Part shown: positions 1 through 64,000 of the stretch, piece by piece
Numbering within the stretch: position 1 is the stretch's first letter
Layout of the letters: the number at the start of each line of letters is the position of its first letter
Source of the DNA: Rhizaria sp. SCN 62-66
Taxonomy: Eukaryota
DNA: 64,000 bases
Assembly: GCA_001724265.1 (NCBI GenBank)
Contig: MEDY01000083.1
Span: 1 to 64,000 of the forward strand
Direction of reading: 5' to 3'
The notes under the pieces: generated by a model
The model's input: the letters and a program-made list of their open reading frames with translations, nothing else
What the model was told of the DNA's origin: nothing
Database searches by the model: none
Position numbers and translations under genes: made by a program

Positions 1-554
1 GTGTGCTTAAGTTCAACCTTTTGTCCTCTGACATCTAGTCTTCAGGTAGAAAATGCGATGTAGAGAGTTGATGTCTTGACCTGAAGTTGTGAGGGAGGGC
101 TGAACCGTTTGATAGAGTTAATCTACACGTATACTGCAAGACACACAATATTAATGCAAACAACATATTTTACACTACGTGTTAATTATAATTCATGCAT
201 TTATATGCATTATTGACGGTTATTTCATGGGACAATCAAGTGCTATTTATCGGGGATGGGGACACCACAAACAGGTGGGGGAAGAGGCTCAATCGGCCCA
301 ATTCGCGACCCCCGTGTAACTCCCAACGACTCCGTTTTGCAATTGTGGTGGGAACGACACTCTAATGCATATCACAGCAAAGACATCTGTATTATGGTCC
401 ATAAAAAAAACCTTGGCCATATCGTCACTCGCGAAGAACTAGGAAAAGGCTACATGTAAGCTATATGAGCTTTATATGAGCGATGTGAGCTCCATCCGCC
501 AATGCTTTACGCTCACGCATTGTCATCGTCATACCTCCTGACTCGTCGAGCCGT

Positions 555-1748
555 TCACGCGGTGGTTGTCTGGGACATGGTGGCCTCGATCTGCGCGATC
601 TTGGCCTCCCACTGCTCGCGGACGGCGCGCTCGGCCTTCTCCTTGGCGTCCTTGAGCGAGACCTCGAAGGGCGGGTAGCAGATACCGACCTCGGTGACGA
701 TGCCCGTGAGGAACTTGAACGGCGTGACGTCGAACGCGGGGTTGTACACGGGGCAGTTGTCGGGCGCAACCTGCTCTGCGCCGACGTGGGTCACCTCGGT
801 GCCCGTGCGCTCCTCGATGACGATCTCGCGGCCCGTCTTGATGCCCAGGTCGATGGTCGGCGTCGGCACACACGCGAAGACGGGTACGCCAAACTCGCGC
901 GCGCACACCGCGAGCTTCATCGTCCCGATCTTGTTCGCCACGTCGCCGTTGGCCGCCACGCGGTCGGCGCCGAAGAGCACCAGGTCGACCTTGTTCTCGT
1001 ACATGAGGTGGCCCGCCGCGCCGTCGACGACGAGGTGCAGCGGCACGCCGGCCTGCGCCAGCTCGAACGCCGTCAGCTTCGCGCCCTGCAGCCGCGGCCG
1101 CGTCTCATCAACCCACACGTGGACGCCCTTGCCCTGCTCGTGCGCGCTGTAGATGACGCCGATCGCGGTGCCGTGGCCTACGGTCGCGAGCGCGCCCGTG
1201 TTGCAGTGGTGGATGATGTTGGCTCCGGGCTTTACCACGGCGGCGCCGAAGTCGCCCAGAGCGCGGTTGATGCGGATGTCCTCCAGCGCGAGGTCCTTGG
1301 CCTCGGTGAGCACGAGCTCAGCCAGCTGCGTGCCCGTCAGCCGCGCCGCGAAGCGTGTCGCAAGCTCGAGCAAGCGCGCGGTGGCCCACTCCAGGTTCAC
1401 CGCAGTTGGACGCGACGAGTCCAAATACGCCTTGGCCTCGCGCAGCGCCGCGACAACGTCCTCGCCTGTCGCGGGCACCGCCGCGGCGGGGTCGTAAGCG
1501 CGGAGCAGCGCGGCGAGGGCCATGCCGTAGGCGCCCGCGGCGCCGATGGCGGGCGCGCCGCGGATGGCCATGGTGTAGATGGCGTCGTAGACGTCCTTGG
1601 TGGTGGTGCAGTCGAAGAAAGCGATCTTGAGGGGCAAGTCGCGCTGATCGAGCATGCGAATCTTGCCGCCCTCGGCAGGATTGGAAGGGCCGACCCACTG
1701 AACGGAGATGAGCGGCTCGTTGTGGCCAGCGACGGTGACTTGCGCCAT
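555..1748 (-). CDS. MRI1: Methylthioribose-1-phosphate isomerase (methionine salvage), single exon, 397 aa
   Basis: Motifs [66 protein letters not shown]. Likely ATG at 1748 (MAQVTV...); stop TGA. Confidence 0.96.
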
Positions 1749-2320
1749 CAAATGCTGAGTCGTACGGGCGTAAAACAAAGGTGATAGCAAAAAATGAAAT
1801 TAGATAAAGAAATAATGCGGCAATTGAGCGGGGCATTGTGTGGTTTCAGACGCGGAGACGGAAGTATAAAAGCAAGGCAAACACCTCGAAATGTAGGCCT
1901 TTCTCGTCATCATCGCGAGTGGAATGCAGCGACGGTCTCGGACGACGAGCAGCGTTTCGCTCGGACCGAAAAAAACTGACTCGATAGCCGACGAACAAGA
2001 GACGACGAGCTAGGTGGGATACGCAAGCAGATGTTTCTAGGTCGAAACTATCATGGTTTGTGAAACAAAGTTTATGTCGGGGAAGACACATAACTGTAGA
2101 AAACGTGTATAATTCTGAAAGTGTGTTTGTGTTGGGCTATCTGTCCCCGCACTTTGGGGCAGAAACAGGCGACAAGCATGAATTCCCCAAACCTCCGGAT
2201 GTGTCATTCCTGCCTCATTATTACAACCCTTGCTTTCATAACTGCATTATCTCACCCTGTTATATTACTTATTGCTGCCTGTTTTGTTTTCTTTGCTGTG
2301 TATAGACTCGTAGACTCACA

Positions 2321-3900
2321 ATGTCTCTCATCTTCGGCATGGGCAACCCCCTCCTGGACATCTCTGTCGAGGCCCCCGACTCCCTCATGGCCAAGTACAA
2401 GCTCACTTGCCCCAACGCCATCCTCGCTGACGAGACCCACACCGAGCTCTACAAGGAGATCACCGAGGCCCCCTTTAAGCCCGAGTTCGTTGCCGGTGGC
2501 TCTGCCCAGAACACCATCCGCGTCGCTCAGTGGATGCTCCAGGTTCGTTCGCAATCACCACGTGCTCGCCTTCAAACATGCATTTGACGCACTATATCTC
2601 TGCACCTCGCTCTCAAACTCTATCTCTCGACAGAATATTTGTGTGGCAATATGTTTTCAAAAAGAATAATCTCACCACATCTTAATATTGTTGATATATC
2701 ACTTCTTCAACTCTCGCCTTTCAGGAGCCCAACTCCACCGTCTACGCCGGCTGCGTCGGCAAGGACGCCTACGCCGACACTCTCACTGAGTGCATTAAGA
2801 AGGACAACGTCCAGTCCGCCTACGCCGTCAACGAGGAGCTCCCCACCGGCACCTGCGCCGTCCTTGTCGTCCACAAGGACCGCTCCATGGTTGCCAATCT
2901 CGCTGCCGCCAACTCGTACGTGCACCTCGCAAACACTTCAACGCGATATGTCTCAACGAAACCGTCGTTTCATCAAATAATATTTTGAAGTCGCATTTTT
3001 CACCGAACAAGCTATCTAGAAAACCTAAATTCCCCTCCAAAGCAATCACTTATATCTCATATAACCCTTCGTTATTGATTCGCACACCTACTCGCCCAAC
3101 ACAGCTACAAGATCGACCACCTCAAGGCCCCCGAGGTCGAGGCTCTCTGGAAGAAGGCCTCGCACTTCTTTGTCGAGGGCTACTTCCTCACCGTGACCCC
3201 CGAGTCCGTGCTGCTGCTCGCCGAGCACGCCACCGAGACCAAGAAGGAGTTCGGCTTCTCGCTCGCCGCGCCCTTCATCTGCTCCTTCTTCACCGAGCCC
3301 CTGCTCAAGGTCCTCGAGCACTCGACCCTCATCATCGGCAACGAGCACGAGGCCGAGGCGCTGGCCGAGAAGATGGGCTGGGACAACAAGGCCGACCCCG
3401 CGGCCGTGGCCAAGCACATCTCGGACAAGATCCCCAAGAAGTGCGCCGGCCCCCGCCTCGTCGTCATCACCAACGGCCCCCGCGACACCGTCATCTGCCA
3501 GGTACGACAATTAATATTGCATTTATCTCGCTGATATAGCTTTCTACGGAACTAATGTGATATTGTTATGTTTCATGACATGATTTTTCATGTTGGAATA
3601 TTGCTTATATTCCTTAACACGCGCATTTCCTCTCACAAATCTCATTTGTTATATCCCTATTTGTATTTGCTCCTCTTTTAGGACGGCGTCGTGACCTCGT
3701 ACGCCATCCCCAAGATGGCCGATGAGGACATCGTCGACGCCAACGGTGCCGGCGATGCCTTCGCTGGCGGCTTCGTCGCCGGCCAGGTCAAGGGCAAGGA
3801 CGTCAAGACCTGCGTCGCGGCCGGCATCTACGCCTCCCAGCTCATCCTCAAGACTGCTGGTACCACGCTCCCTTCCACCAAGCCCGAGTTCACCTTCTAA
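2321..3900 (+). CDS. ADK: Adenosine kinase (PfkB family), 4 exons
   Basis: Exons 2321-2542, 2725-2915, 3105-3501, 3682-3900 join in frame. Motifs GMGNPLLD, GGSAQNTIRVAQW, PTGTCAVLV, VANLAAAN, GNEHEA, DANGAGDAFAGG. Stop TAA. Confidence 0.95.
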
Positions 3901-4307
3901 GTGCCGTATATATCGCATTAAGCACTGTGAATGAGAGTGAGAGTGAGAGTTGAAGTTTATACACCTTGTCTCGCAGCGAAAACGGGAGTACGCAACGACA
4001 GTCTATCTAAATTGCTGCTGTTTTGTTGTTGCTCTTTCTGGTGACGGTGTGTTAGTATTACTTTATTAAAACAAAGTGAGATTTACAATACAACGAGTCT
4101 TTATTTACAAACACTTTGATCACAACAACATCTGCCAACCTCTATTTCACAAACATACGTTATGATGCGGATACAACTTTACCGTTTTCATGTGAATGTC
4201 ATCAGGATAGATTTAATTGAAGTTCATGTTTTGTATTGGCCAACATAAACTTTCTTGAAACAGTACATAATAACAAAGATATCTCAAAGCGAACGTATAT
4301 TCCGTGT

Positions 4308-7300
4308 TCAGATCATGCCCTTTGTGTTGTAGAGCGCATAGATGTCCATCGCGGTGCGCAGCGCGAGGCGCTCGAAGGAGCCTGCGTCGGGGCGGCCGCC
4401 GCCGACGAGCGCGGCGCTCTGCGGCGCCTGCACCAGCACGCGCGCCACGGCGGCGCCCGTCACGGCCGCGAAGGCCTGCGGGCACGAGGCGGCGAGACTG
4501 AGGGGCGCGCCGACGGAGAAGGCGACGGAGCGCAGCGTGTCGGCGACGGCGGGCGACGCGGGGGGCAAGGAAGTCGCGCTCGCAGTTGAAGCGTTGGCGT
4601 TGATGTCGCCGTTGCTGAAGAGGGGCAGGTCGCCGTTGGGCTGGATCGTGGCGTAGAGCGCGGTCCTGTCGAGCGAAAAGCAGAGGGGCTCCAGCGTGAG
4701 CGCAGTCAAGCACATTAGCACGGCCGAGGGGGAGAGAAGACAAGCCGCCTTGTCCTTGCGGTACTGGCGCTGCCGCAGCTTACAGTCGCTCAGCTGGGGC
4801 TTCTTCTTTTGACCGCCATTATTGTCCCCGTCATCGTCATCATCGCTATTGTCGTCGTCGTTGTCGTCGTCGGAGGTGGGGGGGAAGAGAGGGAACGAGT
4901 CGGCCGCAGCCGCAGCGAGCAGGGGTGTGTTTTTCAGTAAAGCTGCCGACAGCAGCCACATCCATGCGCTCTCGCCGCCGCTCGCGGTCACCACATGGTC
5001 GGTCTCCGCACTGGCGCCCGCGCCCGCGCCCGCGCCCGGACTGAGACTGCTCGTCGCACTCACACTTGCGCCACCGCTGCCGCTGCCGTCGCTGCTGTCC
5101 ATGACAAGAGTGGGCATCAGACGCAACAGCGCCATCGCCGCGGCGCCCTGCACCGCAAGCAGCAGCCCGTAGCCCCAGGCGAGCGCGGGGACGCAGATGG
5201 CGCCGTGGCGGCTGTAGAGCAGCGCCGCGCGCAGCAGCGCCTTGGCGTTTACAGGCACCTCCCCAACGTCCCCGCCCGCACTCGCACTCGCGGTGGCAGC
5301 GGCGGCGGCGGCAGCGGCGGGGCTGGGGTGAAGGAGGTTGAGGGACTTTGCTGTGGCGCGCGCGCGGGCGAGCAAGGGGAGAGCGGAGATCAATGCGGCA
5401 GCGGCGGCAGGTACGGGCACGACGTTGACCTTCCCAGAGCTAGAGCTAGAGCTAGAACTAGAACTAGAGCGCGAAGTTGATGTAGCAACGTCGTTGTTGT
5501 TGCTGCTGCTCGAGCTCAGAGAGAGGGGGCCGAGGGCGGGACGGGGCAAGGTGGCGGTGACGGCGTCGGTCGCAGTGCCCAGCGTCACAGCGCCGGCGTG
5601 TCCGACGTTCTTTGCACCCGCACTCGAACTTACGCTCGCAGTCTCAGTCGTGTTGTTGCCCTGCTCTTGTTCAGGCTGTTGTTGCTGCGTATCACCCTGC
5701 TGCTCCTGCTCTTGCTGCTGTTGTTGTTGTTGCTGCTGCTCGTCCTCTGCCTTTTCCTCGGCCGTCACCTCGGCCAGGTCGCCGAACATGTCGTAGTACA
5801 CGCGCGCAATGCGCGCCGCAGCCACGCACTCGGACACGCCAAACGCGCCCGCACCCGCACTTGCACTCTCACTCTCAGTGCGATCCACAGACGCATCGGT
5901 GTTGCCGTCGTTGCTGTTGAGGGCGCGCTCGGGGGCGGTCGCGGTCGCAGGCAGGCAGTCCCTGGTAACGGCGTCGGCAACGGGCACAAGCGCCGCCGCC
6001 GAGGCCAGCTCGGCCAGGCAGAGCGGGCAGGAGCAGTGGAACTGGAACTGGCGGTGGAGGTACCGCTGGCGTTGCTCGAACGTCAGGGGCACGAGCAGCC
6101 GCGAGTCGACGCCTGTCGTCGCAGAGGCAGTCGCGCCAGAGCCAGAGCCAGCGCTAGAGCTCGTCGCGGCGGCGAGAGACGGCAAGGACTTGAACAGAGG
6201 GTTGGCCTTGCCCCGCGTCTTTGCAGCGTGTGTATTCTTGTTAGCGTCAGAGTCCGCGTTGGCGCTGTTTTGAGCGGTAGCGAGCGTCACCTTGGCCCAC
6301 TCGGCGCCGGCCTCGGCGCGAATGAGCCCCGCGTGCACGGGCATGTAGCTGATGCAGATCTCCTCGCCCGCCGCGATGTCGCGCGTGGCGCGAAACTCGT
6401 GGATGCTCGGAATGAAAGCCGCGGCCCAGGGCACGTCATCCTCGGCCGTGGCAGAGAACCCGCCCAGCAGGGACTCGGTCTCGGTCACCACGTCCGCCTC
6501 GGTGTAAGCGGACGCATGATTGTACGCGCAAGTGGGTGCGGTCGCAGTCGAGGCATTAGCGTTAGACTCGGTCTTGGTGCTGCTGCTGGTGACGTTCGAG
6601 GCGACGAAGGTACTTAGCCGGACCCCCTTAGACAGCGCGGCGAGCGCGACCTCGCGCGCGTGGCGGGCGCGCGCCTCGCGGAAGCGCTGCCACTGCTTCT
6701 GCGTCGGCTGCAGCGTCAGCTTGACGGCGTTGGCCACGCACGAGTGGTTGGCCATGGCGCTGTGCAGCGCGATGCCCGTGGGGAACGAATTGAAGTGGAC
6801 AACGGCCACCAGGCGCAGCAGCGACTGCACCGCAGGCCCCAGCCACGCAGGCTCGGGCTCTGATGATGACTCCACAGGCGCAGCAGCAGCAGCAGCCGCG
6901 GCGGCCGCCTTGGCAACGGCGTTGGCCACGGCACCGTCCTCCTCCTCCTCGTCCTTCTGAGCCGCCGCCGGGCGAGGGATACGAGTCGGGCTATTGTTAG
7001 TGATGTTGGCATCGCTGTTCCCGGCCGCGGCTGCGAGACCGATTTGGCAGAGGCGGTCGAAGCCGGCGTGCGCGGCGACGGTCCTAAGCATGTCCCCGTA
7101 CGCAGCCTCGATGAAGCCGCGGTAGTCGCCCAGCTCGGCCCACGTGCGCGGGTACAGCGGCGCCAGGTCGCGGAGCAGCGCGCGCGCGGCGCGGGGCGGC
7201 GCGTCGAAAACGAGCTCCTGCACGAACTCGGTCTCCTGGCGCGAGTCGGCCGCGGCGCACTCCTCGGGGGACTTGAAGCGCCAGCGCGTGGGCTCGGCCA

Positions 7301-7796
7301 GCAGCAGAGCGCCGGCGGGGATGGGGGCCGTGGCGAGGAGCCCGCGCGCGCCGTCGCGGTGTGCAAGGTCGGTGGCCACAGTCACCAGCGGGGACTGGTA
7401 CAGCGGGGGCAGCAGGAAGCCGTCCTTGTGCACGCCTGCCAGCGCCGGGGGCGCGCCGGCAGCGCCGTCTGCAGCGAGAGAGCCGTGAGTGGCCGCTGTC
7501 GCGATGTCGGGGTGGGAGGCCGACGGACTGGCCAGGTAGGCCGAGATGAGCAGCGCGTGCTCGTCCTCGTCCTCGTCGTCGCAGTCGGCAGCGGCGGCGC
7601 CGGCTTCGGGGCTGTAGAGGCCGACAGGAGAGCGCTGCTTGGCCACTGCCGCTGCTGCGTTTGTGTTGTTGGTGTTGCTGGACTGGGGCAGAGCGGGGAG
7701 GTAGGCGGTGTAGGGGCGGGGCGCGGCCGCCTTGCGCACGATCGTCGTCGTCGCGCGGGGGGCCGCCGCGGGGGCGGGCTGGGCGCTACTACTCAT
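4308..7796 (-). CDS. SET-domain (SMYD-like) lysine methyltransferase with long low-complexity insertions, single exon
   Basis: Split SET motifs RGLLATAPIPAGALLLAEP, MANHSCVANA, FRATRDIAAGEEICISYM and post-SET FQFHCSCPLC. First ATG at 7796; stop TGA. Confidence 0.85.
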   Translation of the reverse strand: MSSSAQPAPAAAPRATTTIVRKAAAPRPYTAYLPALPQSSNTNNTNAAAAVAKQRSPVGLYSPEAGAAAADCDDEDEDEHALLISAYLASPSASHPDIATAATHGSLAADGAAGAPPALAGVHKDGFLLPPLYQSPLVTVATDLAHRDGARGLLATAPIPAGALLLAEPTRWRFKSPEECAAADSRQETEFVQELVFDAPPRAARALLRDLAPLYPRTWAELGDYRGFIEAAYGDMLRTVAAHAGFDRLCQIGLAAAAGNSDANITNNSPTRIPRPAAAQKDEEEEDGAVANAVAKAAAAAAAAAAPVESSSEPEPAWLGPAVQSLLRLVAVVHFNSFPTGIALHSAMANHSCVANAVKLTLQPTQKQWQRFREARARHAREVALAALSKGVRLSTFVASNVTSSSTKTESNANASTATAPTCAYNHASAYTEADVVTETESLLGGFSATAEDDVPWAAAFIPSIHEFRATRDIAAGEEICISYMPVHAGLIRAEAGAEWAKVTLATAQNSANADSDANKNTHAAKTRGKANPLFKSLPSLAAATSSSAGSGSGATASATTGVDSRLLVPLTFEQRQRYLHRQFQFHCSCPLCLAELASAAALVPVADAVTRDCLPATATAPERALNSNDGNTDASVDRTESESASAGAGAFGVSECVAAARIARVYYDMFGDLAEVTAEEKAEDEQQQQQQQQQEQEQQGDTQQQQPEQEQGNNTTETASVSSSAGAKNVGHAGAVTLGTATDAVTATLPRPALGPLSLSSSSSNNNDVATSTSRSSSSSSSSSSSGKVNVVPVPAAAAALISALPLLARARATAKSLNLLHPSPAAAAAAAATASASAGGDVGEVPVNAKALLRAALLYSRHGAICVPALAWGYGLLLAVQGAAAMALLRLMPTLVMDSSDGSGSGGASVSATSSLSPGAGAGAGASAETDHVVTASGGESAWMWLLSAALLKNTPLLAAAAADSFPLFPPTSDDDNDDDNSDDDDDGDNNGGQKKKPQLSDCKLRQRQYRKDKAACLLSPSAVLMCLTALTLEPLCFSLDRTALYATIQPNGDLPLFSNGDINANASTASATSLPPASPAVADTLRSVAFSVGAPLSLAASCPQAFAAVTGAAVARVLVQAPQSAALVGGGRPDAGSFERLALRTAMDIYALYNTKGMI

Positions 7797-8371
7797 CGGG
7801 CGCAGCTGTTGCCGAGGAGGTCTGCGGGCGCGGGGCGTGGGGTTGGAGCGTAGAGGGCGAGGTGAGTCGTGGCTTAGATGAGGTGAAGCGGAGTATAGAC
7901 AGCGTTGTAAGATATACTGGCAAAACACAATTAAGATGTGTCAGTTTAGTTGTCATAAAGTGCAGAAATAATTACGCTGTCGATCAGGGGAGGGAGAACA
8001 TTTGCGCTGCCGGAAGTGCTCCAGTGCCCCGAGCGACGCCCACGGTCACTTCTGTCATTGCCTCTCTGGCCCGACTGGAGCGTCAACTTTGAGGTATCAA
8101 AGCACACCAACGCGACCACAGATGGTGAAAACAGTCGCACTCTAGAATATTAAATTGAGTTACTGGATGAATTCCTAATTTATACTTCTTCAATCGCAAC
8201 ATACCCCTCACGCTCTTCATTGTCCGTGTCCCTCTTCCCCACTCTGTCCTCTGTGTTCGTCTCCGCAGCAAGCCACCTCCCCGCGCCCGCGCTCCGCCGC
8301 CTGCGTCTTTCCTCTCTCCTACTCCCCGTACTCGCCTCTCTCGCCCCCGCGCGAACCGACTAGTGCGCCCC

Positions 8372-9740
8372 ATGGATCGCCGCAACGCACGTCTGCGCCG
8401 CGAGTATCTCTACCGCAAGTCCCTCGAGACTGACGAGGCGTACGTTCCCGCTCCACCACTACTCATTTCACTTCTCTTTTATATCAGCACTTGTTAAACC
8501 CAAACTACTTTATTATAGCTTTCTTGTTGCTATAATATCTATTTCCACTCTTATTTTTTGCTCATATGCTTTTCTTCTCTCTCTTCATGGCCAAAACAAC
8601 AAACCCAACGAACTTCTCGCTCCCTCTGCCGTTCCGCCGCTCTTGTCTGCCTTTGACGTCTTTTCTTTCTCTGCTGCTGCTGTCCCCGCCCCACAGCGCC
8701 GAGCACGACAAGAAGATCCAGCTCAAGGAGGCGCTCGAGTCGGGAAAGCGTATCCCCAAGGCGCTGCAGCGCGAGGCCGACGACCTCAAAGACGCGCTTG
8801 AGCTCGACGACCCGTCTACGCAGAAGCTGCGCACGCACATCGACGATGAGTACCAGAACGTCGGCATCTACGACCCCAAGATCCTCATCACGTCCTCGCG
8901 CGACCCCTCGAACCGGCTGCTGCAGTTCGTCAAGGAGCTCCGCCTGTGCCTCCCCAACGCGCAGCGCATCAACCGCGGTGGCACCATCATCTCTGAGCTC
9001 GGTACGCTTATATCTAGCTATAATCGCGCTTTATGAAAATATCGTCGTTTTATTAATGTATCACTTAATTTTGTTTTATTGTGTAGAATTTATTTTTTAC
9101 TCAACACATATCCATCATGCTCTCCAAACTCACTTCTCTCTCTCTCTCTCACCCCGCTTCTTTGCTTTGTTGTGTCCCCTCGGCATCACATCACACCACA
9201 GTGGAGATCTGCCGCAAGAACGACTTCTCGGACTTAGTGCTGGTGCACGAGCACCGCGGCGAGCCCGACGGCCTGATCATCTCGCACATGCCCTACGGAC
9301 CCACGGCCTACTTCTCGCTCTCCAACTGCGTGCTGCGCCACGACATCAAGACCGTGGACATGGGCACCGTGTCCGAGGCCTTCCCGCACCTCGTGTTCCA
9401 CAACATGGCCTCGAAGCTGGGCCAGCGCACGGCGAGCATCCTCAAGGCGTTGTACCCTGTGCCCAAGGACGACGCGCGCCGCGTCATGTCCTTCATCAAC
9501 CGCAACGACGTCATCTCATTCCGCCACCACGTGTACAAGAAGAACGGCGTGCAGGACCGCGCGGCGGGCAAGAAGGAGATCGAGCTGGCCGAGGTGGGGC
9601 CCCGGTTTGAGATGCGCATGTACCAGATCAAGCTGGGCACCGCCGAGATGACCGAGGCCGAGACCGAGTGGGTGCTGCGGCCCTACCACAACGAGGCCGC
9701 CAAGCGTCAGCTCATCGCAGGCTACGCGCACGACAAGTGA
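8372..9740 (+). CDS. IMP4: U3 snoRNP protein Imp4 (Brix domain), 3 exons
   Basis: Exons 8372-8439, 8697-9001, 9202-9740. N-terminus MDRRNARLRREYLYRK; motifs DPKILITSSRDPS, HEHRGEPDGLIISHMPYGPTAYF, ISFRHH, LAEVGPRFEM. Stop TGA. Confidence 0.96.
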
Positions 9741-10334
9741 GCAGCGCGGGCGTTTCGACGACTGCAAGCGTGAAGCGACAACGCCGTGTTGTTGCGTGAG
9801 AGTGATGTTGGGTTGTTGAGACTGTTGTGGGGCCTGTTGCGGACCATGTTACATCTTAAAGATGCATGTTATGTGTTTTAGGATAATACAGATATAATTA
9901 TATACGATATCACAACTTCAATCTTAGTCGATGTTGTTACGATCTGTTTGTACTCTTGCAAAGTTCCTGTAACAAGCTTGTGCGTGACTGCTCTCTGCGT
10001 GCGTCGAAGGGGGGACTGCTAGCGCTTTGCGGAAAAAGAGTTTAAGTTGGTGAGATGTCCGTCTGTTGATATTTAAAGAAGGGTTCTGGTTACTGCGATA
10101 GTAATCCTTTATTTTTCGTCAATAATGTCTTCTCTAGAGTTCACGCAGAGCTCAGTAGCATGCATCGGATTTCCACTATGCTGAACCACAGCACACCACC
10201 TCTCTCTCGCCCCCCTCGCACACTGCGTCTCACCTCTTTCGCCCTACGCTCATACCACTACTCTCGTTGTGTAGACAGCATTGTTGCCCGCAGTGTCTAA
10301 CGTCGCGAAGTTGAGTAGTGTTAGTGGTATCAAA

Positions 10335-12050
10335 ATGCGCTCACAGTTGCTCCAACAGCTCGCCTCTTAGGCCGCCGGCCCCGCGCCCTCCTCCGTGTCA
10401 TCCTCTTCGAAAAGTACGACATATCCTCATCAAATAATGCCAATAACTCAAACAACACTTCTTTATTGTTAAAGAACTACTATTGTGTCCTTATACTAAT
10501 TTTTTTCTGTAATATCTCTTTATTGCATATCCCCGCAATCCTAACTTCACCTCACGCACCCAACGTGTCTACTCTCTGTTTCCCCCAGACTCGTCTGCGC
10601 ACCGCTACAAGCCGCTGCCGCCCGTGGTGCGCGACCTGCAGTCGACGCTGGCGCAGCTGACCTACGGCCCGGGCGCGCTGTCCGCCGCGCTGCACCGCCA
10701 CTTCGTGCCGCTGTCTCACGACGACGCCACCGAGCGCTTCCTCACGCGCACGCTCTCGCTCTACGGCGCGTGCTCGCTGTCCAACTCTCTCTTCTCGGGG
10801 CTGCGATCGCTGTTGGGCAACTTCATGTCGCACGCCAACGTGCTTGCGCTGCTCAACACGGGTCGTATGCACGTGCTCTCGGCGGGACAGATGCACCACC
10901 TGCTGGCGCAGAGCTACGCGCGCGCTCCGCTCGACGTCGCCACGCTCAACCCCGAGCAGGCTCTCGCCCGCGCGCGCGCAACCACCTTTGCCAGCTTCAA
11001 CCCAGTGCTCTCCGCGAGCACCGGCGCCCTCGCCGGGCCCCGCGGCAACAGCACGAGCAGCAACAGCAACAGCAACAGCAGCAGTTCTCTGTCTGGTGCC
11101 AACTCTGCTGCTGCTGGTCCCGGGCTGGGAGAGTGGGCCGCGCCGCCGCCGTCACTGGGCTCCATCATTGCCGCCATGCCCCCCTTAGACGGTGTAAGTG
11201 TCTCCCCAGCAGACGACTCGACTCCACCTGCTGAGACTGTGGGGATGACTGCGCCTGCGCCTGTTGCGAGTGCGCCTATGACCGCGGCGGACTACGTGAC
11301 CGCCGCGCTCGCTGCAGTGGGACCCGCTGTCGACACGGACGAGCTGCTCGAGCACGCCCAACAACAGCATCAGCAGCAGCGCAATACTGCCAACGGCAGT
11401 GCGAGTGCGAGCGAGGACTCTCTGTCGCTGCCGTGCTTCGGGTCGTACCTGGACATCGGGGCCGGCGACGGTGCGGTGACGGCGCACGTCGCGCCGCTCT
11501 TCACGCACACTTCGGCGACCGAGGTGGCCCCGCGCATGTGCTCTCGCCTGCGCGCGCACGGCTTCACCGTGTACGAGACTTACGATATCACCACGGGGAT
11601 CCCCGCCGAGGCGCGCTTCGACACCATCTCGATTTTCAACGTCATCGACCGCTGCGACAAGCCCCTCTCGCTGCTGCGCGACGCGCGCGCGCGCCTCCGC
11701 GGGCCTGACTCGCGGCTGGTACTGTCTGTGCCGCTGCCGCTGCAGCCCTCGGTCGAGTTCGCGCCGCGCGAGTGGCGGGCCCCGACGGAGCGGATCGCGC
11801 CCGCGATGTGCTACTGCCAGCTCGACTGGGAGCAGGCCGTCGAGTTCCTCGTCCGCGACGTCGTTACGCCCGCGGGGCTCAGAGTGCGCGCCGTGTCCCG
11901 GCTGCCTTATCTGTCCGAGGGGTCGACTGCCAGGCCCTACTACGCACTCGATGACGCCGTGCTTGTGCTCTCCGCCGCCGAAACCGTGCCTGCCGCTACC
12001 GCGACCGCTCCCGCGACCGCTCCCGCTACTACTGCTACTGCTGCTGCTGT

Positions 12051-12087
<37 letters not shown>

Positions 12088-12156
12088 CCGGCCGCGAGTG
12101 CGGGTGCGCATGCTGTGGCTCCGACTGCCGCTGTGACTGTTGTAGAGTAGATGTGA
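10335..12156 (+). CDS. METTL9: METTL9/DREV-family protein-histidine methyltransferase, 2 exons, with in-frame TAG codons
   Basis: Exon 1 is 10335-10413 (MRSQLLQQLAS[TAG]AAGP...). Intron GTACGA...CAG is 10414-10588; exon 2 is in frame with ORF 10624-12150. Motifs LLNTGRMHVLS, YLDIGAGDG, ATEV, FNVIDRCDKP, LPYLSEG, YYALDDAVLVL. Ends TAG-ATG-TGA (12148-12156). Confidence 0.88.
12025..12087 (+). repeat. Imperfect (GCT)n tract encoding a poly-Ala/Thr tail of METTL9
   Basis: Run of GCT/ACT/GTT triplets read directly. Confidence 0.85.
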
Positions 12157-12455
12157 GTGAGCCTGCTGTGTGAACGTGAGAATGTGATGATGTTGCAAAT
12201 CTAATGTGTGCAAGTATGCGCTTGAATTTCTATAAGTGTACAGCGTATTACTTTGTGAGGAGGGCCAATTGTTGTAGATTATTAATTGCCTCCGACTAGA
12301 CCGGAATAAACTTGATTGATTTGTTTTGCTTTCGCATGTTGAGAGGCTATGTATGGTTGAATTATGATAAGTAGTATGATATCTGTACGTAGATAAGTAA
12401 AATATTAGGTAAAATAGTTGAAGAACTTGATTTGTTTCGTGAAACAAGTGTCAAT

Positions 12456-15400
12456 TTAGACAGTGGAGAGAATGGCTTTGAGAACCCTGACAACGTCCTT
12501 CGCGGCAGACGTAAGGCCGCCATCGAACCCGCCACAGTCGCTGACAGCAGAGCCAGAGCTGCTCGGGGGAACAGCGACGCCCCACAGCACGCGCATGTCG
12601 ACACTCAAGGCCGACACACTGCTGCCGTCGTCAGTCATGCTCCGAGTGCTCCAGTGACCACCGCCACTCCCGCTTACATTGTGAGCAGGCGTGGCAGCGT
12701 TAACATGGTTCGCCGCGTGCAGCGCTGTGACGGCGGTGGTTGCCAGCGCGAGCGCCGCCCCCGCTGCGGCCGCGGCGCGCTGCGACATGGCGTTGGCGAC
12801 CGCATCGGCCGCCTGTGCAACCGCAAGCGCCGCGCCGGCTGCAGCGTTGCCGTCGCTAATGTTGTTGAGACTGCTGCTCATGCTCGCGATGCTGGTGTGT
12901 GCGAGAACCATTGCGCTGTGTAGATACGCGCCGGCCGCAGCAGAGACGTGCGACAGAGCGTCGCACTGGTCACTAACAGAGTTATTAAGAGCGGCAGCAG
13001 CGGGAGCAGGAGCAGCAGCAGCGGTCGAAGTGTAGGCGGTGACGGCCTTCGTGGCACGGAGCCTCGCGCGCACGTCGCTAACAGTGCACGCGACGCCGCC
13101 ACTCAAATTGCTATTTGTGGCGCCCGCGTTCGCGGAGAGCAAAGTCAGCCAGAGAGCCTTCCGGCGCACGGCGTGCGACAAGCAACGCAGGCCGACGACG
13201 ACGGCAACGGATGCCACCGCGCCCGCCACCGCCGCCGCCGCAGCCTCAGCATCAACACCTGCCTGCGGCGACAGCGACGGCGCCTGCGACTGCGTCTGGG
13301 CCTGGGACTGGGAGAGAGGCAGAGTCAACCAGGCGGTGGCCGTGGTGCGGAAGGGGTCGTGACGAGCCCATGGGCCGGGCTCAAGGCCGCCGCTGATACC
13401 GGCGCAGTCCAGAGACCCGCTGAACACACTGTTGCCAACGCCGAGAACATTGCTAACCGCACCATTGTTGCCACTATTGTGATTGTTAATAGAAATAGCA
13501 GAGGCAAGCGAGACTGTAGCGGGTGCGGTAGCCAGCGCGGCGCGCACGATGGCGGCCGCGGCGGCCTCGGCCTCAGCGTCGCGCACGTAGATCGCCAGCA
13601 GGTCGCAGAGCCTGTGCAGGGATGTGAGCACGTCGGGCGAATATAGCGACGCAATATCGACGAGACTGACGGCGCTGACACTGTTGCCGCTGCTGCTGCT
13701 CGCGCGAGTAAACGGGGGCAGCGGGATCGAGAGCAGCGTTGCGGGCAGCGGCAGTGGCGGCGGGTTAGCGGCAGCAAGAGGGACAGGCGGCTGGGAGCTC
13801 TGTTGCTGCTTGCAATTGTCGCAACTCTTGTTGATGCTGCTACTTGAGCTGGAACTGTTGTTGTTCTTATTCGTGCTCCCAGACACACTCTTGTTATTAT
13901 CGCGGTTGTCGTTCTTGCTGTTAGCGCTACTGTACTTGCTGCTGTCGTCGTAGTCGTCCTGATCATCGTTGTCAAACAGGTCGTGGAGCACTTCAGCTAC
14001 GCCACTGCTGCTGCGACTAAAGCCGCTCGAAACAGCGCTCGCGTGAGCATCGTCGTCGCGCATACGCACAGGAGCGGGAGTCGCAGTCTTGTTCGAATTG
14101 GCACGAGCACTCGCAGACGCAGCATTCGAAGCGGTATTGTGAGTCTTGATGTTTTGGGCGTTGTTCGCGGAGGCTTGCGCAGCTGCAGCCGCGGCAGCAG
14201 CAACGACATCGGCCGCAGTGGCGGGAGCGGCGGCCGCGGCGGCAGCGGCGGCTGTAGACGCCGCCTTGCGCGGGCTCGTCCGCAGCGGCAACGTGCTGGC
14301 GCGAGCAGCACTTGCACTGGCACTCGGCTGGCTGGAAGGGGGACTAACGTGACTCGAAACAGCAGCGCGAGCAGAGTTGACAGCAGCAACTGCAGCAGTA
14401 GCTTTGGTCGCGTTGCTGGCGCCGGGATTTGCGATGCTATCTTTGCTCTGAATAGCACGAGTAGAAATGGTTTTAACAGCTGCCACTGCCGGGGTTGCGG
14501 GAGCCTGCGCCTGTCGCGTCGCCTTCGTCGCCGCGATCGCCTTGAGCGTGGCCGAGAGCTGTCCATCAAGCATGAAGTTGCACATGTCTTCGATGCTCGC
14601 GTTGTGCGAGGGTCGTGGGGGCGCGCTTGCACTGGCTGCGTCTGCACTGCTTGCGCCCTGTTGTTGCTGCTGCTGTTGCTGTTGCTGCAGAAGTTGCGCC
14701 TGCTGCTGCTGCAGCTTGCGCCTGCGCTCCTGAGCCGCGATTTCGTCAGGAGAGTACAGAGACCATTCAGGACCGCCGCTGCCGCTGCTGCTGCTGCTGA
14801 TGTTACTGCTACTGCTGGTAGCGCCAGTACTCGCGCTGCTCGTCACACTTCCTCTGGTTACCGCGGCACTGCCGGTTGCGCCACTGCTTTTACTGGCACT
14901 GGCACTGGCGCTGGCACTGGGACTCGTGGTGCTGCGAGTCGTAATGCCTGCGTGTGCGAGAGAGCTGGAACGAGACACAGGGCTGGTATTATTGGCAATC
15001 TTAGTCGCGCTCGCGCTCGCTGTCACGGCTGCTGCCTGGATCGTGGACGCAAAGGGATCGGCGTTCGAAGCGGCAGCGCCGAAGCCAGGAACGCTCTGAG
15101 GAGCTGAGCCGTTGTGACTCCGGTCACCGGTGCGTTGATCACGGTCATAGCGGTTCGAGTTACTCCTGTTATTCATGTTATTGCTATTGTTGTTGCTATA
15201 GCTATTCGCATGAGCGTAGTTGTTGCCATTGCCAGTTGCAGTGCTAATGTTATTGTTATTGTTACTCGGGCGATACGCTGAGTGACTACTGCTCTTGTTT
15301 GAGTTGTTATTGCCATTCGGACGGATAGGACGTCCCCACGAGTTGTTTGGGTTCATACCTGTCTGCGACGCACTCGTGTTGCTCCTGTTGCTCGTGCGGT

Positions 15401-16073
15401 CACGCTCCCAGTCCCTGTCGCGCTCATGGTCGCTGCGGTCACGAGTGCCGTAGGTACTGTTGCTGTTGCCGTTGCTGCGGACACGGGCGCGGTTGTCACC
15501 GCGCTCACGGTCGCTGCGGTCGCGCTGAGACCGATGAAACTGCGACTGAGAATAATGACGCGGCGGCGACCGAGACTGTGACCGTGACCGAGACCGTGAG
15601 CGAGAGCGAGAGCGTGAATTCGAGCGGCCAGACGACCGCCTCGAATACCGCCGAGGCGAGCGCGAGCGCGAGCGTGAGCGCGCCGGCGAACGTTTCGGGG
15701 AACGAGAGCGTTTCGACGAGTGCGAGCGCCTCGGTGAACGAGAGCGCGAGCGCGAACCAGCAGGGGACCTGGGCTTTGGAGAGCGCGTGCGGGCCGGAGA
15801 GCGCGCGCGCGTCGGGGAACGCACAGCAATTGTGGTCCGCTTAGGAGAGCGCGAGCGGGAACGCGAGTGGGCGCGCTGTGAGGACCGCTGCAGCTGCTGT
15901 TCTGACTGCTTTTGCTCAGTGGCTGCGCTGTCACTCGCAGCTGGTGAGGAATCGGAGTAGACCCCCTTGATCTCCTTGGCCTCCTGAGTGGGAGCGATGT
16001 AAGTGGCGCGCATCGGGAGTGCGGTAGCAGTCGCGCGACAAGGGGAGGCGCGGCGCGCCGGGGATGCTGACAT
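12456..16073 (-). CDS. Uncharacterised ~1,205-aa low-complexity protein with an N-terminal RS/RSP-rich region
   Basis: Uninterrupted GC-rich ORF between AT-rich spacers, with RSRSRSP repeats, Asn/Ser/Ala/Gln tracts and stop TAA. No globular domain recognised. Confidence 0.75.
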   Translation of the reverse strand: MSASPARRASPCRATATALPMRATYIAPTQEAKEIKGVYSDSSPAASDSAATEQKQSEQQLQRSSQRAHSRSRSRSPKRTTIAVRSPTRARSPARTRSPKPRSPAGSRSRSRSPRRSHSSKRSRSPKRSPARSRSRSRSPRRYSRRSSGRSNSRSRSRSRSRSRSQSRSPPRHYSQSQFHRSQRDRSDRERGDNRARVRSNGNSNSTYGTRDRSDHERDRDWERDRTSNRSNTSASQTGMNPNNSWGRPIRPNGNNNSNKSSSHSAYRPSNNNNNISTATGNGNNYAHANSYSNNNSNNMNNRSNSNRYDRDQRTGDRSHNGSAPQSVPGFGAAASNADPFASTIQAAAVTASASATKIANNTSPVSRSSSLAHAGITTRSTTSPSASASASASKSSGATGSAAVTRGSVTSSASTGATSSSSNISSSSSGSGGPEWSLYSPDEIAAQERRRKLQQQQAQLLQQQQQQQQQQGASSADAASASAPPRPSHNASIEDMCNFMLDGQLSATLKAIAATKATRQAQAPATPAVAAVKTISTRAIQSKDSIANPGASNATKATAAVAAVNSARAAVSSHVSPPSSQPSASASAARASTLPLRTSPRKAASTAAAAAAAAAPATAADVVAAAAAAAAQASANNAQNIKTHNTASNAASASARANSNKTATPAPVRMRDDDAHASAVSSGFSRSSSGVAEVLHDLFDNDDQDDYDDSSKYSSANSKNDNRDNNKSVSGSTNKNNNSSSSSSSINKSCDNCKQQQSSQPPVPLAAANPPPLPLPATLLSIPLPPFTRASSSSGNSVSAVSLVDIASLYSPDVLTSLHRLCDLLAIYVRDAEAEAAAAAIVRAALATAPATVSLASAISINNHNSGNNGAVSNVLGVGNSVFSGSLDCAGISGGLEPGPWARHDPFRTTATAWLTLPLSQSQAQTQSQAPSLSPQAGVDAEAAAAAVAGAVASVAVVVGLRCLSHAVRRKALWLTLLSANAGATNSNLSGGVACTVSDVRARLRATKAVTAYTSTAAAAPAPAAAALNNSVSDQCDALSHVSAAAGAYLHSAMVLAHTSIASMSSSLNNISDGNAAAGAALAVAQAADAVANAMSQRAAAAAGAALALATTAVTALHAANHVNAATPAHNVSGSGGGHWSTRSMTDDGSSVSALSVDMRVLWGVAVPPSSSGSAVSDCGGFDGGLTSAAKDVVRVLKAILSTV

Positions 16074-16627
16074 CAAGTCAAGCTGAGCAGAGCAGAGACG
16101 CTCCTTGAGTTAAGAAGAGCTTGCAGAGTGAAATCAGTCGAAAACAAAGTTGCTCGGGTCGGTGCTATGCAAGTTCTGAACAAATAATATAACAAAGACT
16201 GAAAAATTGGCTCAAATTTATCGTCGGATCGAATGAAAAATGACTGTTTTACAGAGAATACACGTCACTGCAAATGCTGATAAACAATGCTCAATGAAGC
16301 GCGAAGCGAGAGTGACTGACACGAGCCGAGCTTTTTTGCGAACCGTGGCCGACCAAAATGGGAGTCTTCGAAGCAACCGTTTCTTCATCGTGAACTATCT
16401 CAGCTCCGGGCTTGGGATCGCCAAACGTCGCTAATTCTTCTTTGCTCGTATTGTTCGCTTAATAATTATTCTAAACATTACTTTGGTTTCGCGTCTCACG
16501 ACTTTCCTGCCCCACACTGCGTGCCTCTATTCCGACTCTCGCCGACCTCCTGCAGGCTACCAACAAGACACCACAAAGTCAACGTTTCCCCGCCGCCTCC
16601 ACCACTTTTCGTTCTGCTTTTAGCACC

Positions 16628-19367
16628 ATGTCCTCGCAAGTGGTGGCTGTGACCCAGCTCCGGCAGGGTTTTTCCACCACTCGTCCCCTCGACCGACACT
16701 ATGACCCGGTCTACACGACCTCGAAGACTCGCGGCGGCGGTGGCGCCCAGCAGCAGGCCGCCTACGCCTCGAACGCCGCCCACGCCGCGACCATCCGCTC
16801 GCACCCGGGCCCCGATGTCTCCGGCGCTGCCCCGGCCACGTCGTCGGCCGTCATCGGCGCCGGTGCCGTCGCCACGATGCGCCCCGCCCCGCCGTCCTCT
16901 TCAAACACTGCCAACGCGTCCGTCTCGGCCAGCTCCAGCTCTGCGGCGTCGGCATCTGTGGCGGCCGCGATGGAGGGCGACGCGCGCGTGATCCGCGGCG
17001 CGCACCGGTTTAAGTTCCACACGCGTCCCGTGATGCCCTACATGAACGCGATCCCCGCCGAGGTTCTGCTCTCCCCCGAGGCCATCGCCGCCGCCGCCGA
17101 GGCTGAGGCGCAGCTCGCCAACGCCAACGCCGACGCCGGCGCTGCCGCGGGTGGCGCGGTCGACACGGAGGCGCAGAGCAAGTCTGTGGGCGTGCAAACC
17201 GTGTACCGCGAGTCGCAAACGCAGACCCTGCCATACACGCCCGACTACATCACGGCGCCGGGCCAGGCCGACCCCGAGGTGCTGTCCATCGCGCACCTCA
17301 AGTGGGGCGCGGGGCTGCCCGCCGGGCTGGAGGAGGTACAACTGATCCAGAAGCTGCGCGAGAAGCGCGCGTTTGAGGCGTCGCTTCCGACGGGCACGGA
17401 CGAGGCGTCGCTGCAGCAGCGCAAGCGGATGCTGGAGCAGCGCGAGCTGCAGGAGTGGGCGACGCGTGAGGAGGAGATGCGCGAGGAGCAGGAGGCGCGG
17501 CTGCGTGTGCTGATTGACACGCTGCAGGCGCGCGAGGAAAAGGCTGCGCTGCTGAGCGAGGCGCGCGTCGACGCCATCCGCGGCGAGGCGGTGCGTGCGC
17601 GCGACGCCGCGCTCGAGAGCATCCATCGCGACCGGCTGAAGGCGCAGCGCGCGCTCAAGCACGGGCACGAGGCCGCGGACAAGAAGGAGAGCAACAAACA
17701 GAAGCGCGACATCATCACCGAGACGGCCGACTTCGGCTCCAAGGTGTACGCGCCCGCGACGCGCGAAGGCAAGATTCCTCCCCGCAACCAGGTCGTCGAC
17801 TACGGCATCCCGCTTATCAACAACTACCAGGGCCTCGTCGCGCTCGAAAGCACGCTGCGCACGCCTGCGCTCACCTCAGCTCCACAGGTACGTCACTATC
17901 TCTACTAATGACTCAGGACTCTGTTTCAAGATAACATTTTTAAACTGTCAAACACATCTCGAAACTCCCACGTATGTACTTCATCTTTGAACGTAACTCA
18001 CTCTCTGACTTGTTTCTTTTTTTCTTTGCTTCTGCCGCTCAGGAGATCGCCGCCCCCGCCGCGGGCTCGCTGGTGCCCTCGGACCGCGCAAGCGTCAAGG
18101 CCGTCGCAGACCTGGACTACCTCGACGCCGTGCTCTCGGGCACCGTCACCAACACGCGCGGGCCCCTCGCGGCCAACAAGTACCGCCGCTTTGAGCCTGT
18201 GGTGCGGCCAGCCCCGCAGACGGTCTCGGCGCCCGCCAACGAGGAGGTGACGCAGGCCGTGCTGCTGCTGCAGCGGCTGCTGCGCGGCCGCGCCGTGCAG
18301 GAGTCGATGCGGGCCTCGCGCGCGCGCTCGCAGCCGCTCATCAACGAGCTGCGGCTGCTCGAGTCCGCTGCGGGCGCCGCCGAGGCCAGCCAGCTCGACG
18401 CCGCCGCCGCTGCTCAGGTACGTGTCATCAACAAGGAGGAAGAAACAGCTCTATGTCGTGTAGATTGTGCAATGAGACAACGATATCGCGAGGATGTACT
18501 GTATTATGCTATCATTTTAGTATCGGTTAAATTATTAAACTCATCTACATCTCGCTCCAATGCATCACTCTCACATCCCAACTTTCACTTCATCTTCTTT
18601 GTTCGACCCTGATACAGGACGAGACTGAGCTTGCTGCCGCGGTGGACGCCGTTGAGGGCCACGTGCTCTCGTCCGCGCTGGACTTCCTCACCAAGGAGGT
18701 CGTGCGGCTCGTCGAGGAGCGCAAGGTGGTCACCTTTGCCTCTGCTGCCGCCGAGGCCCGGCGTGCGCGCGAGGCGGTCGAGGGCGGGCGGCGCCAGGCA
18801 GAGCACGTGCTGCATAAGAAGCGTGAGCAGCTGCTCGAGCAGGTCGTCACGGTGCACAAGGAGACGGCCGAGCGCTTCACCGAGCGCCTCCTCGCGGGCG
18901 CCGTGAGCAAGGTTACTGCGCAGGCCGCCGCGGGCGCTGTGGACGCCGCCGCGGCGCAGGAGCGCGCCGACAAGGACGAGCAGACGCAGCGCCGGCTCAA
19001 CGCCAAGGCCGCCGCCGCCGCCGCCGCCGCGCTCGCGCCCGAAGACGCCGCCGCCGAGCAAGAGGAAGAGGAGGAGGAGGATGACGAGGACTCGGCGCTG
19101 GTCGTGCGCGACCTGCTCTCGAACCTGGTGCTGCCTGAGGTCGTGCGCAAGCGTCTGGCGGCCGAGGAGGAGCTCGCCGGCCGGCGCCACCTCGCGGGCG
19201 CCAACGCTGCGATGGTCAGCGCCTTCATCGACGTCGCCAAGGCCACCGGCGCCGTGCCCAACGCCGCCGCGGGCCCCCACGGCGGGCGGCTGACGGTGCC
19301 TGTGCCCGTGCCAGATCACCAGGCCGTGCTCGCGGAGCAGTTGCAGCAGCAAGAGCGGCACCAGTAA
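16628..19367 (+). CDS. CFAP91: Cilia- and flagella-associated protein 91 (MAATS1/AAT1-like), 3 exons
   Basis: Exons 16628-17887, 18043-18417, 18618-19367. Motifs YDPVYT, GVQTVYRESQTQTLPYTPDY, LKWGAGLPAGLEEV, DFGSKVYAP, LQRLLRGRAVQ, LDFLTKEVVRL. Stop TAA. Confidence 0.9.
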
Positions 19368-19765
19368 GTAAGTGCGTTGGACATAATATTATTGTCCAAT
19401 AACAGCAACAAATGAGACAACAAAGTCATGACTCTGTTTTTGACGTGTGTTGTTGTTGGTGGTGTCTGCTATGTACATGTACTGCGTTTCTCTTCTCCTA
19501 CCTAGTCTTTTCGTGTCTCTATTTTCGATATCTTGTTTGTTTGAACACCAACAGCAAATGTCAGTCACATGTTCTTTGCACAGTGATTACTGCATTTGTT
19601 TCTAATAACGTTTGTAGAATATAACAACAAATATACACATTTCTAGTATGTCTTTTATCAGATAATTGCATGTATTCTCCGAATTTCGGTTAAACTATGA
19701 TAAAACTACTACGTAAACTGGTATGAACTCTAATGTTGACTCGTCGATGCTTTTGCTTCGTATTC

Positions 19766-21655
19766 TTACGACAGCGGCTTGAACTGCTTTGCGTTGAGCA
19801 TCAGCGCTGCGCGCGCGGCAGCCCTCTGCTCTTTGCCCTTCTCCTCGGAATTCGCGTCTGTCTCGGCCAGGAAGCTCTGCTGCGCGAGGTAGCCGTTCTT
19901 GGACTGCTTCTGCAGCTCTGCCGCGTCGCCCTCGGTGTCCTTGTCGATCTCCCAGTCGAGGCGCGTCTTGGACAGCGTCGACAGCGCCTTCTTGCCGCCG
20001 ATTTCGTCCAGCAGCGTCGCCAGACTGTCCTTGCTGCGCTCGCGCTGCTTGGCGAGCTTGGCGGCGTAGGCCCGTTCCTCCTTGGAGCCGACCTGCAGCA
20101 CGCGCTGTACCTGCGTCTTCTGGCCCGCGAACTCGACCGTCTCGGTCACGATCACCTTGGAGATGTCGCTCGCGGCCGTCACGCCGCCGATGTCGTCGCT
20201 CGCGCTTGCGCTCGCACTCGCACTGTCAATACCCGCGCCTGCGCTCGCGCTCACGCTGGAGCTGGAGCTGGAGCTGGAGCTGGAGCTGGAGCTGGAGCTG
20301 GAGCTGGAGCTAGAGTTGGCGTCGGCGCTGGTCGCTTTGGCGACGAGATCGGCAACGGTGGGGCCACGCGCCCACCAGTCGCCGTTCACATCACTCTTCA
20401 CACTCGCGCTCGCATTCGCACTCGAGTTCTTGCCATTAGACTTGCTCTGCTTCGCTTTTTTGGGAACCGCGCTTTTATCGAGCAGACCTAGCGACACGAG
20501 CACGGCGGCGGCGTCAGCGTCCAGCTCGACGTCAGCCTCAGTATCATGAGCATTCGCACTCGTACTCGCGCTCGCACTGCTAGAGTTGGCTTTGTTCGAA
20601 GACGCTAAGCGCGATCGCTTGCTGCTGTTAATGCTGTTGTTACTGTTAATCCGACTGACGTCGTCGTCGCCACTGCTTTGTCGCAAAAGCGCATCCAGGT
20701 CGAGCGCGCCGTCAATGCGCTCCTCCGCGGCCGCCGAGGAGGTCGTGGCGGAGCTAAACACGGGCGCGAAGCCGGCGGGCAGAGGACCCGACACGAAGTC
20801 GTCGCGGCCGCCGTAGCCGAACGGGGCCGCGGTGCCGCCAGCGGCGCGAGAGCTAGAGCTAGAGCCTGGAGAGCCTGCAGAGCTGTCGGTGGTCGTGAGG
20901 AGAGTGGTGGGCATTGCGGGGAGCAGGGACGACTCGGCGGCCGTCATGACGACGCCGTAGCTGCTGCTGACGGTGCTTGCGAGCGCTGGAGCTGCAGCAG
21001 CGTCTGCGGCACTTGATGCAGAAGCGCTCGCAGGCGCAGCCGCAGCAGGGGTAGCAGAGGCAGAGCTTGCGCTGGCATTGGTCTTGATGGCAGCGCTACT
21101 GCTGTTGCTCCTGCTACTGCTGGAGGTCGCCGTGTTCGTGTTGTTTGTGTTGGCGACGGCTTGCGGCGGGGCAACCTTGGGGCCGATTGCATTTGCGGCA
21201 GGAACAGCAGCAGCAGCAGCAGCAGCAGCAGTCTTGGTAGACTTGGGAGCCGCAGCCTTCGTCACAGGCGCAGGTGCGGGCGTGGGCGCAGCAGCAGCAG
21301 CAACAGCAACAGCAGGAGCAGGAGCAGGAGCAAGAGCAGCGGGAGCGGCAGCAGCGGCGGCGGCGGCGGCAGCGGCCTTCTTCTTCATGTAGGCTGCAGC
21401 CGAGTATACGTCCTCGTCGTCGTCGTCGCTGATGACCTGAGCACCCACGCGTGGCACGCCCTTGGCGCGCTTCTTGCCGGCGGCCAGGGTCTCGGCGGCG
21501 CCGCGGTTGACGAAGCCGCCTGTGGCATCCTTGAGCTGCTTGGCCTTGGCCCGCTTCTCCTCCTCATCTTCAGATAGAACGTAGTCCTCGTCCTGGTCGC
21601 TGTTGTAGCCCGTAAAGTCGGCGTCGAGGATGCCTTTCTCCTCTTTCTTGCTCAT
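19766..21655 (-). CDS. CFDP1: BCNT-C domain protein (CFDP1/Swc5 family), single exon
   Basis: Acidic N-terminus (SDQDEDY). C-terminal ETVEFAGQ...LSTLSKTRLDW...KNGYLAQQSFL matches the BCNT-C consensus. Stop TAA. Confidence 0.88.
   Translation of the reverse strand: MSKKEEKGILDADFTGYNSDQDEDYVLSEDEEEKRAKAKQLKDATGGFVNRGAAETLAAGKKRAKGVPRVGAQVISDDDDEDVYSAAAYMKKKAAAAAAAAAAAPAALAPAPAPAVAVAAAAAPTPAPAPVTKAAAPKSTKTAAAAAAAAVPAANAIGPKVAPPQAVANTNNTNTATSSSSRSNSSSAAIKTNASASSASATPAAAAPASASASSAADAAAAPALASTVSSSYGVVMTAAESSLLPAMPTTLLTTTDSSAGSPGSSSSSRAAGGTAAPFGYGGRDDFVSGPLPAGFAPVFSSATTSSAAAEERIDGALDLDALLRQSSGDDDVSRINSNNSINSSKRSRLASSNKANSSSASASTSANAHDTEADVELDADAAAVLVSLGLLDKSAVPKKAKQSKSNGKNSSANASASVKSDVNGDWWARGPTVADLVAKATSADANSSSSSSSSSSSSSSSSSSSSVSASAGAGIDSASASASASDDIGGVTAASDISKVIVTETVEFAGQKTQVQRVLQVGSKEERAYAAKLAKQRERSKDSLATLLDEIGGKKALSTLSKTRLDWEIDKDTEGDAAELQKQSKNGYLAQQSFLAETDANSEEKGKEQRAAARAALMLNAKQFKPLS
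20255..20311 (+). repeat. (GCTGGA)n hexamer tandem repeat (~9.5 copies), encoding poly-Ser in CFDP1
   Basis: Read directly; reads TCC AGC repeats on the minus strand. Confidence 0.92.
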
Positions 21656-22263
21656 TTGTGTGCTGAAAGACAGGCGTCTGCGAGGGGAAAAAGTGGTTGA
21701 GGGGGCGAAAGAGGTCAGGATATGGGTGTGAGAAATGGTTGATATAACAGCCGTACGTGCGAGTCTCGAAGCATCAATTAAAAGGTATAACTAAATTTGC
21801 ACTGCAAATCCGAGATGGGGGCTTAGATATTTCCTGCTCGACCAGAAGTTGTCGATCAGAGAATTTTCTTTATACCCCTCGGTCAGCATGTTCGGCAAGT
21901 CGGGTTCGCGAAAAAAATTCGAAATCGTGACCGGACGCCACAGCAGTAAGCAAGGGCCAACGGCCTCCACTCAAAGGGGGCTTCTTCGTTGCCTGTTATT
22001 GGCCTGGTATCTGGGTGAATAGTCCTCATATTGGTTGATTATAGCTATCCGCTTCTGGTTTTGTACGAATAGCAAAACCAATATTGCGTGCCGCGCGATA
22101 ACAACGCCCAATTTGTCGGTCAAACTTTTTGTTCCGACTTGGCGAAATCAAAATCTCTCATCGCTTTGCAATCGACCCATTGACCCACTAACCGTGACTG
22201 TTTCTCGCTGCGAACTCACTTTTACAAAACTATACAATCTCTTATTTTCTGTGCTATGTGTAG

Positions 22264-24619
22264 ATGTTCGCTCGCCGCGTTTCTAAGCTCTCCAAGACCG
22301 TCTCCACTGTGAGCGCTCGCGCCATGTCCTCTGGTACGTCCGAATCTTTACTCTCTTCCCGTGCCTTATGCCCCTCACAATCCCTCTATTATTGTACAAC
22401 GCTCCGAATATTATTCTCCCCGTGTGCATTTCTCTATGCTTCTTGGGTTTTTATTTCGAATGAAAGCCTTATTTATCGCTTCCTACGCCCACTTTTGCTT
22501 CTCGCTTTGGACCCTCCCTTTGCGCGCGCCTCCTTTATCACCTCTCATGTCGCGCTCTTGACCCACCTAACCCATCTCATTTGCCCTATTTGACCACTCA
22601 GGCGCTGAGCTCACTGGTGCCCAGATTACCCAGATGTGCAAGGAGACCAGCATCTACCCCTGGTCTGCCCAGGCCGCTGTCAACCCCATCCCCGTCGTCC
22701 GGTAAGTGACACTCAAACGCAATCTTACTCACTCCTTGACCGCCTTCCTCTCATGCTAGAAACCGCACCTGACGCTATGATGCTCTTATTGTGTAAATGA
22801 AACGTTTTCTGTGCTTTTATTCGCTTTTCTTGCTCATTTAAAACGCTAAAAACCAACTCTTGTTCCACTCTGCACCCCTGAAACCCCGCTTCTTATAGCG
22901 CTGACGGCATCTACTTCTGGGACGCCGACGGCAAGCGTTACACCGACTTCAACTCGCAGCTCATGTGCACCAACATCGGCCACAACAACCAGAAGGTGAT
23001 CAAGGCCATCCAGGACCAGGCCGCCGAGCTGGCCTTCGTGGCCCCGTCGTTCGCCACCAAGCCCCGCGCGCAGCTCGGCGAGATCCTTAAGACCGTCACG
23101 CCCCCTGGCCTCGACAAGTTCTTCTACACCCTCGGCGGCGCTGAGGCTGTTGAGAACGCTATCAAGTTCGCCCGCTTCCACACCGGTACGCTCAAAGCTT
23201 CTTATTTTAAACTAATGCCTCCTTCTTGTTCACAATTCTTATAGCACTTGACCACCGTGTTCTTCAATTGATCTTAACTTTATAAATATTCTAAATTAAT
23301 ATGTTCTTTTTGTTTTGTATACTTTTGTGATCTTTGTGTCCTTTAGGCAAGCACAAGATCATCACCCGCACGCGCTCGTACCACGGCGCGACGTACGCCG
23401 CCATCTCGCTCACGGGCGACTCGCGCCGCTGGGCCAACGAGCCTGGCATGTCGGGTATCGTCCGCGTCGATAACCCCTACATGTACCGCTCGTACATGAT
23501 GCGCGACGGCATGAGCGAGGAGGAGTTCTCCGCTGTGATGCTCGCCCAGCTCGAGGAGACCATCACCCAGGTACGCTACGTTTTCTATTTAACACGCATT
23601 TGAAGACCTTCATGACCCTGAATTTAAATGTGTATGCTCTTTATGCTTTATTTGAATTGAAACTCATTTTCCCTTTGTCTTTGTTCTTAAATCACTTTTG
23701 TTTAGGAGAACCCCGACAACATCGCGGCCATGATCCTCGAGCCCGTGACTGGCTCCAACGGCGTCATCATCCCCCCCAAGGGCTACCTCCAGGGCGTGCG
23801 CGCGATCTGCACTAAGTACAACATCGTAATGATCGCGGACGAGGTCATGGCGGGCTTCGGCCGCTGCGGCGAGTGGTTCTCCGTTGACCACTTCGGCGTC
23901 GTGCCCGACATTATCACCATGGCCAAGGGCATCACCTCGGCCTACACCCCGCTCGGCGCCGTTGCCATCAACAAGGACATTGCCAAGACGTTCGAGACCA
24001 AGCCCTTCGTCGGCGGCCTGACTTACAACTCCCACCCCCTCACCCTCGCCGCCGCCGTCGCCTGCATCCAGGTACGTCCTACGTGGATCAAAACAAGAAC
24101 CTTAGATACTGGATTCGACGACAAAAATTGTGATATATTTCGATTGAAGTATCCTAATGTTGTATCCAAATGTATTGTAGTATCTTTACATTTTAATTCT
24201 CACAAACACAATCTCTCTGTACTGTTCTCTTTGTGTCTGTCTTGCGAGCGCAGGTGTTCAAGGAGGAGAAGATCATCGAGAACACGCGCGCGATGGCGCC
24301 CGTGATGAAGCAGCTGCACGCCGAGCTCAAGGCCAAGCACAAGTCGATTGGCGACGCGCGCTCCATCGGCCTCTTCGGCTGCCTCGAGCTGGTCAAGAAC
24401 CGCAAGACGAAGGAGCCGATGTCTGTCAACGGCGGCCCCGTCGACCCCGCTGTCGGCAAGCTCGTCGCGCGCCTCCGCGAGAATGGCGTCTTTGCCATGG
24501 CGTTCGGCCACCTGCTGCTGACCAACCCCCCGCTGACGATCAACAAGAAGCAGCTCGAGGAGACGTTCGCCATCTTCGACGAGGCCCTCACCATCACCGA
24601 CGCCGCCTCCTCCGAGTAA
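22264..24619 (+). CDS. Class-III PLP-dependent aminotransferase with a likely mitochondrial presequence, 6 exons
   Basis: Exons 22264-22333, 22602-22701, 22899-23185, 23347-23570, 23706-24071, 24254-24619 join in frame. Motifs GIYFWD, GGAEAVENAIK, SYHGAT, ILEPV, IADEVMAGFGRCG, DIITMAKG (PLP Lys). N-terminus MFARRVSKLSKTVSTVSARAMSS. Stop TAA. Confidence 0.93.
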
Positions 24620-24632
24620 GCGCGCCGGCCTG

Positions 24633-24660
24633 CTCTCTCTCTCTCTCTCTCTCTCTCTCT
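24633..24660 (+). repeat. (CT)14 microsatellite in the aminotransferase 3' UTR
   Basis: Read directly. Confidence 0.95.
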
Positions 24661-25698
24661 GCGAAGTGGGGCGAGGACGTGAGACCCGGTTTTGTGTGCT
24701 TTCTAAAATCAGCTCCTGACTTGGCTCTCTGAGTCCAATTGCTGTTGCTTGCTTTGCTTTTTTGCGATTGTTTGTAAATAATGTACACGTGTGTAGTAAC
24801 TGTGTGAATGAATTCAGTATGTGTAGTGCGATTACTGTTTGTTTCTGTTGTTTGTTTGTTGTTGTTTTGACTCTCCTTAAGTGCAAATATGTGTGTGTGA
24901 TGTGTCAACAAAAAACTTCGACACATCATAAGAACACATACTGTTGTTACTTCTAAGCTTAACTAGAGCTGAGACAGAAGAACGCAAAAAGAGTAAAAGA
25001 TTATATTGTATCACGTATATTTCTATAGTTCCAACTTCGATGTAAGTCTGGTGTGATTTTACAAACATAACACGATAAGGAAGAAGAAAAGATTGTAAGC
25101 AGCATGCTTGTCTCTGGTGGTGTGAAGCTATGGCTGTTGTCCATGTTGCACTCCTGCAATTTAAGAACAATGCGTACTAACATAACACTATTTTCATCAT
25201 AATTATTATTCCAAATACAACTTATGTGAACCAAAACGTATCAACATCACTCTATGTCGCTCAAGGGGACGCGCGACGCGTTCGTGTTGATCACCACGTC
25301 GACGTTTCACACCAACTTGGTCATAGGTGCGGGTGGAAGGCCAGTCTCGAGCGCGGCAAGGCCTGGTTCTCGACCGTCATCAACGCTGGACTCCAGGAGT
25401 GCTCGATGCTGCAGCCTCTGACCACGTTCACGCATCTCGCCGTACAGTCGAACAACCTCGACGCTCTCACGCGGGCGCTCTCAACACTTTTTTACTCCAA
25501 TTTTTTCACGACGTCGAGTTACGAATTGCGAAAGAAACAAAGAACTATGTATAAAAATAATCAGTCTGAAATATAAACAATGCTTAAGCATAAACTATGG
25601 AATACTAAATTAAGCTCTGGTGTCGCTTTAATACTCATATTACTTTGACACATACAACAACAGTGTCTTGCTCACTCGGCACTCGCTCACACAGCAAC

Positions 25699-26622
25699 TC
25701 ACTTGCCATGCACGATCCAGATAAGCGCAATGTACAGAATGAACAGAATGACCGTGACCGTGAGGAAAGCGATGCGGATGGGCTTCTCCTGGGGACGCTT
25801 GGTCACAGGTTCTGGCACCCAGCCGCCGAGCAGGAGGCCGAAGATGATGCCACCCAGGTGCGCGTAGTTGTCGACGCCGGACCCCGTGAAGCCGAAGATG
25901 ATGTTCAGGACCACAATGATGCCGAGCATCAGCGCCTCGCCCGTGTTGTTGAGGATCGCGTTCCAGTTGAGCGCCAGGTAGGTGATGTCGGCGGCGAGGA
26001 TGCCGAAGAGGGCCCCGGAGGCGCCGACCGAGACGACGCCAGGCGCGCAGAAGCAGGACATGGCCGAGGCGGCGATGCCGGCAACAAGGTAGATGAGGAC
26101 GGTGCGCGGAATGCCCCAGCGCGCCTCGAGCACCCAGCCGAAGCGGAGCTGGAAGAAGACGTTGGAGACGAGGTGCAGCAGGCCAGAGTGAAGGAAGATG
26201 GGGGTGATGAGGCGCCAGACCTCGCCCTGCACGATCCAGGGCTCCCACTTGCCGCCCATAAAGCGGAGCGTGTAAGTCGAGGGCCCGCCCATGTTGTTGT
26301 TGGACACGAAGGCACCGTCGAACTTGACGCCGCCGACGATGAGTGTCGCGATGAACATGATGGTGTTGACGATGCAGATGAAGGTGGAGAACGAAAGCAG
26401 CTTGTGCCAGGGGAAAATGCGCTCCATGATGCTGTCGGTGGGGCGGCCGAAAAAGTTCGGCGGCGGCTCCACCATGCCGTTGGGCAGCGGTAGCGAGTCG
26501 CTGCGGGCCTGCATGTAACCGCCGCCGCCGCTGCTGTAGCCGCCGCCGTAGCCGCCGCCCACGGCGCCCGCCGAGGAGGAGGAGTTGGCGATCGTGACGG
26601 GACGACGCTCGGTGCGACCCAT
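25699..26622 (-). CDS. Rhomboid intramembrane serine protease, single coding exon
   Basis: WRLITPIFLH, catalytic GASG and AHLGG motifs, several hydrophobic helices. ATG at 26622; stop TGA. Confidence 0.93.
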   Translation of the reverse strand: MGRTERRPVTIANSSSSAGAVGGGYGGGYSSGGGGYMQARSDSLPLPNGMVEPPPNFFGRPTDSIMERIFPWHKLLSFSTFICIVNTIMFIATLIVGGVKFDGAFVSNNNMGGPSTYTLRFMGGKWEPWIVQGEVWRLITPIFLHSGLLHLVSNVFFQLRFGWVLEARWGIPRTVLIYLVAGIAASAMSCFCAPGVVSVGASGALFGILAADITYLALNWNAILNNTGEALMLGIIVVLNIIFGFTGSGVDNYAHLGGIIFGLLLGGWVPEPVTKRPQEKPIRIAFLTVTVILFILYIALIWIVHGK

Positions 26623-27525
26623 CTGCGCGAGAAAATCAAATGTTGTATAAACATGACGATAAGCAAAGCGGGGAAAATGCGAGGGGTGAACAAGACGAAG
26701 ATGGGGTTGTTTGTTGCTGTTTGCCTGTTGTGTGGTCATGTTTCAGAACGGATAGAGCAAGGTAGATTGGCATTGGCGGAGTGCATCAAATAAATTTGAA
26801 TATACAACACATGTTTAATATGCACTGCTGCCGTTTCACTTCCAGTGACGGTGGCAGTGTGTCTGTGTTACTCGTTTCATTCAAGCGCCCTTCACTCCTC
26901 TTGTCTGGCTCAGATCGCCAGTGCTAGTAAGCCACTAAAGTGAACTCGTGGCTATAAACAAATACAACTCAGATCGCAGTGATATATTTATGAATATATG
27001 CCAAAGTCTGGCTTCAAGTTTGATCATCAATTTTGTTATGTTATTCAAGTCAGAATTTCTTGAAAACTTGATGTCAGTGATATACAGCCAGTAATATAAA
27101 ACCCGGGTTCTAAGACACCTTTTTACGACATACTCATCATAATGTAGCAAAAGTTGTTTCTAACCAACTAGATAATTGATCTTAACCTTTAGAGGATGTT
27201 CTAAAAACAAAATGTCACATGAAACGTTTGATATCGTAACTGCTACAGAACACGAAAGTCCTCAGTCTTTCTTTGAACCAAAGAAAATCGAGATGATAAA
27301 AAGTGTTGACATGACTTCGACAACATTGTTTCATAACTGAACTGAAAGAGAATCCATAGAAAGTGTATAAATGGATTTGATTCGCATATATAACAACACT
27401 GGCCTAAAACAGACCTCTCATACTCAAACATCTTCCACAGACAATAAACAAGTTCAAGTTCAAGTGTTGGTGCAAAGAGTGGTACTAAAAGAACAAGCGT
27501 GTAACACATTTTACCCGCCTGCACT

Positions 27526-30500
27526 TCACTTCTTGCTCTTGCTCTTGCTGCTCGTCTTGGCGCTGCTCTTGCTCTTGTTGGTCATCATAGCCTCCATATC
27601 AACGTCGTCGCCGCTGTCGTCGTCGTCAGACATCGGCACCCTCGCGTCATCGTCGTCGTCGTCGTCACGCAGATCCGCTGCGACGCCCTTGCTGCGCTTC
27701 ACGCCCGCGGCCGCGAACGCGCTCGCCTTGGCCATCGCGGCCTTGGCGTCCGCATCATCGTCGTCATCGCCATTGTCGCTGTCCACAACAGCGGCGGCGG
27801 ACGCTGAGTCAGGCGCAGTGCGCTTGCGGTCCTTGTCCTTGCTCGGCGTCTTGGCGGCCTTGGGGACCTTGCGGCCCTTGGCCGACGCCGAGGCCGCGGG
27901 GCCCGCCGTGAACTCGTCCACCTCGTCGTCGTCGCTGTCGCCGCCCTTGCTCGCGCCCGCGCTGCCAGACTTGGAGGGCAGAATGTCGGCGAATAGCTTC
28001 TTGATCTCGCTCTTGCGGCTCTCCTTGCGGTCGCGGAACGCCTTTTCCGTGTTATCTTCCTCTTCCTCCTCGAGCTCCTCCTCGTTATCGCCGCCCTTGG
28101 CGTCCTTGCCTTTCTTGCCCTTGCCGTCCTTGCCGTCCTTGTCGCTAGCCTTCCCGTCGTCCTTCTTGCCCTTGGCGTCAAAGGCCTTGGTCGCGCCGCC
28201 GCTGTTGTAGTTGCCGCTGCGCGACTCGACGCCGTTCCATATCACGCCTGTCTGCTTGTACTCGGGCACGCGCAGCTTGCGCAGCAGGTTCAGCCCACCG
28301 CGCGAGACGGAGATCTTGCGCTCGGCCGCCACAAGCTCGTGGATGATGCGCGCGCGGTTCTCCTGAGAACGCGAAGAAGAAAAACACAAATGTGAGGACA
28401 TATGAATTGAGTCGAATTGATTATGTTATGATCACTTTAGATGCATGTTGGTAAAAGTGACGCATTGTGCACCCTTGTTGCGACCGCCCCTTCGTCGCTC
28501 ACGGTCCTGCGATCCTAAAACTAACAGTTGAGAATAACGATGACTGACAGTTAAAAACGACGATAACGTACCTGGTCGACGCGGACGTAGAGCTTCTCGA
28601 TGACAAAGCCCGCAGCCGGGGAAGAGCACACGAGCATGCCCAGGTTGCCGGGGCCGCGGTACTCCTTGCCGTCACTCATGTTAGAGCACAGGCGGCGCGC
28701 GATCTTGCACTTCTCCCTGTGAACAAAAAAAATATATAAGCAAACAATAAACATAATATTGGTGAGTAATTGAGTATAAAACGTTTAGTGCACGGGAAAT
28801 TAGCATATTTTTCATATGCTATCTTAGATTTAACGGAATTATCATTAATCAATGGTTCATTAAACTCGAAATTAACATTATAATGCCGTTTTGCGGAAGC
28901 CGTACCTGGCACTGGCGCGGCTGACGACGTAGCTCTCGACGGCGCGCGCGCCGGTGGGGTCCCTGAGCAGCGCCGTGAGCACAGGCCCCGGCAGCGCCGT
29001 GAGCGAGGCGAAAAATGGCGCCGCGGCCTGCGGGGCAAAGCCGAAGAGCGAGGACAGAATCTGCGCGCCGAGGTAGTTGCCACGCGTGAACTCCGAGTCG
29101 CCCTGCTCACGGTCGCTGCCGCGGCGGCGCGCGCCGCCGTCCTCGCCGCCCTTGCCCTCGGCGGCGGTAGCGGGGTCGCGCGCGTTGAGCGTGAGCACGT
29201 CGATGACCAGCTGACCCTCGCGGTTGCCCTTGCGCTGGCCGCCGAACACGCCCATGACCTGCTTTGCCACGGCGGACTGACGGCACCCGATGCGGCGCGC
29301 GGCCTCGACGACCTGCCACACGACACCCGCCTTGCCCTCCTTGACGAGCGTGAACAGGTCGTCCTTGAGCTGCTCGTAGCAGAGTGTGTAGCTCGTCTCG
29401 TCCCGCAGCGCGCCGAAGAGCCGCTGCACTGCGTGGTTACCCATGCGGTCCTTGGCTAGCGATAGCAGCTTGTTCTGCGTGTGCTTGAACAGGAACGACT
29501 GCAGCAGCGCAGGCGGAGAAGACAAAAACAGCGCCTCCATGAAGTGCGACGCGACCGGGTCCGTGAAGAGGTCGTTGACGTGCTTGACGGAGCCCGGACC
29601 GAGCTGCCACACCAGGTTCGTCAGCGGCAGCTCTTCGCTCTCGCCTGCGTCGTCGTCGTCGTTGCCGGACTTCTTGTGCTTCTTTTGATCTTTCTTGTCG
29701 TCCTTCTTGGACTTCTTGCGAGACTTGGACTCCTCGTCATCATTCTCGTCGTCATCGTCGTCGCTGTTGGCGGCGGCGGCAGCGGCAAGATCGGAGGCGG
29801 CGTCCTCGTCCTCCTCCTTGGCCTTGGCCTTGGCGGCCTCGATGCCCGCGCTCTCGGCCGCCGCGCGCGCCTCGGCCGTGGCGCTCTCGTCGAGCTTCCA
29901 GCCCAGCATGCGCGCGATCAACTTCTCCAGCGTCACAATGTGGTTCACCTTGCGCACGCGCGCGCCAACGGCACGCATCAGCGCCTTGATCACAGGCATC
30001 GCGCAGGGATCGAACGCCAGGTTCATCACATCCGTTGCGGACTTGTGGTTCACGAGTGCCATAACCATCCAGGGGAGCACTTCCTTCAGGCGCTTGATGT
30101 GCGCGCGCGAGCGGCCGACGAGGGACAAGAACGCGGCGTTCTCGTCCGCGTCGGTCAGCACAGAGCCAGAACTGTTCGCCGCGTTGTTGCCCCCGTAGCT
30201 GTTGTTGTTGTTACTATGGGCCGAGGCGGGGGGCTTGTAGCCGGTGTGGTGGGCGCGCTTGTCCGTGCCGGTGGAGATGTCGCCCTGCGTGACGCCGGTG
30301 TGGCCAGCCAGAACGAGAATCAGCGTGCGCATCACGTACGAGGCCTGGAGGCGCGTAGTCAATAATGAGGAAAGATAGAAAGGAGCGATAAGATGTTACT
30401 ATATCGAGACAGAGCTTAGATAGACAGTAAATAATCGTATCATTTACAAAATAATAAAGATTAATTTTAATAAGTTCTAAAATACGTTAGATATGTTCTT

Positions 30501-31444
30501 TTTTTGAGTATTCAAGCGATGCGTACCTGAGGGTTGGTCATGAGGTCGAGCCAGTACGGAGAGACTTCGTAGCACATGTCGTACAGGATATCCTGCATGG
30601 GCTTGTCCGCCCAGATGCGGCGCCCGCCCTTGCCCTTCTTGCCCTTGGCGGCCTTGCCGCCCTCGTCGCCGCTGCCGCTTTCGGCCTCGGCCTCGGCCTC
30701 GTCGTCGTCGTCGTCGCTGTTGTTGCCGACCGCGGTCTCGGCGTCGGGAGAGTCGGGGTCGGGGTTGGAGCCGACAGAGTCCCAGGGCACGACGACCTGC
30801 TCCACGTGCTCCTTGAGCATAATCTCAGGCGTCCGCATCAGCAGCCGCTGCATGCAGTGCGACGCGCTGTGGTGCACGAAGAACGCGTAGTACTTCTTCC
30901 GCAGAGCGCGGAGGAACGTCTTAATCTGGCCGTACGTCGACAGCTCGATCAGACGCTCCAGGACGACAGCCGTCTCCTTCTTGGTGGCAATGCGGAACTC
31001 GCGGCCGCGGACCTCGGCCCAGAGGTTGCCCAGCAGCGCGGCGCGGTGGTCCGCCTCGAGCGTGTCGGCGAGCTCGAGCTCGGTGCCCATCTGCACGAAG
31101 TATGCAACGATGTCTGTGGAAACGCACCGGGAATGCGGAGGGAAATAACGTCGCAGTCGGAAATAAGGGGAGAACAAGATGCAAGGTAAGATAGGCAAGA
31201 GATTCGTTTGGGAGGTAGAAAGAGGCAGGAATATGGCGGAGCGCCACAGAGTGGTATATGATGAAATGTGGCACGGCGTACCATCGGTGAGGGGGCGGCC
31301 GCGGTCGATGCGGAAGCGGTCCGCGGGGAACGACTCGGGCTTCCAGCCCTCCTTGGAAGCAGAAGCACCGTCCTTCTTCCCGGATGAAGACGAAGAGGAA
31401 GGCTTTTTGCTCTCGGAAGAGCCACGCTCGCCAGCGGCACTCAT
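27526..31444 (-). CDS. NOP9: Nucleolar Pumilio-repeat protein Nop9, 5 exons
   Basis: Exons 31444-31282, 31113-30527, 30344-28906, 28716-28572, 28362-27526 join in frame. PUF-like helices ASHCMQRLL, ASYVMRTLI, ASHFMEALF, GNHAVQRLF, GARAVES, AGFVIEKLY; K/D-rich tail. Stop TGA. Confidence 0.85.
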
Positions 31445-33200
31445 CGAGATGCGGGCGAAGCTTGAGTGAAGGGTGGAGGAAATGAAAGAGTGGCAGGAAA
31501 GTGAGATAAGAGTTTGGTGAACAATAAAATAGGTAAAATATAATATGCAGCCTTTTAATGCTATTAAAAGCGTTTAATTTGCTAATGACGAACAAAAGTA
31601 GCTCATTTGAAGGCAGGTCCGGCGCTGGGTGTGCGGAGCGATAGAGCTTCTCGACTTGTGGCTCGTTGCTCTGCTTGACCACTGGTGAGTAACTCTGCGA
31701 CGTTAACTCTATTTGACCGCTTGTCTCAGTACTACTCTTTGTTTTCTTCATTGAAACTCAAATATGTTATTTATAGTCGAGTATTGTATATTATAGTTAC
31801 GAGTTCTCTGCATAACTTATTATATCCCGCCCTATTTTTACACTTTACTCTGTACATCTCGACAACGGCGTATCTGGCTTTAAGTGTAGCATGCAGTCCG
31901 TGACAGGAGTTGTGACAGCAGTGGCATATAATCCTCCATATAACCATCAATTATTGACATGATACTACACTTTTCTCGCGTGAGCTGGTCACTTAACCTC
32001 AAGTAGCAGAAATATGTCTCCGAGTATGTGTAACATTTGTGACACAGCTGCTGAAACAATGGCAGACAGCGCTGTAGGAATGCAGATACTACGCTGCTAA
32101 AAGCGCTCACTGCCTGCACCTCTGTCAAATGAAGCCCAGGGTGTAGTAAAACCACCGCTCCAGTGACTCGGAGCAGTGACAGTCGGTCAGCCGCAGTGCT
32201 AAAAGGAACTGCGATGCAACTAAAGTGAACAAATCCTGCTATACGATAGCCTTAATGAAGCCATGTACTGACACAGCCGCGCTTAAAGCATAAAAACAGG
32301 TTATATAACAAGACGATGCTTTCATAGACCCAATGAACCTTCGATAATCAGTGCTATGCGTTGCATTAGCACTTTGTCCACGCCTGCCCAAAATCACGCC
32401 GGATACCAAAGACCCTGCAGCAAACATACTTCCAGAAGACTTGAGACGACTACGTTTTACTAAAATACGTAAAGCACCACAAAACCACGATTAGCAAAGT
32501 CTCGGCCTCAAAAAGCACGGTTTTGACTATGAACACATTACTTTGCCTTCGCGAGAGATGCATGGGTGCGGAGGTCCGATAGCCACGCTTGGCGCGATCT
32601 CGTAAGCAAGATATTTCCTACTTCCGACCATCCTGAGCTACTTCCGTGGTACCATCAGTTGTGTATAGCTGTTTTCTTTGTGAATATTATTTTGAAATCC
32701 TCCCTGTGCGCGCATTTGCGGCGCACAGATACCCTTCTGCTTCCGAGCAGCCCTCTCGGTCACACACTCTGACGTCTCGCCCCGCTCCCGTCCTTCTTAG
32801 CGTTTTCTATTCTGACTGGAAAGTTCCTGCTTGCTTGTGCGACGCTTCTACTACACGCATAGGCTTTGCTTCTCTCTCCGCAACTGCTTTTTCGTTTACG
32901 CATAAACTATGCACTGGACTAAGAATGACGAGCGAAGGACTAGGACAATGGGCTTTTTACTCCACCTGCATTTTTCCTTCATGACGCTCTCCAGCATCAC
33001 TGCATAGCGATGCGATGCATGTTATTGTGCCAATTGCTTTCCCATTTAGTATTATCCTGATGTCATTTTCTCACTGAACTCCGTCCTCCCCCTCCACTAT
33101 CATAGGCAGACACAAGCACAGCCCACCCCGCATCTCACCCGCCCCGCAGCGCCCCCCACAAGAAGAAGAAGACCCGGCCGAAAACCGTTTTGTGTACAGG

Positions 33201-35871
33201 ATGCTGTCCCGTCGCTTCCTCTCCCGCTGCCCGGTGCCGCTGCCCGCCGCGTCGACGGCCAAGACGGCCGCCGCGGCCTTCGCCTCCGTCTCCGCCTTCA
33301 CCACCCTCATCAACAGCAAAACCAACAAAAGCGCTCCGATGACGCCCGTCGCGACTGGTGCGACCGCGACCAAGACTGCCGCGGCGCACCCTCTGCTGAC
33401 GCCCACGCTGCGCCGCTTTTCGCCCCTTGCCAGCGCCAGCAACAACGTCATCTCCCTCTCTTCCCACACTAAGTTTGCCAAGCCCAACAAGAGCTCCACG
33501 TTCGCGTCCCGTCTCTTCTCCTCCTCGTCCTCCAGCGCGAGTAGCAGTTCCGCGGCCGACGCGATGGCGCTGTCGGGCAGCGGCATTATCCCCGTCAAGG
33601 AGCGCTACACGGCGGCCGAGGTGCGCTACATCATGTTCCTGCTCGACGCGGGCATCATCGCCGCCGAGGCCCTGCCGCCCGCGCTGCGCCCCGCCGACGC
33701 GCCCCCCGCCGCCGGCTCCGGCGCCAAGGCGGGCAGCAGCGCGGTGATGGCAACGCCGGCCAACTCGACGACGGCCGAGGTGGACGTGTCCAATTTCGTC
33801 CCCGCCGACGTCTTCCTGCTGCTGCTCAACACCTACACTATGACGCTGCCGGAGAGCGAGCGCCACAAGGTTTTCCAGCGCGAGTACAACCGCTACCACT
33901 ACCTCCAGGCCCAGGCGCGCTTCTCCGCCACCTCCGTCGTCAACAGGGAAATGGACAAGATGAAGGCCGCGCTCCAGGTACGTTTCACAGAAATGTGCAG
34001 ATTTAAATTAAACTTGTTAACTTTGTAAGGGACCTGAGCTTTTTCAGATTGACACCCGAAGGCTTTTGACTGGTGGTAGACACTGCGGTGACTTTTTTTA
34101 TGTCATGCTGTATTGTAACTAAGGCAACTTGTTATTAGGTTAACTTTGAAATGACTTTATCGAAAGCTAAAAGAATCGCTCAAAAGAATCACTATCAGAA
34201 ATGTACATTCTTAATTCTCACATCGCCATTTTATTCTTTGTTCTCTCTCGTCCCTCGACTCCCCAGGCCGAGGGCGGCGTCGGCGCTCCCGAGCCCGAGG
34301 TGGTGATGGGCACGTTTCGCACCAACTTTGCCACCGGCGAGGTCGAGTTCTCTGATCCCTCCCTTTTTCGCAACCCCGTTGCCAAGCAGCAGCACTAGCA
34401 ACTCACCAGTGGCTCCTCAGACGCGGCGGCCGCAGGCGCAGCGGCGGCGGCCGCAGGCGCCAAGGGCGGCTTGACGGGCTCGGGCTCTGGCGCGAGCGCG
34501 AGTCGTATGATGGCGTACAACAGCGGCATGGCGCCTGTGCCCAACAGCTTCGAGGACACGTACATGCTCGACGAGAGCAACGCCGACGCCGTCCTCAAGA
34601 AGCGCAACAAGATGTTCACCAGCATCGACCTCAACAACGACGCCGCCGGCAGCGGCGGCAGCGGCCCCGCGACGACCCCGTTGTCGTCGAAGCGTTCTCC
34701 GCGCAATGCCGACGCCAGCGGCAGCGTCGGCGGCAACGGCGAGAAAGGCACGGTGCTGGCCGCGACGGCGGACCCCAACGTCAGCGTGAGCGTCGCCGTG
34801 GCGTCCCCGCAGAGCGCGCGGCGCGCGCTGCAGGCGCAGGAGTCGGCCAGCAGCGCCGCTGAGGCCGGCAAGGAGGGCTTCTTCGCGAGGCTGCGCCGCA
34901 ACCGCGCGAACAAAAGCGCCGCGGCAGCCGCCGCCAACATCAACAGCTTCAGCTCATTGTTGTCGGCGCACGTGACGCTGACCAAGCCGCGCATCTCGCT
35001 GCTGGTGGCCATGACGTCGTGGTGGGGCTACTTCCTCACCGTGCCGCACGGCGCCGTCGACATGACCAACCTCACGGGGCTCACCATCGGCACGCTCTCG
35101 CTGGCGGCCGCCGCGAGCGTCATCAACCAGATCCGCGAGACGGACGTCGACGCGCGCATGACCCGCACGGCCACGCGCCCCCTCGTCTCGGGCAAGATCT
35201 CTATCGCCAGCGCCAAGCGCGCCGTCGCGCTCTACACCGCGCTGGGTGCCGCTGTGCTCACAGTCGTCGACCCCATCGCCGCCGGACTCGGGCTCTTCAA
35301 CGTCTTCCTCTACGGCGGCGTCTACACCAGCCTTAAGCGCGTCACGCGCCTCAACACCGAGATCGGCGCCATCGTGGGCGCGATCCCGCCCCTGATGGGC
35401 TACGCCGCCGCGCTGCCCGCCGACGCGAGCTTCCTGACGTACGACCCCGTGGCGATGCTGTGGCCCGCGGCCGTGATGATCGCGTGGCAGATGCAGCACG
35501 TCATGCTCATCTGTCTGCGCCGCTCCGAGGACTACAACCGCTCCGGACTCGTCATGGAGTGCTTGAACGACCCTTCGCTGATGCGCACGCGCACCAAGGG
35601 CGTCGCGTGGGCCGCCGTGACCACCGCGGTCGTGGCGGCGCCCTACTGGGCTGGGTACATGGACATCCGCCACATCTTCATGGTCTACGTGTGGGGCATC
35701 TATACTGCGCTCTACGCCTCGGGCGCGCTCAGCAAGATCCCCAAGCAGCGCGTGCTGCTCATGGCGCTCTACCTCGGCTACCTCATCCTCGGCGCCACCA
35801 TGTGGATGTCGTGCGTCACCAAGAACAAGACCGAGGAGGACAAGTACAACGACCTCATGCTCAACCTTTAA
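33201..35871 (+). CDS. COX10: Protoheme IX farnesyltransferase (heme O synthase) with presequence and long N-terminal extension, 2 exons, one in-frame TAG
   Basis: Exon 1 is 33201-33977 (MLSRRFLSR...). Intron GTACGT...CAG is 33978-34266. Exon 2 (34267-35871) is one frame except for TAG at 34396-34398. UbiA/COX10 motifs LTKPRI, NQIRETDVDARMTRTATRPLVSG, YTSLKR, GAIVGAIPPLMG. Stop TAA. Confidence 0.9.
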
Positions 35872-36952
35872 GTTCGCGAGCGTTTTGAGTGCTTCCAAGC
35901 GCATCGTCCTGTGCAAGCTCTCGCGCTGCATCGCATCGCCACCGAGAGGCGCGTGGAGCACGCGAGTACGTGCAGCTACCCCGCGAAGTTGGTCAGCGCC
36001 GAGCCGGCGACGACGGCCGCCAGGCGTAGGTCGCCGTCGCCGTCACCCGGCGCGGGGGGTCTCGGTCGGCTTGTCCAACCGGCTCTCGAGCTGGCCGGTC
36101 AACTCGAAGAAGCTCAATGTGCGTTTTTTGTTGGGTTGCGTGTTGGTTGGACGTCGACTTCAGAGGAGGAGGATTATTATGATGCTATCGTGCTCCTTAG
36201 TCCCTATTCAAAGTAAACGTAGTTAATTCTTGAGTGAACTATCTTTGTTTATATAGAAGAGCAGCAAAGCATCGCTGTCTTTAAGTTATTGTTTGGTCAT
36301 CTTCTTTTTTCGCGCTAAGCTTACAATCAGGAATAAGTTGTGTTGTTGTTTTTTAGGTTCACAGAGATATGTTTGTGTTTGCAGTTACAAATATGCGTGT
36401 TTTTCATTTGCTTTATCATTAAATTATATAATTTATTGCAATAAATATAAGTTTGAAAAGGAACGCGATCACTTTGTTCGAGTGTCTGGGTTCTTTATGA
36501 TTCGACCCGACACTCCAGCTTCGGCGCGTCTCTGAGAAGCGCCATCCTCAGAATCAGCTCGGCGGGGCCCATCACCGTGGTCAGCGCGGCCCGCGAACGC
36601 GCTGTTTTTTGTCTGGGCGATGTCGCAGCGAGCCGCGGGGGGAGGGGGTATTAGTATTACTAGTAATACCTCCCTGAGCTCTATTATAATAATCATATGG
36701 TAATGAGGCAGCACATCATTATGTGTGGACGTCATGTGCAGCCAATTTTAATAATATTTTTGTTCTCCTCCTCAGTTTTTTTTGTGCCGAACACCTTCAT
36801 CGATATAATGTAAAAGATTCGGGATTCTAGTTCATACGCCGTAAAATATTTTTGTGAAGTTTGTACACAAATATATCAAACGAAAAAATGAATTTTCTGT
36901 AAAATTAATTAAGTATTAGTAACAAAGATTCGGGCTGTTAGGACCCAAGGAC

Positions 36953-37025
36953 AGCCGCATAGCACAGTCGGAAGTGCGCCCGCTTTACACGCGGGAGGTA
37001 ATGGGATCGAAACCCATTGCGGCTA
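36953..37025 (+). tRNA. tRNA-Val (anticodon TAC)
   Basis: Full cloverleaf: acceptor AGCCGCA/TGCGGCT plus discriminator A, D stem GCAC/GTGC, anticodon stem CCCGC/GCGGG with loop TT-TAC-AC, T stem ATGGG/CCCAT with loop ATCGAAA. Confidence 0.93.
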
Positions 37026-37032
37026 CGCTTAA

Positions 37033-37041
37033 TTTTTTTTT
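37033..37041 (+). terminator. Oligo-T Pol III terminator of tRNA-Val
   Basis: T-run 8 nt downstream of the tRNA 3' end. Confidence 0.8.
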
Positions 37042-38542
37042 GCTTCTGCGACTTCCGCAACCAGGCGCATCAGCAAGGCGCTCATGACCATTTTTTTTTG
37101 CAACCCCCGGCGCTCTCCGACCCCGCGACGATAACTTTCAGTCACTTCTGGCGCTCTGTCAGTGCTCAGCGGTGTCACGCTATGTAACACTGTGCTGCTT
37201 GTTGTTTGTAAACAGTTGACCTGCGAGCAGTGATCCTGTCCAAATATGGATATGGGGCAGATATCAAGTGCTGGGAAGCTGCTGTCAATGTTCCGCCGTT
37301 GTACATGTCCAGCATTTACATTTCCTGTTAATACTTGCATTCCGTGTTCAGCTGGCGCGTGTACCGCGCTGTTGCCAGTCGGTAGCGCACGAACTGTGTG
37401 TAGTTTCCGCGCACGGCTGTTGGTCCCCTTTTCGCCGCGCCGCTCTTTCTTACCCCCGTAAGACTCGCGCCGACTTTGCGCTATTTCTCTCATCACTTCT
37501 AATATCACTCTGTGCGGCCGCCGTCGGCGCCCTCGCACTTTGGTACTAGTACTGTTGACACGCGCTTTGCTTCCTTTCATCTTGCGCCACGCGCGTGCTT
37601 GACTCATATGTTTGTGTTTGCGCTTCCGTCGCCGCTCTTCGCCACAGTCGCCGCCGCCTCTCATTGTCGCTGCCGCACTCTGCTGCCGCTTCCGCGTCGC
37701 AGCTCTTCGCTTCCCCGGCCACGCCACGACTCTGACAGCCCTTGTCACTCCTCGCCGTCGACTCCGCCTTAAAAGCGGCCCGCTTGCACCTACCGGCTTA
37801 TCTGCGCATTTATAGTCAACACCGGCGTCGGCAACTGTTTGCTTTGAGAACGCGCATTGTGTTACGGTCGTATCTATGCACATGCAGTTTCCTTTTGCGA
37901 AATCCGTCGCGCTACCCGCAAACGTCGCGGGTAATAAAAAAATGCGTTTAAGCACATAAAAACGACGCAGCGCGCTTGATAACGAGCACGTGGACGAAGC
38001 TATGGTGCCACTTGTAACTGGTTTGAGCTTGAAGAACCAAACCTGCGAGCACTAGATCACTGTCAGCGAAGTGGTTTTTTAAGGCAAAAGATCAAAATCA
38101 AGTGTGTATTAACAATACTCTATATTAAGCAGTTCAAACAAAGTTGAGCTTATTTTTTTGAGGTATAACTACCTCTTATCGAAGCACGTGCATCATCATA
38201 CATTTTTCTCGACACTGTAGGCAAGATATACTTGGCTGAGTAAACATTTCTACATCAATTAAACTTGAATTACAAAGCATCATAGTGTCAACATAATATA
38301 GCAAAGTTCAAGGCAATTATATAATGTTTTCATGGAGATATCCTTCAGAAACTGTCTCTGAACAGACCCGTTACAGCGTGACCGAGGGTGACTGTGGGCT
38401 GGCCCTCGCGAAAGGCAGAAGAGGACAGTTAGAAGACCGCGAGTCCGGGTGTTCGCAAGTCTGTTTGTATCTAGCGTATGTGATCGTCGCTTGCGTTTGT
38501 TTACCGCTCACAAGTTTTTTTATTTCTTTTGGTTCTTTTTAG

Positions 38543-41500
38543 ATGTTTTCTCGCACCGTAACTGCGTGTCGGGGGGCATTCCATGGCCCGATTCAGATGC
38601 CGGCCCAGCCTCCGCGTCTGACTCCCTCCTCCTCGTCTTTCTCGTCGTCCCCAAACAACCGCCGTGGCGGAAACGCTGAGGAAGCGTCCTCTGCCATGGT
38701 TTCCCGCGTCGAGAACTCTCTCCGCTCTATGCTGCGCACCACCACGCCTGCTGCGGAGGCCCTCGTCTCGAGTCTCCCTGCGCTCAAGCGCGCTGCTCTG
38801 CGCGACACGATGACCGAGACCGACGGCTCCTCTCTGTCGGCCTCCTCCGCGGGCGCCGCCTCGGGCATCTCCTACGTCGAGCGCGTGGACCGGCTTGCGC
38901 AGCTGCCGCGCGTCGACGGCGTGCGCTCCCCGCTCGTCGCCGACGCCCTGGACGAGGCCGCGCTGCACCGCGCCGCGCACCAACTCGGCGCGCGCGTCGT
39001 CGCGCTCGACGCCTCGGGCAAGCCCGTCAACAAGCTTGTCGGCGGTGGAGAGGCCGTGCTGCTCGAGAGGCGCCGCGCGAACGCCGCCGCCGCGCTGGCC
39101 GCCGTCTCTCGCCAAAGCAACAGCACCACTGACGTCGAAAACGATAATCAAGGGGACAACGACCCGACGTCTCAGAGCGCGAGCGCTCGTCTTGACTCCG
39201 ACTCGGCGCCGTTCGCAGCAGCCTCAGACTCCACCGACAACAATACCAGCGTTAGCTCCAGCTCTAGCTTCAGTTATAGCGCCGTTGCCTCGAGTGCGAG
39301 TGGCGACCACGCCGACGCGCCTCGTGTGGACCCCGACTGGAGCGCTGATTTGCTCGAACTGGGGCTCTTTGACTCGCAGGTCAAGCAGCAGCACCTGACC
39401 GACGGCGCGACCTTTGCGCTCACGCACAAGTCGCAACAATACCATGAGAATGAGAATGACGACGATGAGGCTGGTTATGGCTTTGATAGCAACAGTGTGA
39501 ACAATAACACGTCGTCGTTTTCGGGCTCGTTGCACGCCGAGCGCGACGCTAACGCCGCGAGTGCGGCCCGCGGCGCACAGTTCTCCCTTCCCCCGAACCC
39601 GAGCAGCAGCAACAGTACCAAGAGCGGTGCGAAGCAAGTCTCGTCTTCCGCGAGCGCGTCCTAGGACGCTCGGTCGAGCGCCTCGCACTTGGACGACGGG
39701 TCCAAGGGGCCCGTTCTCTACACCACCCGCACGCCGGCCTCGCTGCCCATCACAGCTCGCCTCAACGAGTCCATCTCCTCTGCATCCAACGACAGTAACA
39801 CTTCTACCAACGGCTCGCTGAGCGCCGCAGTGCGGAAGACTCTCGCGCCCGCGCTGTCGTCGTCCGCCGCGCTGCCCGACGGCGTGTCCCCGTCGGACGC
39901 GGTCTTCACGCACGGCCTCATCCTGAACCCCGACGCCGTCTCGGCCTCGGCGTCCTCAGTGGCCACGGTCCCCGCGGAGGCCGTGGAGCGCGCGCACCGC
40001 GAACGCATCCGCGACACGCTGCGCGGCTTCGCGGCCGCCCGCCGGCGCGGCGAGCTACGGCGCGACGACGGCAGCGCCATGACGGTCCGCGAGGCCGCCG
40101 CCGCGCTGGGCGTCAATGTGCGCGGGCAAAAGGCGCTGCGCCGGCTCGAAGAGACAGGCGAGGTGCCCAAGGAAGCGATCCCTGCGCTGCCGACCACGCG
40201 CGAGGTCTCCAAGTCCTACGGTAAGCTGCTGGTGCGCACTCTGCACGACGTGGCCGCGGTGGTGGCCGAGGTGGGCGAGAGCGCGGCGACGGGCGGGCAG
40301 CGCGAGTGGGTCGACAAGGCCTCGGGCCGCACGGTCATGCTCCCACCCTCGGACGGCGAGACGACGGCGCACCTGCCGCCGCCGCTAGCCGCGGCCGTCG
40401 AGTCTGCCGAGAAGGTGTTCAACTCGTTCGTGCTGACGGCCCCGCTGGAGGCGACGCACTACGCGATGATGATGACGTTGTACGGGCGCGTCGACATGCC
40501 GATCAAGGCCGCGGCCGCGTTTGACGCGCTCCGAGCCTCGGACTCGGCCGTGCCAGACACGGTCGCGTTCAACGTCATGCTGGGCATCATGGTGCGCGCC
40601 AACAAGGTCGCCGCGGCGTGCCAGCTGTTCGAGGAGATGCGCAGCATGGCGCACGTCACGGGCGCCTCCCCCGACGCCGTGACCTACACCACCGTCATCT
40701 CCGCGCTGGGTAAGATCGCCGACCGCGCTGGCGCGCTGACGGTTTTCTCGCAGATGCGCAAGGACGGCATCGCACCCACCGTGCCCGCGTGGACGGCTGT
40801 GATCGATGCCATGTGCCGCGCCAACGACTTCAAGGCCGGACTGCGGCTTCTGCACGACATGCGCGAGTCGGGCTCGGTGCCCACCGCGGGCACCTACCGC
40901 GCCGTCGCCGTCTCGTCCTGCCGCGCGGGCCACGTCAAGCTGTTCCTTGCGCTGGCTGAGCAGATGCGGCGCGACGGCCACGCGCTCGACCCCGTCCTGC
41001 TCGCTTCCGTCATCCGCGGCTTCGGCGAGGCGGGCAAGGCGCTGGAGGCCATCCGCGTGCACCGGCAGCTCTCGCTGGGCGCCTTCGGGCCGGAGCTGCG
41101 GCCGACGCAGCTGACGTACAACGCGCTGCTCGAGACGCTCGCGGACCCGCACGCGTGGGGCAAGCTGTCGCTGCCGCCGCTCGCGCTCGACGCCGGCATG
41201 CAGGTGCTGCAGGAGGGCATCCTGTCGGGCATTTTCCCGTTCCCGTACGAAACGCGCGATCAGAGCGGTGTGCTTGACTTGAGGCCGTACCACCGCAACG
41301 CCGTGCTGTTCCCCATTCACCTGTTTCTGAACTTGTTGGTGTCGCCGATGCTGGTTTCTGCGGACCGCGTGGCGCGCATGCCGTCGACGATTGCACACGT
41401 AGACCGGTCCTCCGACTTCGTCTTCAGCTCCGTGGCGATCCCCCGGCGCGGCGTGCTGATGCTGGGCGCGCGCGAGGCCCGCAAGCCGTGGTCGGCCGCG

Positions 41501-42094
41501 CCGCGGCCGATGCCGTACAACGCGGGCGGGAAGCTGCGCGCGCACGGCGGCGTGGTGCACGACCCCGTGCTGCTGCAGGACGAGGCGGCGCGGCCGTCGC
41601 GCGAGTACATCGAGAACGTGCTTAAGTCCACGCGGCCCTGGGTGCACTCGCAGCGGCTGAACCAAAACGCCTGCGCCGTCATGGTCGCTACTGCCACGCT
41701 CCAGTTTTGGGTCAAGGACCAGTTCCGCCGGCTCGAGATTTCCAAGCACCACGCCGCCGTCATGCAGCAACACTCTCAGTCGCAGTCGCAGTCCGCCAGT
41801 AGTCGCGCCAACGCGGCCATTGCGAGCGCGGCGGCCAGCAACGGCAACAGCGCGAACAGCGCTAACGCCAGCGTCAGCGCTAGCGCTAGCGCGAGTGCGA
41901 GTACGGGTGCGGGTGCGAAGAAGAAGGTCCGTTTGACTGAGCGCGAGAAGGCGGCGCTGACGAACGAAACGGCGTCGCCATACGCGCAGCTGCAGCGCGG
42001 GCGCAAGCTCCGCCTGGAGGATGTTGCGGAAGCGGTGGTTGTGGCGACTGCGGAGCGAAAGACACAGGGACGGCAGAGGAAAAACGACTATTAA
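38543..42094 (+). CDS. Pentatricopeptide-repeat protein, probably mitochondrial, single exon with one in-frame TAG (~1,183 aa if read through)
   Basis: ORFs 38543-39664 and 39689-42094 share a frame and are separated only by TAG at 39662-39664. PPR motifs PDTVAFNVML, PDAVTYTTVISALGK, PTVPAWTAVIDAMCR, PTQLTYNALL. N-terminus MFSRTVTACRGAFH. Stop TAA. Confidence 0.85.
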
Positions 42095-42703
42095 CTCAGC
42101 AGTGACAACTAATGCTAAAGTATGACTACATTCTTTTACTAAGAAAGCAAGTTGTACAAGACGATTAACGATCTAATAGCCCTTATTTATTCTTAATTTT
42201 ATTAAAAGATAAGTGAATTAACTTATTTTTGTTGTGGATATACACAATTCTATTTATTTGTTCTTCATCTCTCTCATGTTTTTGTGTGTTAATGTTACGC
42301 CACTGACCTTTGGCATAGTATGTCTTACTTTTCTGGGAGTGTGCGCTTTAAAAATTAGCTAGATACTGTATAATAGATTCAATATTTCCTTAAAAATATG
42401 TTAATAGATCCATTCAGACTTGTATTCTTTCCCGAGATATTGTTTTGTTATATTTCGGACCATATCTTAATGCACACCTGTATTCTTTGCTCGGCGATTG
42501 CGGCCACCAACGGCTGGGGCGGGAAAGGTGGTCAATATCGCGCCAGGAATGTCTCGCTCCACGATCGAACATTTGGCATAAGACACAACTTTGGAGTATT
42601 TAAACGAATTGAGATATACATATTTTTACTAATGTATCAAAGGTCACAATCTAACCCTGTCATCCACACACTTTTGATTCGTCCTGAATCACTCTTTTCG
42701 CAG

Positions 42704-45700
42704 ATGTCGAGCAACAGCAGCGGCGGTGGCGGCGACGCGCCCCGCTCTGCGGCCGCAGGCCAGGCGGCATCGAGCTCACGCAACTACCACAGTGAGGCCG
42801 TCCGCGACGACTGGGATACTCCTCAGTCCTACAACAACACGAACAAAGACAACAGCGGCGTGGCTCCTGCTCCTCGCGGCTACGGCCAGGAGAACCCTGC
42901 CTCTGGCGGCGGCGGCGGCGGCGGCTACGGCTCTGGCGGCCGCAACGCTCCCGGCGGTGGTTATGGCAACAACACCAACCCACGCAACTCCTACGGCGGC
43001 GGCGGCGGCGGCGGTCGCGGCGGCTACGGACAGCAGCAGCAGCCGCCGCCGTTCCAGCAGCAGCCCCGCGGCCCGCCTTTCTACCCTCCGCAGCAGCAGC
43101 ACCAGCAGCACCCGCAGCATTTTCAGCAGCAGCAGCAGTACCAGTACGGTGGTCCGCAGCAGCACCACCAGCAGGGCCCGGGCCAACAGTACTTTAACAC
43201 ACACGGTCAGTACCCTCCTCAGCACCAGCAGCACCAGCAGCAGCAGTACGGCCGCCCTACCTACCACGGCCACGGCGGCCACGGCCACGGCGGCGGCGGC
43301 TACCAGCAGCAGCACCCCCGCGGGCCGCCCCCGTCCTCGATGCCCCCCGCGGCGGCGGCGGCGATGAACGCCGCCGTGGCCGCGGCCCCCGCCATGCACC
43401 CGCTGCTCGAGGGCGTTGCGCGATCGAACCCCTCCGTGCCGCTGCCGCCGATGCCCGCGCCACTGGCGTACAACCCCGCCGCCAGCGCCGCGGGCTCGGC
43501 GGGCCCCGCGGGCGCGCGCGGGGGCGCGTACGGGCAGACGGGTCCCGAGTGGCACGGCGGCCGCCAGCACCACAAGCACCAGTTCAAGGACGCCTCGCGC
43601 CTGCTGCTGCGCGACGTGGCCGACGCCGCGCGCATCGGCGGTGTGTCTGCGGCGCCCAACGCGGGCGCGGACCCGCTGCCGCCGCCCGTGCTGGCGTGGG
43701 CGCTGGCCGAGCTGGCGGCGCGCGAGAGGGATTGGCGTGCTGCGGCTGACGCGGCGCGCAGCGCGGCAGAGGCGGCGCGCGCCGCGGCGCTGAAGGAGAA
43801 GGAGGCGGGCTCGAGCAAGCCGGCCAGCGCTTCGAGCGAGAGCGCTAGTTCTGACGCTTCGAAGTCTGAGGAGACCCAGGAACAGACTGGGACTGAGGCT
43901 GACACGACTCCGAAGTCCGAGACTGACAAGGCGGAGGCCAAGACTGAGATGTCCGACGCCAGCGACAACAGCGAGAACAGCAAAAAGACCGACTCCAAGG
44001 ACGCCTCTGCCGCTGCCGCTGTTGCTGTTGCGACGACTCCCGAGGAGCGTCTGGCGGCGAGCAAGGTCGCGCTGCTGGCGGAGCTGCCCGCCGACTCGCC
44101 GTACCACGCGCTGGGCGTGCTCGACGCCGTGCTCGACATGCTGCGCACGTTCCGCGGCTACACGCGCGCGCCGGGGCTTTCGCTGCCGTTCCTGCAGTTC
44201 CTGGAGGCCAAGTTCCCCATCAACCCCGTGGTGATGCTCTACTGCCTCATCCGCATCGCCGTGCGCTACCCCGTCGCACCTGTGGTCAAGGCCTACATCG
44301 CGCTGCAGGCGAGCCCGAGCGAGTTCGTCAACCTGCCGATCCCGACTGAGGACTCGTGGTTCATCCACCGCGCCGTGTGGGAGGGCGACCGCGCCGTGGT
44401 GCGCGCGCTGGCATCGTTCGGCGCCATCACAAACCGCTACAACCAGTACGGCGAGCACCCCGTCCAGGTGATTAACTCGCGCCTCGAGCAGCAGACCGAG
44501 GCTGGCCGTCGGCCGTACAACCCTTTCTGGTTCGAGGCGAACTACGCGCCGCAGATCACGCGCGCGGACGTCGACGCCATGCGCGGCGTGCTGCAGGAGA
44601 CGCTCTTCAGCGGCGCCGGTCCGCGTGCGCCGGATGCGGTGCTGCTCGAGTCGATGAAGCAGGCCGAGCTGGAGAGCACCACGCTCTGGCTGCAGAGCAT
44701 CCTTGCCGACGGCAAGAAGAAGGCCGCCGCCGCCGCTGCCGCGGGCACTGGCGCGCGGTCTGGCGACGCCGCTGAGGGCGACGCCGAGGGCGCGGAGGCC
44801 AAGGCGGAGGGCGACGAGGGCGTGATCACGCAGAACCACGTGTTTGTGTACGGCATCCCGTTCGAGTACCCACTCGCGGACATCAAGTCGTGGTTCTCCG
44901 CCTGCGGTGAGATCACGCGCATGCACGCCTTTGTCAATAAGGGTTCATTCACCGACGTCAAGGAGGTACGTGGACTTCAGCGAAGCTATAAGTCGAACTG
45001 GGTCTTGGAATGAAACTTGTGTTTTTGTTTGTGATGTGATTGTTCTGCAAAAAACTTGTTCATACTATTGCATTCTTACACATTACACGCATTGTATTCT
45101 CCTGATTGTTTTGCTATATCTTTTAGAACAAGAACAAGAGCGGCGCCAAGGACGCTGAGGACGGCACGGTGCAGCTGCGCCACCTCGGCGAGTGCGTCAT
45201 CGAGTTCGCGGATCCCGTCTGCGTGGCCAAAGCGCTTACGTACGACAAGTACCCGCTGTTGACGCGCACTATGCACGTCACGCTGACGCGCCCCACAGCG
45301 GTGCAGCGCAAGGCATGGACGTACGTGACTGCAAACTTCTTCTAACTTAACGTTGATCATTTTCGGATTTTTATTTCTTTATTTAAACTTACACCTTGTT
45401 ATTAAATAACAAAGAGCTATTTTCACTTGAAATCACCCCTAAATATATCTCACAACACACTTATTGATTTGTCAACCGCTGTGATTCTGTCTAGCGCCGA
45501 GGCCCGGGCGAAACGCGTGGCTGACCAGGACTCGACCCTGACGGCCTCCGAGCGCCAGCAGCACGCCGCGGCGACTGCGCGGCCGCTGGGCGAGATCAAG
45601 GCCGAGGCGGCGGAGCGCATGCAGCTTGCCAAGGAGCGCGCCGCCAAGCGCGCCGAGAAGGCCGCTCGCAAGAAGGAGGCCAAGCGCGCCGCCAAGGCCG

Positions 45701-46662
45701 CGCAGGACGAGGCTGCCTCCGGCGCCAGCGATGCCAAGAAGGACACTGCTGTTGCTGCTGCTGCTGCTGCTGCTGCTGGTGCGAATGCCGGCGCTGCGGC
45801 TGCGGGCGACAACGCGCCCGAGTGGGTAGGCGCGCTCGCGACGTCGCCCGTGCAGACGCACGTGTTCGTGCTCAACTTCCCGTTCGAGACCGACTTCGCG
45901 GTCGCGATCCTGCCGCGGCTCCGCGCCGTTGCTGACGTCGTGTGCTACCACGTGCCCACGCGCGCGCTGCGCCCCGGGTCCGCGTTCGACCAGCGCATCC
46001 TGGCCAACCTGCCACCCGGCACCGAGAGCGTGCACCGCAGCCAGGCCGTCGTACAGCTCGCGACGCCGCTGGACGTGCGCGCTGCGGTGCTCGCGCTCGA
46101 CGGCGCAGACGCGGGTGGCGGCCGCGAGATGCGCGTTGTGCGCGCGCGCGCCGACGCGACCAAGCTCACCGCGGACAAGAACAAGGCGCGCGAGCATCAC
46201 GGCGGCGCTGGCGCTGGCGGCAGTGGCGACGCCAACGCGGGCAAGGGCAAGAAGGGCGGTGCGAACAAGTCCGGTAACAACAAGGGCCTGTTTGCGGAGC
46301 TGCCGTCGACCAACGTGGCGCTCAAGAAGAAGGGCCGCTCCGGCGGCGCTTTCGGCATCACCGGCGACAACGCGTTCGCGGCCTCTGTGGACGCCGCGGC
46401 CGGCGTGATGGGGACCGGCTTCGTGCCGCTCAGCGAGGTCGACTTCACTGCGCTGGGCAACAGCGCGGCCGGCGGTGAGTCGTCGCCCGTGTTTAGCTAC
46501 GGCGCCGCTGCCGCGGGCGGCGAGCAGCAGCGTGTGAAGCGCGCCAGGACCAAGGCAGGCCCGGGCTCGGCTGCGAGCGACGGCGAGGACGAGGTCGAGC
46601 TCGCGAAGCCTGTCGCAGTAGAGGAAGGCGAGGTTGAGGGCGAGGGCGAGTTCTACCTTTAA
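42704..46662 (+). CDS. RNA-binding protein with a G/Q/Y-rich N-terminus, an ankyrin-like repeat and two RRM domains, 3 exons
   Basis: Exons 42704-44965, 45127-45320, 45495-46662 join in frame. RRM1 HVFVYGIPFEY...GECVIEF; RRM2 HVFVLNFPFE...QAVVQL; ankyrin-like FIHRAVWEGDRAVVRALASFGA...GEHPV. Stop TAA. Confidence 0.82.
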
Positions 46663-46920
46663 AACGAGTTCTTTTAACAAAGGACTTGAGTATGGCTTGA
46701 AGTGATATTGCATTGCAATTGTTGAGCTTGATTGAGTTCATGCTCACATGTGATGCCAGTCAATGATATTGTTTTGCGTTGTGTAATTGTATAATAAGAA
46801 AGAAATAAAGTGTATTATAGTTATTATTCAAGTCAAAATGATAATGTGATTGTCGTCTATATGTAAAAAGTGAAGAAAGTCTTCATGTGTGTGAGTTTAA
46901 AATGAGTCTGTTGTGGTAAC

Positions 46921-49900
46921 TTAGACCAACGAGGCACGGCGCCTCATGTCGATAACAGTGTCATCCACGTCTTCCTCTGCGTCAGCTTCAGCACGCACAA
47001 GCACACTCACAGCAGCAGCCATGGTGTTCGCGTTAGACTCACTGCTGCTGACGGCCTTTGTATGACTGCGGCTGTGGCTCTTGTTGTTTGCTGCAGCCGC
47101 TGCAGCTGCTGCGGAGGCATCAAGCGGAGCAGACGCCTCAAGTCCGAACGTGAACACATGTCCACGCTTCGGCGGTAACTCGCTCTCTCCAGCTGCTCTG
47201 GAAGAGCTAACATCGTCACCAATGTTGCGCGCCGGCATTGATTGGACTGCATTATTGTTACTAGCCGCAGATGCGACACTTGCAGATGTCGTAGCAGGAG
47301 CAGCTTGGCGCTGCTGGTGTTGATGCTGCGAGGTGGGAATGTTGCGAGTGCTAGCGGCAATAGCGGAAGTGTTGGTGTTGTTGTTTGTACGAGGCGTGAA
47401 AACAGTGTTGTTGTTCCTTGTCGCCAATACAACAGTTCCAGAGTTAGCAAAGGGCGTCTTGGAGCTTTCTGCGTTGTTCGCATTGCTAGCGCTCGCGTTG
47501 GCGTTCGCACGCGTTGTCGCGGGACTTGCAAGCGGCGACCAATGCGAGGGCGACGGGAGCGCCGACAGCACCACTTGCTGCTGCTGCCTATGACTGCTGC
47601 CGCTCGTAGCGTTGTTTGTGCTGCTAATGCTGCTGCTATTCGTCATAGTTGCGGTCAAAGACGTCGGGTCGCGGCCTTCCTTCCATGTGATATTGAACAA
47701 AGGGCAGTTGGCGTACTCGTCAACCATGGCAGCCGTCATCGACGCCGAGATGCCCTCGGACACACTCGCATTCGCGCCTGTAGCATCGCCAGCAGAGTTA
47801 CCACCAGCGTTCGTGTTGCCGCCCGCACCACCAGCAGCGTTCGCGGCAGCGGGCTTCTTCGCAGCCGCGGAGTCGCCGGCCTGCTGCTTGGTCTCGTGCG
47901 TCTGCTCGCGCTCCTGGTGCAGCTGCACCGTCGTCACGAAGTCGATCTCCAGCAGACGCTGCGACTTGCCCAGCCGCGCCTGCTGCAGCGACAGCAGCGC
48001 GGCAAACTGCTGCGTGCAAAAGACGCAGCCCGCGGTGGTGACGGGCTCGACCATGGCGGCGCGCTCGACGTGGCGGCCGTAGTACGCAAAGTCGTGGATC
48101 AGCGGGTCGAACCCTGTAAACACGGGCCCGGCGTGCAGGCCGACGCGCACTGTGGTCGTCGCAGGGAGACCCAGTGCGGTCCACTGAGTCTCGTTGACCT
48201 TGCCGAGGAGCTTAAGCGCAAACACGGCGCAGTCGATCGCGTCGGCAAAGACGCAGAGCAGACCGTCGCCCCAGGTCGAGGCGTGCTCAACGATGCTGGA
48301 CGACGCAGAGCCGCCGTAGCCGTGGGGCCCACCGTGCGCGCCGTGAGAGCTGGTGTTGCCGCCGGTGGCCGCCGCGAGGGCTGTCAGCGCCGTGCTGTTG
48401 CTGTGGCCGCCGCCGGTGCTCGCGCCGACAGCCGCGGATCCCAGAGGGATGACCGTGGCGCGACGCTGAGGTTGCGACTGAGGGCCGAGCGACTGCGAGC
48501 GCATCGGGTCAGCGTTTCCGGGGTTGCCCGCGACGCCCGCATTGCCGGAGTTGTAGTTGCCCATGCTCTCCATCGTGGTGCGCACTAGCTGCAGAAAATA
48601 AGCGTTGAACAGCGGCAGCACCTCTTCAGTAAGCTTCGAGTAGTTCTTAACGTCGGAGAAAAGCATGAAACGCTGGATACGCTTGAACTCGGAAGGGTAC
48701 ATGCGGTTCAGCGTGCGCGGAGACCGCTCGGGAGGATCGTTGCGCACGCGTGCGAGCCGCGTCGCGGAGGTTGGCAGGAAACACGTCGCGACCGACCAGT
48801 CTTGTGACGTGACAAGCGGCGGGAAAGTCAAGACTGAGTTGATATTGCTTCCGTGCGCATACGAGTTGCCGTTGTGGTGGTGCGTGTTCCCGTCGGCGCC
48901 AGCGGGCCCCATCCAGAGCGTGGGCGAGAGCGAGCGCGCGCCGGGCTGGGGACTGCCGCCATCGCCTTCGCTGCGTCCGCCGATCACTCTCGACATCGTG
49001 CCAGGGCTGACTGCCCGCGCGCCGCTTGCGAGATATGGGCTATTGGGCCGGCCGTAGTTGTTGTAGGTGCTGCCGTTGCCGTACGGTGAGTTGGGATCAG
49101 GCGACAGAGGCCGAGCCGCAGCGGCTGCAGCGCTCGAAATGACCTCCGTGGCGGGCACAAGAGGCGGGAGCGACAGCGCAGCCATCGCGGTGTCGAGGCT
49201 GACAGCGCGGCCCGGCACCACGCCACCGACCGTCGCACCAGCGTTAACACTCACATTCGCAGTGGCGTTGATAGCGGGCTTGTTCGCGTTAGCGTTACTG
49301 TTGCTGCTGCCGTTGATCGTGGTCGTGTTGGACAAAGGCGACGGTGACGGCGCCAGCGGAACAGAGTTGGCGTTAATGTTGGAGACGGAGCGGCGCTGCA
49401 CGTCGATCGTCTGTGTCATCGCAAAGCGCTTCAGCGGCGGTAATAGCACCATGCGCGCTCCGGTCCATGCAACGCCAGGACCCGAACCAGCACCGCTCTT
49501 GCTGTTCTGCTGCTGTTGCTGCTGCAGTTGCTGCTGCTGCGTCGCGATCGCCGTCGCCACACCTACAGTCGCGGCCGCAGCTGCAGCAACAGGATCGTTC
49601 TCAGCGCCCGCCGCAGGGGCAGTAGGCACGATAACTGCAGTGCCAGCAGGCGCGAACGCCGTGAGCGTGTGGCCGTGAGCAGAGGGCATCAGGAACGCCG
49701 GCGCCGCGACAGCAGCCAGCGCCTGTTTCACGCTCGCGGCGGCGAGAGTGGACGCGGGGACAGTGCGCAGCGGGATAACCGCGCCGGGGCCCAGCGCGGC
49801 CGCGGTGGCTTTAAGCGAGGCCGTGACGGCGGAGAGGACGGCGGGCGCGACGTTGTGCATCGCCGCCGCCGGCGTCGTGACCTTGCCGTTGCTGATGCTC

Positions 49901-52900
49901 GAGCGCCTGCCCAGGTTGAGCGACGCGATGCCGGGAACACTGGCGCCAGCGGCGACAGCAGCAGCGGCAGCGGCAGCGGCGGCGGTGTTCGCGGCAGTCG
50001 CTGCAGTGCTGCTGCCGTGTCCGGCCACCGCTGCGGCCGCGAGCGCCGCGGGCCCCGGCACGCCCGTCGCGATCGCGGTCGCCGTGACTGACTGCAGCGC
50101 ACGCGCGGCGCGTTTGCCGCCCGTGGCCGCCGCGAGCGCAAAGGGCAGCCCCGCGGCCGCGGCGCCGAGCATGTACGGGTTGGCGTGCGCGATGCTTACG
50201 CTGGCGGTCGCCTGCGCGGGGCTGGCGAGGGTCGCGACGTCCGTACTCGCGTAGGACGCGGCGCCGAGACCCGAGGCCGCCGCCGCTGCCGCCGCCGCCG
50301 CTGCTGCGGCTGTTGAACTGTGCGCCGCACCAGTGGCCATTGCAAGAGAGCCGCGCCGGCCGGACTGCGGCCTGCTGCCGCTGCCGCCCGTCGGCGTCAG
50401 CGGCGCGGCGGGCGCCGCAGTGCCTCCAACCGCGTTGATGCTCAGCGACAGACCAGTGAGCGCGACGCTGCCGCGGGGATTCATCCCAGCGACGCTGCCG
50501 CGGCGGCCTCCAGAAGCGGCCGCAGCCGCAGCGCTAGTGGGGTCGTTGGCGGCCATGACCGCGGCCGCGCTACCGATGGCGACCGCGGCGGCCACGGCCG
50601 CGTTGGCGGCGTCGGTGGCGGAGACCGCGGGCACAGGGAGCGGATACGCGGCGACGACCTGCAGACCCAGCGTGGCGGTGACCGAGCTCCACTGCGGCAC
50701 AACCTGCACAGCGAACTTCTCCCACGACGGGCACAGCGGCCAGCCGGCGCTGCCCGCGAGGTCCACCTCGTCCAGCTCGGTGCCGTAGTAATACAGGTCG
50801 GGCGCGTGCAGCCTGTGCGCCGCGCCGCCGTTGCCCTTGGCGCCACTGGTAACGACCGCAGTGCTGGCCTCCAAGTCCGAGTCCGAGTCCTCGTCAGCGG
50901 CAGCACCAACGGCGGCGGCGAACGCGGCCGCGTCAGAGCTGCGCTGGGCCAGCGCCGCGGCCTGCGCACGCGAGAGCTGCTGTTGGCGCTCGCTCTCAGC
51001 GCGACTGCGCGCGTTGGCCAGAATCGACCGGCCGCTGCCCGCAGCCGCGGCAGCTGCGGCGGACCCCGCGCCGCCAGCGGAGGCGCCGTGAGCGGCAGTG
51101 CTCAGGGCGCCCGCTGCGCGGGGGCTGCTGGCGTTGGCGCCGTTATTCGCGGCTGCGAGCGCGGAGCGACGGTTTTTGCGCGAGCGTTGCGCGCGTTGCG
51201 AGGTGCCGAAAGTCATAATGCGGAGCTTCTTGCTGCCGTCACCCTGCGAAAGCACGCCGACGTGCTGGTTCTCGTCATCGTCAGCGCTGTCGTTCTCATA
51301 ATCGTCATCATCATTGTCGTCAACACTGTCGTAGTCGTGATGCGTCCCGTCCTCATCTTCATTCTCGCTGCCGACAAAGCTGCCCATCCCGTTGTTCTCG
51401 TCATCGCTGTTCAAAGCAGCGTCCGTCACGGTGTTGCCGTTCGTGTTGTAATAGTCATCGCCACGAGAGCCTGAGGTGGCGGCGGCAGCGGCGGCGGCAG
51501 CAGCAGCAGCGCGGCGCGCGCGCCTCCTGCGATTGGCCGCCACCGTCGCTGCGCTAGCCGCGGCCGCCCGCGCCGCCGCAGCCGCCGCGGCCGCAGCCGC
51601 AGTGGCCTCTGCGCCGTGCACGTCCTGGTCGAGCTGGTCCGGGTGGTCCGCGAGCGCCAACAGCAGGTGCGGCTTGCCCGCCCTCATGTCGTACGTGCGC
51701 AGGATGGCGAGGCCCTGGCAGATGCGGCGGCCGAGCTCAAACAGCATGCTCCACGACGGGTCCGAGCGGCGGAAACGCTCCGTGGTGATGTAGTGCAGAG
51801 TGCCGCCCGCGGAGGCCGAGGTGACAACGCGGTCAAGACGCGCGCGCCACACACCGGGGTTCTCGTTGCCGTGCATGCCGCCCTCGAGCGCGTACGTGAA
51901 CAAGTCCTCCTTGTCGAAGAGCATGCATACGTGCAGCTCGAGTTGGCGCGACATCATCGCCTCGGCGAAAAGCACGTCAGCGTCGGTCAGCAGCAGCGTG
52001 AAACCGACACTGGGCTGCAAGAGGTCGATTTCGCGGCAGATATGCTCGTACATCAGCGCGCGCAATGGGGAAGTGCCAAACTGCGCCGCATACGACGTCG
52101 TGTCGACCGGCTGCGCTGTTCCTGAGGTGGCGTTCTTGTTACTGGCATTAGCAGCAGAGTTAGCACTGTTAGCAGTGGGCGAGGGTGGAGCGTTACCAAA
52201 GCCGCTGTTCGTACTGTTGTTGGTGCTCGCGTTGCTGCTGTGCTTTGCAGCCGCAGCTGCAGCGGCCTGCGCGTTCATAGCGACCTTGGTGGAGATGTTG
52301 TACGTGTTGTACTCGTTCATGTACGTGTTTTGCGACACCTTTTTGCCAATCTCGACGTGGTGACTTGCAAAAACAACGACGCGGAAGGGCTTGTGCATCT
52401 CGAGCAGCTTCGTCACTACCGTGGGGTACGGCTTGGCAAACTGCAGCAGCCGCAGCATCAGCGTCGAGTCACCGAGGCATGCCAGCGCGTGGCGCTTGTT
52501 TGCCATCAACGAGCTCTGCGCCAGCGCGCGCTGCTGCCACAGCGTCGCATCGCGCCGCTGGCCCAGGATCGCGTACGCTCGCGCCATGAACGACAGCATG
52601 CGGTAGCGGTTCTCCTCGGAGCGCTCGCGGCGCGTCTGCACGAGCTCCGACAGCGCGGTCGCGTCGAGGCGCGCGCGCAGACGGCGGCGGCGCGAGCGCT
52701 GCTGGCGCGCCTCGTGGCGAGCGGCGCGCTGGCTCGCGTCGGCGTCGGACTCGACCACGGCGGTGGAGCCGGCTACGAGGGCGCGGGAGCGCGAGCGCTT
52801 CGCCTTGGTCATCGACGAGTCTGTGTCGGACGCGCTGGCGTTGTTTGCAAGCGCAGTGGAAGCGACTGCGGAAGTGAGTGACGGGACGCGGGCAAGATCA

Positions 52901-55900
52901 ATGCCTCCGCCGCGAACGGGCGGCAGCGGCAGAGCGAGAGCGGTGCTGCTGCTGCTGCTGCCGTTGCGGGTGGGGCGGCGCGAGGGAACCGAGAGCCCGG
53001 ACTGGACCTTGCGGAGGTCCGCGTTGTGCCAGAGCACGATGTGGTCGCGCACGAGAGCCCAGAGCTCCAGCGAGCGGCGGCGCAGACGCGCGCGCACACG
53101 CTGGGCGGCGACACTACTGCTACGATTTCGCTGCTGGGAGGACGAGCGCGAGTGCGAGGCTGATTCAAAGGCAGATGACTCGTCGTCCGTCGTGACGCTG
53201 TCAGTGTTGTTGCCTTCCATGTCGCTGTTGGCGCCGTTGCAGGTTCCGTTGTTCTCTGCATCTTCGTCGCTGTCGTCCTCATCACTGTTGTCGCCGTAGT
53301 CGTCGTCGTTCTGCGAGAGCAGTAGCGCCATCTCTTCGTCTTCGATGCGCGCCTTGCGCGTCGCGTCGACGAGCTCGTGCGCGACAATGCTCACCACGTG
53401 CTTCGCCACCGCCTCGGCCTTGTTGAGCTGGCCGGTCACGAGAAGCATCGACGCCGCGTTGATTGCAGCGCGCGGCGAGCGTGTGAGCCGGAAAGCTTGA
53501 AGATAAAACCCTGCTGCTTCAAAGGCGAGACGCATAAGACGGTTGTCGACCATTTCGTGCGCACGCGCACGCAAGGTGTCGACGTAGCTCGCGGCAGCCG
53601 CTGCGGGGTCGACGTTGCTGTAGCTCACGTTGGCGCCGCCAGCACCTGCCGACGGCCCGGTCGTGAGGGACGGGGGCGGCGCTTCGCTGGCCATGGTGTT
53701 CATGTGCTGCGCGACGCTGCGGCGGTAGCGCAGACGCACGTACTGGTGGCGATCCTGCTTCATCTGCCCCGCCAGCTCGAGCACGTGCGAGCGGACTGCG
53801 ACGGGGTACTTGTTGTTCAAGTGTGCGGACCGAGCTGCAGCGCCTGCGGCGGCGGCGGCCTCCTCCATTTCAGCTGCGCTCTGCGTCGCGCGCTTGCCGT
53901 TGAGCTGCTGCTGCAGTTGTTGCTGCTGCTCAAGAGTCATCTGTAACACCTGCTGTTGGTGCTGCAGCTGGGCCGCCTGCGCCGCCTTCAGCGTCTTGCT
54001 CCGCACGCGCGCGCCCACGACGTCGGCCTCTTCCTCGGCGTCGAAGATAGCAGTGAGCATCTTCTTCAGCTCAGCCTCGGCCATACGCATGTTGCGGCTG
54101 AGGTACAGAGTCTGCGCGTGGTAAAAGCGCATCCACACGTCGTTTTCCCACCGCGGGTCCTTGAGCGCCAGCGACGTCAGCTGCCACGCCTTGAGCGCCT
54201 GCTCATTCTCGATCAGCGTGCCGACAATGCGGCGGATCGCCTCGGGCTGCAGCGCCTGCGCGCCGAAGGACGAGTTGCCGTCTTCGGAAAAGACAATGAA
54301 GGCGTCAGCAAGCGCGGATGTGTAGTTGGGCGGCAGGTCCTCGGCCTCTTGCGGGTGCTCGTCGAGATCGCGGAGCATTTCCCACGCCGCGAGCAGCCCA
54401 GACTCGGAGCCGGAGGACGGCGGGACGAAGGTCGAGCGCCGCGACAGCGTCCGCAAAGCGGAGCCGGGCGACGCACCGGCTCTGGGGCTTGAGCCGCCGC
54501 CTGACGGGCTGCTCGAGAGGGGGCTGGGCGGCGACGGGAGAGGCGTGCGCACAGGACGCACCGACTGCGTTGGCATTGCGGCGCTGCTGGTAGCGCTCGA
54601 GTTGCTGGCTGAGGAGTCGGCGTGACGCAAGAGACTCAGGCGCGAGGTATTGTTGCTATCGACAGCAGTGCTGCTGTTTCCAGCGCTGTTTGCACTCCCG
54701 TTCGGTGCGCGGGCACCGCTCGTCGCGGCAACTCCAGAAGCAGGCAAAGCAGGAGCAACCATAATTTGCTTGATTCTAGCAGCAATTGCCGCGCTTGTAT
54801 TACCGACATTGCTGCTGCTGTTGCTGCTAGAGACAGCTGCTGCAAGCGCCGTCAACACAGACAGCGTGCGCGTTTGTGCCGCCGCCGCCAGAGGCTTGTG
54901 TGGCGCCTGCGGGGACCGCGCGAGCAGGCTCGCCATCGCCGCGGACCGGAACTGACGCAGCAGCTGCAGCGCGCCCGTCGCGACGCGCGGCGGCAGCGTG
55001 TACGTGCTGCTATGCACGCCAGAGCCAACGCCCTGGTGTTGCGGCTGCGTCAGCTGCGCGAAGGGCAGGAACTGCAGCGAGAGAACCTCCAGGGCGAGGG
55101 ATGCAAGCACGGACGCAAGGTCAGACTGCGGCGCTAAGGCCTCAATGTTGATGACGACGCGCTTAGTGCCCATCAGCATCACCATCGTTGTCGCCGCCGC
55201 AGCGGCGTTCGCATTGGCACCACTGCTTTCTGCGGCGCCACCAGAGTTCGTAGTTGCAGCAGTGGGCGACTTCGCGTTGTTGTTGTTGCTGTTGCTGTCG
55301 CCGCTAGTGCTCGTTGTAATCGCAGGACTGGCAGTCGCTGTGCTTGCGGCTGCAGGGGCGCGGGCAGTAACGCTGCCAACAGCAGCTGGCGCAAAGCCCT
55401 TGAGAGTCATGCTGCTCGCGCGCCTGTGACTCCCGATAACGCGCGCACTCAACGAGCCACCAGGACTCGCACTGGCGCTGGCGCCGGCGGCACTAGTCAC
55501 AGCGACCGTGGTGGCCGCGGTGTTGTTTGCAAGGGAGGCGACAGGAGCGGCCGTGGGCACTGCAGCAACAGCTTTCGCTGTGTTCCGTCCGTGAGCGGCG
55601 CCAGTGTTTGCCGACGGCACAGGAATGACAACCGTCGCTAGCAAGCCGTGACCAAGCGGCCCGAACATCGCCCTTGCAGCGGCATTCACACCGCTGACAA
55701 CGTTGCCGTTGCTGGCGATGTTCGTGCCGTTCGTGTGAGCGAAGAGGAGGGAGGGTGAAATGAGTTGTCCCCAAGCCGGCAGGCCAAAATCGCAGGGGAA
55801 CGCGGCCACGTGGGTCGGCAAAGCGATGAGACTCTCCTTGAGCACCGCAGCAGCCGCAGCAGCAGCCGCAGCCACAGCAGCACTCGTAGCCCCTGCACCT

Positions 55901-58900
55901 GCACCTGCACCACTGGTGGCCGCGCTTGCAGCGCTGGCGTTGGCGTTAGCCGCAGTAGTAGCGCCGCCGGCATTGCCACCGCTGGATTTCGCCACGGAGG
56001 CGAGCGACTCCCATACCGCGCCTTCGCTCTGCGAGATGTCGAGCGGCCGCGGGACGCGCACGCTGCCCACGGTCACGCCGGCGACCTCGCGCGGCAGCGA
56101 GAGACGGAACAGCAGACACGTGTCGTAGTTCTTGGCGAGGTCGCGGAAGCCGAGGAACTCGCACGTGAGCGGCGCCTGCAGGTCAGCCTTGGCGAGCGCG
56201 CGGATCGAGTCTGGGTGTGACGGTGACTTGTTCGTGCCGCCGTTGCCGCCCGCACCGTTGGCGTCGTCGTCATCGTGGTCGCCGCTGTAGTTCGGCTGCG
56301 CAGAAGAAAGCTTACTCTTGCTCTTCCGGCCGTTGCCGTTCAGACTGCTCCCGCCGCGACCACGACGAGCACCGTTGCTGCTGTCAGCCGCGTCGGTGGT
56401 CACGCGGGCAGCGCGGCGGTGAGAGGGCTGGGCAGCGGGAGCGCCGTCGGGTTGCCTCGGCGTGATGCTGCTTCCAGCCGCGTTCTTGCCGGTATCAGCG
56501 CTGACAGAACCCTTGCGTTTCATGCTGTGAGCAGTGGAGCGCGCGTGTTTGCGCAGCGATTCGTCGTCACCAGCGGTTTCATCGTCGTCATCGTCATCGT
56601 CGTCGTCATCATCGTCGTTGTTTTTGCGACCACGCTGCGACTTGCTGTGGTTGGCACCGCGCATCTCAGCCTCCGCCGCTGCGGCCTCTTCCGCAGCCTC
56701 AGCGGCCTCCACCGCAGCAGCGGCGTTGCCGCACACGAGCGCAGTCGGCAAACCAAGCGCGCGCAGCGTAGCGATGCGCAGTTGCATCTCTTCTTGCTGG
56801 TTCAGAGGACGCTTGTACACGGAGCTGCCACTAGATGTCGTGTCTGCGCTCGCACTTGTGGCATGGCTGTTGTTCTTGTTGCGACTCGTGTGACCAGTCG
56901 AGCTCTCACTTCCGTGCTCAGCAGCGCCAGCGTTTGCAGTAATGGCGTTCACGTTCGCGCCACTGCTTGAGCTCGGACCGATGGCGACGGTCGTGGCCCA
57001 GCGCAAACGAGTCCCAGGCGCAGCGCCAATCGCCTCGGCCGCGGGGCCCGTGGCGGGGACGTTGCCGAAGCCGGCCGAGCCGAGTGCGAAGGCGCCTTGC
57101 GAGTAGAGCGACGAGGCGTCGGGAGACGAGTAGTGGTGGAAGAGCGCGCAGACAAACTGCTCGGAGGCAAGGATGCAGCCTGCGGGCGTGACGGCCTTGA
57201 TACGCGCGGCGCGGCAGACGTGGGCGCCGAAGTAGCACATCTTGCCCATGACGGGGTTGTAGCCGGGGAAGACGGGGCCGGCGTGGAGGCCGAGCCGCAC
57301 GTTGGTGTTGGCTGCAAGCCCAAGCGATGCCCAGGAAATGCGCTTCATGTGCTGGATGAGCTGGATGCCGAACGACGCGCAGCCCTGCACGGAGTCAAAC
57401 ACGCAGTAGAGACCGCTACCCCAGTTCTCCGTGTACACAGGCACATAGCCAGTGGTTTCGGCGACTTCCATGAGCACGCTGTAAAAGCGGCGGTAAAATC
57501 GCGGCATGTGACGCTCCATGAGCAAGTCTACGTTGCTGACGTCGGCAAAGAAGAAGTAGCGCACGACACGCGGTGCATTGAGCGCAGCCTTCATCGCGCT
57601 CGCCAGGTCCAAGCTCGCCTCCGCAGTGACACCCATGACGAAGCCGCTGTTCGTGGTGAAGGAGCTGAGCTGGGACTCCTCAGACTGAGAATCGGAGCTA
57701 GTTGGCGACGGCTCAGGCTGAATCTGCTGTCGTTGCAGCTGATCCTTCGGTGCGTTCGGATTGGTGTTCGCAGTTGCGCCCATGTTAGGACTTTGCTGCG
57801 GCAGAGCGCGCAGCGACTGGAGTTCGATTTCAGTGTACGCCTCAGCGCCAGTGGCAGAGAGATTGCTGTTCGCAGCGCCAGCGCGCTTGCTGCGCGTGCT
57901 TATACCAGCACTGGTTGGCGAGTTAACGCTCGCAGTCGGCGACGGCAAGGCTGTCGGGGACTGCGGCCTTGGCAGACTGTTGGCGTGAGCAGTTCCACTG
58001 CTGGTAGCAGTAAGACTCTGGGGCGACAGCGATCCTTGCCGCACGATGCTTGGAGTCGGCGACGGGAGACTGCTCACGGGCGACACGCTCGCAGCAGCAG
58101 CGCTCGCAGTCGTTCCAGCCCCAGGTCCAGCATTAGTACTGGTAGAAGCACTGGTTCGCGCGGTCGAGCCAGACTTGGCGGCGTTCGCAGCAGCCACTGA
58201 CTGACTGCCGTCCTTAAAGATCTTTGTCTTCCCGGCAAGCCAGGTTTCAAGCGCGCCAGCAACGCCCAGCTTGGCGATAACAGCCGCGGCAATCGTGCCC
58301 GGCAGTGCGGGGCACAGCCTGCGGTGCTCCGAGAAGGGCAGCTTGCTCAGCGACGTGTAGGTCAGCGTCGCGGCCGTGTCGGCCGAGAAGGCCGAGGCCT
58401 GGGCGCGGCGCGTCTTGATCTGCGCGATCGACGCCCAGGACATGTTTAGGCCTTCGAGCTGAGTCAAAACAGGGACGTTCACAGCATTGGCGCCAACAGC
58501 GGTGCTTGAGCTGTTACTCGCGGCGCTGTTGGCGTTGTTGGCAGCAGCAGCGCGAGCGCGGGCTCCTGAGCGCGAGTTGTTGTTCGCTTCAGCCTCGGAG
58601 GGCTGCGGCTTGGCACCCGCGGCAAACGCGGTCGCGATTAACGTGGAAAGCGGGGTGACCGTGGGCACCGGGCCGGCGTACAGGAGCGGCAGCCCCGGGG
58701 CGAGCAGCAGCGGCAGACGCGCGCGCACGGTGGCCGACACGGTGACCGTGAGCGACAACGGAGCGCGGGAAGACGCGTTCGCGAGCGCAGTCGCCGTGTT
58801 GGCCGCAGCGGCAGCAACGGCAACGGCGGCCGAGGGTGCGTTGTCACCCTTCGCGACACCAGCAGTAGCCCCAGGGGCAGCCTTCGCGCTCGCGCCAGCA

Positions 58901-61900
58901 CCAGCGTTCGTGGAGCTTGCGGTGCTGGCAGCAGCCGCCCTGCCAGTGCTAGAGCTGTTATTGGCAAACGCGAGCGCGTCAACGGCGCCCGCGCTGATGT
59001 ACGCCTGCGCCTCGCGCTCCACGGCGCCGCCGCGGCCAGTCAGGTCGCCCAGCGCGGCGTCCTTGCCCGCCGCAGCCGCGGCCGCGGCGTGCGCCAGCAG
59101 GAACTGCAGCGACGCGCGCGGGAGAACCCAGGCCGCGCGGCCGTGCGACAGAGCGCAGGCGGCGAGGTCGTCGGCGAGCTTGAGACGCAAACTGAAGATG
59201 TCGATGAGCTCGACGGCGTGGCCGGCGGTCTCCCAGTCAAGGATGAATGACTCGACGGGACCGATGGGGAAGCGGTGGTAGTGAACAGTGAACTGTACAG
59301 GGGGAGCTTCGAAGATAGTCGCAGCGGTGGAGCTAGAACCAGTGCCATTGTTCGTATTGTTGTTGCTACCGTTGGCGTTGACAGTGCCATGGTTCACGCC
59401 GCGCGGGTACGCAGAGGTCGAGGTGCCAAGGTTGAAGCCATCCTCAACGAGAACGTTACCCGAGACAACACCAGACACTGAATACTTCTTCGCACTATTT
59501 TTTGTGTTAACAGCAACAATGTCTTCGTCGACTGAAGCAAGCAGCTGTGAAACAGTGTCCATGGCAATGGAGTGGCGCCTCGCACGGCCAGCCTCTGTGT
59601 TGCCGTCCGCACCGTCGTCATCGAAGCTCTGACTGTCGCCAAAACTGGAGTTGGGGGCATCACGCGTGCTTGAGTTTTTATCATCGGCGGTGCCCTGGTT
59701 CCTCCGACCATTTCCACCAGCACCAGCGTTGTTGCGCGCAGTGGCAGCGCCTGGCTTTGAGTTGGCGTCTACGTTCGCGGCGGATGCCGTCGCGGCCGCA
59801 ATGCTTGACGCGGCAGCCGCCTCGGCGGCGGCTGCAGCAGCGGCGGCTGCAGCGATGTTGGCACGCTTCCTGCGCGCGTGCAGCAGCATGCGCGAGTCAA
59901 CGACGGACATGCACACGCACTTGCACGAGAGCTGCGAAGCCCGGAGATATGCCAGGCCCTTCATGCTGTCACGCGCAAAGTCGTACAGGATCATGTCGTT
60001 AAGGAACCGCTCGTTGGTGGTGTAATGCACGACCGCGCGCTGCAGCACAACCTGCGCGCGCGCGCGCCACTGCGCGAGCCCGTGTACGCTGTAGTCGACG
60101 GAGCCCAGGAAGAAGTCCTTGGGGTCGAACGGCACGAAGACGTGCAGCTCCGTGTTCTGCTGCAGCATGAGCTCCGCGAACAGCACGTCCGCGCCGGAGC
60201 AGAGGAAGCAGAAGGCCACGCGCACGGGCGGGAGCGTCGCCACGCGGTCCGCAATGGCGTCGGCCAGGCGCGCGCAGAGACGCGGCGTGGTGGGGTGCAC
60301 GGCGTTCATCGCGGTGAGCACGGCGAGCTCCTCGGCCACGGTCAGATCGCAGCTCAGCGAGGGGTCCGTGACTGCGACGGGGGGAATGTGAGTCGCTGGA
60401 GAGCCGTTGGTGCTATTGCTATTACCGCGGGCAGTGAGGGTCCGCTTGACACGAGACGGACTCTCAGGACGAGCGTTGGAGCTGTCGTCATCTGTGTAAG
60501 AGTTTGCGCCCATGTTCGCGTCGTTTTTTGGAGAAATGATAGGAAGTGATGCGATGGTCTCAAACGCACGATTCGGGCCAATATTAACACCAAGGCTGCC
60601 AGCAACATCATGCAGCGCACTCATGCTTGCAGCATTGGCCGCGCTCTTCGAAGCATTCGTCCCAGCAGAAACATTACTAGATGCGTCGTTCATGTAGAGA
60701 GAGCAAGGCAGCTTCCCACTGTTGCTGTTGCTCGTGTCGGCGTTTGCACTCGTCATGTGAGTCGCTCCACCCAAGTACGCACGCGTCGTGGGATCAACGC
60801 CGGCACGCACATCAGCGAGCACGCCCGCGGTCGCGATGTAGTGTGCGCGCGCAGTGATGAACGCACCGGGGGTCAACGCCGGGGTGAGCGACTGCGCCAG
60901 CGCGCCGCCGCTGTTGCTGCCGCCTGCGCCGACGGTGGGCAGGCCCGTGGTCGCGGACACCGTGGCGTGCGCCGGCTGCGGCCCGGCGTAGGTGACGTCA
61001 GACGCGATGCGCGCGGACGCCGGCGGGGGCAGGTCCGCGCGGTGGCCGCAGAAGACGAGGACGGTGCCGAACGAGTGCGGGACCTCGCCAATCGCGCTGT
61101 CAACAGAGGTCTTTTCGTCGCTGCTCCCGCTGCTGCTGCTTGTGTTGCTGGTAAACTTACGCGCAGAGTGCGACTGAAAACCGTACAGAGGGCAGATAAC
61201 GGCTTCAGCAGGCAGTTGCGATCCAGCCATCGTTGAAGCACTCGTGCTCGCGGCATTGGCGGCGTCAGCACCAGCAGTTGCGGGCCGTTGTCCAGGCGGG
61301 TTGTGCAACAGCGCGCGCACGGGCGCGCGCGGAAGCGTCGCCAGTCCGCTGGTACTGTAGCATAGGTTTATACCGCTCGCGCTCGCCAAAGCGCTGCCGA
61401 GCCGCGCCAGCAGCGACAGATTGAGCGAGTAGCCGTCGAGAGCAAGCAGGCTACCGCGGCTGAGGGAAGTGAGGCGCGACGCGCACAGGAAGCCGAACAG
61501 GCCGGCCTGCACGTACGACAGGCGCGACGGCAGAGGGGAGCCGGCGGCGTGCGCGCTGGACGGGCCCTTGAGTGCATGTGACGGTGACAGAATGCCTGTA
61601 GCGCCAGATCCAGAGCGCAGGGCGTTGGCGCTGCTGTTGAGGGTTGTCCGAGGCGCTGCAGCCACAGAAGAGGCAGTCGCATGAGCAACAGGCGGGGGCG
61701 GAGGGTACAGAACGTTGCCGTCCTCACCATTACCAGCGCCACCGAGACCGCTGATGCCGTCAAAGCCACCGCTGCCGCTGTTGCCAACGCTGCCAGTCGC
61801 GACAGCCGCCGTCCTGCCACCGTTCATACCACTGGTAGAGCCGGCGGTGTTGAACAGCGGAGGCAGGGTCAGAATGCCGCTATTGCTGAAAACGCCACTC

Positions 61901-64000
61901 CCGCTGCTCAAATTAACATTCGCATTGGCGCCAGCGCCGCCGCTTGACGTGTCGCGCGCAGTCACCGAGCCGCTCGCGTAGCCGCTGCCGCCGACACCGC
62001 CGCCGGCGCCCGACGCCGTGGCTTGGAGGGCAGCCGGCGCGACGGCGGGCGGCGGCGGCGCGCCCGTCGCAACCGGCAGCGTGGCTAGCGTAAGCAGCCA
62101 GGCGTGCAAGTCACTCGGTAGCGCCGTGGCCGTGGCACTGAGCTCGGTGACCAGCGGCAGGAGCATGCGGTAGAGGCCCAGCGTGACGGGAGAGATGGAC
62201 ACGACGGAGCGAGGTTCACTGCCACCAACAGACGAGCTCAGGCTCGCACTCGCGCCACTGCTGCTCGTGCCGGCGGCGGCGCCCGCACTAGCGCTGCTGG
62301 CGTTGGTGCTAGGGACAATAGGACGCTTGCCTGAACGGGAGAGGGGCAGCGCTGTCGCCTTGTCATTGTCCTCAACCGAAGCGACACTGCTAGCGTTGCT
62401 GTTACCGCTGTTGATAACACCTTCAGTGACAAGGCCCCACAGCACAGCGGTCGACGCAACGACACCAAGCGTGACAAGAGCCTCTGATTCGGCCAAGAGC
62501 TGTTGCGCCAGCGCTTGCGCAACGACACCGACACCCGAGCCGGAGCCCGCGCCATTGGTACTGCTACTGTAAGTGGCCGCGGCAATGAGTTGCGTAAGCT
62601 GACCGGCGCCGACGCCGGAGAGCGCCAGCGAGGACGGGGTGGAGAAGCGGCTCGGCTTGTTGTGCTCGGTGACACGAAGGGAGAGTGAGTCGAGAGCGAC
62701 TGGGGCCGCAACGCTAGCGGCGCTGTCGTCAGCAGTACTGTTGATTGCGTTGCGCAACGCAGGAGCGCTGGCCGCAGCAGAAGCTAGTGTTGAGGTGATA
62801 GCGACGCTGAATGGGGACGGGAACAACAGCATGTTACTGCTAACAATAGGCTGTTGTTGCTGTTTCTGCTGCTGCTTCTGAGGGATGGCAAGAGTGAGCG
62901 CAAGGGCACGCGCGCTCTCAAGGTCGTCAACACCGTTCGCACCAGCAGCACCGCCGCTGCCACTGCTATTGTTGCTGATGTTGCTGCTCGTCTTCCTGCC
63001 AGTGCCCTTGCGCTCCACACTCTTGCCCGACGCGCCCTTGCCAGCAGCGTTGTTGTTTTGCAAGGCAGCAGAGAAGTGGTTGAGCGAAAGCAAGTTGCTC
63101 GCGTCGGACGGCGAAAAGCTCCACGGCGCCAGCGCGCGCGTCTGGCAGTACAGTGCCGCAGACATCGAACGCGCGCGCGCAACGGCCTCGCGCGCGACCT
63201 GCACTGCGCGGCCCGGCTCGCCGGCGAGCAGGTGCGTCACGGCGGCGTTGGACAGCAGGCGTGAGAGCGAGTCGGCGCCGAAGAAGGCGTTAACGCTCGA
63301 GTGCTCACTCAGCGGGCTCTGGCTCAGCATCACGCCGCGGTCCGCGCTCGCGGTGGCGGCCACCGCTGCGGTGGCTGCGGTTGCGGACGAGGACGAAGCC
63401 GCCGGGGCACGGAGCCGTGCGCCCGAGAGAGACCTCGTCAGCTGCGACGGACTGGGCGTGCGCGCAAGGCCGCTGGGCAGGCGCGCCAAGTTCTGACTGC
63501 CATGCGCAGAGTGACCGTGCGCCGCAACGGTGACGTTGCCGGTCAGGGAGCCGCGCGGCACGCCGGTGGACAGCGTGCGCACGTGGCGCCCCGGCCCAGG
63601 ACTGCCGCCGGGGCTCAAAGCGACGACCGTCATAGTGGGAGCCGTCGCGCCCGTGGTCGGCGCAGAGCTGTTGGAGACGGAGGTCGAGTTGCCCATGCTG
63701 CCGGAGCCGGTGCCCATCATAAAGTTGGAGCCTGAGGCTGAGGCTGCAGAGGCAGCGGCAGCAGCGGCGGCGGCAGCAGCCGCTGCGAGCTTGTGACCAT
63801 GAGTAATAGTGGAAAAGATTGAAGTCAAACCGCCTTCACCCATGCGTGCAGCATTAGTGCCACTGCTACTCGCAGTGGTACTCGCATTATTAGCATTATT
63901 CGCATTGGTCGCGAAGTTCGTATTTGCACTGCCAGTCGTGTTGGTAACATTGGCCGCGTTCGTACTCAGCGACGACGTCGTGAAATAGTTCGGCAAAGCA
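46921..64000 (-). CDS. Giant (>5,690 aa, 5'-truncated) protein with two class-III nucleotidyl cyclase domains, two SLOG-like domains and a TPR-like region
   Basis: One open frame from the window edge to TAA at 46921-46923. Cyclase 1 is FFADVSN..WGSG..LGLHAGPV..RAARIKAVT (~57570-57140). Cyclase 2 is LFSDVKNYSKL..WGDG..VGLHAGPV..RAAMVEPVT (~48680-47990). The ADVLFAE..ELHV motif occurs twice. Confidence 0.88.
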   Translation of the reverse strand, partial: ALPNYFTTSSLSTNAANVTNTTGSANTNFATNANNANNASTTASSSGTNAARMGEGGLTSIFSTITHGHKLAAAAAAAAAAAASAASASGSNFMMGTGSGSMGNSTSVSNSSAPTTGATAPTMTVVALSPGGSPGPGRHVRTLSTGVPRGSLTGNVTVAAHGHSAHGSQNLARLPSGLARTPSPSQLTRSLSGARLRAPAASSSSATAATAAVAATASADRGVMLSQSPLSEHSSVNAFFGADSLSRLLSNAAVTHLLAGEPGRAVQVAREAVARARSMSAALYCQTRALAPWSFSPSDASNLLSLNHFSAALQNNNAAGKGASGKSVERKGTGRKTSSNISNNSSGSGGAAGANGVDDLESARALALTLAIPQKQQQKQQQQPIVSSNMLLFPSPFSVAITSTLASAAASAPALRNAINSTADDSAASVAAPVALDSLSLRVTEHNKPSRFSTPSSLALSGVGAGQLTQLIAAATYSSSTNGAGSGSGVGVVAQALAQQLLAESEALVTLGVVASTAVLWGLVTEGVINSGNSNASSVASVEDNDKATALPLSRSGKRPIVPSTNASSASAGAAAGTSSSGASASLSSSVGGSEPRSVVSISPVTLGLYRMLLPLVTELSATATALPSDLHAWLLTLATLPVATGAPPPPAVAPAALQATASGAGGGVGGSGYASGSVTARDTSSGGAGANANVNLSSGSGVFSNSGILTLPPLFNTAGSTSGMNGGRTAAVATGSVGNSGSGGFDGISGLGGAGNGEDGNVLYPPPPPVAHATASSVAAAPRTTLNSSANALRSGSGATGILSPSHALKGPSSAHAAGSPLPSRLSYVQAGLFGFLCASRLTSLSRGSLLALDGYSLNLSLLARLGSALASASGINLCYSTSGLATLPRAPVRALLHNPPGQRPATAGADAANAASTSASTMAGSQLPAEAVICPLYGFQSHSARKFTSNTSSSSGSSDEKTSVDSAIGEVPHSFGTVLVFCGHRADLPPPASARIASDVTYAGPQPAHATVSATTGLPTVGAGGSNSGGALAQSLTPALTPGAFITARAHYIATAGVLADVRAGVDPTTRAYLGGATHMTSANADTSNSNSGKLPCSLYMNDASSNVSAGTNASKSAANAASMSALHDVAGSLGVNIGPNRAFETIASLPIISPKNDANMGANSYTDDDSSNARPESPSRVKRTLTARGNSNSTNGSPATHIPPVAVTDPSLSCDLTVAEELAVLTAMNAVHPTTPRLCARLADAIADRVATLPPVRVAFCFLCSGADVLFAELMLQQNTELHVFVPFDPKDFFLGSVDYSVHGLAQWRARAQVVLQRAVVHYTTNERFLNDMILYDFARDSMKGLAYLRASQLSCKCVCMSVVDSRMLLHARRKRANIAAAAAAAAAAEAAAASSIAAATASAANVDANSKPGAATARNNAGAGGNGRRNQGTADDKNSSTRDAPNSSFGDSQSFDDDGADGNTEAGRARRHSIAMDTVSQLLASVDEDIVAVNTKNSAKKYSVSGVVSGNVLVEDGFNLGTSTSAYPRGVNHGTVNANGSNNNTNNGTGSSSTAATIFEAPPVQFTVHYHRFPIGPVESFILDWETAGHAVELIDIFSLRLKLADDLAACALSHGRAAWVLPRASLQFLLAHAAAAAAAGKDAALGDLTGRGGAVEREAQAYISAGAVDALAFANNSSSTGRAAAASTASSTNAGAGASAKAAPGATAGVAKGDNAPSAAVAVAAAAANTATALANASSRAPLSLTVTVSATVRARLPLLLAPGLPLLYAGPVPTVTPLSTLIATAFAAGAKPQPSEAEANNNSRSGARARAAAANNANSAASNSSSTAVGANAVNVPVLTQLEGLNMSWASIAQIKTRRAQASAFSADTAATLTYTSLSKLPFSEHRRLCPALPGTIAAAVIAKLGVAGALETWLAGKTKIFKDGSQSVAAANAAKSGSTARTSASTSTNAGPGAGTTASAAAASVSPVSSLPSPTPSIVRQGSLSPQSLTATSSGTAHANSLPRPQSPTALPSPTASVNSPTSAGISTRSKRAGAANSNLSATGAEAYTEIELQSLRALPQQSPNMGATANTNPNAPKDQLQRQQIQPEPSPTSSDSQSEESQLSSFTTNSGFVMGVTAEASLDLASAMKAALNAPRVVRYFFFADVSNVDLLMERHMPRFYRRFYSVLMEVAETTGYVPVYTENWGSGLYCVFDSVQGCASFGIQLIQHMKRISWASLGLAANTNVRLGLHAGPVFPGYNPVMGKMCYFGAHVCRAARIKAVTPAGCILASEQFVCALFHHYSSPDASSLYSQGAFALGSAGFGNVPATGPAAEAIGAAPGTRLRWATTVAIGPSSSSGANVNAITANAGAAEHGSESSTGHTSRNKNNSHATSASADTTSSGSSVYKRPLNQQEEMQLRIATLRALGLPTALVCGNAAAAVEAAEAAEEAAAAEAEMRGANHSKSQRGRKNNDDDDDDDDDDDDETAGDDESLRKHARSTAHSMKRKGSVSADTGKNAAGSSITPRQPDGAPAAQPSHRRAARVTTDAADSSNGARRGRGGSSLNGNGRKSKSKLSSAQPNYSGDHDDDDANGAGGNGGTNKSPSHPDSIRALAKADLQAPLTCEFLGFRDLAKNYDTCLLFRLSLPREVAGVTVGSVRVPRPLDISQSEGAVWESLASVAKSSGGNAGGATTAANANASAASAATSGAGAGAGATSAAVAAAAAAAAAVLKESLIALPTHVAAFPCDFGLPAWGQLISPSLLFAHTNGTNIASNGNVVSGVNAAARAMFGPLGHGLLATVVIPVPSANTGAAHGRNTAKAVAAVPTAAPVASLANNTAATTVAVTSAAGASASASPGGSLSARVIGSHRRASSMTLKGFAPAAVGSVTARAPAAASTATASPAITTSTSGDSNSNNNNAKSPTAATTNSGGAAESSGANANAAAAATTMVMLMGTKRVVINIEALAPQSDLASVLASLALEVLSLQFLPFAQLTQPQHQGVGSGVHSSTYTLPPRVATGALQLLRQFRSAAMASLLARSPQAPHKPLAAAAQTRTLSVLTALAAAVSSSNSSSNVGNTSAAIAARIKQIMVAPALPASGVAATSGARAPNGSANSAGNSSTAVDSNNTSRLSLLRHADSSASNSSATSSAAMPTQSVRPVRTPLPSPPSPLSSSPSGGGSSPRAGASPGSALRTLSRRSTFVPPSSGSESGLLAAWEMLRDLDEHPQEAEDLPPNYTSALADAFIVFSEDGNSSFGAQALQPEAIRRIVGTLIENEQALKAWQLTSLALKDPRWENDVWMRFYHAQTLYLSRNMRMAEAELKKMLTAIFDAEEEADVVGARVRSKTLKAAQAAQLQHQQQVLQMTLEQQQQLQQQLNGKRATQSAAEMEEAAAAAGAAARSAHLNNKYPVAVRSHVLELAGQMKQDRHQYVRLRYRRSVAQHMNTMASEAPPPSLTTGPSAGAGGANVSYSNVDPAAAAASYVDTLRARAHEMVDNRLMRLAFEAAGFYLQAFRLTRSPRAAINAASMLLVTGQLNKAEAVAKHVVSIVAHELVDATRKARIEDEEMALLLSQNDDDYGDNSDEDDSDEDAENNGTCNGANSDMEGNNTDSVTTDDESSAFESASHSRSSSQQRNRSSSVAAQRVRARLRRRSLELWALVRDHIVLWHNADLRKVQSGLSVPSRRPTRNGSSSSSTALALPLPPVRGGGIDLARVPSLTSAVASTALANNASASDTDSSMTKAKRSRSRALVAGSTAVVESDADASQRAARHEARQQRSRRRRLRARLDATALSELVQTRRERSEENRYRMLSFMARAYAILGQRRDATLWQQRALAQSSLMANKRHALACLGDSTLMLRLLQFAKPYPTVVTKLLEMHKPFRVVVFASHHVEIGKKVSQNTYMNEYNTYNISTKVAMNAQAAAAAAAKHSSNASTNNSTNSGFGNAPPSPTANSANSAANASNKNATSGTAQPVDTTSYAAQFGTSPLRALMYEHICREIDLLQPSVGFTLLLTDADVLFAEAMMSRQLELHVCMLFDKEDLFTYALEGGMHGNENPGVWRARLDRVVTSASAGGTLHYITTERFRRSDPSWSMLFELGRRICQGLAILRTYDMRAGKPHLLLALADHPDQLDQDVHGAEATAAAAAAAAAARAAAASAATVAANRRRRARRAAAAAAAAAAATSGSRGDDYYNTNGNTVTDAALNSDDENNGMGSFVGSENEDEDGTHHDYDSVDDNDDDDYENDSADDDENQHVGVLSQGDGSKKLRIMTFGTSQRAQRSRKNRRSALAAANNGANASSPRAAGALSTAAHGASAGGAGSAAAAAAAGSGRSILANARSRAESERQQQLSRAQAAALAQRSSDAAAFAAAVGAAADEDSDSDLEASTAVVTSGAKGNGGAAHRLHAPDLYYYGTELDEVDLAGSAGWPLCPSWEKFAVQVVPQWSSVTATLGLQVVAAYPLPVPAVSATDAANAAVAAAVAIGSAAAVMAANDPTSAAAAAASGGRRGSVAGMNPRGSVALTGLSLSINAVGGTAAPAAPLTPTGGSGSRPQSGRRGSLAMATGAAHSSTAAAAAAAAAAAASGLGAASYASTDVATLASPAQATASVSIAHANPYMLGAAAAGLPFALAAATGGKRAARALQSVTATAIATGVPGPAALAAAAVAGHGSSTAATAANTAAAAAAAAAVAAGASVPGIASLNLGRRSSISNGKVTTPAAAMHNVAPAVLSAVTASLKATAAALGPGAVIPLRTVPASTLAAASVKQALAAVAAPAFLMPSAHGHTLTAFAPAGTAVIVPTAPAAGAENDPVAAAAAATVGVATAIATQQQQLQQQQQQNSKSGAGSGPGVAWTGARMVLLPPLKRFAMTQTIDVQRRSVSNINANSVPLAPSPSPLSNTTTINGSSNSNANANKPAINATANVSVNAGATVGGVVPGRAVSLDTAMAALSLPPLVPATEVISSAAAAAARPLSPDPNSPYGNGSTYNNYGRPNSPYLASGARAVSPGTMSRVIGGRSEGDGGSPQPGARSLSPTLWMGPAGADGNTHHHNGNSYAHGSNINSVLTFPPLVTSQDWSVATCFLPTSATRLARVRNDPPERSPRTLNRMYPSEFKRIQRFMLFSDVKNYSKLTEEVLPLFNAYFLQLVRTTMESMGNYNSGNAGVAGNPGNADPMRSQSLGPQSQPQRRATVIPLGSAAVGASTGGGHSNSTALTALAAATGGNTSSHGAHGGPHGYGGSASSSIVEHASTWGDGLLCVFADAIDCAVFALKLLGKVNETQWTALGLPATTTVRVGLHAGPVFTGFDPLIHDFAYYGRHVERAAMVEPVTTAGCVFCTQQFAALLSLQQARLGKSQRLLEIDFVTTVQLHQEREQTHETKQQAGDSAAAKKPAAANAAGGAGGNTNAGGNSAGDATGANASVSEGISASMTAAMVDEYANCPLFNITWKEGRDPTSLTATMTNSSSISSTNNATSGSSHRQQQQVVLSALPSPSHWSPLASPATTRANANASASNANNAESSKTPFANSGTVVLATRNNNTVFTPRTNNNTNTSAIAASTRNIPTSQHQHQQRQAAPATTSASVASAASNNNAVQSMPARNIGDDVSSSRAAGESELPPKRGHVFTFGLEASAPLDASAAAAAAAANNKSHSRSHTKAVSSSESNANTMAAAVSVLVRAEADAEEDVDDTVIDMRRRASLV

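Follow-up and report, generated by a model that had tools for sequence, protein, structure and literature searches.

Donor-less, intron-like acceptor sites in front of the genes of a probable sainouroid cercozoan: spliced-leader trans-splicing without operons as the best reading

The window and its genes

The window, a stretch of 64 kb from a single-celled wastewater eukaryote, was analysed for 14 genes with a visible start codon: MRI1, ADK, SET, IMP4, METTL9, an RS-rich (RS) gene, CFAP91, CFDP1, an aminotransferase, a rhomboid, NOP9, COX10, a PPR gene and an RRM gene. They form four divergent pairs, three of them 555–609 nt and one 1757 nt apart, as well as several convergent pairs, and same-strand neighbours are separated by about 600–2700 nt. 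The genes are not arranged in operons, and no operon resolved by a spliced leader (SL) was seen. Among the intergenic regions, no common promoter word was conspicuous. At gathering scores, a tRNA-Val was the sole Rfam match in the 64 kb and no rRNA was found.

In the ADK tree, the organism was placed in a clade of 13 rows including Guttulinopsis vulgaris with a support of 100/100; the tree covers one gene, and Guttulinopsis is its sole named rhizarian. By this gene, the organism is kin of Guttulinopsis and would be a sainouroid (Cercozoa, Sainouroidea). Neither prokaryote genomes nor viral contigs returned an ADK relative when scanned. For MRI1, the scan of prokaryote genomes gave 597 matches, the best 80 of which were all titled as prokaryotes.

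The start codons of MRI1 and ADK (2 of 14) were confirmed by homologues, while the remaining twelve were the choice of the initial annotation with an open frame as the sole check. The METTL9 start requires read-through of a TAG and two further TAGs sit mid-gene; UAG probably serves as a rare sense codon. Twenty modelled introns with lengths of 135–289 nt served as comparison set. They were located partly via GTACG itself, which is the donor in 18 of the 20, and five of them were bridged by RNA contigs. The first introns within coding regions carry the standard donor.

Acceptor-like sites upstream of the start codons

A YAG 0–10 nt upstream of the ATG had been noted for 13 of the 14 genes. The recount led to the same result, and all 13 gaps given before were reproduced exactly: 0 nt for the aminotransferase, rhomboid, PPR and RRM genes, 1 nt for COX10, 4 nt for CFAP91, 6 nt for MRI1, 7 nt for ADK and CFDP1, 8 nt for IMP4, 9 nt for SET and the RS gene and 10 nt for METTL9. 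NOP9 is the exception with AAG at 16 nt and the closest YAG at 116 nt. Dinucleotide shuffles of the upstream 60 and 150 nt yielded a mean of 3.7 and 3.6 genes, respectively, and none of the 3000 shuffles per setting got to 10. With anchors moved 14–299 nt upstream, the mean was 2.9 and the maximum 7. Among all 1418 ATGs of the two strands, 365 have such a YAG in front, which gives 13 in 14 a binomial P of 2e-7.

The presence of the YAG was thus confirmed, but its use as the acceptor was often not the best choice: with the intron-trained model, a site 15–103 nt upstream outscores the nearest YAG in ADK, SET, IMP4, METTL9, RS, CFAP91 and COX10. The acceptors and candidates are as follows:

1755..1757, minus strand: MRI1 acceptor CAG, 6 nt before ATG 1748; score 9.7; AG-free zone of 128 nt
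2303..2305, plus strand: ADK acceptor TAG, 15 nt before ATG 2321; score 10.4 compared to 3.4 for the initially annotated TAG at 2311–2313
2155..2305, plus strand: putative ADK outron, G-poor, without donor, branch-point-like motif 52 nt before the AG; the 5' limit (2155) is estimated from the average composition profile
7822..7824, minus strand: best SET acceptor CAG, 25 nt before ATG 7796; the initially annotated CAG at 9 nt scores -2.1
8266..8268, plus strand: best IMP4 acceptor CAG, 103 nt before ATG 8372; the initially annotated TAG at 8 nt scores -0.2
10272..10274, plus strand: candidate METTL9 acceptor TAG, 60 nt before ATG 10335, tied in score with a CAG at 41 nt; the initially annotated TAG at 10 nt scores -6.7
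16176..16178, minus strand: candidate acceptor CAG of the RS-rich gene, 102 nt before ATG 16073; score 5.8, close to the 5.4 of a second CAG at 9 nt
16553..16555, plus strand: candidate CFAP91 acceptor CAG, 72 nt before ATG 16628; score 7.2; AG-free zone of 150 nt; a second acceptor TAG at 4 nt scores 6.0
21663..21680, minus strand: tandem CFDP1 acceptors CAG, 7 and 22 nt before ATG 21655; scores 13.9 and 8.5
22261..22263, plus strand: aminotransferase acceptor TAG, abutting ATG 22264; matrix score of just 0.6; AG-free zone of 189 nt
26623..26625, minus strand: rhomboid acceptor CAG, abutting ATG 26622
31461..31463, minus strand: candidate NOP9 acceptor AAG (non-YAG), 16 nt before ATG 31444, preceded by a pyrimidine tract and a branch-like motif
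33103..33105, plus strand: best COX10 acceptor TAG, 95 nt before ATG 33201; the initially annotated CAG at 1 nt scores 0.8
38540..38542, plus strand: PPR acceptor TAG, abutting ATG 38543; score 11.2
42701..42703, plus strand: RRM acceptor CAG, abutting ATG 42704; score 6.5

Over the 25 nt directly preceding the chosen AGs, the base frequencies were A.15, C.32, G.16 and T.37, compared to.15,.31,.16 and.38 in introns. The upstream DNA is G-poor out to about -125 and neutral past -150. The 'best' acceptors and the branch motif window of 30–65 nt were picked post hoc on data already seen. In this window before the AG, CT[ACG]A[CT] was found in 15 of the 20 introns against a null of 6.7 and upstream of 12 of the 14 genes against a null of 4.1, counts that were matched by none of 1000 shuffles in either set. 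In a wider window of 15–90 nt, the enrichment was weaker or absent for some patterns, namely 5 of 14 (null 4.4) for CT[AG]A[CT]. The AG-free zones measured 21–189 nt upstream of genes and 3–176 nt in introns.

Concerning the donor side, the upstream regions differ from the introns. GTACG at intron distance (130–300 nt) occurred in 1 of 14 upstream regions, where 2.0 are expected by chance, in contrast to 18 of 20 introns. GTACG, GTTCG and GTAAG together gave 5 of 14 with a chance level of 5.5, and donor-like words were slightly depleted upstream (median 1.85 vs 3.8, P 0.03). No AG/GT with one of these three donors was found among the 14 sites listed in 400–2290 upstream of ADK. The two GTACG proposed as donors at 22063 (+) and 21756 (-) are both present:

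22063..22067, plus strand: GTACG before the aminotransferase, 201 nt before its acceptor and the only one at intron distance
21752..21756, minus strand: GTACG before CFDP1; the implied intron of 79–94 nt is below all 20 modelled ones (135–289 nt)

The aminotransferase may have an ordinary 5' UTR intron, and CFDP1, with its donor at a short distance, is the one other gene for which this is conceivable. ATGs were counted 21 times in 2100 nt above the acceptors and not once in the 516 nt from acceptor to start, and 12 of 14 genes have upstream ATGs within 150 nt above the acceptor. Judged by these sequence features, the sites behave as real spliceosomal 3' splice sites without donors, and such unpaired sites lie near the 5' end of many genes.

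RNA contigs and the search for a leader

The comparison with RNA contigs covered 400–20200 and thereby 7 of the 14 starts; the aminotransferase, rhomboid, PPR and RRM genes fall outside, and parts without contig cover are evidence in neither direction. X2 and X3, which represent one sample, contain a spliced ADK contig that matches the genome only from 2304 and has 24 and 25 letters left over. This departure, observed for one gene, coincides with the top-scoring acceptor (AG at 2305) and not with the initially annotated AG. As other contigs of these runs carry 9–20 loose letters at mid-gene or 3' ends, approx. 18 of the ADK letters are probably library tag, and only about six non-genomic letters are left beyond it at the 5' end. 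At a donor, an X3 contig has 7 loose letters, i.e. a short cis exon gives the same picture. An X1 contig is colinear at 8031–8439 across both IMP4 AGs; since X1 also contains intron sequence, it may be DNA or precursor.

No SL RNA gene with donor and Sm site was detected in the 64 kb window by Rfam and an orphan-donor scan. The latter resulted in 25 intergenic sites, five of them with a loose ATTTG downstream and none with a convincing Sm site. An E-value scan of 31400–38600 returned the tRNA and two matches far under their gathering scores.

The ADK mRNAs of the relatives L001 and L003 had no identical leader in common when aligned, and a shared leader is therefore not claimed from the T-run ending AAG that both have shortly before the start. 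The L001 mRNA reaches 62 nt above its own ATG and appears to run past an acceptor-like CAG 36 nt before it. A 17-letter 5' piece of L001 was discarded as leader candidate: nothing in the window matched it with 3 mismatches allowed, and its one match on a viral contig was taken as chance. L002 is a farther relative, in which just 3 of 6 starts, judged by eye, were preceded by a YAG within 10 nt. The N-terminal extensions of related proteins contained no shared translated leader.

Proposed mechanism, rival explanations and known systems

The unpaired intron-like acceptors and the departure of the ADK contig favour outrons over ordinary 5' UTR introns. SL trans-splicing of most genes, without operons and with a postulated leader, in a sainouroid cercozoan is the best reading and considered probable. 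The outron acceptors suggested in the initial annotation are thus supported in part, by donor-less intron-like acceptors and one RNA contig departing there, whereas a shared leader and an SL RNA gene were not obtained.

Each gene would be transcribed from its own promoter, often a shared divergent one according to the gene layout, and the composition suggests a transcription start approx. 130–150 nt above the acceptor. The stretch in between would be an outron, whose sequence shows a branch point, a pyrimidine tract and the YAG while a 5' splice site is missing. To the unpaired acceptor, the spliceosome would attach a capped leader whose SL RNA is encoded elsewhere; this would strip the upstream ATGs and leave a 5' UTR of 0–100 nt; YAGs closer to the ATG may be alternative acceptors. 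If the letters at 2304–2305 in the one contig are the leader's, it ends in AG. SL trans-splicing is marked by a hypermodified cap and a branched outron product. If the leader itself brought the AUG, METTL9 would need no TAG read-through. This idea was not adopted, given that AG seems to be the end of the leader, that conserved starts of their own are present in ADK and MRI1 and that two more TAGs are located mid-gene.

Near-universal ordinary 5' UTR introns, the alternative raised initially, are at odds with the GTACG count in the upstream regions. Cis-splicing nearly everywhere would require a very short first exon and a weak or non-standard donor, and it is regarded as unlikely. Every acceptor-side feature fits it just as well, the six or so loose letters at the ADK 5' end are indistinguishable from a short cis exon, the aminotransferase GTACG has a typical distance and there is room between the divergent starts (555–609 nt). 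However, neither GTACG nor the three donor words exceed chance at intron distance, the first introns of coding regions employ the standard donor, and the best-supported joints listed, with 60 further joints beyond those, include none into 2304. For the minor spliceosome, ATATCCT was found just twice in the 14 upstream regions (CFDP1 and PPR), which is too few.

It is quite improbable that no splicing takes place and that the YAG is an initiator-type element with transcription from its A, a pyrimidine-rich core promoter upstream and tiny 5' UTRs. The ADK contig match does begin exactly at the A of TAG (2304), and tag plus random-primer overhang could make up the extra letters. Missing donors and the lack of ATGs below the site are accounted for, and the poorly scoring near-ATG YAGs of IMP4, METTL9, SET and COX10 could be as well. 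Still, the branch-like motif at intron distance, the long AG-free zones and the strand-specific intron composition are left unexplained, four genes would get a 2-nt UTR, and the ADK mRNA of L001 reaches 62 nt beyond its ATG on the upstream side. A mixed or relic state, with only some genes or transcripts trans-spliced, or with acceptors as remnants of 5' exons or an SL system since lost and with many mRNAs running through, is highly improbable. The colinear X1 contig over the IMP4 AGs, the sequence that L001 seems to retain above its acceptor-like site and the weaker signal in L002 agree with it, but 13–14 of 14 genes show the signal, with the sharpness seen at functional introns, and unspliced mRNAs of 12 genes would need to tolerate the upstream ATGs.

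For SL trans-splicing, many gains versus many losses are debated, as is its appearance before or after operons, and the one described case in Rhizaria was connected with a young plastid and the gene transfer from it (PMC6053224, PMC9311404). The chances are slightly in favour of a flagellated, free-living wastewater sainouroid, seemingly reading UAG as an amino acid, that trans-splices a leader onto nearly all mRNAs while keeping cis introns and single-gene promoters, as a second occurrence in Rhizaria besides photosynthetic Paulinella. If true, a heterotrophic cercozoan that trans-splices almost universally and lacks operons would speak against the plastid gene-transfer link to some degree and be a clean example of trans-splicing without polycistrons. 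A lineage-specific leader could then be used as primer to retrieve mRNAs of these poorly sampled protists from wastewater and soil metatranscriptomes.

Within Rhizaria, SL trans-splicing was found reported for Paulinella only; no report on sainouroids was found in a literature search with thin coverage of subscription journals. P. micropora and P. chromatophora are likewise Cercozoa with monocistronic genes, an outron, a pyrimidine-rich tract and an AG before the start, and their calmodulin TSSs 136–151 nt above the ATG are near the 130–150 nt proposed here. They differ by a known leader of 28–33 nt ending TTTTCTG and known SL RNA genes, while the leader here seems to end in AG (PMC6053224, PMC9311404). 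Heterotrophic P. ovalis yielded none of the SL genes of Paulinella (PMC9311404), and SL was not found in Bigelowiella, Plasmodiophora and Reticulomyxa (PMC6053224); a sainouroid case would thus be a separate occurrence.

The cryptomonads Guillardia theta and Hanusia phi share cis introns beside SL, alternative acceptors and the lack of substantial operons. They are an unrelated lineage with SL on an estimated one fifth or more of their genes, whereas the acceptor pattern here was observed in nearly all genes of the window (PMC5619915). In the eustigmatophytes Monodopsis, Vischeria and Microchloropsis, many genes have acceptors, several per gene, and the leader ends in AG as proposed here; 48–82% of genes have an acceptor within 100 bp. 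In contrast to the present genes, where operons are not indicated, operons were predicted, and leader and SL RNA genes are known (PMC8570151). Monocistronic outrons of C. elegans and Ciona also consist of an unpaired acceptor behind an intron-like stretch containing ATGs, but they are ∼70% A+U, while those proposed here are rich in C+T, poor in G and contain a branch-point-like motif. An inserted donor turns splicing to cis in such outrons (PMC3074122), and the slight donor depletion observed here is consistent with that.

Gene content and affiliation

The window consists of eukaryotic DNA with a G+C content of 61% over 64 kb, and it carries 14 genes with visible starts as well as one very long frame running off its right end. 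Pfam backs MRI1, ADK, SET, METTL9, CFAP91, CFDP1, the aminotransferase, rhomboid, COX10, PPR, IMP4 and NOP9. The Pfam search gave no match for the RS-rich gene or for exon 1 of the RRM gene, and both names therefore rest on the initial annotation. Twenty introns of 135–289 nt were modelled, all ending in YAG. Their donors are GTACG (18), GTTCG (1) and GTAAG (1), in models built partly by seeking GTACG. RNA contigs span five of the 20, three of them in ADK, a fourth in IMP4 and a fifth in CFAP91.

The nearest named relative by ADK is the sainouroid cercozoan Guttulinopsis vulgaris. In a maximum-likelihood tree built from 33 selected ADKs, that of the window falls with it in a 13-row clade (support 100/100), and a quick 67-row tree gave the same placement, which is that of one gene, with Guttulinopsis as the sole named rhizarian among the tree rows. 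CFAP91 suggests a flagellated organism. The named runs containing window sequence originate from activated sludge and wastewater.

MRI1 (555–1748, −) lacks introns, and its closest named matches among those listed are oomycete, labyrinthulid and Chloroflexota proteins (∼55–60% identity); judged by sequence, a bacterial origin is possible. A tRNA-Val(TAC) gene (36953–37026, +) is the sole occupant of a 2.7 kb intergenic stretch. The giant frame (46921–64000, −) is uninterrupted for more than 5690 codons, is still open where the window ends, and contains two adenylate/guanylate cyclase domains together with extended tracts of low complexity. For a relative's ADK (P0135) and a relative's METTL9 (P0265) alike, the longest contig listed has 16122 bases, which hints at adjacency of these genes there as well.

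In-frame UAG codons

The gene models read open except at four TAGs:

In-frame TAG codons
10368 (+), METTL9 codon 12
12148 (+), two codons ahead of the METTL9 TGA
34396 (+), COX10
39662 (+), PPR

Three of the four are flanked by coding-like sequence on either side, and with TAG read as sense each of the 15 modelled stops is TAA or TGA. The conserved region of METTL9 starts well ahead of residue 106, the first Met past the TAG. UAG is thus probably a rare sense codon, as read from these gene models. Counter to this, the giant frame has no TAG in 5666 codons; TTA occurs there five times. No conserved column fixing the UAG residue was found; for the published sainouroid exLh, the accessible text gives UAG as leucine (PMC5304391). 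In COX10 (33201–34395, +) and PPR (38543–39661, +), the TAG sits between a known domain and an N-terminal extension of 300–370 residues that has no Pfam match and, by eye, opens like a mitochondrial targeting peptide. L002 is genomic DNA from a farther relative. Two of its long frames (5214–7238 and 18825–21341, −) finish at or near TAG, which may therefore serve as a normal stop codon in that organism.

Probable splice acceptors ahead of start codons

All YAG-to-ATG gaps of the initial annotation, which had placed a YAG 0–10 nt before the ATG in 13 of 14 genes, were reproduced on re-reading the sequence. By chance, 3.6–3.7 of 14 genes are expected, and at least ten were reached by none of 3000 shuffles per setting. 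The feature is real; two of the 14 start codons are anchored by homologues and the remaining 12 are not.

Every site within 140 nt of each start was scored with a matrix derived from intron ends, and one acceptor was taken per gene (CFDP1 had two good sites, of which the one farther from the start was chosen; METTL9 was tied and RS nearly tied). The chosen acceptor lies more than 10 nt from the start in nine genes, eight of which nevertheless have a YAG within 10 nt. In ADK, the YAG originally counted (7 nt before the ATG) is read through by spliced RNA contigs, which match from the top-scoring AG, 15 nt before the ATG. The start-near YAGs of CFDP1, RS and CFAP91 score well and may, by this analysis, be alternative acceptors, which are described in the accessible texts on cryptomonads (PMC5619915) and eustigmatophytes (PMC8570151). 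Those of IMP4, METTL9, SET and COX10 score poorly, leaving room for a separate start-context signal.

Upstream of the chosen acceptors, base composition closely resembles that of intron ends, with low G out to ∼125 nt and neutral values past 150 nt, and the AG-free zones equal those of introns in length. Of the 20 introns, 15 have a branch-point-like word (mostly TCTCAC) 30–65 nt upstream versus 6.7 in dinucleotide shuffles, and so do 12 of 14 start-linked acceptors versus 4.1, in a window fixed after data inspection. With 15–90 nt, the count is 12 of 14 versus 7.3 expected (P 0.014); two narrower patterns were not enriched above the acceptors. In our judgement, the chosen sites are very probably genuine 3′ splice sites. 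ATGs number 21 in the 150 nt above the acceptors, spread over 12 of 14 genes, versus none in the 516 nt between acceptor and start, partly a consequence of start choice.

Matching donors are scarce. GTACG lies 130–300 nt upstream in one of 14 genes versus 2.0 by chance, and adding the rarer GTTCG and GTAAG gives five of 14 versus 5.5. The top donor scores were a little under shuffled values (P 0.03). Counts at or below chance make ordinary 5′ UTR introns in nearly all genes, the alternative initially offered, unlikely. Of the two GTACG donors first proposed, that of the aminotransferase lies at intron distance, while that of CFDP1 would give an intron of 79–94 nt, under the observed range.

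RNA evidence and proposed mode of joining

Assembled contigs, not raw reads, of four runs were aligned to 400–20200. Two contigs of one sample (X2 record 10 and X3 record 14) represent fully spliced ADK mRNA and match the window from 2304 on, the AG of the top-scoring acceptor. They begin with 24 and 25 letters, respectively, absent from the aligned stretch, and 19–20 letters are unmatched at the 3′ end. Mid-gene ends of further contigs from these runs carry 18, 18, 18, 16 and 9 unmatched letters, which points to a library tag of ∼18 letters and leaves ∼6 at the ADK 5′ end unexplained. One contig of run X1 would speak against departure from the genome at such acceptors: it is colinear from 8031 to 8439 through both IMP4 AGs and halts precisely at the first donor. 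Introns are also represented in this run, with 30 of 30 bins covered, which means that it contains DNA or precursor. Short side branches, e.g. a leader, tend to be lost by assemblers.

The best reading, and a likely one, is spliced-leader (SL) trans-splicing onto outron acceptors of monocistronic genes. Transcription would begin ∼130–150 nt above the acceptor, and a leader RNA encoded at another location would be joined in trans to the unpaired acceptor. In line with the outron interpretation raised initially, the acceptors are unpaired and carry intron-type signals, and one mRNA appears to leave the genome at such a site; joining in trans we only infer. The ∼6 ADK letters are compatible with a leader's 3′ end, the leader then terminating in AG. 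They would also fit a short cis exon, as X3 record 16 has seven unmatched letters of this kind at a donor. Tiny cis exons joined via weak donors are an unlikely general explanation, and no standard donor was found after any AG upstream of the ADK acceptor. A start at 2304 plus primer overhang would fit the letters too; an initiator element at the YAG is considered rather improbable, and a mixed or relic state even more so. The genes form divergent and convergent pairs and are not operon-like.

Start codons of four divergent pairs are spaced near-constantly at 555–609 nt (1749–2320, 7797–8371, 16074–16627 and 21656–22263). CGGAAG and TCGCG words are scattered near the middle of the four spacers, with no common motif proven.

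Among relatives, the ADK scan of metagenome contigs covered the best 80 of 430 matches, three of them in the sainouroid clade. The mRNA L001 (protein ∼80% alike) has a 5′ UTR like the window's from the acceptor onward and 49 further letters upstream, terminating in AAG; it gives no leader, as its first 26 letters resemble a retained acceptor. L003, too, shows a T-run with AAG 11 nt ahead of its start, and it is not identical to L001. L002 uses GTACG donors, and of six starts judged by eye three have a YAG no more than 10 nt away, which weakly backs the acceptor-first pattern. Outside the sainouroid clade, three ADK mRNAs among the matches listed (L013 1–17, L015 1–16, L016 1–21) share identical first 16 letters ending in GAG, likely, on sequence grounds, the spliced leader of another lineage. 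It is unlike the cryptomonad and Paulinella leaders in the accessible texts, and a text search found no paper on it.

The accessible text of Matsuo et al. describes SL for Paulinella, whereas Bigelowiella, Plasmodiophora and Reticulomyxa yielded none (PMC6053224), and that of Gabr et al. states that SL genes were not found in heterotrophic P. ovalis (PMC9311404). For Guttulinopsis or sainouroids, no report of SL trans-splicing was found in the mostly open Cercozoa/Rhizaria literature, in the accessible main texts including PMC6133090, PMC12582326 and PMC7986045. The most likely account of the feature is SL trans-splicing, here in a lineage for which no report of it was found. As a shared leader and an SL RNA gene were not obtained here, membership in the outron-type SL systems is not established; the acceptor pattern itself works like that of Paulinella, cryptomonads and eustigmatophytes.

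Follow-up and report, generated by a model that had tools for sequence, protein, structure and literature searches.

Just a handful of independent lineages have nuclear genetic codes that give UAG and UAA different meanings, and these show that the decoding of one codon can be separated from that of the other. The sections of two published accounts on which we draw document reassignment of UAG alone in Iotanema, a sainouroid rhizarian, several ciliates, and Scotinosphaera (PMC5304391; PMC11687900). For the fornicate Iotanema spirale, the consulted part of the report gives UAG as Gln, with UAA and UGA as stops, and counts 204 UAGs in frame across 126 genes; these make up about 8% of Gln codons, and many stand at conserved Gln columns (PMC5304391). 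The same part assigns UAG to Leu in the sainouroid rhizarian exLh, from an insect host, at 82 of 86 hyperconserved positions (PMC5304391). Among phyllopharyngean ciliates, the sections used here list UAG as Gln for both Hartmannula sinica and Trochilia petrani and as Leu in three TARA MAGs, with UAG in 78-91% of genes, tRNA(CUA) genes found, and GC contents of 27-54%; they also cite Protocruzia tuzeti and Scotinosphaera (UAG = Ser) (PMC11687900). The literature searched contained no account of such a code from the nucleus of a stramenopile or from any wastewater protist.

We analyzed a 64,000-nucleotide stretch of DNA, taken whole and hereafter called the window. It is a GC-rich (about 60% GC) eukaryotic contig with introns, and it derives from metagenomes of wastewater and bioreactors. 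Its introns are AT-rich and 130-290 nt long, with a GTACG donor in 12 of 13 and GTTCGT in the 13th, and its intergenic DNA is AT-rich as well. A preliminary description of this DNA had proposed that UAG is a sense codon while UAA and UGA remain stops, on a tally of 15 genes of which 9 end in TAA and 5 in TGA. That tally has to be revised to 18 genes, with first stops TAA in 11, TGA in 6, and TAG in one, METTL9, which ends TAG-ATG-TGA and remains the sole gene to end in TAG. The retention of UAA and UGA as stops stands, as they terminate 17 of the 18 genes and never occur in frame. On sequence grounds, we consider it reasonably likely that UAG in the COX10 and PPR protein genes, and probably in METTL9, is an ordinary but very rare sense codon; a genome-wide reassignment of UAG is not proven. 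These TAGs lie amid otherwise intact conserved genes (two, probably three), and ribosomes therefore most likely read them as an amino acid.

A six-frame codon-usage scan of the window, requiring at least 40 coding-like, stop-free codons on either side of a stop, found in-frame stops at two positions, 34396 and 39662, each of them a TAG; a TAA or TGA in frame with coding sequence on both sides was not found. Together with the METTL9 site, the TAGs occupy the three positions first reported for them, 10368-10370, 34396-34398, and 39662-39664. Looser thresholds added matches that were antisense frames of genes, intron 3' ends, or low-scoring stretches. Among the in-frame TAGs dropped, those at 3679, 23703, and 45124 are intron 3' ends, that at 21793 sits in AT-rich upstream DNA, that at 15842 lies antisense to an RS-rich region, and the remaining ones lie in antisense frames. 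The load is thus three TAGs per about 16,600 codons, carried by 2-3 of the 18 genes; the same codons hold no in-frame TAA or TGA, and 15,464 further codons hold no in-frame stop of any type. The giant ORF, now measured at 5,692 codons (5,690 before), is likewise free of TAG, as had been observed, and of any other in-frame stop. All three TAGs are N-terminal and in poorly conserved segments, and the products of two of the genes are mitochondrial.

The first of these genes is COX10, which is laid out as follows:

33201..33977, plus strand: COX10 exon 1, with a presequence-like N-terminus (MLSRRF...) and conserved N-terminal region
33978..34266, plus strand: COX10 intron, 289 nt, CAG/GTACGT...CCCCAG/, phase 0, AT-rich, its donor fitting the window consensus
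34267..35871, plus strand: COX10 exon 2, with the UbiA/heme O synthase domain and a TAA end at 35869-35871
34396..34398, plus strand: in-frame TAG, about codon 303 of about 793, in the context AAG CAG CAG CAC TAG CAA CTC

The earlier account had this TAG in place and had missed the upstream exon and its intron; adding the exon puts the TAG at its present codon number. An ORF at 33078-34028 matches residues 33-202 of a relative's contiguous 753-residue COX10 (P0006; 43% identity, E = 1e-34), exon 1 has a coding score of +120 (other frames, -154 and -66), and the intron has a GC fraction of about 0.37 against 0.6-0.9 in exons. Exon 2 matches Pfam UbiA (E = 8.8e-37) and was aligned with five homologues (P0006-P0010). 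Its residues 9-39, which lie 5' of the TAG, are 81% identical to residues 226-256 of P0006 (E = 6e-16), and the 40 codons on each side of the TAG score +17.5 and +11.1. The TAG itself falls inside an 11-residue segment missing from P0006, with the presequence-like N-terminus upstream of it and the catalytic domain after it.

The second gene encodes a PPR protein in a single frame:

38543..42094, plus strand: PPR protein gene, one frame of 1,183 codons, with a presequence-like N-terminus and a TAA end at 42092-42094
39662..39664, plus strand: in-frame TAG, codon 374, in the context GCG TCC TAG GAC GCT

Its product contains PPR repeats (E = 9e-28) and is 60% identical to a homologue (P0002). The 373 codons 5' of the TAG have a coding score of +116 (other frames, -128 and -155), include the presequence-like N-terminus, and also align with P0002 (15 of 29 residues identical, E = 0.002). 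From the TAG to the first in-frame ATG (40079) there are 138 codons with 55% identity to P0002 (E = 6e-37). The core of the original proposal, that the TAGs sit within genuine coding sequence and have to be translated through, is thus considerably better supported than it was from the sequence alone: the COX10 and PPR TAGs are flanked on both sides by homologous coding sequence, judged against relatives that are about 60% identical. It is highly improbable, in our view, that the genes are mis-modelled, with the TAGs ending separate upstream ORFs or sitting in 5' UTRs and the proteins starting at later ATGs. A prokaryote-style gene call in the database does take the Met that follows the TAG as the start of COX10 (P0005, 453 residues); however, the TAGs have conserved sequence before and after them, the conserved stretches without an ATG run to 138 codons in PPR and 79 codons in METTL9, and no AT-rich spacer occurs at the TAGs, whereas intergenic DNA is AT-rich. 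For COX10 and PPR, homology largely refutes the idea that the TAGs precede the true starts as part of 5' UTRs.

For the third gene, METTL9, the position of the TAG depends on a predicted first exon:

10335..10413, plus strand: METTL9 (DREV) exon 1, modelled from the ATG at 10335 to a phase-1 end
10368..10370, plus strand: in-frame TAG in exon 1, codon 12, model-dependent
10414..10588, plus strand: METTL9 intron, 175 nt, AAA/GTACGA...CCCCAG/, AT-rich
10589..12150, plus strand: METTL9 exon 2, with the DREV methyltransferase domain; first stop TAG at 12148-12150, then ATG and TGA (12154-12156)

Exon 2 matches Pfam DREV (E = 9e-43), and its first 79 codons contain no ATG and are 41% identical to a homologue (P0211, E = 1e-13), so an upstream exon is required. 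Only one GTACG donor is present between 9741 and 10600, at 10414. In the frame set by exon 2 the sole ATG is that at 10335, and the TAG lies between this ATG and the donor, which, as the sole consensus donor, forces both into frame. The TAG is thus where it had been reported, in an exon backed by the intron consensus, but it is in frame only under the predicted exon-1 model. The sequence CTCGCCTCTTAG/G also resembles a 3' splice site and has no consensus donor upstream. At the other end of the gene, the described order TAG-ATG-TGA is correct, with the TGA two codons past the TAG. The tail around this terminal TAG is low-complexity and not alignable, and METTL9 may terminate there.

The COX10 and PPR TAGs recur unchanged in independent assemblies from other samples and years. 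An X2/X3 DNA contig (the X2 and X3 contigs are identical and counted as one) spans 32576-35213 around the COX10 TAG with 0 differences. The PPR site is identical in an X2/X3 contig (38095-40859), an X4 contig (39230-40455), and a JGI metagenome contig (L001), the last being the one locus recovered when metagenomes were scanned with the PPR alignment; L001 is identical to the window, and the relative's contig was not among the matches. No second haplotype is present in X2/X3 over the 20 kb compared, and both TAGs stay constant across sample dates from 2015 to 2025. X4 differs from the window at 5 positions in 20 kb, and because the strains compared are nearly identical, little can be concluded about selection from the fact that the TAGs persist.

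These data bear on whether the TAGs are nonsense alleles, that is, premature stops fixed in a clonal wastewater population or mark young pseudogenes, the genes being dead or backed up by other copies. The near identity of the strains would suit this reading, as would the poor conservation of the TAG sites and the COX10 context CAG CAG CAC TAG CAA, which resembles a C-to-T hit in a CAG tract. TAG is also the expected nonsense codon: under a null of nonsense mutation with this codon usage, about 70% of hits would be TAG, so the type of stop is uninformative, the finding that every one is TAG does not exceed chance, and the argument from TAG as the sole in-frame stop, offered previously, is weak. 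Yet 2 or 3 of 18 neighbouring genes would have been hit while showing neither a frameshift nor any further damage, the coding scores before and after each TAG are fully normal, X2/X3 has no alternative haplotype, and the TAGs are constant over the decade of sampling. COX10 is, moreover, needed for respiration. We consider nonsense alleles quite unlikely.

Removal or change of the TAGs in mRNA, by U-to-C editing or as in-frame micro-introns, appears very unlikely. Candidate micro-introns can be drawn in COX10 (GTTGCC...TAG, 21 nt) and PPR (GTCTCG...TAG, 27 nt), the GT-TAG distance being a multiple of three in both; the 11 residues around the COX10 TAG are missing in the relative, and RNA contigs bridging the TAGs were not seen among those listed, which, like the stretches that the RNA run leaves without cover, counts neither for nor against. 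An in-frame Val codon at most 10 codons upstream would, however, be expected by chance about half the time, and the GC-rich stretches are unlike the real introns of the window. In a poly(A) metatranscriptome (X5) with depth in the bins containing the COX10 and PPR TAGs, neither site has an altered letter, a gap, or a joint among the rows listed, beyond which lie 96 further joints. This library also holds DNA or pre-mRNA, since its contig 33913-34176 keeps intron sequence.

Leaky or programmed readthrough under the standard code is a more serious alternative, though still an unlikely one. UAG would remain a stop that some ribosomes pass via a near-cognate tRNA, yielding enough full-length protein. 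The extreme rarity of in-frame TAG, the unconstrained segments in which all three lie, and the possible TAG end of METTL9 are compatible with this, and the COX10 sequence TAG CAA CTC is partly like UAG-CAR-YYA, a known readthrough context. The following codons are, however, GAC GCT in PPR and GCC GCC in METTL9, so that the three sites have no common context. Known readthrough adds C-terminal extensions to proteins, whereas the pieces made upstream of these stops would be N-terminal, would lack any domain, and would derive from essential mitochondrial proteins. In addition, TAG terminates just 0-1 of the 18 genes, although this is only weakly unusual at n = 18.

A reassignment that is early or ambiguous is a minor possibility: UAG would be nearly lost as a terminator and newly sense in unconstrained linkers, and may still stop METTL9 at its 3' end. 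Given the N-terminal position of the TAGs and the mitochondrial products of two of the genes, a gating of the mitochondrial protein supply through incomplete decoding of UAG is conceivable. Under the favored reading of UAG as a rare sense codon, three TAGs in about 16,600 codons suggest that reassignment is either young or inefficient, so that TAG would be tolerated only in unconstrained linkers, and a suppressor tRNA(CUA), or near-cognate decoding combined with an eRF1 blind to UAG, would insert the residue. No tRNA(CUA) was found in the window, even with introns allowed; the one tRNA present is Val-UAC. The eRF1 gene lies outside the window. Gln, the residue proposed at the outset, is still the leading guess, but as a prior only, and the Ser- and Ala-rich contexts at two sites suit Ser equally; Leu and Glu would also be possible. 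As the preliminary description had noted, the sites lie in poorly conserved segments, and with 0 of 3 at a conserved alignment column, no amino-acid preference is demonstrable.

As a lineage marker, MtnA has its closest named matches in oomycetes and a labyrinthulomycete (56-60%), no better than Chloroflexi. In a tree of 27 rows the window falls in a clade of 12 unnamed environmental sequences, and a scan of genome contigs with MtnA found no eukaryotic relative, its 10 loci all being bacterial MAGs. A further UAG-only case would mean one more independent event, this time in a wastewater protist that is GC-rich, aerobic, and flagellated. Codon-capture and ambiguous-intermediate models predict very low UAG use at the earliest stage of reassignment, a stage unseen in the described cases. 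One practical consequence is that standard-code gene callers truncate proteins of this organism, as in the database COX10 entry that begins after the TAG.

Compared with the published descriptions, in the sections consulted, the window resembles Iotanema in having UAG in frame while UAA and UGA terminate, with Gln as the likeliest residue. None of the Iotanema genes examined there was seen to end in UAG, and here it ends 0-1 of 18 genes. Unlike in Iotanema, the three TAGs in 18 genes amount to about 0.6% of 543 Gln codons, none at a conserved column, and the organism is a different, aerobic one (it has COX10). Like exLh, as far as that source describes it, this would be a UAG-only reassignment in an uncultured protist known from sequence data alone; it comes, however, from wastewater instead of an insect host, no evidence links the two lineages, and the residue here has no support from conserved columns. 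UAG is in widespread sense use in all described cases and is not here, where its use is orders of magnitude below that of known UAG-sense codes. The ambiguous codes of Condylostoma, karyorelicts, and Blastocrithidia, as represented in the material consulted, would fit a TAG with a sense role inside genes and perhaps a terminating one at the 3' end of METTL9, but their reassigned codons are abundant and involve UAA and/or UGA, which never occur in frame here. From the phyllopharyngeans, as covered in those sections, the window differs in its GC content of about 60% and in being a long multi-gene contig with 130-290-nt introns. It shares with them the probable decoupling of UAG from UAA, a preference for UAA as stop (11 of 18 genes here), and, for some of their cases, an origin in the mining of metagenome assemblies. 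Overall, this is a probable further UAG-only code of an already known type.

We scanned all six frames of the window with a codon-usage log-odds score trained on long ORFs, retaining stop codons with 40 stop-free, coding-scoring codons on either side. Two stops qualified, the TAGs at 34396 in COX10 (flanks scoring 17.5 and 11.1) and 39662 in PPR (16.3 and 10.8), for which the reference medians are 11.5 for true coding 40-mers and about -15 to -17 for off-frame ones; no TAA or TGA in the window had such flanks. The preliminary description had placed in-frame TAGs at these two sites and at 10368 in METTL9, and all three positions match the sequence. Its observation of in-frame TAGs is upheld and sharpened. 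That UAG is read as an amino acid, to which we give somewhat better than even chances, is the leading explanation, although short of established genome-wide. Looser scan settings returned further TAGs, which were rejected as intron acceptors (3679, 23703, and 45124), as lying in AT-rich upstream DNA (21793), or as falling in the antisense frame of the RS-repeat region (15842) or, for the remainder, in antisense frames of genes. The antisense frame of the RS/SR repeat (15530-16109) scores as coding and is a trap for codon-usage scans.

The window has a GC content of ~60% (GC3 in genes ~77%), with AT-rich spacers and introns, and we recognized 18 protein genes in it.

Protein genes recognized in the window
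558-1799, minus strand: MtnA (methylthioribose-1-phosphate isomerase)
Window: PfkB kinase
Window: SET-domain protein
Window: Brix protein
Window: METTL9/DREV
Minus strand: RS-rich protein, 1,217 codons, with an RS/SR dipeptide-repeat N-terminus at 15530-16109
Window: CFAP91
Window: BCNT
Window: class-III aminotransferase
Window: rhomboid
Window: NOP9
Window: COX10
Window: PPR protein
Window: four genes without family match
46921-63999, minus strand: intron-less ORF of >5,690 codons with cyclase domains, running past the window edge

Family matches in the last of these are limited to two weak ones to adenylate/guanylate cyclase domains, leaving most of the ORF without a family. CFAP91 implies a flagellated organism, and COX10 and PPR an aerobic eukaryote. 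In an MtnA tree, the window falls among 12 unnamed environmental sequences (61-79% identity) in a well-supported clade distinct from the stramenopile and Chloroflexi rows that carry names; uncultured relatives are therefore present in several data sets. A single tRNA gene, tRNA-Val(UAC), was found in the window (36953-37026). It lies in a gene-poor stretch (36000-38500) with nearly zero depth in the poly(A) metatranscriptome run, beside a 340-codon minus-strand ORF (37029-38051) with neither a family match nor a coding-like score.

The first stops across the 18 genes are TAA in 11, TGA in 6, and TAG in 1 (METTL9, where ATG TGA come next), and in-frame TAG occurs 3 times in about 16,600 codons. 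Readthrough on a standard-code background, which shades into reassignment, is a serious though unlikely rival: TAG terminators are nearly absent, the three TAGs have no common context, and the products upstream of them lack domains. Removal of the TAG from mRNA by micro-introns or editing appears very improbable, as it fits poorly with the uniform intron type of this organism. The 13 introns placed in the window (e.g. 33978-34266, 10414-10588, and 23189-23345) are AT-rich, 130-290 nt long, and set within GC-rich exons; the donor is GTACG in 12, mostly as CAG/GTACGY, and GTTCGT in the other. This very uniform 5' splice site could be used as a lineage signature.

For COX10, the position of the TAG given in the preliminary description stands, but its gene model overlooked an upstream exon. 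The ORF at 33078-34028 aligns with the COX10 of a relative (P0006, 753 aa, contiguous) over residues 33-202 of the latter (43% identity, E 1e-34), and its donor CAG/GTACGT at 33977/33978 joins CCCCAG/GCC at 34267 in phase 0. Both proteins begin with MLSRR, which resembles a mitochondrial presequence. Exon-2 residues 9-39, which precede the TAG, share 81% identity with P0006 (E 6e-16), and the UbiA domain follows the TAG, so that this is about codon 303 of about 793. Were translation to restart from the next ATG (34507), the protein would lose its presequence-like N-terminus along with about 340 residues. P0006 lacks the 11-residue segment (NPVAKQQH*QL) in which the TAG falls. P0006 is also one contiguous ORF across the site of the 289-nt intron 33978-34266; either a gain or a loss of this intron separates the two lineages.

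In the PPR gene, the coding score of the 373 codons preceding the TAG is +116 for the gene's own frame, compared with -128 and -155 for the two alternatives, and this stretch opens with a presequence-like N-terminus (MFSRTVTACRG). Immediately upstream of the TAG, 15 of 29 residues are identical to P0002, from a relative (E 0.002); the relatives from which P0002 and P0006 come are at about 60% identity. From the TAG to the first in-frame ATG (40079) run 138 codons that share 55% identity with P0002 (E 6e-37) and have no start codon of their own, so they can be produced only via translation through the TAG. Mis-modelled starts are a scarcely credible source of the TAGs, and for COX10 and PPR the homology results rule them out.

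METTL9 depends more on its gene model. Exon 2 starts from the acceptor at 10589, and its first 79 codons lack an ATG while matching the homologue P0211 (41% identity, E 1e-13), so an upstream exon is required. The sole GTACG donor within 9741-10600 is at 10414, the frame it sets has a single ATG (10335), and the TAG lies between the two; models that avoid it require non-consensus donors. An in-frame TAG codon in this modelled exon 1 is plausible, and its context, CTCGCCTCTTAG/G, is acceptor-like as well. A near-identical METTL9 of 482 aa (P0210) ceases to match the window in the Ala-rich tail of GCT repeats (11980-12150), probably because repeat length or assembly differs among samples.

The preliminary description had also argued from TAG being the only stop in frame. 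Under this codon usage, however, ~70% of nonsense mutations give TAG, so this is expected by chance, and stop type is compatible with the TAGs being null alleles. We nevertheless regard null alleles as quite unlikely, since two to three otherwise flawless genes among 18 neighbors, COX10 included, would need to be non-functional in a population that endured for a decade. Metagenomes from bioreactors, wastewater, and activated sludge, with dates from 2015 to 2025, contain DNA of the window, and a JGI metagenome contig is identical to it across 38121-41035. Contigs from two metagenome runs, mutually identical and counted once, have zero differences from the window at 32576-35213 and 38095-40859 and no second haplotype; a run from a different study (2025) has none at 39230-40455 and 5 over the 20 kb compared. 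Assembly error and heterozygous alleles, named in the preliminary description as grounds for refutation, are therefore unlikely. These strains are too alike for the recurrence of the TAGs to bear on selection. The poly(A) run has depth in the COX10 and PPR TAG bins, with no variant and no TAG-bridging contig among the entries listed. One of its contigs (33913-34176) retains intron sequence, being collinear with the genome over the COX10 exon 1/intron boundary, and the library therefore contains DNA or unspliced pre-mRNA.

Gln is the most frequent precedent for UAG reassignment, and the COX10 context CAG CAG CAC TAG CAA suggests that this TAG derived from CAG. Ser would suit the contexts in PPR (SASAS*DARSS) and METTL9 (QLAS*AAGP) equally well. 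There are precedents for UAG as Ser, Leu, and Glu (PMC11687900). UAG-only reassignments have been described with Gln for Iotanema spirale and with Leu for a sainouroid rhizarian (PMC5304391), and also for phyllopharyngean ciliates, Protocruzia, Scotinosphaera, and a ciliate with UAA as Lys and UAG as Glu (PMC11687900). Our literature search listed no report of a UAG code in a wastewater protist or a stramenopile nucleus. If true, the sense reading of UAG would add a further UAG-only code, whose unusually sparse usage may mark an early stage of reassignment. The UAG-sense cases described in both papers show wide codon use throughout (PMC5304391, PMC11687900): UAG makes up ~8% of Gln codons in Iotanema (PMC5304391) and occurs in 78-91% of phyllopharyngean genes (PMC11687900), as against 3 in about 16,600 codons in the window, whose GC content of ~60% also does not match the 27-54% of phyllopharyngeans (PMC11687900).

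Follow-up and report, generated by a model that had tools for sequence, protein, structure and literature searches.

The window, a 64-kb stretch of nuclear DNA from an uncultured, intron-bearing and GC-rich eukaryote, originating from wastewater and bioreactor metagenomes, contained 16 to 17 genes with about 16,500 modelled codons. The presence of genes for COX10 and CFAP91 indicates that the organism is aerobic and flagellated. The 18 modelled introns were AT-rich and 135 to 289 nt long; five of them were supported by cDNA, and the one clearly spliced cDNA among the records listed (X9) belonged to the gene at 22264-24619. All of the 17 reference donors contained the core GTA[AC]G, with scores of 9.6 to 16.5. 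The only tRNA identified in the window was tRNA-Val(UAC). It was also noted that the IF-2B protein matched only clusters labelled as bacterial in the Protein Atlas. The models of the three genes considered here for in-frame TAG codons were as follows:

10335..10413, + strand: predicted exon 1 of METTL9 (DREV), 79 nt, phase 1, with ATG at 10335 and TAG as codon 12
10414..10588, + strand: predicted intron 1 of METTL9, 175 nt, GC 0.37, GTACGA..CCCCAG, in the style of the five cDNA-supported introns
10589..12156, + strand: exon 2 of METTL9, DREV methyltransferase domain (Pfam PF05219, E 9.3e-43)
33201..33977, + strand: exon 1 of COX10, starting with MLSRRFLSR, a conserved N-terminal extension (BLASTP against P0003, E 1e-35)
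33978..34266, + strand: COX10 intron, 289 nt, GC 0.37, cagGTACGTT..CCCCAG
34267..35871, + strand: exon 2 of COX10, with a conserved block, the TAG, a linker, the UbiA prenyltransferase domain (Pfam PF01040, E 8.8e-37) and a TAA end
38543..42094, + strand: PPR protein gene, one exon, 1183 codons, ending in TAA

TAG codons in COX10, PPR and METTL9

A reading of the sequence confirmed the TAG codons at 10368, 34396 and 39662, in the frames claimed by the initial annotation. In the spliced COX10 model of 793 amino acids, codon 303 is the TAG at 34396-34398. This model aligned end to end in a global alignment with P0003, a single ORF of 753 amino acids in a relative; the intron is needed because collinearity with P0003 requires the removal of 33978..34266. 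Identical residues amounted to 130 of the 237 aligned 5' of the TAG, and to 297 of 477 beyond it. The 43 amino acids preceding the TAG matched P0003 with an E-value of 6e-16 (25 of 31 residues identical), the TAG itself being located inside an 11-residue insertion missing from P0003, and the first Met past the TAG (MMAYNSG) aligned with non-Met residues (FTVFNSG). A search with the COX10 alignment of metagenome contigs and genome contigs identified no related loci.

The TAG at 39662-39664 is codon 374 of the PPR ORF that starts with the ATG at 38543. The homolog in the relative (P0095, 832 amino acids, 60% identity) covers PPR residues 322-1178, and thus spans codon 374. The 87 amino acids preceding the TAG matched P0095 with an E-value of 0.002, and the 131 codons from the TAG to the next ATG were 54% identical to P0095 (E 1e-33). 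Since these 131 codons are conserved ahead of the next ATG, their translation must come from upstream. The segment 39665-40057 had a GC3 of 0.89 and in-frame coding scores of 0.82/0.93 bit per codon. The TAG is located in an unconserved Ser/Ala run, in a region where the window sequence is shorter than P0095. Neither P0003 nor P0095 contained a TAG at the corresponding place.

COX10 and PPR proteins belong to mitochondrial families. In both genes, the presequence-like N-terminus lies upstream of the TAG, represented by the first 60 amino acids of COX10, which contain no acidic residues, and by MFSRTVTACRGAFHG in PPR, while the next downstream Met precedes acidic residues. The comparisons with the relative show that the coding sequence runs in the same frame through the TAG in both genes.

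The question of assembly errors, raised in the initial annotation, was settled for these two sites by DNA contigs from other studies. The comparison was made for a 20-kb stretch that covered 34396 and 39662, with site 10368 lying outside. The COX10 site was spanned by X3 record 5 (a DNA contig from another study, 32576-35213) and the PPR site by X3 record 7 (38095-40859) and X4 record 16 (39230-40455), all with 0 differences. In addition, the JGI metagenome contig L001 was 100% identical over 2915 nt to 38121-41035, including the PPR TAG. The TAG codons in COX10 and PPR are real DNA, not assembly errors. Among the RNA records listed for the same 20-kb stretch, none covered 34396 or 39662. An RNA-library contig (X5 record 20, 33913-34176) read unspliced into the COX10 intron at its donor, and the source library may therefore contain DNA or pre-mRNA. 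A search for loci related to the PPR alignment recovered only L001, from the same organism, and a homolog search with the read-through PPR protein only a distant PPR protein of Perkinsus, the candidate lists being swamped by low-complexity words.

Only the predicted 79-nt first exon places a TAG (10368-10370) in frame in METTL9. No in-frame ATG was found in exon 2 ahead of the segment matching DREV profile positions 8-82, and an upstream start is needed because the profile already begins 5' of the exon's first in-frame Met. The only in-phase combination of an ATG and a donor contains the TAG; the ATG codons at 10125 and 10160, upstream of exon 1, open short ORFs. The predicted donor core, GTACG at 10414, was the best in 10101-10590, yet its score was 2.7 compared with 9.6 to 16.5 for the 17 donors. 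At the 3' end, the sequence TAG-ATG-TGA was verified at 12148-12156, and METTL9 could genuinely stop at this TAG. The homolog search with exon 2 recovered the same organism only, again with candidate lists swamped by low-complexity words, and the protein clusters of PPR and METTL9 contained no member that spanned the TAG site with a sense codon. One variant in the METTL9 cluster had a deletion of 5 residues within an Ala run and an identical end point.

Stop codons and coding signal in the window

Our own gene models gave the same stop codon numbers as the initial annotation:

TAA-ending genes (n = 9): adenosine kinase, 12456-16109, CFAP91, BCNT, 22264-24619, COX10, PPR, 42398-46662 and the giant ORF
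TGA-ending genes (n = 5): IF-2B, SET, Brix, rhomboid and NOP9
25181-25576: possible small ORF with a TAA end

Apart from METTL9, where TAG-ATG-TGA is compatible with either reading, none of the 15 genes had a terminal TAG. The chance of this outcome is about 0.013, assuming that TAG makes up about 25% of the stops in a genome with the standard code. No gene in the window requires TAG as a terminator. An ORF on the + strand that ends in TAG (27371-28210) was antisense to the last exon of NOP9 and was rejected as a gene.

As a control, all six reading frames were scanned for stop triplets flanked by 40 or more stop-free codons in both directions, and a coding score of more than 0.2 bit per codon was required on both flanks. 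Window-wide, such a two-sided coding signal was obtained for 2 of 81 TAG triplets, which were those at 34396 and 39662, for 0 of 184 TGA triplets and for 0 of 40 TAA triplets. Neither TAA nor TGA was found internally in the multi-exon models, and both act as terminators in the window. In-frame UAG codons were extremely rare, about 3 of the modelled codons or about 0.2 per 1000, with none in the 5692 codons of the giant ORF, as had been claimed.

Reading of UAG and alternative explanations

Since TAG is located within at least 2 intact, conserved genes, UAG is most likely read as an amino acid. We consider that UAG is very probably translated in this organism and, on balance, hold it to be probable that it is decoded as an amino acid, as a very rare sense codon, with UAA and UGA as terminators. 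This meaning of the three codons was proposed in the initial annotation, and was strengthened by the single orthologous ORFs of COX10 and PPR and by the two-sided control, whereas its METTL9 case was reduced to a predicted exon.

The alignments agreed with the statement that the sites lie in poorly conserved segments. All three TAG codons were in an insertion or in unconserved low-complexity stretches and none (0 of 3) at a conserved column, so that UAG is so far confined to poorly conserved low-complexity linkers. With only three UAG codons and none at a conserved column, no preference for a residue can be demonstrated. The proposal of Gln as the best guess was not supported: COX10 has its TAG in an insertion and PPR in an unconserved run, Ser suits SSSASAS*DARSSAS and QQLAS*AAGPAPSS, two of the three contexts, as well as Gln does, and TCG is very common here (190 of 8337 training codons). 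Pyrrolysine was rejected as the residue, as the TAG codons occupy linker positions that are not conserved, and we know of no precedent for it in eukaryotic nuclear genes. Frameshifting or bypass was rejected because no TAG is accompanied by a change of reading frame.

If decoded as an amino acid, UAG would be read by a tRNA with a CUA anticodon, whose ancestor probably differed at a single anticodon position (Gln CUG, Ser CGA or Leu CAA), and recognition of UAG by eRF1 would be weakened. A search of the 64-kb window did not identify a tRNA(CUA), nor is eRF1 among the genes of the window. The TAG sites may have arisen by point mutations from CAG or TCG to TAG in tolerant segments.

Under the standard code, near-cognate tRNAs could allow leaky readthrough of UAG, gene-specific or general, giving a short N-terminal product in addition to the full-length protein; we think this unlikely, though by no means negligible. 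It would fit the extreme rarity of in-frame TAG and its restriction to unconserved linkers, the small number of terminators sampled and the possible stop of METTL9 at TAG, and the COX10 site UAG-CAA-CUC resembles the leaky plant-virus context, which is UAG-CAR-YYA. In readthrough of the tobacco mosaic virus type, ribosomes pass an in-frame UAG, normally producing a minor extended isoform. The COX10 site shares the CAA after UAG, but the full-length protein is here the conserved functional form, and neither of the other two contexts fits. The codons at the three sites (TAG-CAA-CTC, TAG-GAC-GCT and TAG-GCC-GCC) have no common downstream context, the following bases being C, G and G, and they are found in 2 to 3 of the 16 to 17 genes, while the 15 other genes are without a clear TAG terminator. 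Furthermore, the presequence part of COX10 and PPR must join the enzyme part, each protein being encoded as one ORF in the relative, and if readthrough were only partial, most of what an essential gene produces would be wasted. A context-dependent dual use, with UAG as sense inside genes and as stop near the 3' ends of mRNAs, the situation in genetic codes that lack dedicated stops, appears improbable: the METTL9 TAG, two codons ahead of TGA at the gene end, fits either reading, but it is the single candidate for a terminal TAG, 15 genes end in TAA or TGA, and the window gives no call for such a mechanism.

Two further explanations retain the standard code. Removal of TAG from the mRNA, by RNA editing or by very short introns ending at the AG of the TAG itself, is quite improbable. 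Segments of the form GT..TAG that preserve the frame do exist in COX10 (21 nt, from 34378) and PPR (27 nt, from 39638), and the COX10 TAG segment is missing from the relative, but the donors of these micro-introns scored -8.3 and -7.9, far from the reference donors, and the modelled introns are at least 135 nt long and AT-rich. In addition, the sole METTL9 segment after the ATG (25 nt) disrupts the frame, and PPR is already shorter, not longer, than P0095 at the TAG. We regard genuine premature stops, in recently broken or split genes or as a population variant, as very improbable. The three TAG codons are indeed located early or mid-gene in tolerant segments, and prokaryote-style gene callers have split genes there, the public gene calls for COX10 and PPR being broken at the TAG, with P0002 and P0247 beginning after it. 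However, three events within 64 kb would be needed, including one in COX10, a gene on which aerobic life depends, and the sequence is identical across assemblies from different studies and years. The coding signature and the conservation are intact on both sides, and the downstream parts are without a presequence-like start.

Within the reading of UAG as an amino acid, we tentatively suggest an incipient reassignment in an unrecognised non-ciliate aerobic flagellate, in which UAG would have gone from the gene ends and be just returning in disordered linkers of low-constraint proteins.

Comparison with known UAG reassignments

UAA and UAG nearly always change meaning together, and the few lineages described as splitting them include an uncultured rhizarian, Iotanema, Scotinosphaera and some ciliates (PMC11687900, PMC5304391). 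Such lineages allow tests of how eRF1 and tRNAs distinguish the two codons. Reassignment of UAG alone to Gln has been described for Iotanema spirale, Protocruzia tuzeti, Hartmannula sinica and Trochilia petrani (PMC5304391, PMC11687900). As in the accounts of these lineages, UAG is here in frame within genes and UAA, together with UGA, is still a stop, and a transition from CAG to TAG would explain the COX10 run KQQH*QL. However, tens to thousands of UAG codons at conserved Gln columns are described there, whereas only three were found here, none of them conserved. With introns of 135 to 289 nt and GC-rich genes, this organism is no ciliate. Nor is it an anaerobic fornicate such as Iotanema spirale, which has an oxidase-free lifestyle, since it has COX10.

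UAG alone is reported to encode Leu in the rhizarian exLh, for which 384 in-frame UAGs in 71 genes are given, mostly at conserved Leu, and in three genome bins of phyllopharyngean ciliates from TARA (PMC5304391, PMC11687900). The separation of UAG from UAA is shared with these lineages, as is a tRNA(CUA), predicted or found according to those reports and predicted here, but none of the three contexts points to Leu. In the green alga Scotinosphaera, UAG is mentioned as a codon for serine (PMC11687900). UAG would likewise be sense and UAA a stop here, 2 of the 3 sites are in Ser/Ala-rich runs and TCG is common, but none of the window's genes was recognised as plastid-related. The frequency of UAG is far lower than in the UAG-reassigned lineages as described in these papers.

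Reassignment of UAG alone is already known and rare. No report of a eukaryote with UAG as a sense codon from activated sludge or wastewater was found in the open-access library searched. If confirmed, the organism would represent a new lineage with this code, possibly at an early stage, and as a further non-ciliate lineage it would add an independent origin of UAG-only reassignment. Its value would be greatest if UAG proves to be still very rare there, as an early stage of reassignment could then be revealed; should the incipient reading be true, the genome would provide a natural snapshot between the loss of a stop codon and the takeover of that codon by a tRNA. The splitting of COX10 and PPR in public gene calls also has a practical side, since it affects how this organism and its relatives are annotated in wastewater metagenomes.

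Gene content and introns

The window is contig sequence from an uncultured eukaryote. It is GC-rich (about 0.50 to 0.72 in 2-kb windows), and eukaryotic housekeeping genes were identified in it with Pfam. The functions of the COX10 and CFAP91 families indicate that the organism is aerobic and flagellated.

Features of the window (protein-coding genes recognised by Pfam, and one RNA gene)
555-1799, minus strand: IF-2B family gene
pfkB-type kinase
SET-domain protein
Brix
DREV/METTL9
CFAP91
BCNT
rhomboid
NOP9
33201-33977 (exon 1), 33978-34266 (intron), 34267-35871 (exon 2), plus strand: UbiA/COX10, spliced, 793 aa, TAG at residue 303
36953-37026, plus strand: tRNA-Val(UAC), in the AT-rich region that separates COX10 from the PPR gene
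PPR protein
46921-63999, minus strand: giant ORF of more than 5,692 codons with two cyclase domains (PF00211)

The giant ORF is uninterrupted and continues past the window edge; its two domains are adenylate/guanylate cyclase catalytic domains, the only ones that Pfam recognises in it. The genes at 12456-16109 (minus strand, about 1,217 codons) and 42398-46662 (plus strand, about 1,310 codons) had strong coding scores and matched no family in the Pfam search.

The introns in the window are AT-rich and 135 to 289 nt long. As a reference for intron style we used the gene at 22264-24619 (plus strand): a single spliced cDNA contig (X9 record 25) backs all six of its exons and shows its five introns. 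These start with GTACG or GTAAG and end with AG, and the same donor core was present at all remaining modelled introns, giving 17 donors in total. The reference gene ends in TAA, and the N-terminus of its product, MFARRVSKLSK, is presequence-like. Multi-exon models without internal stops were obtained for this gene (6 exons), NOP9 (4 exons), CFAP91 (3 exons), and the 42398-46662 gene (3 exons).

Two short ORFs outside all gene models, at 25181-25576 (plus strand) and 31989-32186 (minus strand), had positive coding scores. The latter contains an in-frame TAG at 32099; it scored weakly, at 17 bits over 64 codons, and no RNA depth was seen for it among the table rows listed.

Coding sequence on both sides of in-frame TAG codons

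The initial annotation had placed in-frame TAG codons inside the genes for METTL9 (10368), COX10 (34396), and the PPR protein (39662). All three are present at these positions and in these frames, in the sequence as well as in the gene models, and the observation is confirmed. It also holds that METTL9 ends in TAG-ATG-TGA, that 9 genes end in TAA and 5 in TGA (10 in TAA if the possible small ORF at 25181-25576 is counted), and that UAG is absent from the giant ORF (none in 5,692 codons). The TAGs at 34396 and 39662, both of which were tested against independent contigs, are real DNA: DNA contigs from other studies (X3 and X4) span the two sites with zero differences, and a JGI metagenome contig from the same organism was 100% identical over 2,915 nt that include 39662. 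Internal UAG codons numbered 3 in about 16,500 modelled codons, and all three were located in low-complexity, unconserved segments. The remaining high-GC3 ORFs that end in TAG were either antisense to window genes or exons reading into an intron.

A database search with COX10 exon 2 read through the TAG identified P0003, an orthologue of 753 aa from a related organism that is encoded by a single ORF, with 99% query coverage. The alignment of the spliced model with P0003 is end to end, beginning at the initial Met (MLSRRFLSR versus MLSRRHLGR) and reaching the final residue. Upstream of the TAG, 130 of 237 aligned residues were identical, and downstream of it 297 of 477. Exon 1 alone matched P0003 with an E-value of 1e-35, and the 43 residues directly before the TAG did so with an E-value of 6e-16 (25 of 31 identical). 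Downstream of the TAG, the first Met of the window protein occurs in MMAYNSG, which was aligned with FTVFNSG; P0003 therefore has no start at this position. The TAG itself lies within an 11-residue segment, NPVAKQQH*QL, that is absent from P0003, so that the alignment is silent on the residue encoded by UAG. An upstream ORF forming a separate gene that ends in TAG was ruled out by the collinear single ORF of P0003.

The sequence before the TAG (33201-34395, plus strand) encodes an N-terminal extension of about 300 residues with conserved blocks, such as VFQREYNRYHY and EPEVVxGTFRTNFxTGEVEFSDP. These are common to the window protein and P0003; the N-termini of the more distant relatives P0004 and P0005 differ, and a Pfam search with the extension returned no family. 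It was also noted that one contig of the X5 library of polyA RNA crosses the boundary between COX10 exon 1 and the intron without splicing (33913-34176); it could stem from pre-mRNA, from a retained intron, or from DNA present in the library.

For the PPR gene, the read-through protein was used as the query of an exhaustive phmmer search, which identified P0095, an orthologue of 832 aa that aligned to query residues 322 to 1178 and thereby spanned codon 374, the TAG. The 131 codons from the TAG to the next in-frame ATG showed 54% identity to P0095 (E-value 1e-33), and the motif PVLYTTRxPAxLPxTxRLNES, which lies only 14 residues past the TAG, was common to both proteins. In this stretch GC3 was 0.89, and the in-frame coding score resembled the scores of confirmed coding sequence. 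The stretch contains no ATG, and by the eukaryotic scanning rule it is therefore translated from upstream, across the TAG; prokaryote-style gene callers begin it at a TTG (P0096 and P0247). The upstream ORF of 373 codons had a strong in-frame coding score, a presequence-like start, and a short, weak, collinear match to P0095 (15 of 29 identical, E-value 0.002). The alignment column of the TAG is unconserved.

As a control for chance, a six-frame codon model was trained on five ORFs that contain none of the three TAG sites. Stop triplets were collected from all frames of both strands wherever 40 stop-free codons preceded and followed them, and the 40 codons to either side of each were scored. 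Scores above 0.2 bit per codon on both sides were obtained for 2 of 81 TAG triplets (34396 and 39662), 0 of 184 TGA triplets, and 0 of 40 TAA triplets. The two-sided coding signal is specific to TAG.

The in-frame TAG in METTL9 is plausible and is located on a predicted exon. The frame of exon 2 opens only at 10513, and positions 8 to 82 of the DREV profile match its residues 30 to 105. Since this match begins before the first in-frame Met, read from the translation at about residue 79, translation must begin upstream of exon 2. Among the donors, only GTACG at 10414 has the core typical of the organism; it would yield an exon 1 of 79 nt from the ATG at 10335, in phase with exon 2 and with TAG as codon 12. 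This donor scored 2.7 on a 12-position matrix, compared to 9.6 to 16.5 for the 17 reference donors, but was nonetheless the top-scoring one in 10101-10590. A homologue search with exon 2 recovered the same organism only and thus gave no orthologue support. Also against the model, two short ORFs precede the proposed start (10125-10300, plus strand), one of 19 codons from ATG 10125 to a TGA and one of 46 codons from ATG 10160 to a TAA, the latter encoding an Arg/Ser-rich peptide; they would be uORFs if the transcript begins that far upstream.

Alternative explanations and the meaning of UAG

Most likely, UAG directs the insertion of an amino acid in this organism, and translation terminates at UAA and UGA. 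The proposal that UAG is a sense codon is supported in part, namely by coding across the TAG in COX10 and PPR, but this support does not extend to the residue or to the genome-wide status of the codon. The main rival, which we regard as doubtful, is a standard code with leaky or programmed readthrough of UAG. The rarity of internal TAG sites agrees with it, as does the CAA after the COX10 TAG, which resembles a leaky readthrough motif; against it, conservation extends over the full-length proteins, and a clear case of termination at TAG is absent from the window genes. The one terminal TAG, in METTL9, would suit a dual use of UAG as both stop and sense codon, which seems improbable.

We consider it very improbable that the code is standard and that very short introns end in the AG of the TAG itself. 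Removal of 21 nt from COX10 or 27 nt from PPR would preserve the frame, but the donors score about -8, unlike the introns of the organism, and no candidate segment preserves the frame at METTL9. It is unlikely that the genes are broken or that the TAGs are variants: three such cases would have to fall within 64 kb, the sequences are identical across studies, and the coding signal is intact on either side of the TAG.

Under reassignment of UAG, the simplest mechanism would be a tRNA with the anticodon CUA, incapable of pairing with UAA, combined with an eRF1 whose affinity for UAG has been lost. Passages in PMC5304391 give this mechanism as the one inferred for other UAG-only lineages. The RNA genes within the window comprised tRNA-Val(UAC) only, with no tRNA(CUA). 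The rarity of UAG and its unconserved sites fit a reassignment that is recent or still carries a slight cost, and fit equally well an efficient natural suppression without full reassignment. Gln, the residue initially favoured, is reasonable for KQQH*QL, but Ser is equally suited to SSSASAS*DARSSAS and LAS*AAGPAPSS; TCG, with 190 of 8,337 training codons, ranks among the most frequent codons.

Comparison with known UAG-only codes

Passages in the literature describe reassignment of UAG only in the rhizarian exLh (Leu) and Iotanema spirale (Gln) (PMC5304391), and in Scotinosphaera (Ser), Protocruzia (Gln), and phyllopharyngean ciliates (Leu once, Gln twice) (PMC11687900); one ciliate is described with UAA as Lys and UAG as Glu (PMC11687900; PMC10553269). 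The case presented here works like the described UAG-only codes, and membership of this class is shown in part, with two of its six defining features found: in-frame UAG in genes conserved on both sides (COX10 and PPR), and no UAA or UGA inside coding sequence. Compared to the known UAG-only lineages, the frequency of UAG is very low, and the introns and GC content set the organism apart from the ciliates among them. Iotanema is an anaerobe that lacks the oxidase, and by that trait the organism studied here, which has COX10, is not a fornicate. It probably represents a new lineage in which the code has changed in a known way.

DNA of the window occurred in runs that several studies obtained from wastewater, bioreactors, and activated sludge, and a search of the open-access literature returned no report of a UAG-sense eukaryote from wastewater. 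At 26914, just upstream of the rhomboid ORF, one X5 and one X4 contig from the same study contain an insertion of 10 nt that the window lacks, probably a strain difference.

Follow-up and report, generated by a model that had tools for sequence, protein, structure and literature searches.

In Thoeris, ThsA joins a SLOG sensor to SIR2 and is described as being activated by TIR-made 3′cADPR (bioRxiv 10.64898/2025.12.03.692087). More generally, YpsA-like SLOG domains are described as sensors of cADPR-type molecules, and those of the LOG clade as enzymes that cut base–ribose bonds (PMC9503650). In cyclases the metal-binding Asp residues are reported to come from one subunit and the remainder of the site from the other, while a missing transition-state Asn is tolerated in known enzymes (PMC4886424); a Glu/Cys pair at the base-specifying positions is reported to specify GTP (PMC7384201). 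Bacterial TPR-S/SLOG/cyclase proteins of 600–700 aa (PF20308 plus PF00211) form a family for which no functional study was found in the literature.

The window analysed here, 64,000 nucleotides at positions 1–64000 of contig C83, contains the C-terminal 5,692 aa of a giant protein that shares these three domains and their order, and the bacterial proteins are its direct homologues. Whereas the bacterial forms possess a single module in which the catalytic residues are complete, the giant protein has two modules, between which these residues are split, an LRR and low-complexity sequence amounting to about 49% of the chain. A preliminary description of the window had proposed a soluble, duplicated protein, possibly of bacterial origin; the division of catalytic residues, the LRR and a non-standard genetic code were absent from it.

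Extent of the frame and its repeated SLOG and TPR-S regions

Within the window the frame occupies positions 46921–63999 of the minus strand, open at the 5′ end and terminated by TAA. All nine motifs quoted in the preliminary description were recovered in this single frame, at 61056, 60201, 60150, 52374, 51987, 51939, 53508, 53466 and 53418. The gene extends past the window and spans C83:82599 to 46921 (minus strand). The frame continues for 3,355 codons beyond the window before reaching a TAG at C83:74065–74067, one in 12,013 codons, upstream of which the same frame contains a further 2,965 codons; the first plausible start codon lies at C83:82599 (minus strand). Following the frame to this point retrieved the missing N-terminus and added a first TPR-S region and the LRR, so that the whole frame, free of introns, encodes about 11,900 aa in the order LRR, then twice TPR-S, SLOG and class III cyclase. 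Relatives with this layout also have the LRR and the modules in a single chain. Many other frames in the genome are also very long. The LRR (C83:81877–82239, outside the window) was not matched in Pfam scans of the giant protein and scores 27.4 bits with a profile versus at most 3.0 in 200 shuffles. A hydropathy scan with down-weighted Ala found no membrane helix in 11,892 aa, which supports the earlier suggestion that the protein is soluble and not membrane-bound. It had also been called greatly expanded, which holds for its length but not for its copy number, as a single intact gene, and a degenerate paralogue on contig C201, were found in the genome. The flanking genes that were identified are of housekeeping types, and the orthologue L233 is conserved in the domain cores, with 72% identity in cyclase 1.

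The doubled motif series reflects a real repeat, since the repeated domains share 35% identity and copy 2 finds copy 1 with an E-value of 3.8e-12. As modelled, the repeated domain has a three-layer Rossmannoid SLOG fold, the prediction having been made on copy 2 and copy 1 being assigned by homology. SLOG domain 2 (51652..52386, minus strand) has a YpsA-like fold in which the first strand is followed by an insert of about 100 aa, and its AlphaFold model has a pLDDT of 74.8. Among 48,161 chains its top five structural matches were YpsA, ShosA and three DprA chains. B. subtilis YpsA (PDB 2nx2), only 12% identical, aligned over 139 residues with a Z-score of 12.9 and an rmsd of 2.9 Å, compared with Z 9.0 for DprA and 6.8 for LOG; the structure comparison thus bore out the SLOG-like fold suggested from the motifs. 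With the same model Foldseek returned nothing at E ≤ 0.001 (YpsA ranked third, E 0.03), Pfam scans of the giant protein matched neither SLOG nor YpsA, and a word-based search with SLOG 2 returned nothing among 1,721 candidates; an Atlas link to YpsA clusters (0.85–0.86) serves as a lead only. An unindexed profile search with both SLOG copies collected 650 proteins at E ≤ 0.001, headed by long LRR/TPR-S/SLOG/cyclase proteins and then by compact TPR-S plus cyclase proteins. SLOG domain 1 (59899..61068, minus strand) has its first strand near 61056, separated by about 250 aa of low-complexity insert from the body at 59899–60282. The pocket glycines and His differ between the two copies.

The TPR-like region noted before copy 2 was matched by a TPR-S family profile. 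This region 2 (52351..54234, minus strand; E 7e-8 and 7e-4, with orthologue matches) is interrupted by low-complexity inserts. Because region 1 was found outside the window (C83:64954–65394; E 0.0016, 47% identity with L233 over 121 aa), there are two TPR-S regions, one per module. Pfam TPR-S (PF20308) had no direct match on the giant protein, both regions being mapped by the family profile; the equivalent region of the relatives P0004, P0005 and P0006 does match it, with P0005 and P0006 passing the cut-off. The central TPR region of ASK1/MAP3K5 is homologous to TPR-S (family profile to PDB 5ulm, E 4.3e-8) and relatives of the giant protein have MAP3K_TRAF_bd matches, but neither the kinase nor other ASK1 domains were found in the segments scanned with Pfam.

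Catalytic residues of the two cyclases

Both cyclase domains score above the Pfam Guanylate_cyc cut-off and are related to each other (44% identity over 99 aa, E 6.6e-27), as had been proposed. Cyclase 1 (56098..57663, minus strand) consists of a core at 57133–57663 and, after an insert, the last strands at 56098–56199; its model has a pLDDT of 87 and matches RhoGC in Foldseek at E 3e-9. In the alignment it retains the first metal Asp and the Arg, the second Asp is replaced by Ser and the transition-state Asn by Cys, and Glu and Cys occupy the two base-specifying positions. Cyclase 2 (47668..48786, minus strand), whose first helix is followed by an insert of about 90 aa, retains both metal Asp residues and has Glu at the Asn and Met at the Arg position. 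The combination of two Asp and Arg within one domain, as in homodimers, is found in neither, and the alignment yields a complete catalytic set only across both domains together, with Cys at the Asn position.

This division recurs in relatives. The second Asp is gone from all seven cyclase-1 copies that cover it and Arg is present in seven of nine, while in cyclase-2 copies both Asp residues are present in 4/5 and Arg is gone in 4/4. The single-domain bacterial forms have the second Asp in 78/78 and the Arg in 70 of the 73 parsed; their transition-state Asn position is variable and their two base-specifying positions are mostly Asn (67/78 and 51/78). The Glu/Cys pair occurs in three of the seven cyclase-1 copies covering the first position, namely this gene, L233 and P0002. 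In P0008 and P0049 the Arg of cyclase 1 is lost, and in P0008 the second Asp of cyclase 2 is lost too, so that some relatives look dead. Judged from these residues, the two cyclase halves seem to share one active site.

The in-frame UAG codon

The sequence evidence indicates that the TAG at C83:74065–74067 is a sense codon, and in this genome UAG is probably read as Glu with UAA and UGA still acting as stops. Coding sequence was found on both sides of the codon for 21/70 TAG, 4/84 TAA and 4/95 TGA. Among 142 kinase matches a lone TAG occurred in nine, a lone TAA in one and a lone TGA in none; five of the nine TAGs look exonic, and the other four, together with a kinesin TAG, were set aside as they resemble intron ends. 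TAG is enriched near gene ends (3/82 versus 0.16 expected). An intron removing the TAG of the giant gene is unlikely, the flanks being GC-rich, coding-like and unlike introns nearby. A single copy of a tRNA with a CUA anticodon was found (C84:76008–76080, Rfam 58 bits), and its alignment score favours Glu. The eRF1 gene itself has an in-frame UAG, in a column occupied by Glu in 106 of 120 homologues. Pfam bits at TAG sites tie for Glu, Lys and Gln, and over five domain sites Leu, Tyr and Trp score 8–13 bits lower than Glu. Gln, compatible with the Pfam bits, is disfavoured by the eRF1 column (0/120) and the tRNA comparison. A neighbour-composition test ranked Leu, Phe and Pro top in a set that contained an antisense frame as a contaminant and, when repeated, His or Tyr, with Glu 5–11 log units lower at windows of 2–5 residues; we count it neither for nor against a residue, since a TAG newly arisen in a disordered region may keep the surroundings of the codon from which it mutated.

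UAG-only codes are described with Leu in the rhizarian exLh, Gln in Iotanema and some ciliates, and Ser in Scotinosphaera, while the ciliate PL0344 is reported to read UAA as Lys and UAG as Glu (PMC5304391, PMC11687900, PMC10553269). The UAG-only codes, as described there, share with this genome in-frame UAG, stops at UAA and UGA, and a CUA tRNA; the eRF1 Thr32 position, reported as Gly in Iotanema, is Ser here. This genome differs from the known codes in the apparent Glu with UAA kept as a stop, for which no precedent with UGA also a stop was found in the literature, and in the UAG inside the eRF1 coding sequence.

Bacterial relatives, proposed origin and alternative explanations

In the cyclase tree both domains group with the bacterial TPR-S/SLOG/cyclase family, apart from the eight other cyclases of the genome (98/98 split), in line with the bacterial origin first suggested. 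The cyclase 1 clade (100/99) and the cyclase 2 clade (95/96) are both nested in a planctomycete-rich subclade (98/94) of a family rich in Planctomycetota and also hosted by Verrucomicrobiota, Acidobacteriota and Pseudomonadota. The best tree does not place the two clades as sisters, and a single clade for both is not rejected (p-AU 0.358); the 13 eukaryote-type SLOGs form one clade with an SH-aLRT of 96 (128 columns, SH-aLRT support only). The proposal of a tandem duplication is in keeping with both results. Of 80 ORFs in bacterial genomes that encode the cyclase, 68 also have TPR and SLOG. A TIR protein is encoded no more than 5 kb away at 16 of the 80 bacterial loci, 64 being without such a match; this is a raw count without a background rate that comprises related loci, the query locus and one marginal match. 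An RyR domain occurs in 21/80 loci, and the neighbours include TIR, STAND NTPase, VMAP-C, TCAD9 and NYN. Of nine proteins submitted to PADLOC, seven had no match and two had weak PycC and TPR matches. The single Pycsar PycC match among them (E 3.6e-5) did not fall on the domains of the window, none of the nine matched Thoeris, and neither the Pfam nor the PADLOC scans revealed a SIR2 effector fused to SLOG as in type I Thoeris.

We favour a bacterial-gene origin combined with one-site pairing of the cyclases and ligand gating of some kind, at a probability of roughly 0.55. An ancestor would very probably have taken up one bacterial TPR-S/SLOG/cyclase gene, which was duplicated in tandem and fused to an LRR. 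The cyclase domains are likely to pair within the chain to form one site, to which cyclase 2 would contribute the two Asp residues, and cyclase 1 the Arg together with the base-specifying pair. Because of the Glu/Cys pair we predict cGMP as the product in this lineage, with about even chances. More tentatively, the SLOG and TPR-S regions may bind an NAD-derived nucleotide, for instance an ADP-ribose isomer, and activate the cyclase, with the LRR as an extra sensing or autoinhibitory input; such gating would convert one nucleotide signal into another. That the trigger might be infection or an intracellular microbe is rather doubtful, and an immune role is something we infer from the neighbours of the bacterial relatives. 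It is unlikely that the whole amounts to a domesticated TIR-linked immune relay, LRR-fronted and with two pockets, passing from an NAD-derived alarm to cGMP, in a genome with an undescribed UAG = Glu code and feedback of the eRF1 UAG on termination. If this feedback did operate, UAG-containing giants would be full-length only at high readthrough.

The same one-site cyclase might instead serve ordinary signalling in motility, feeding or encystment, with SLOG as a metabolite sensor or a structural element. This somewhat improbable reading would suit a single intact copy without a diversified family, the conservation of the cores with L233 and the housekeeping neighbours, but not the conflict-type neighbours of the bacterial progenitor listed above, nor LRR and TPR-S inputs that appear to resemble invader sensors. 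Quite improbable is a nucleotide-binding scaffold in which both cyclases are pseudo-enzymes. Although neither domain has the full catalytic set, P0008, P0049 and the C201 paralogue have decayed further, and conflict systems are described as containing inactive cyclase domains (PMC7159879), the losses are complementary and recur across relatives, which is not expected from random decay, and the Asn missing here is dispensable in known cyclases and variable in the bacterial family. About equally improbable are SLOG domains that act as LOG-like N-glycosidases, making or destroying a nucleotide signal instead of sensing it. Base–ribose cleavage by the LOG clade and the presence of LOG proteins among the structural matches (Z 6.8) fit this role; yet YpsA and DprA-type chains (Z 7.6–9.6) outscore LOG, and copy-specific pocket glycines and His would suit two pockets better than one conserved chemistry.

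Finally, the TAG at C83:74065 may truly stop translation or result from an assembly error, leaving two genes and a cyclase protein of about 9,040 aa without the LRR. A Met lies seven codons after the TAG, the codon is very rare in the gene, and none of the RNA contigs listed bridges the site; for runs X4, X5 and X6 none of the listed contigs covers it, and the RNA run X5 has short contigs on each side that cannot prove one transcript. However, L233 has a single open frame matching both sides (40% over 65 aa, E 1e-10), relatives keep LRR and modules in one chain, kinases and eRF1 also have in-frame TAG alongside the CUA tRNA, and a DNA contig of run X3, which may be of the same strain or source, spans the TAG unchanged. 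We consider a true stop or assembly error very improbable.

The favoured origin by uptake, duplication and pairing would add a further case of a eukaryote acquiring a bacterial nucleotide-signalling module, one whose bacterial form is apparently unstudied, and suggests that NAD-derived signals may be relayed into cyclic nucleotides. As the compact bacterial progenitor is still available, the steps of the catalytic division are directly testable. The UAG code matters for annotation because under standard gene calling this gene, like others, is truncated at TAG. It is also relevant to the usual joint change of UAA and UAG, and to the question of self-regulation of a eukaryotic release factor via an internal stop codon.

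In the C1/C2 pair of mammalian membrane adenylyl cyclases (tmACs), the metal-binding Asp residues come from one domain and the Arg from the other. These enzymes likewise have two class III domains per chain, and are described as a bacterial-type gene that was duplicated and fused (PMC9552081). The giant protein would pair its domains in the same manner, but differs in having no membrane helix where tmACs have membrane domains, in the C-terminal domain as the Asp donor, and in a GTP-type residue pair. Its bacterial source is separate and the pairing would therefore have arisen separately, so that it is apparently a one-site pseudo-heterodimeric cyclase of independent origin. Like ThsA it has SLOG fused to an output enzyme, with TIR genes beside part of its bacterial relatives, although the output is a cyclase here and an NADase in Thoeris.

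Extent and domain layout of the giant frame

The genome carrying the window (C83:1–64000) comprises 34.9 Mb in 714 contigs, and the matching sequencing runs are metagenomes from bioreactor, wastewater and activated sludge. The DNA is eukaryotic, with eIF2B, NOP9-like, CFAP91, PPR and SET genes in the neighbourhood of the frame and GT–AG introns in a gene upstream. All nine motifs quoted in the preliminary description lie in a single minus-strand frame (from 46921 through the window end) at the positions claimed, and the motif series said to occur twice is a real repeat, the SLOG copies being 35% and the cyclases 44% identical. Both proposed nucleotide-cyclase domains exceed the Pfam cut-off, and the model of cyclase 1, the N-terminal copy, is of class III (pLDDT 87). 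Beyond the window the frame extends to 9,047 codons before a TAG at C83:74065–74067; past this codon it continues unchanged for a further 2,965 codons. Counted from the first plausible Met (C83:82599) the protein measures 11,892 aa, of which 49% is low-complexity, and over this length 0 membrane helices were found, in agreement with the absence of a transmembrane bundle noted earlier.

An orthologue on a metagenome contig with 53% GC (L233) encodes the same six domains in a single TAG-free frame that runs for 6,157 aa or more, and its first 65 residues align upstream of the TAG (40%, E 1e-10). At the start of the upstream part an N-terminal LRR scores 27.4 bits with a four-relative profile, compared to at most 3.0 in 200 shuffles. 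Since L233 bridges the TAG region and the LRR profile matches upstream of it, the layout is LRR-(TPR-S, SLOG, cyclase)×2.

A Pfam scan of the protein gave no direct SLOG or TPR-S match. A profile of 72 compact relatives places TPR, SLOG and cyclase twice along the protein, in line with the TPR-like region suspected initially. With a two-copy SLOG profile, 650 of 1.84 billion proteins matched at E ≤ 0.001; among the 30 that were scanned the top ones are long LRR + TPR-S + cyclase proteins and the remainder mostly compact TPR-S + cyclase proteins. The AlphaFold model of SLOG 2 (pLDDT 74.8), compared with 48,161 chains, is closest to YpsA (Z 12.9, rmsd 2.9 Å, 139 aligned), followed by ShosA, three DprA and, further down, one LOG protein, so that the predicted structure supports the SLOG fold; by Foldseek alone the match was weak.

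The giant size reflects, for the larger part, a genome-wide habit. In other cyclase genes the open frame spans 2,211–4,025 aa and in one kinase gene 7,102 aa; the related protein P0006 holds both modules within 2,884 aa. Cyclase genes with very long frames lie at C96:105355–106617 (L022, L023) and C19:106149–106640 (L025), one of them with two adjoining cyclase domains, which we take to be soluble AC-like. Long frames of 1,217, 878 and ~420 aa in the window (12459–16109, minus strand; 42377–45010, plus strand; 45406–46737) have no Pfam match. A degenerate paralogue at C201:~20200–37685 (plus strand; L012–L014) has an LRR-like start, an in-frame TAG and then a 5,431-aa frame; in a single-sequence test SLOG matched it twice, weakly (E 5e-6 and 3e-5), and its cyclase domains are not detectable.

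TAG as a probable sense codon

We put the probability that TAG is a sense codon in this genome at about 0.93. Across 560 kb, among stops preceded by coding-like sequence, open coding-like sequence also followed at 21 of 70 TAG, 4 of 84 TAA and 4 of 95 TGA codons. The lone stop codon inside 142 kinase matches was TAG nine times (five judged exonic), TAA once and TGA never. A tRNA pattern search gave six matches, including a CUA-anticodon tRNA at C84:76008–76080 (L085), a single gene followed by a T run. In the PPR gene of the window (38543–42094, plus strand) an in-frame TAG at 39662 links frames of 373 and 809 aa. TAG lies at most six codons from the end in 3 of 82 probable gene ends, with 0.16 expected, an excess which hints that the code change is recent or leaky. 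The DREV methyltransferase gene (window 10513–12156, plus strand), reading TAG, one codon, TGA, is among these three.

The encoded amino acid is probably Glu. When the CUA tRNA was aligned with 37 other tRNAs of the genome, a set without Asp, Pro or Phe tRNA, tRNA-Glu(CUC) ranked top (score 21, runner-up 9.5); its raw identity to the same tRNA (47/73) is about equal to that with His, Met and Thr (46–48). The eRF1 gene contains an exonic in-frame TAG (C63:103463–103465, L230) at human Glu107, a column holding Glu in 106 and Asp in 13 of 120 homologues; the nearest homologue, at 86% identity, has Val there. The same protein carries Ser for Thr32 (Thr in 119/119 aligned homologues), Lys for Thr58 (Thr in 119/120) and a change at Gly57. 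Its internal TAG could possibly serve as a feedback device; eRF1 autoregulation is reportedly known from plants, via a different route (PMC5397192). Pfam bits summed over five sites rank Glu (678.2) ahead of Lys (677.7), Gln (677.4), Ser (673.4), Tyr (670.1), Leu (669.1) and Trp (665.7), and a neighbour-composition test did not favour Glu. Published UAG-only codes specify Leu, Gln or Ser, and UAG as Glu occurs alongside UAA as Lys or with both codons reassigned (PMC11687900, PMC5304391, PMC10553269). Our literature searches found no UAG-only Glu code.

Origin of the doubled module

In bacterial genomes 515 stretches code for relatives of cyclase 1. The top 80 belong to Planctomycetota, Verrucomicrobiota, Acidobacteriota, Pseudomonadota and others, and TPR and SLOG are also present in 68 of these 80 cyclase ORFs; clusters holding the compact form in the Atlas are 95–100% bacterial. 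In a cyclase tree of 78 rows, built without roughly half of the bacterial rows and without P0004, a partial row, the cyclase-1 copies group as seven rows (support 100/99) and the cyclase-2 copies as four rows plus P0074 (95/96). Both fall inside a planctomycete-rich subclade (98/94), apart from the genome's eight other cyclase domains, as the bacterial origin proposed beforehand would predict. The two groups are not sisters in the tree, and a single clade is not rejected (p-AU 0.358). A SLOG tree (77 rows, 128 columns only) unites 13 of 13 eukaryote-type copies in one clade (SH-aLRT 96). The simplest reading is a single transfer with tandem duplication after it.

We infer that the eukaryote-type relatives are indeed eukaryotic, given the LRR, their low-complexity inserts and what looks like a read-through intron in P0005. 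P0014 and P0046 carry the compact module fused with NB-ARC + TPR and with a protein kinase; their cyclase residues have decayed. The genome has several monomer genes for ubiquitin (C3:11235–14019, L026 and L033; C168; C182) with an extra Met-Ser at the start, a feature that may echo a cercozoan trait; those seen to their end have a three-residue tail, and none of the eight ubiquitin loci read contains head-to-tail polyubiquitin.

Proposed nucleotide sensing and a predicted divided catalytic site

Some YpsA-like SLOGs sense cADPR-type molecules (PMC9503650), and in type I Thoeris the binding of a TIR-made nucleotide to the SLOG activates the enzyme joined to it (bioRxiv 10.64898/2025.12.03.692087). 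At the best 80 bacterial loci a TIR protein is encoded within 5 kb in 16 cases and an RyR domain in 21, as raw counts from related genomes without a background control; STAND, VMAP-C, TCAD9 or NYN neighbours occur at a few loci (44 ORFs scanned). The SLOG sensors, the Thoeris parallel and these TIR/RyR neighbours therefore favour a nucleotide-gated cyclase, in which, by analogy, a nucleotide bound at the SLOG would switch the cyclase on. PADLOC lacks a model for such a cyclase, and none was seen for the bacterial TPR-S/SLOG/cyclase family. Six Acidobacteriota loci (L113, L143, L146, L151, L154, L159) share a conserved gene pair, a TIR protein upstream of RyR-TPR-S-SLOG-cyclase, which is a candidate defence system. 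Planctomycete copies (L096, L104, L110, L106, L118, L129, L163) adjoin TCAD9 + TPR-S, DUF4062 + STAND/VMAP-C or NYN genes, often with a small separate RyR gene next door.

The domains are individually all of known kinds. Our literature searches found no paper on the TPR-S/SLOG/cyclase architecture in bacteria or eukaryotes, an earlier mention being possible; what appears new is the eukaryotic form, in which the module is doubled, fused to an LRR and catalytically divided, together with the nuclear code.

In class III active sites one subunit contributes the two metal-binding Asp, and its partner provides the base-specifying and transition-state residues (PMC4886424). Bacterial single-domain forms retain the second Asp in 78/78 and the Arg in 70/73 parsed. 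Among the doubled proteins, whose copies are not independent lineages, cyclase 1 has lost the second Asp in 7/7 copies covering the position and kept the Arg in 7/9, and cyclase 2 has kept both Asp in 4/5 and lost the Arg in 4/4. Judged by these residues, neither domain should be active alone, and the two would jointly provide one complete site; P0008 and P0049, with further losses, may be inactive. In cyclase 1, Glu and Cys occupy the positions aligned with the two residues that determine the base in a solved guanylyl cyclase; this pair specifies GTP (PMC7384201). Because it is common only to our gene, L233 and the related protein P0002, cGMP as the product is a guess for this sub-lineage. 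The arrangement parallels the C1/C2 pseudo-heterodimers of mammals (PMC9552081), but unlike these the pair has come from another source and its order is reversed.
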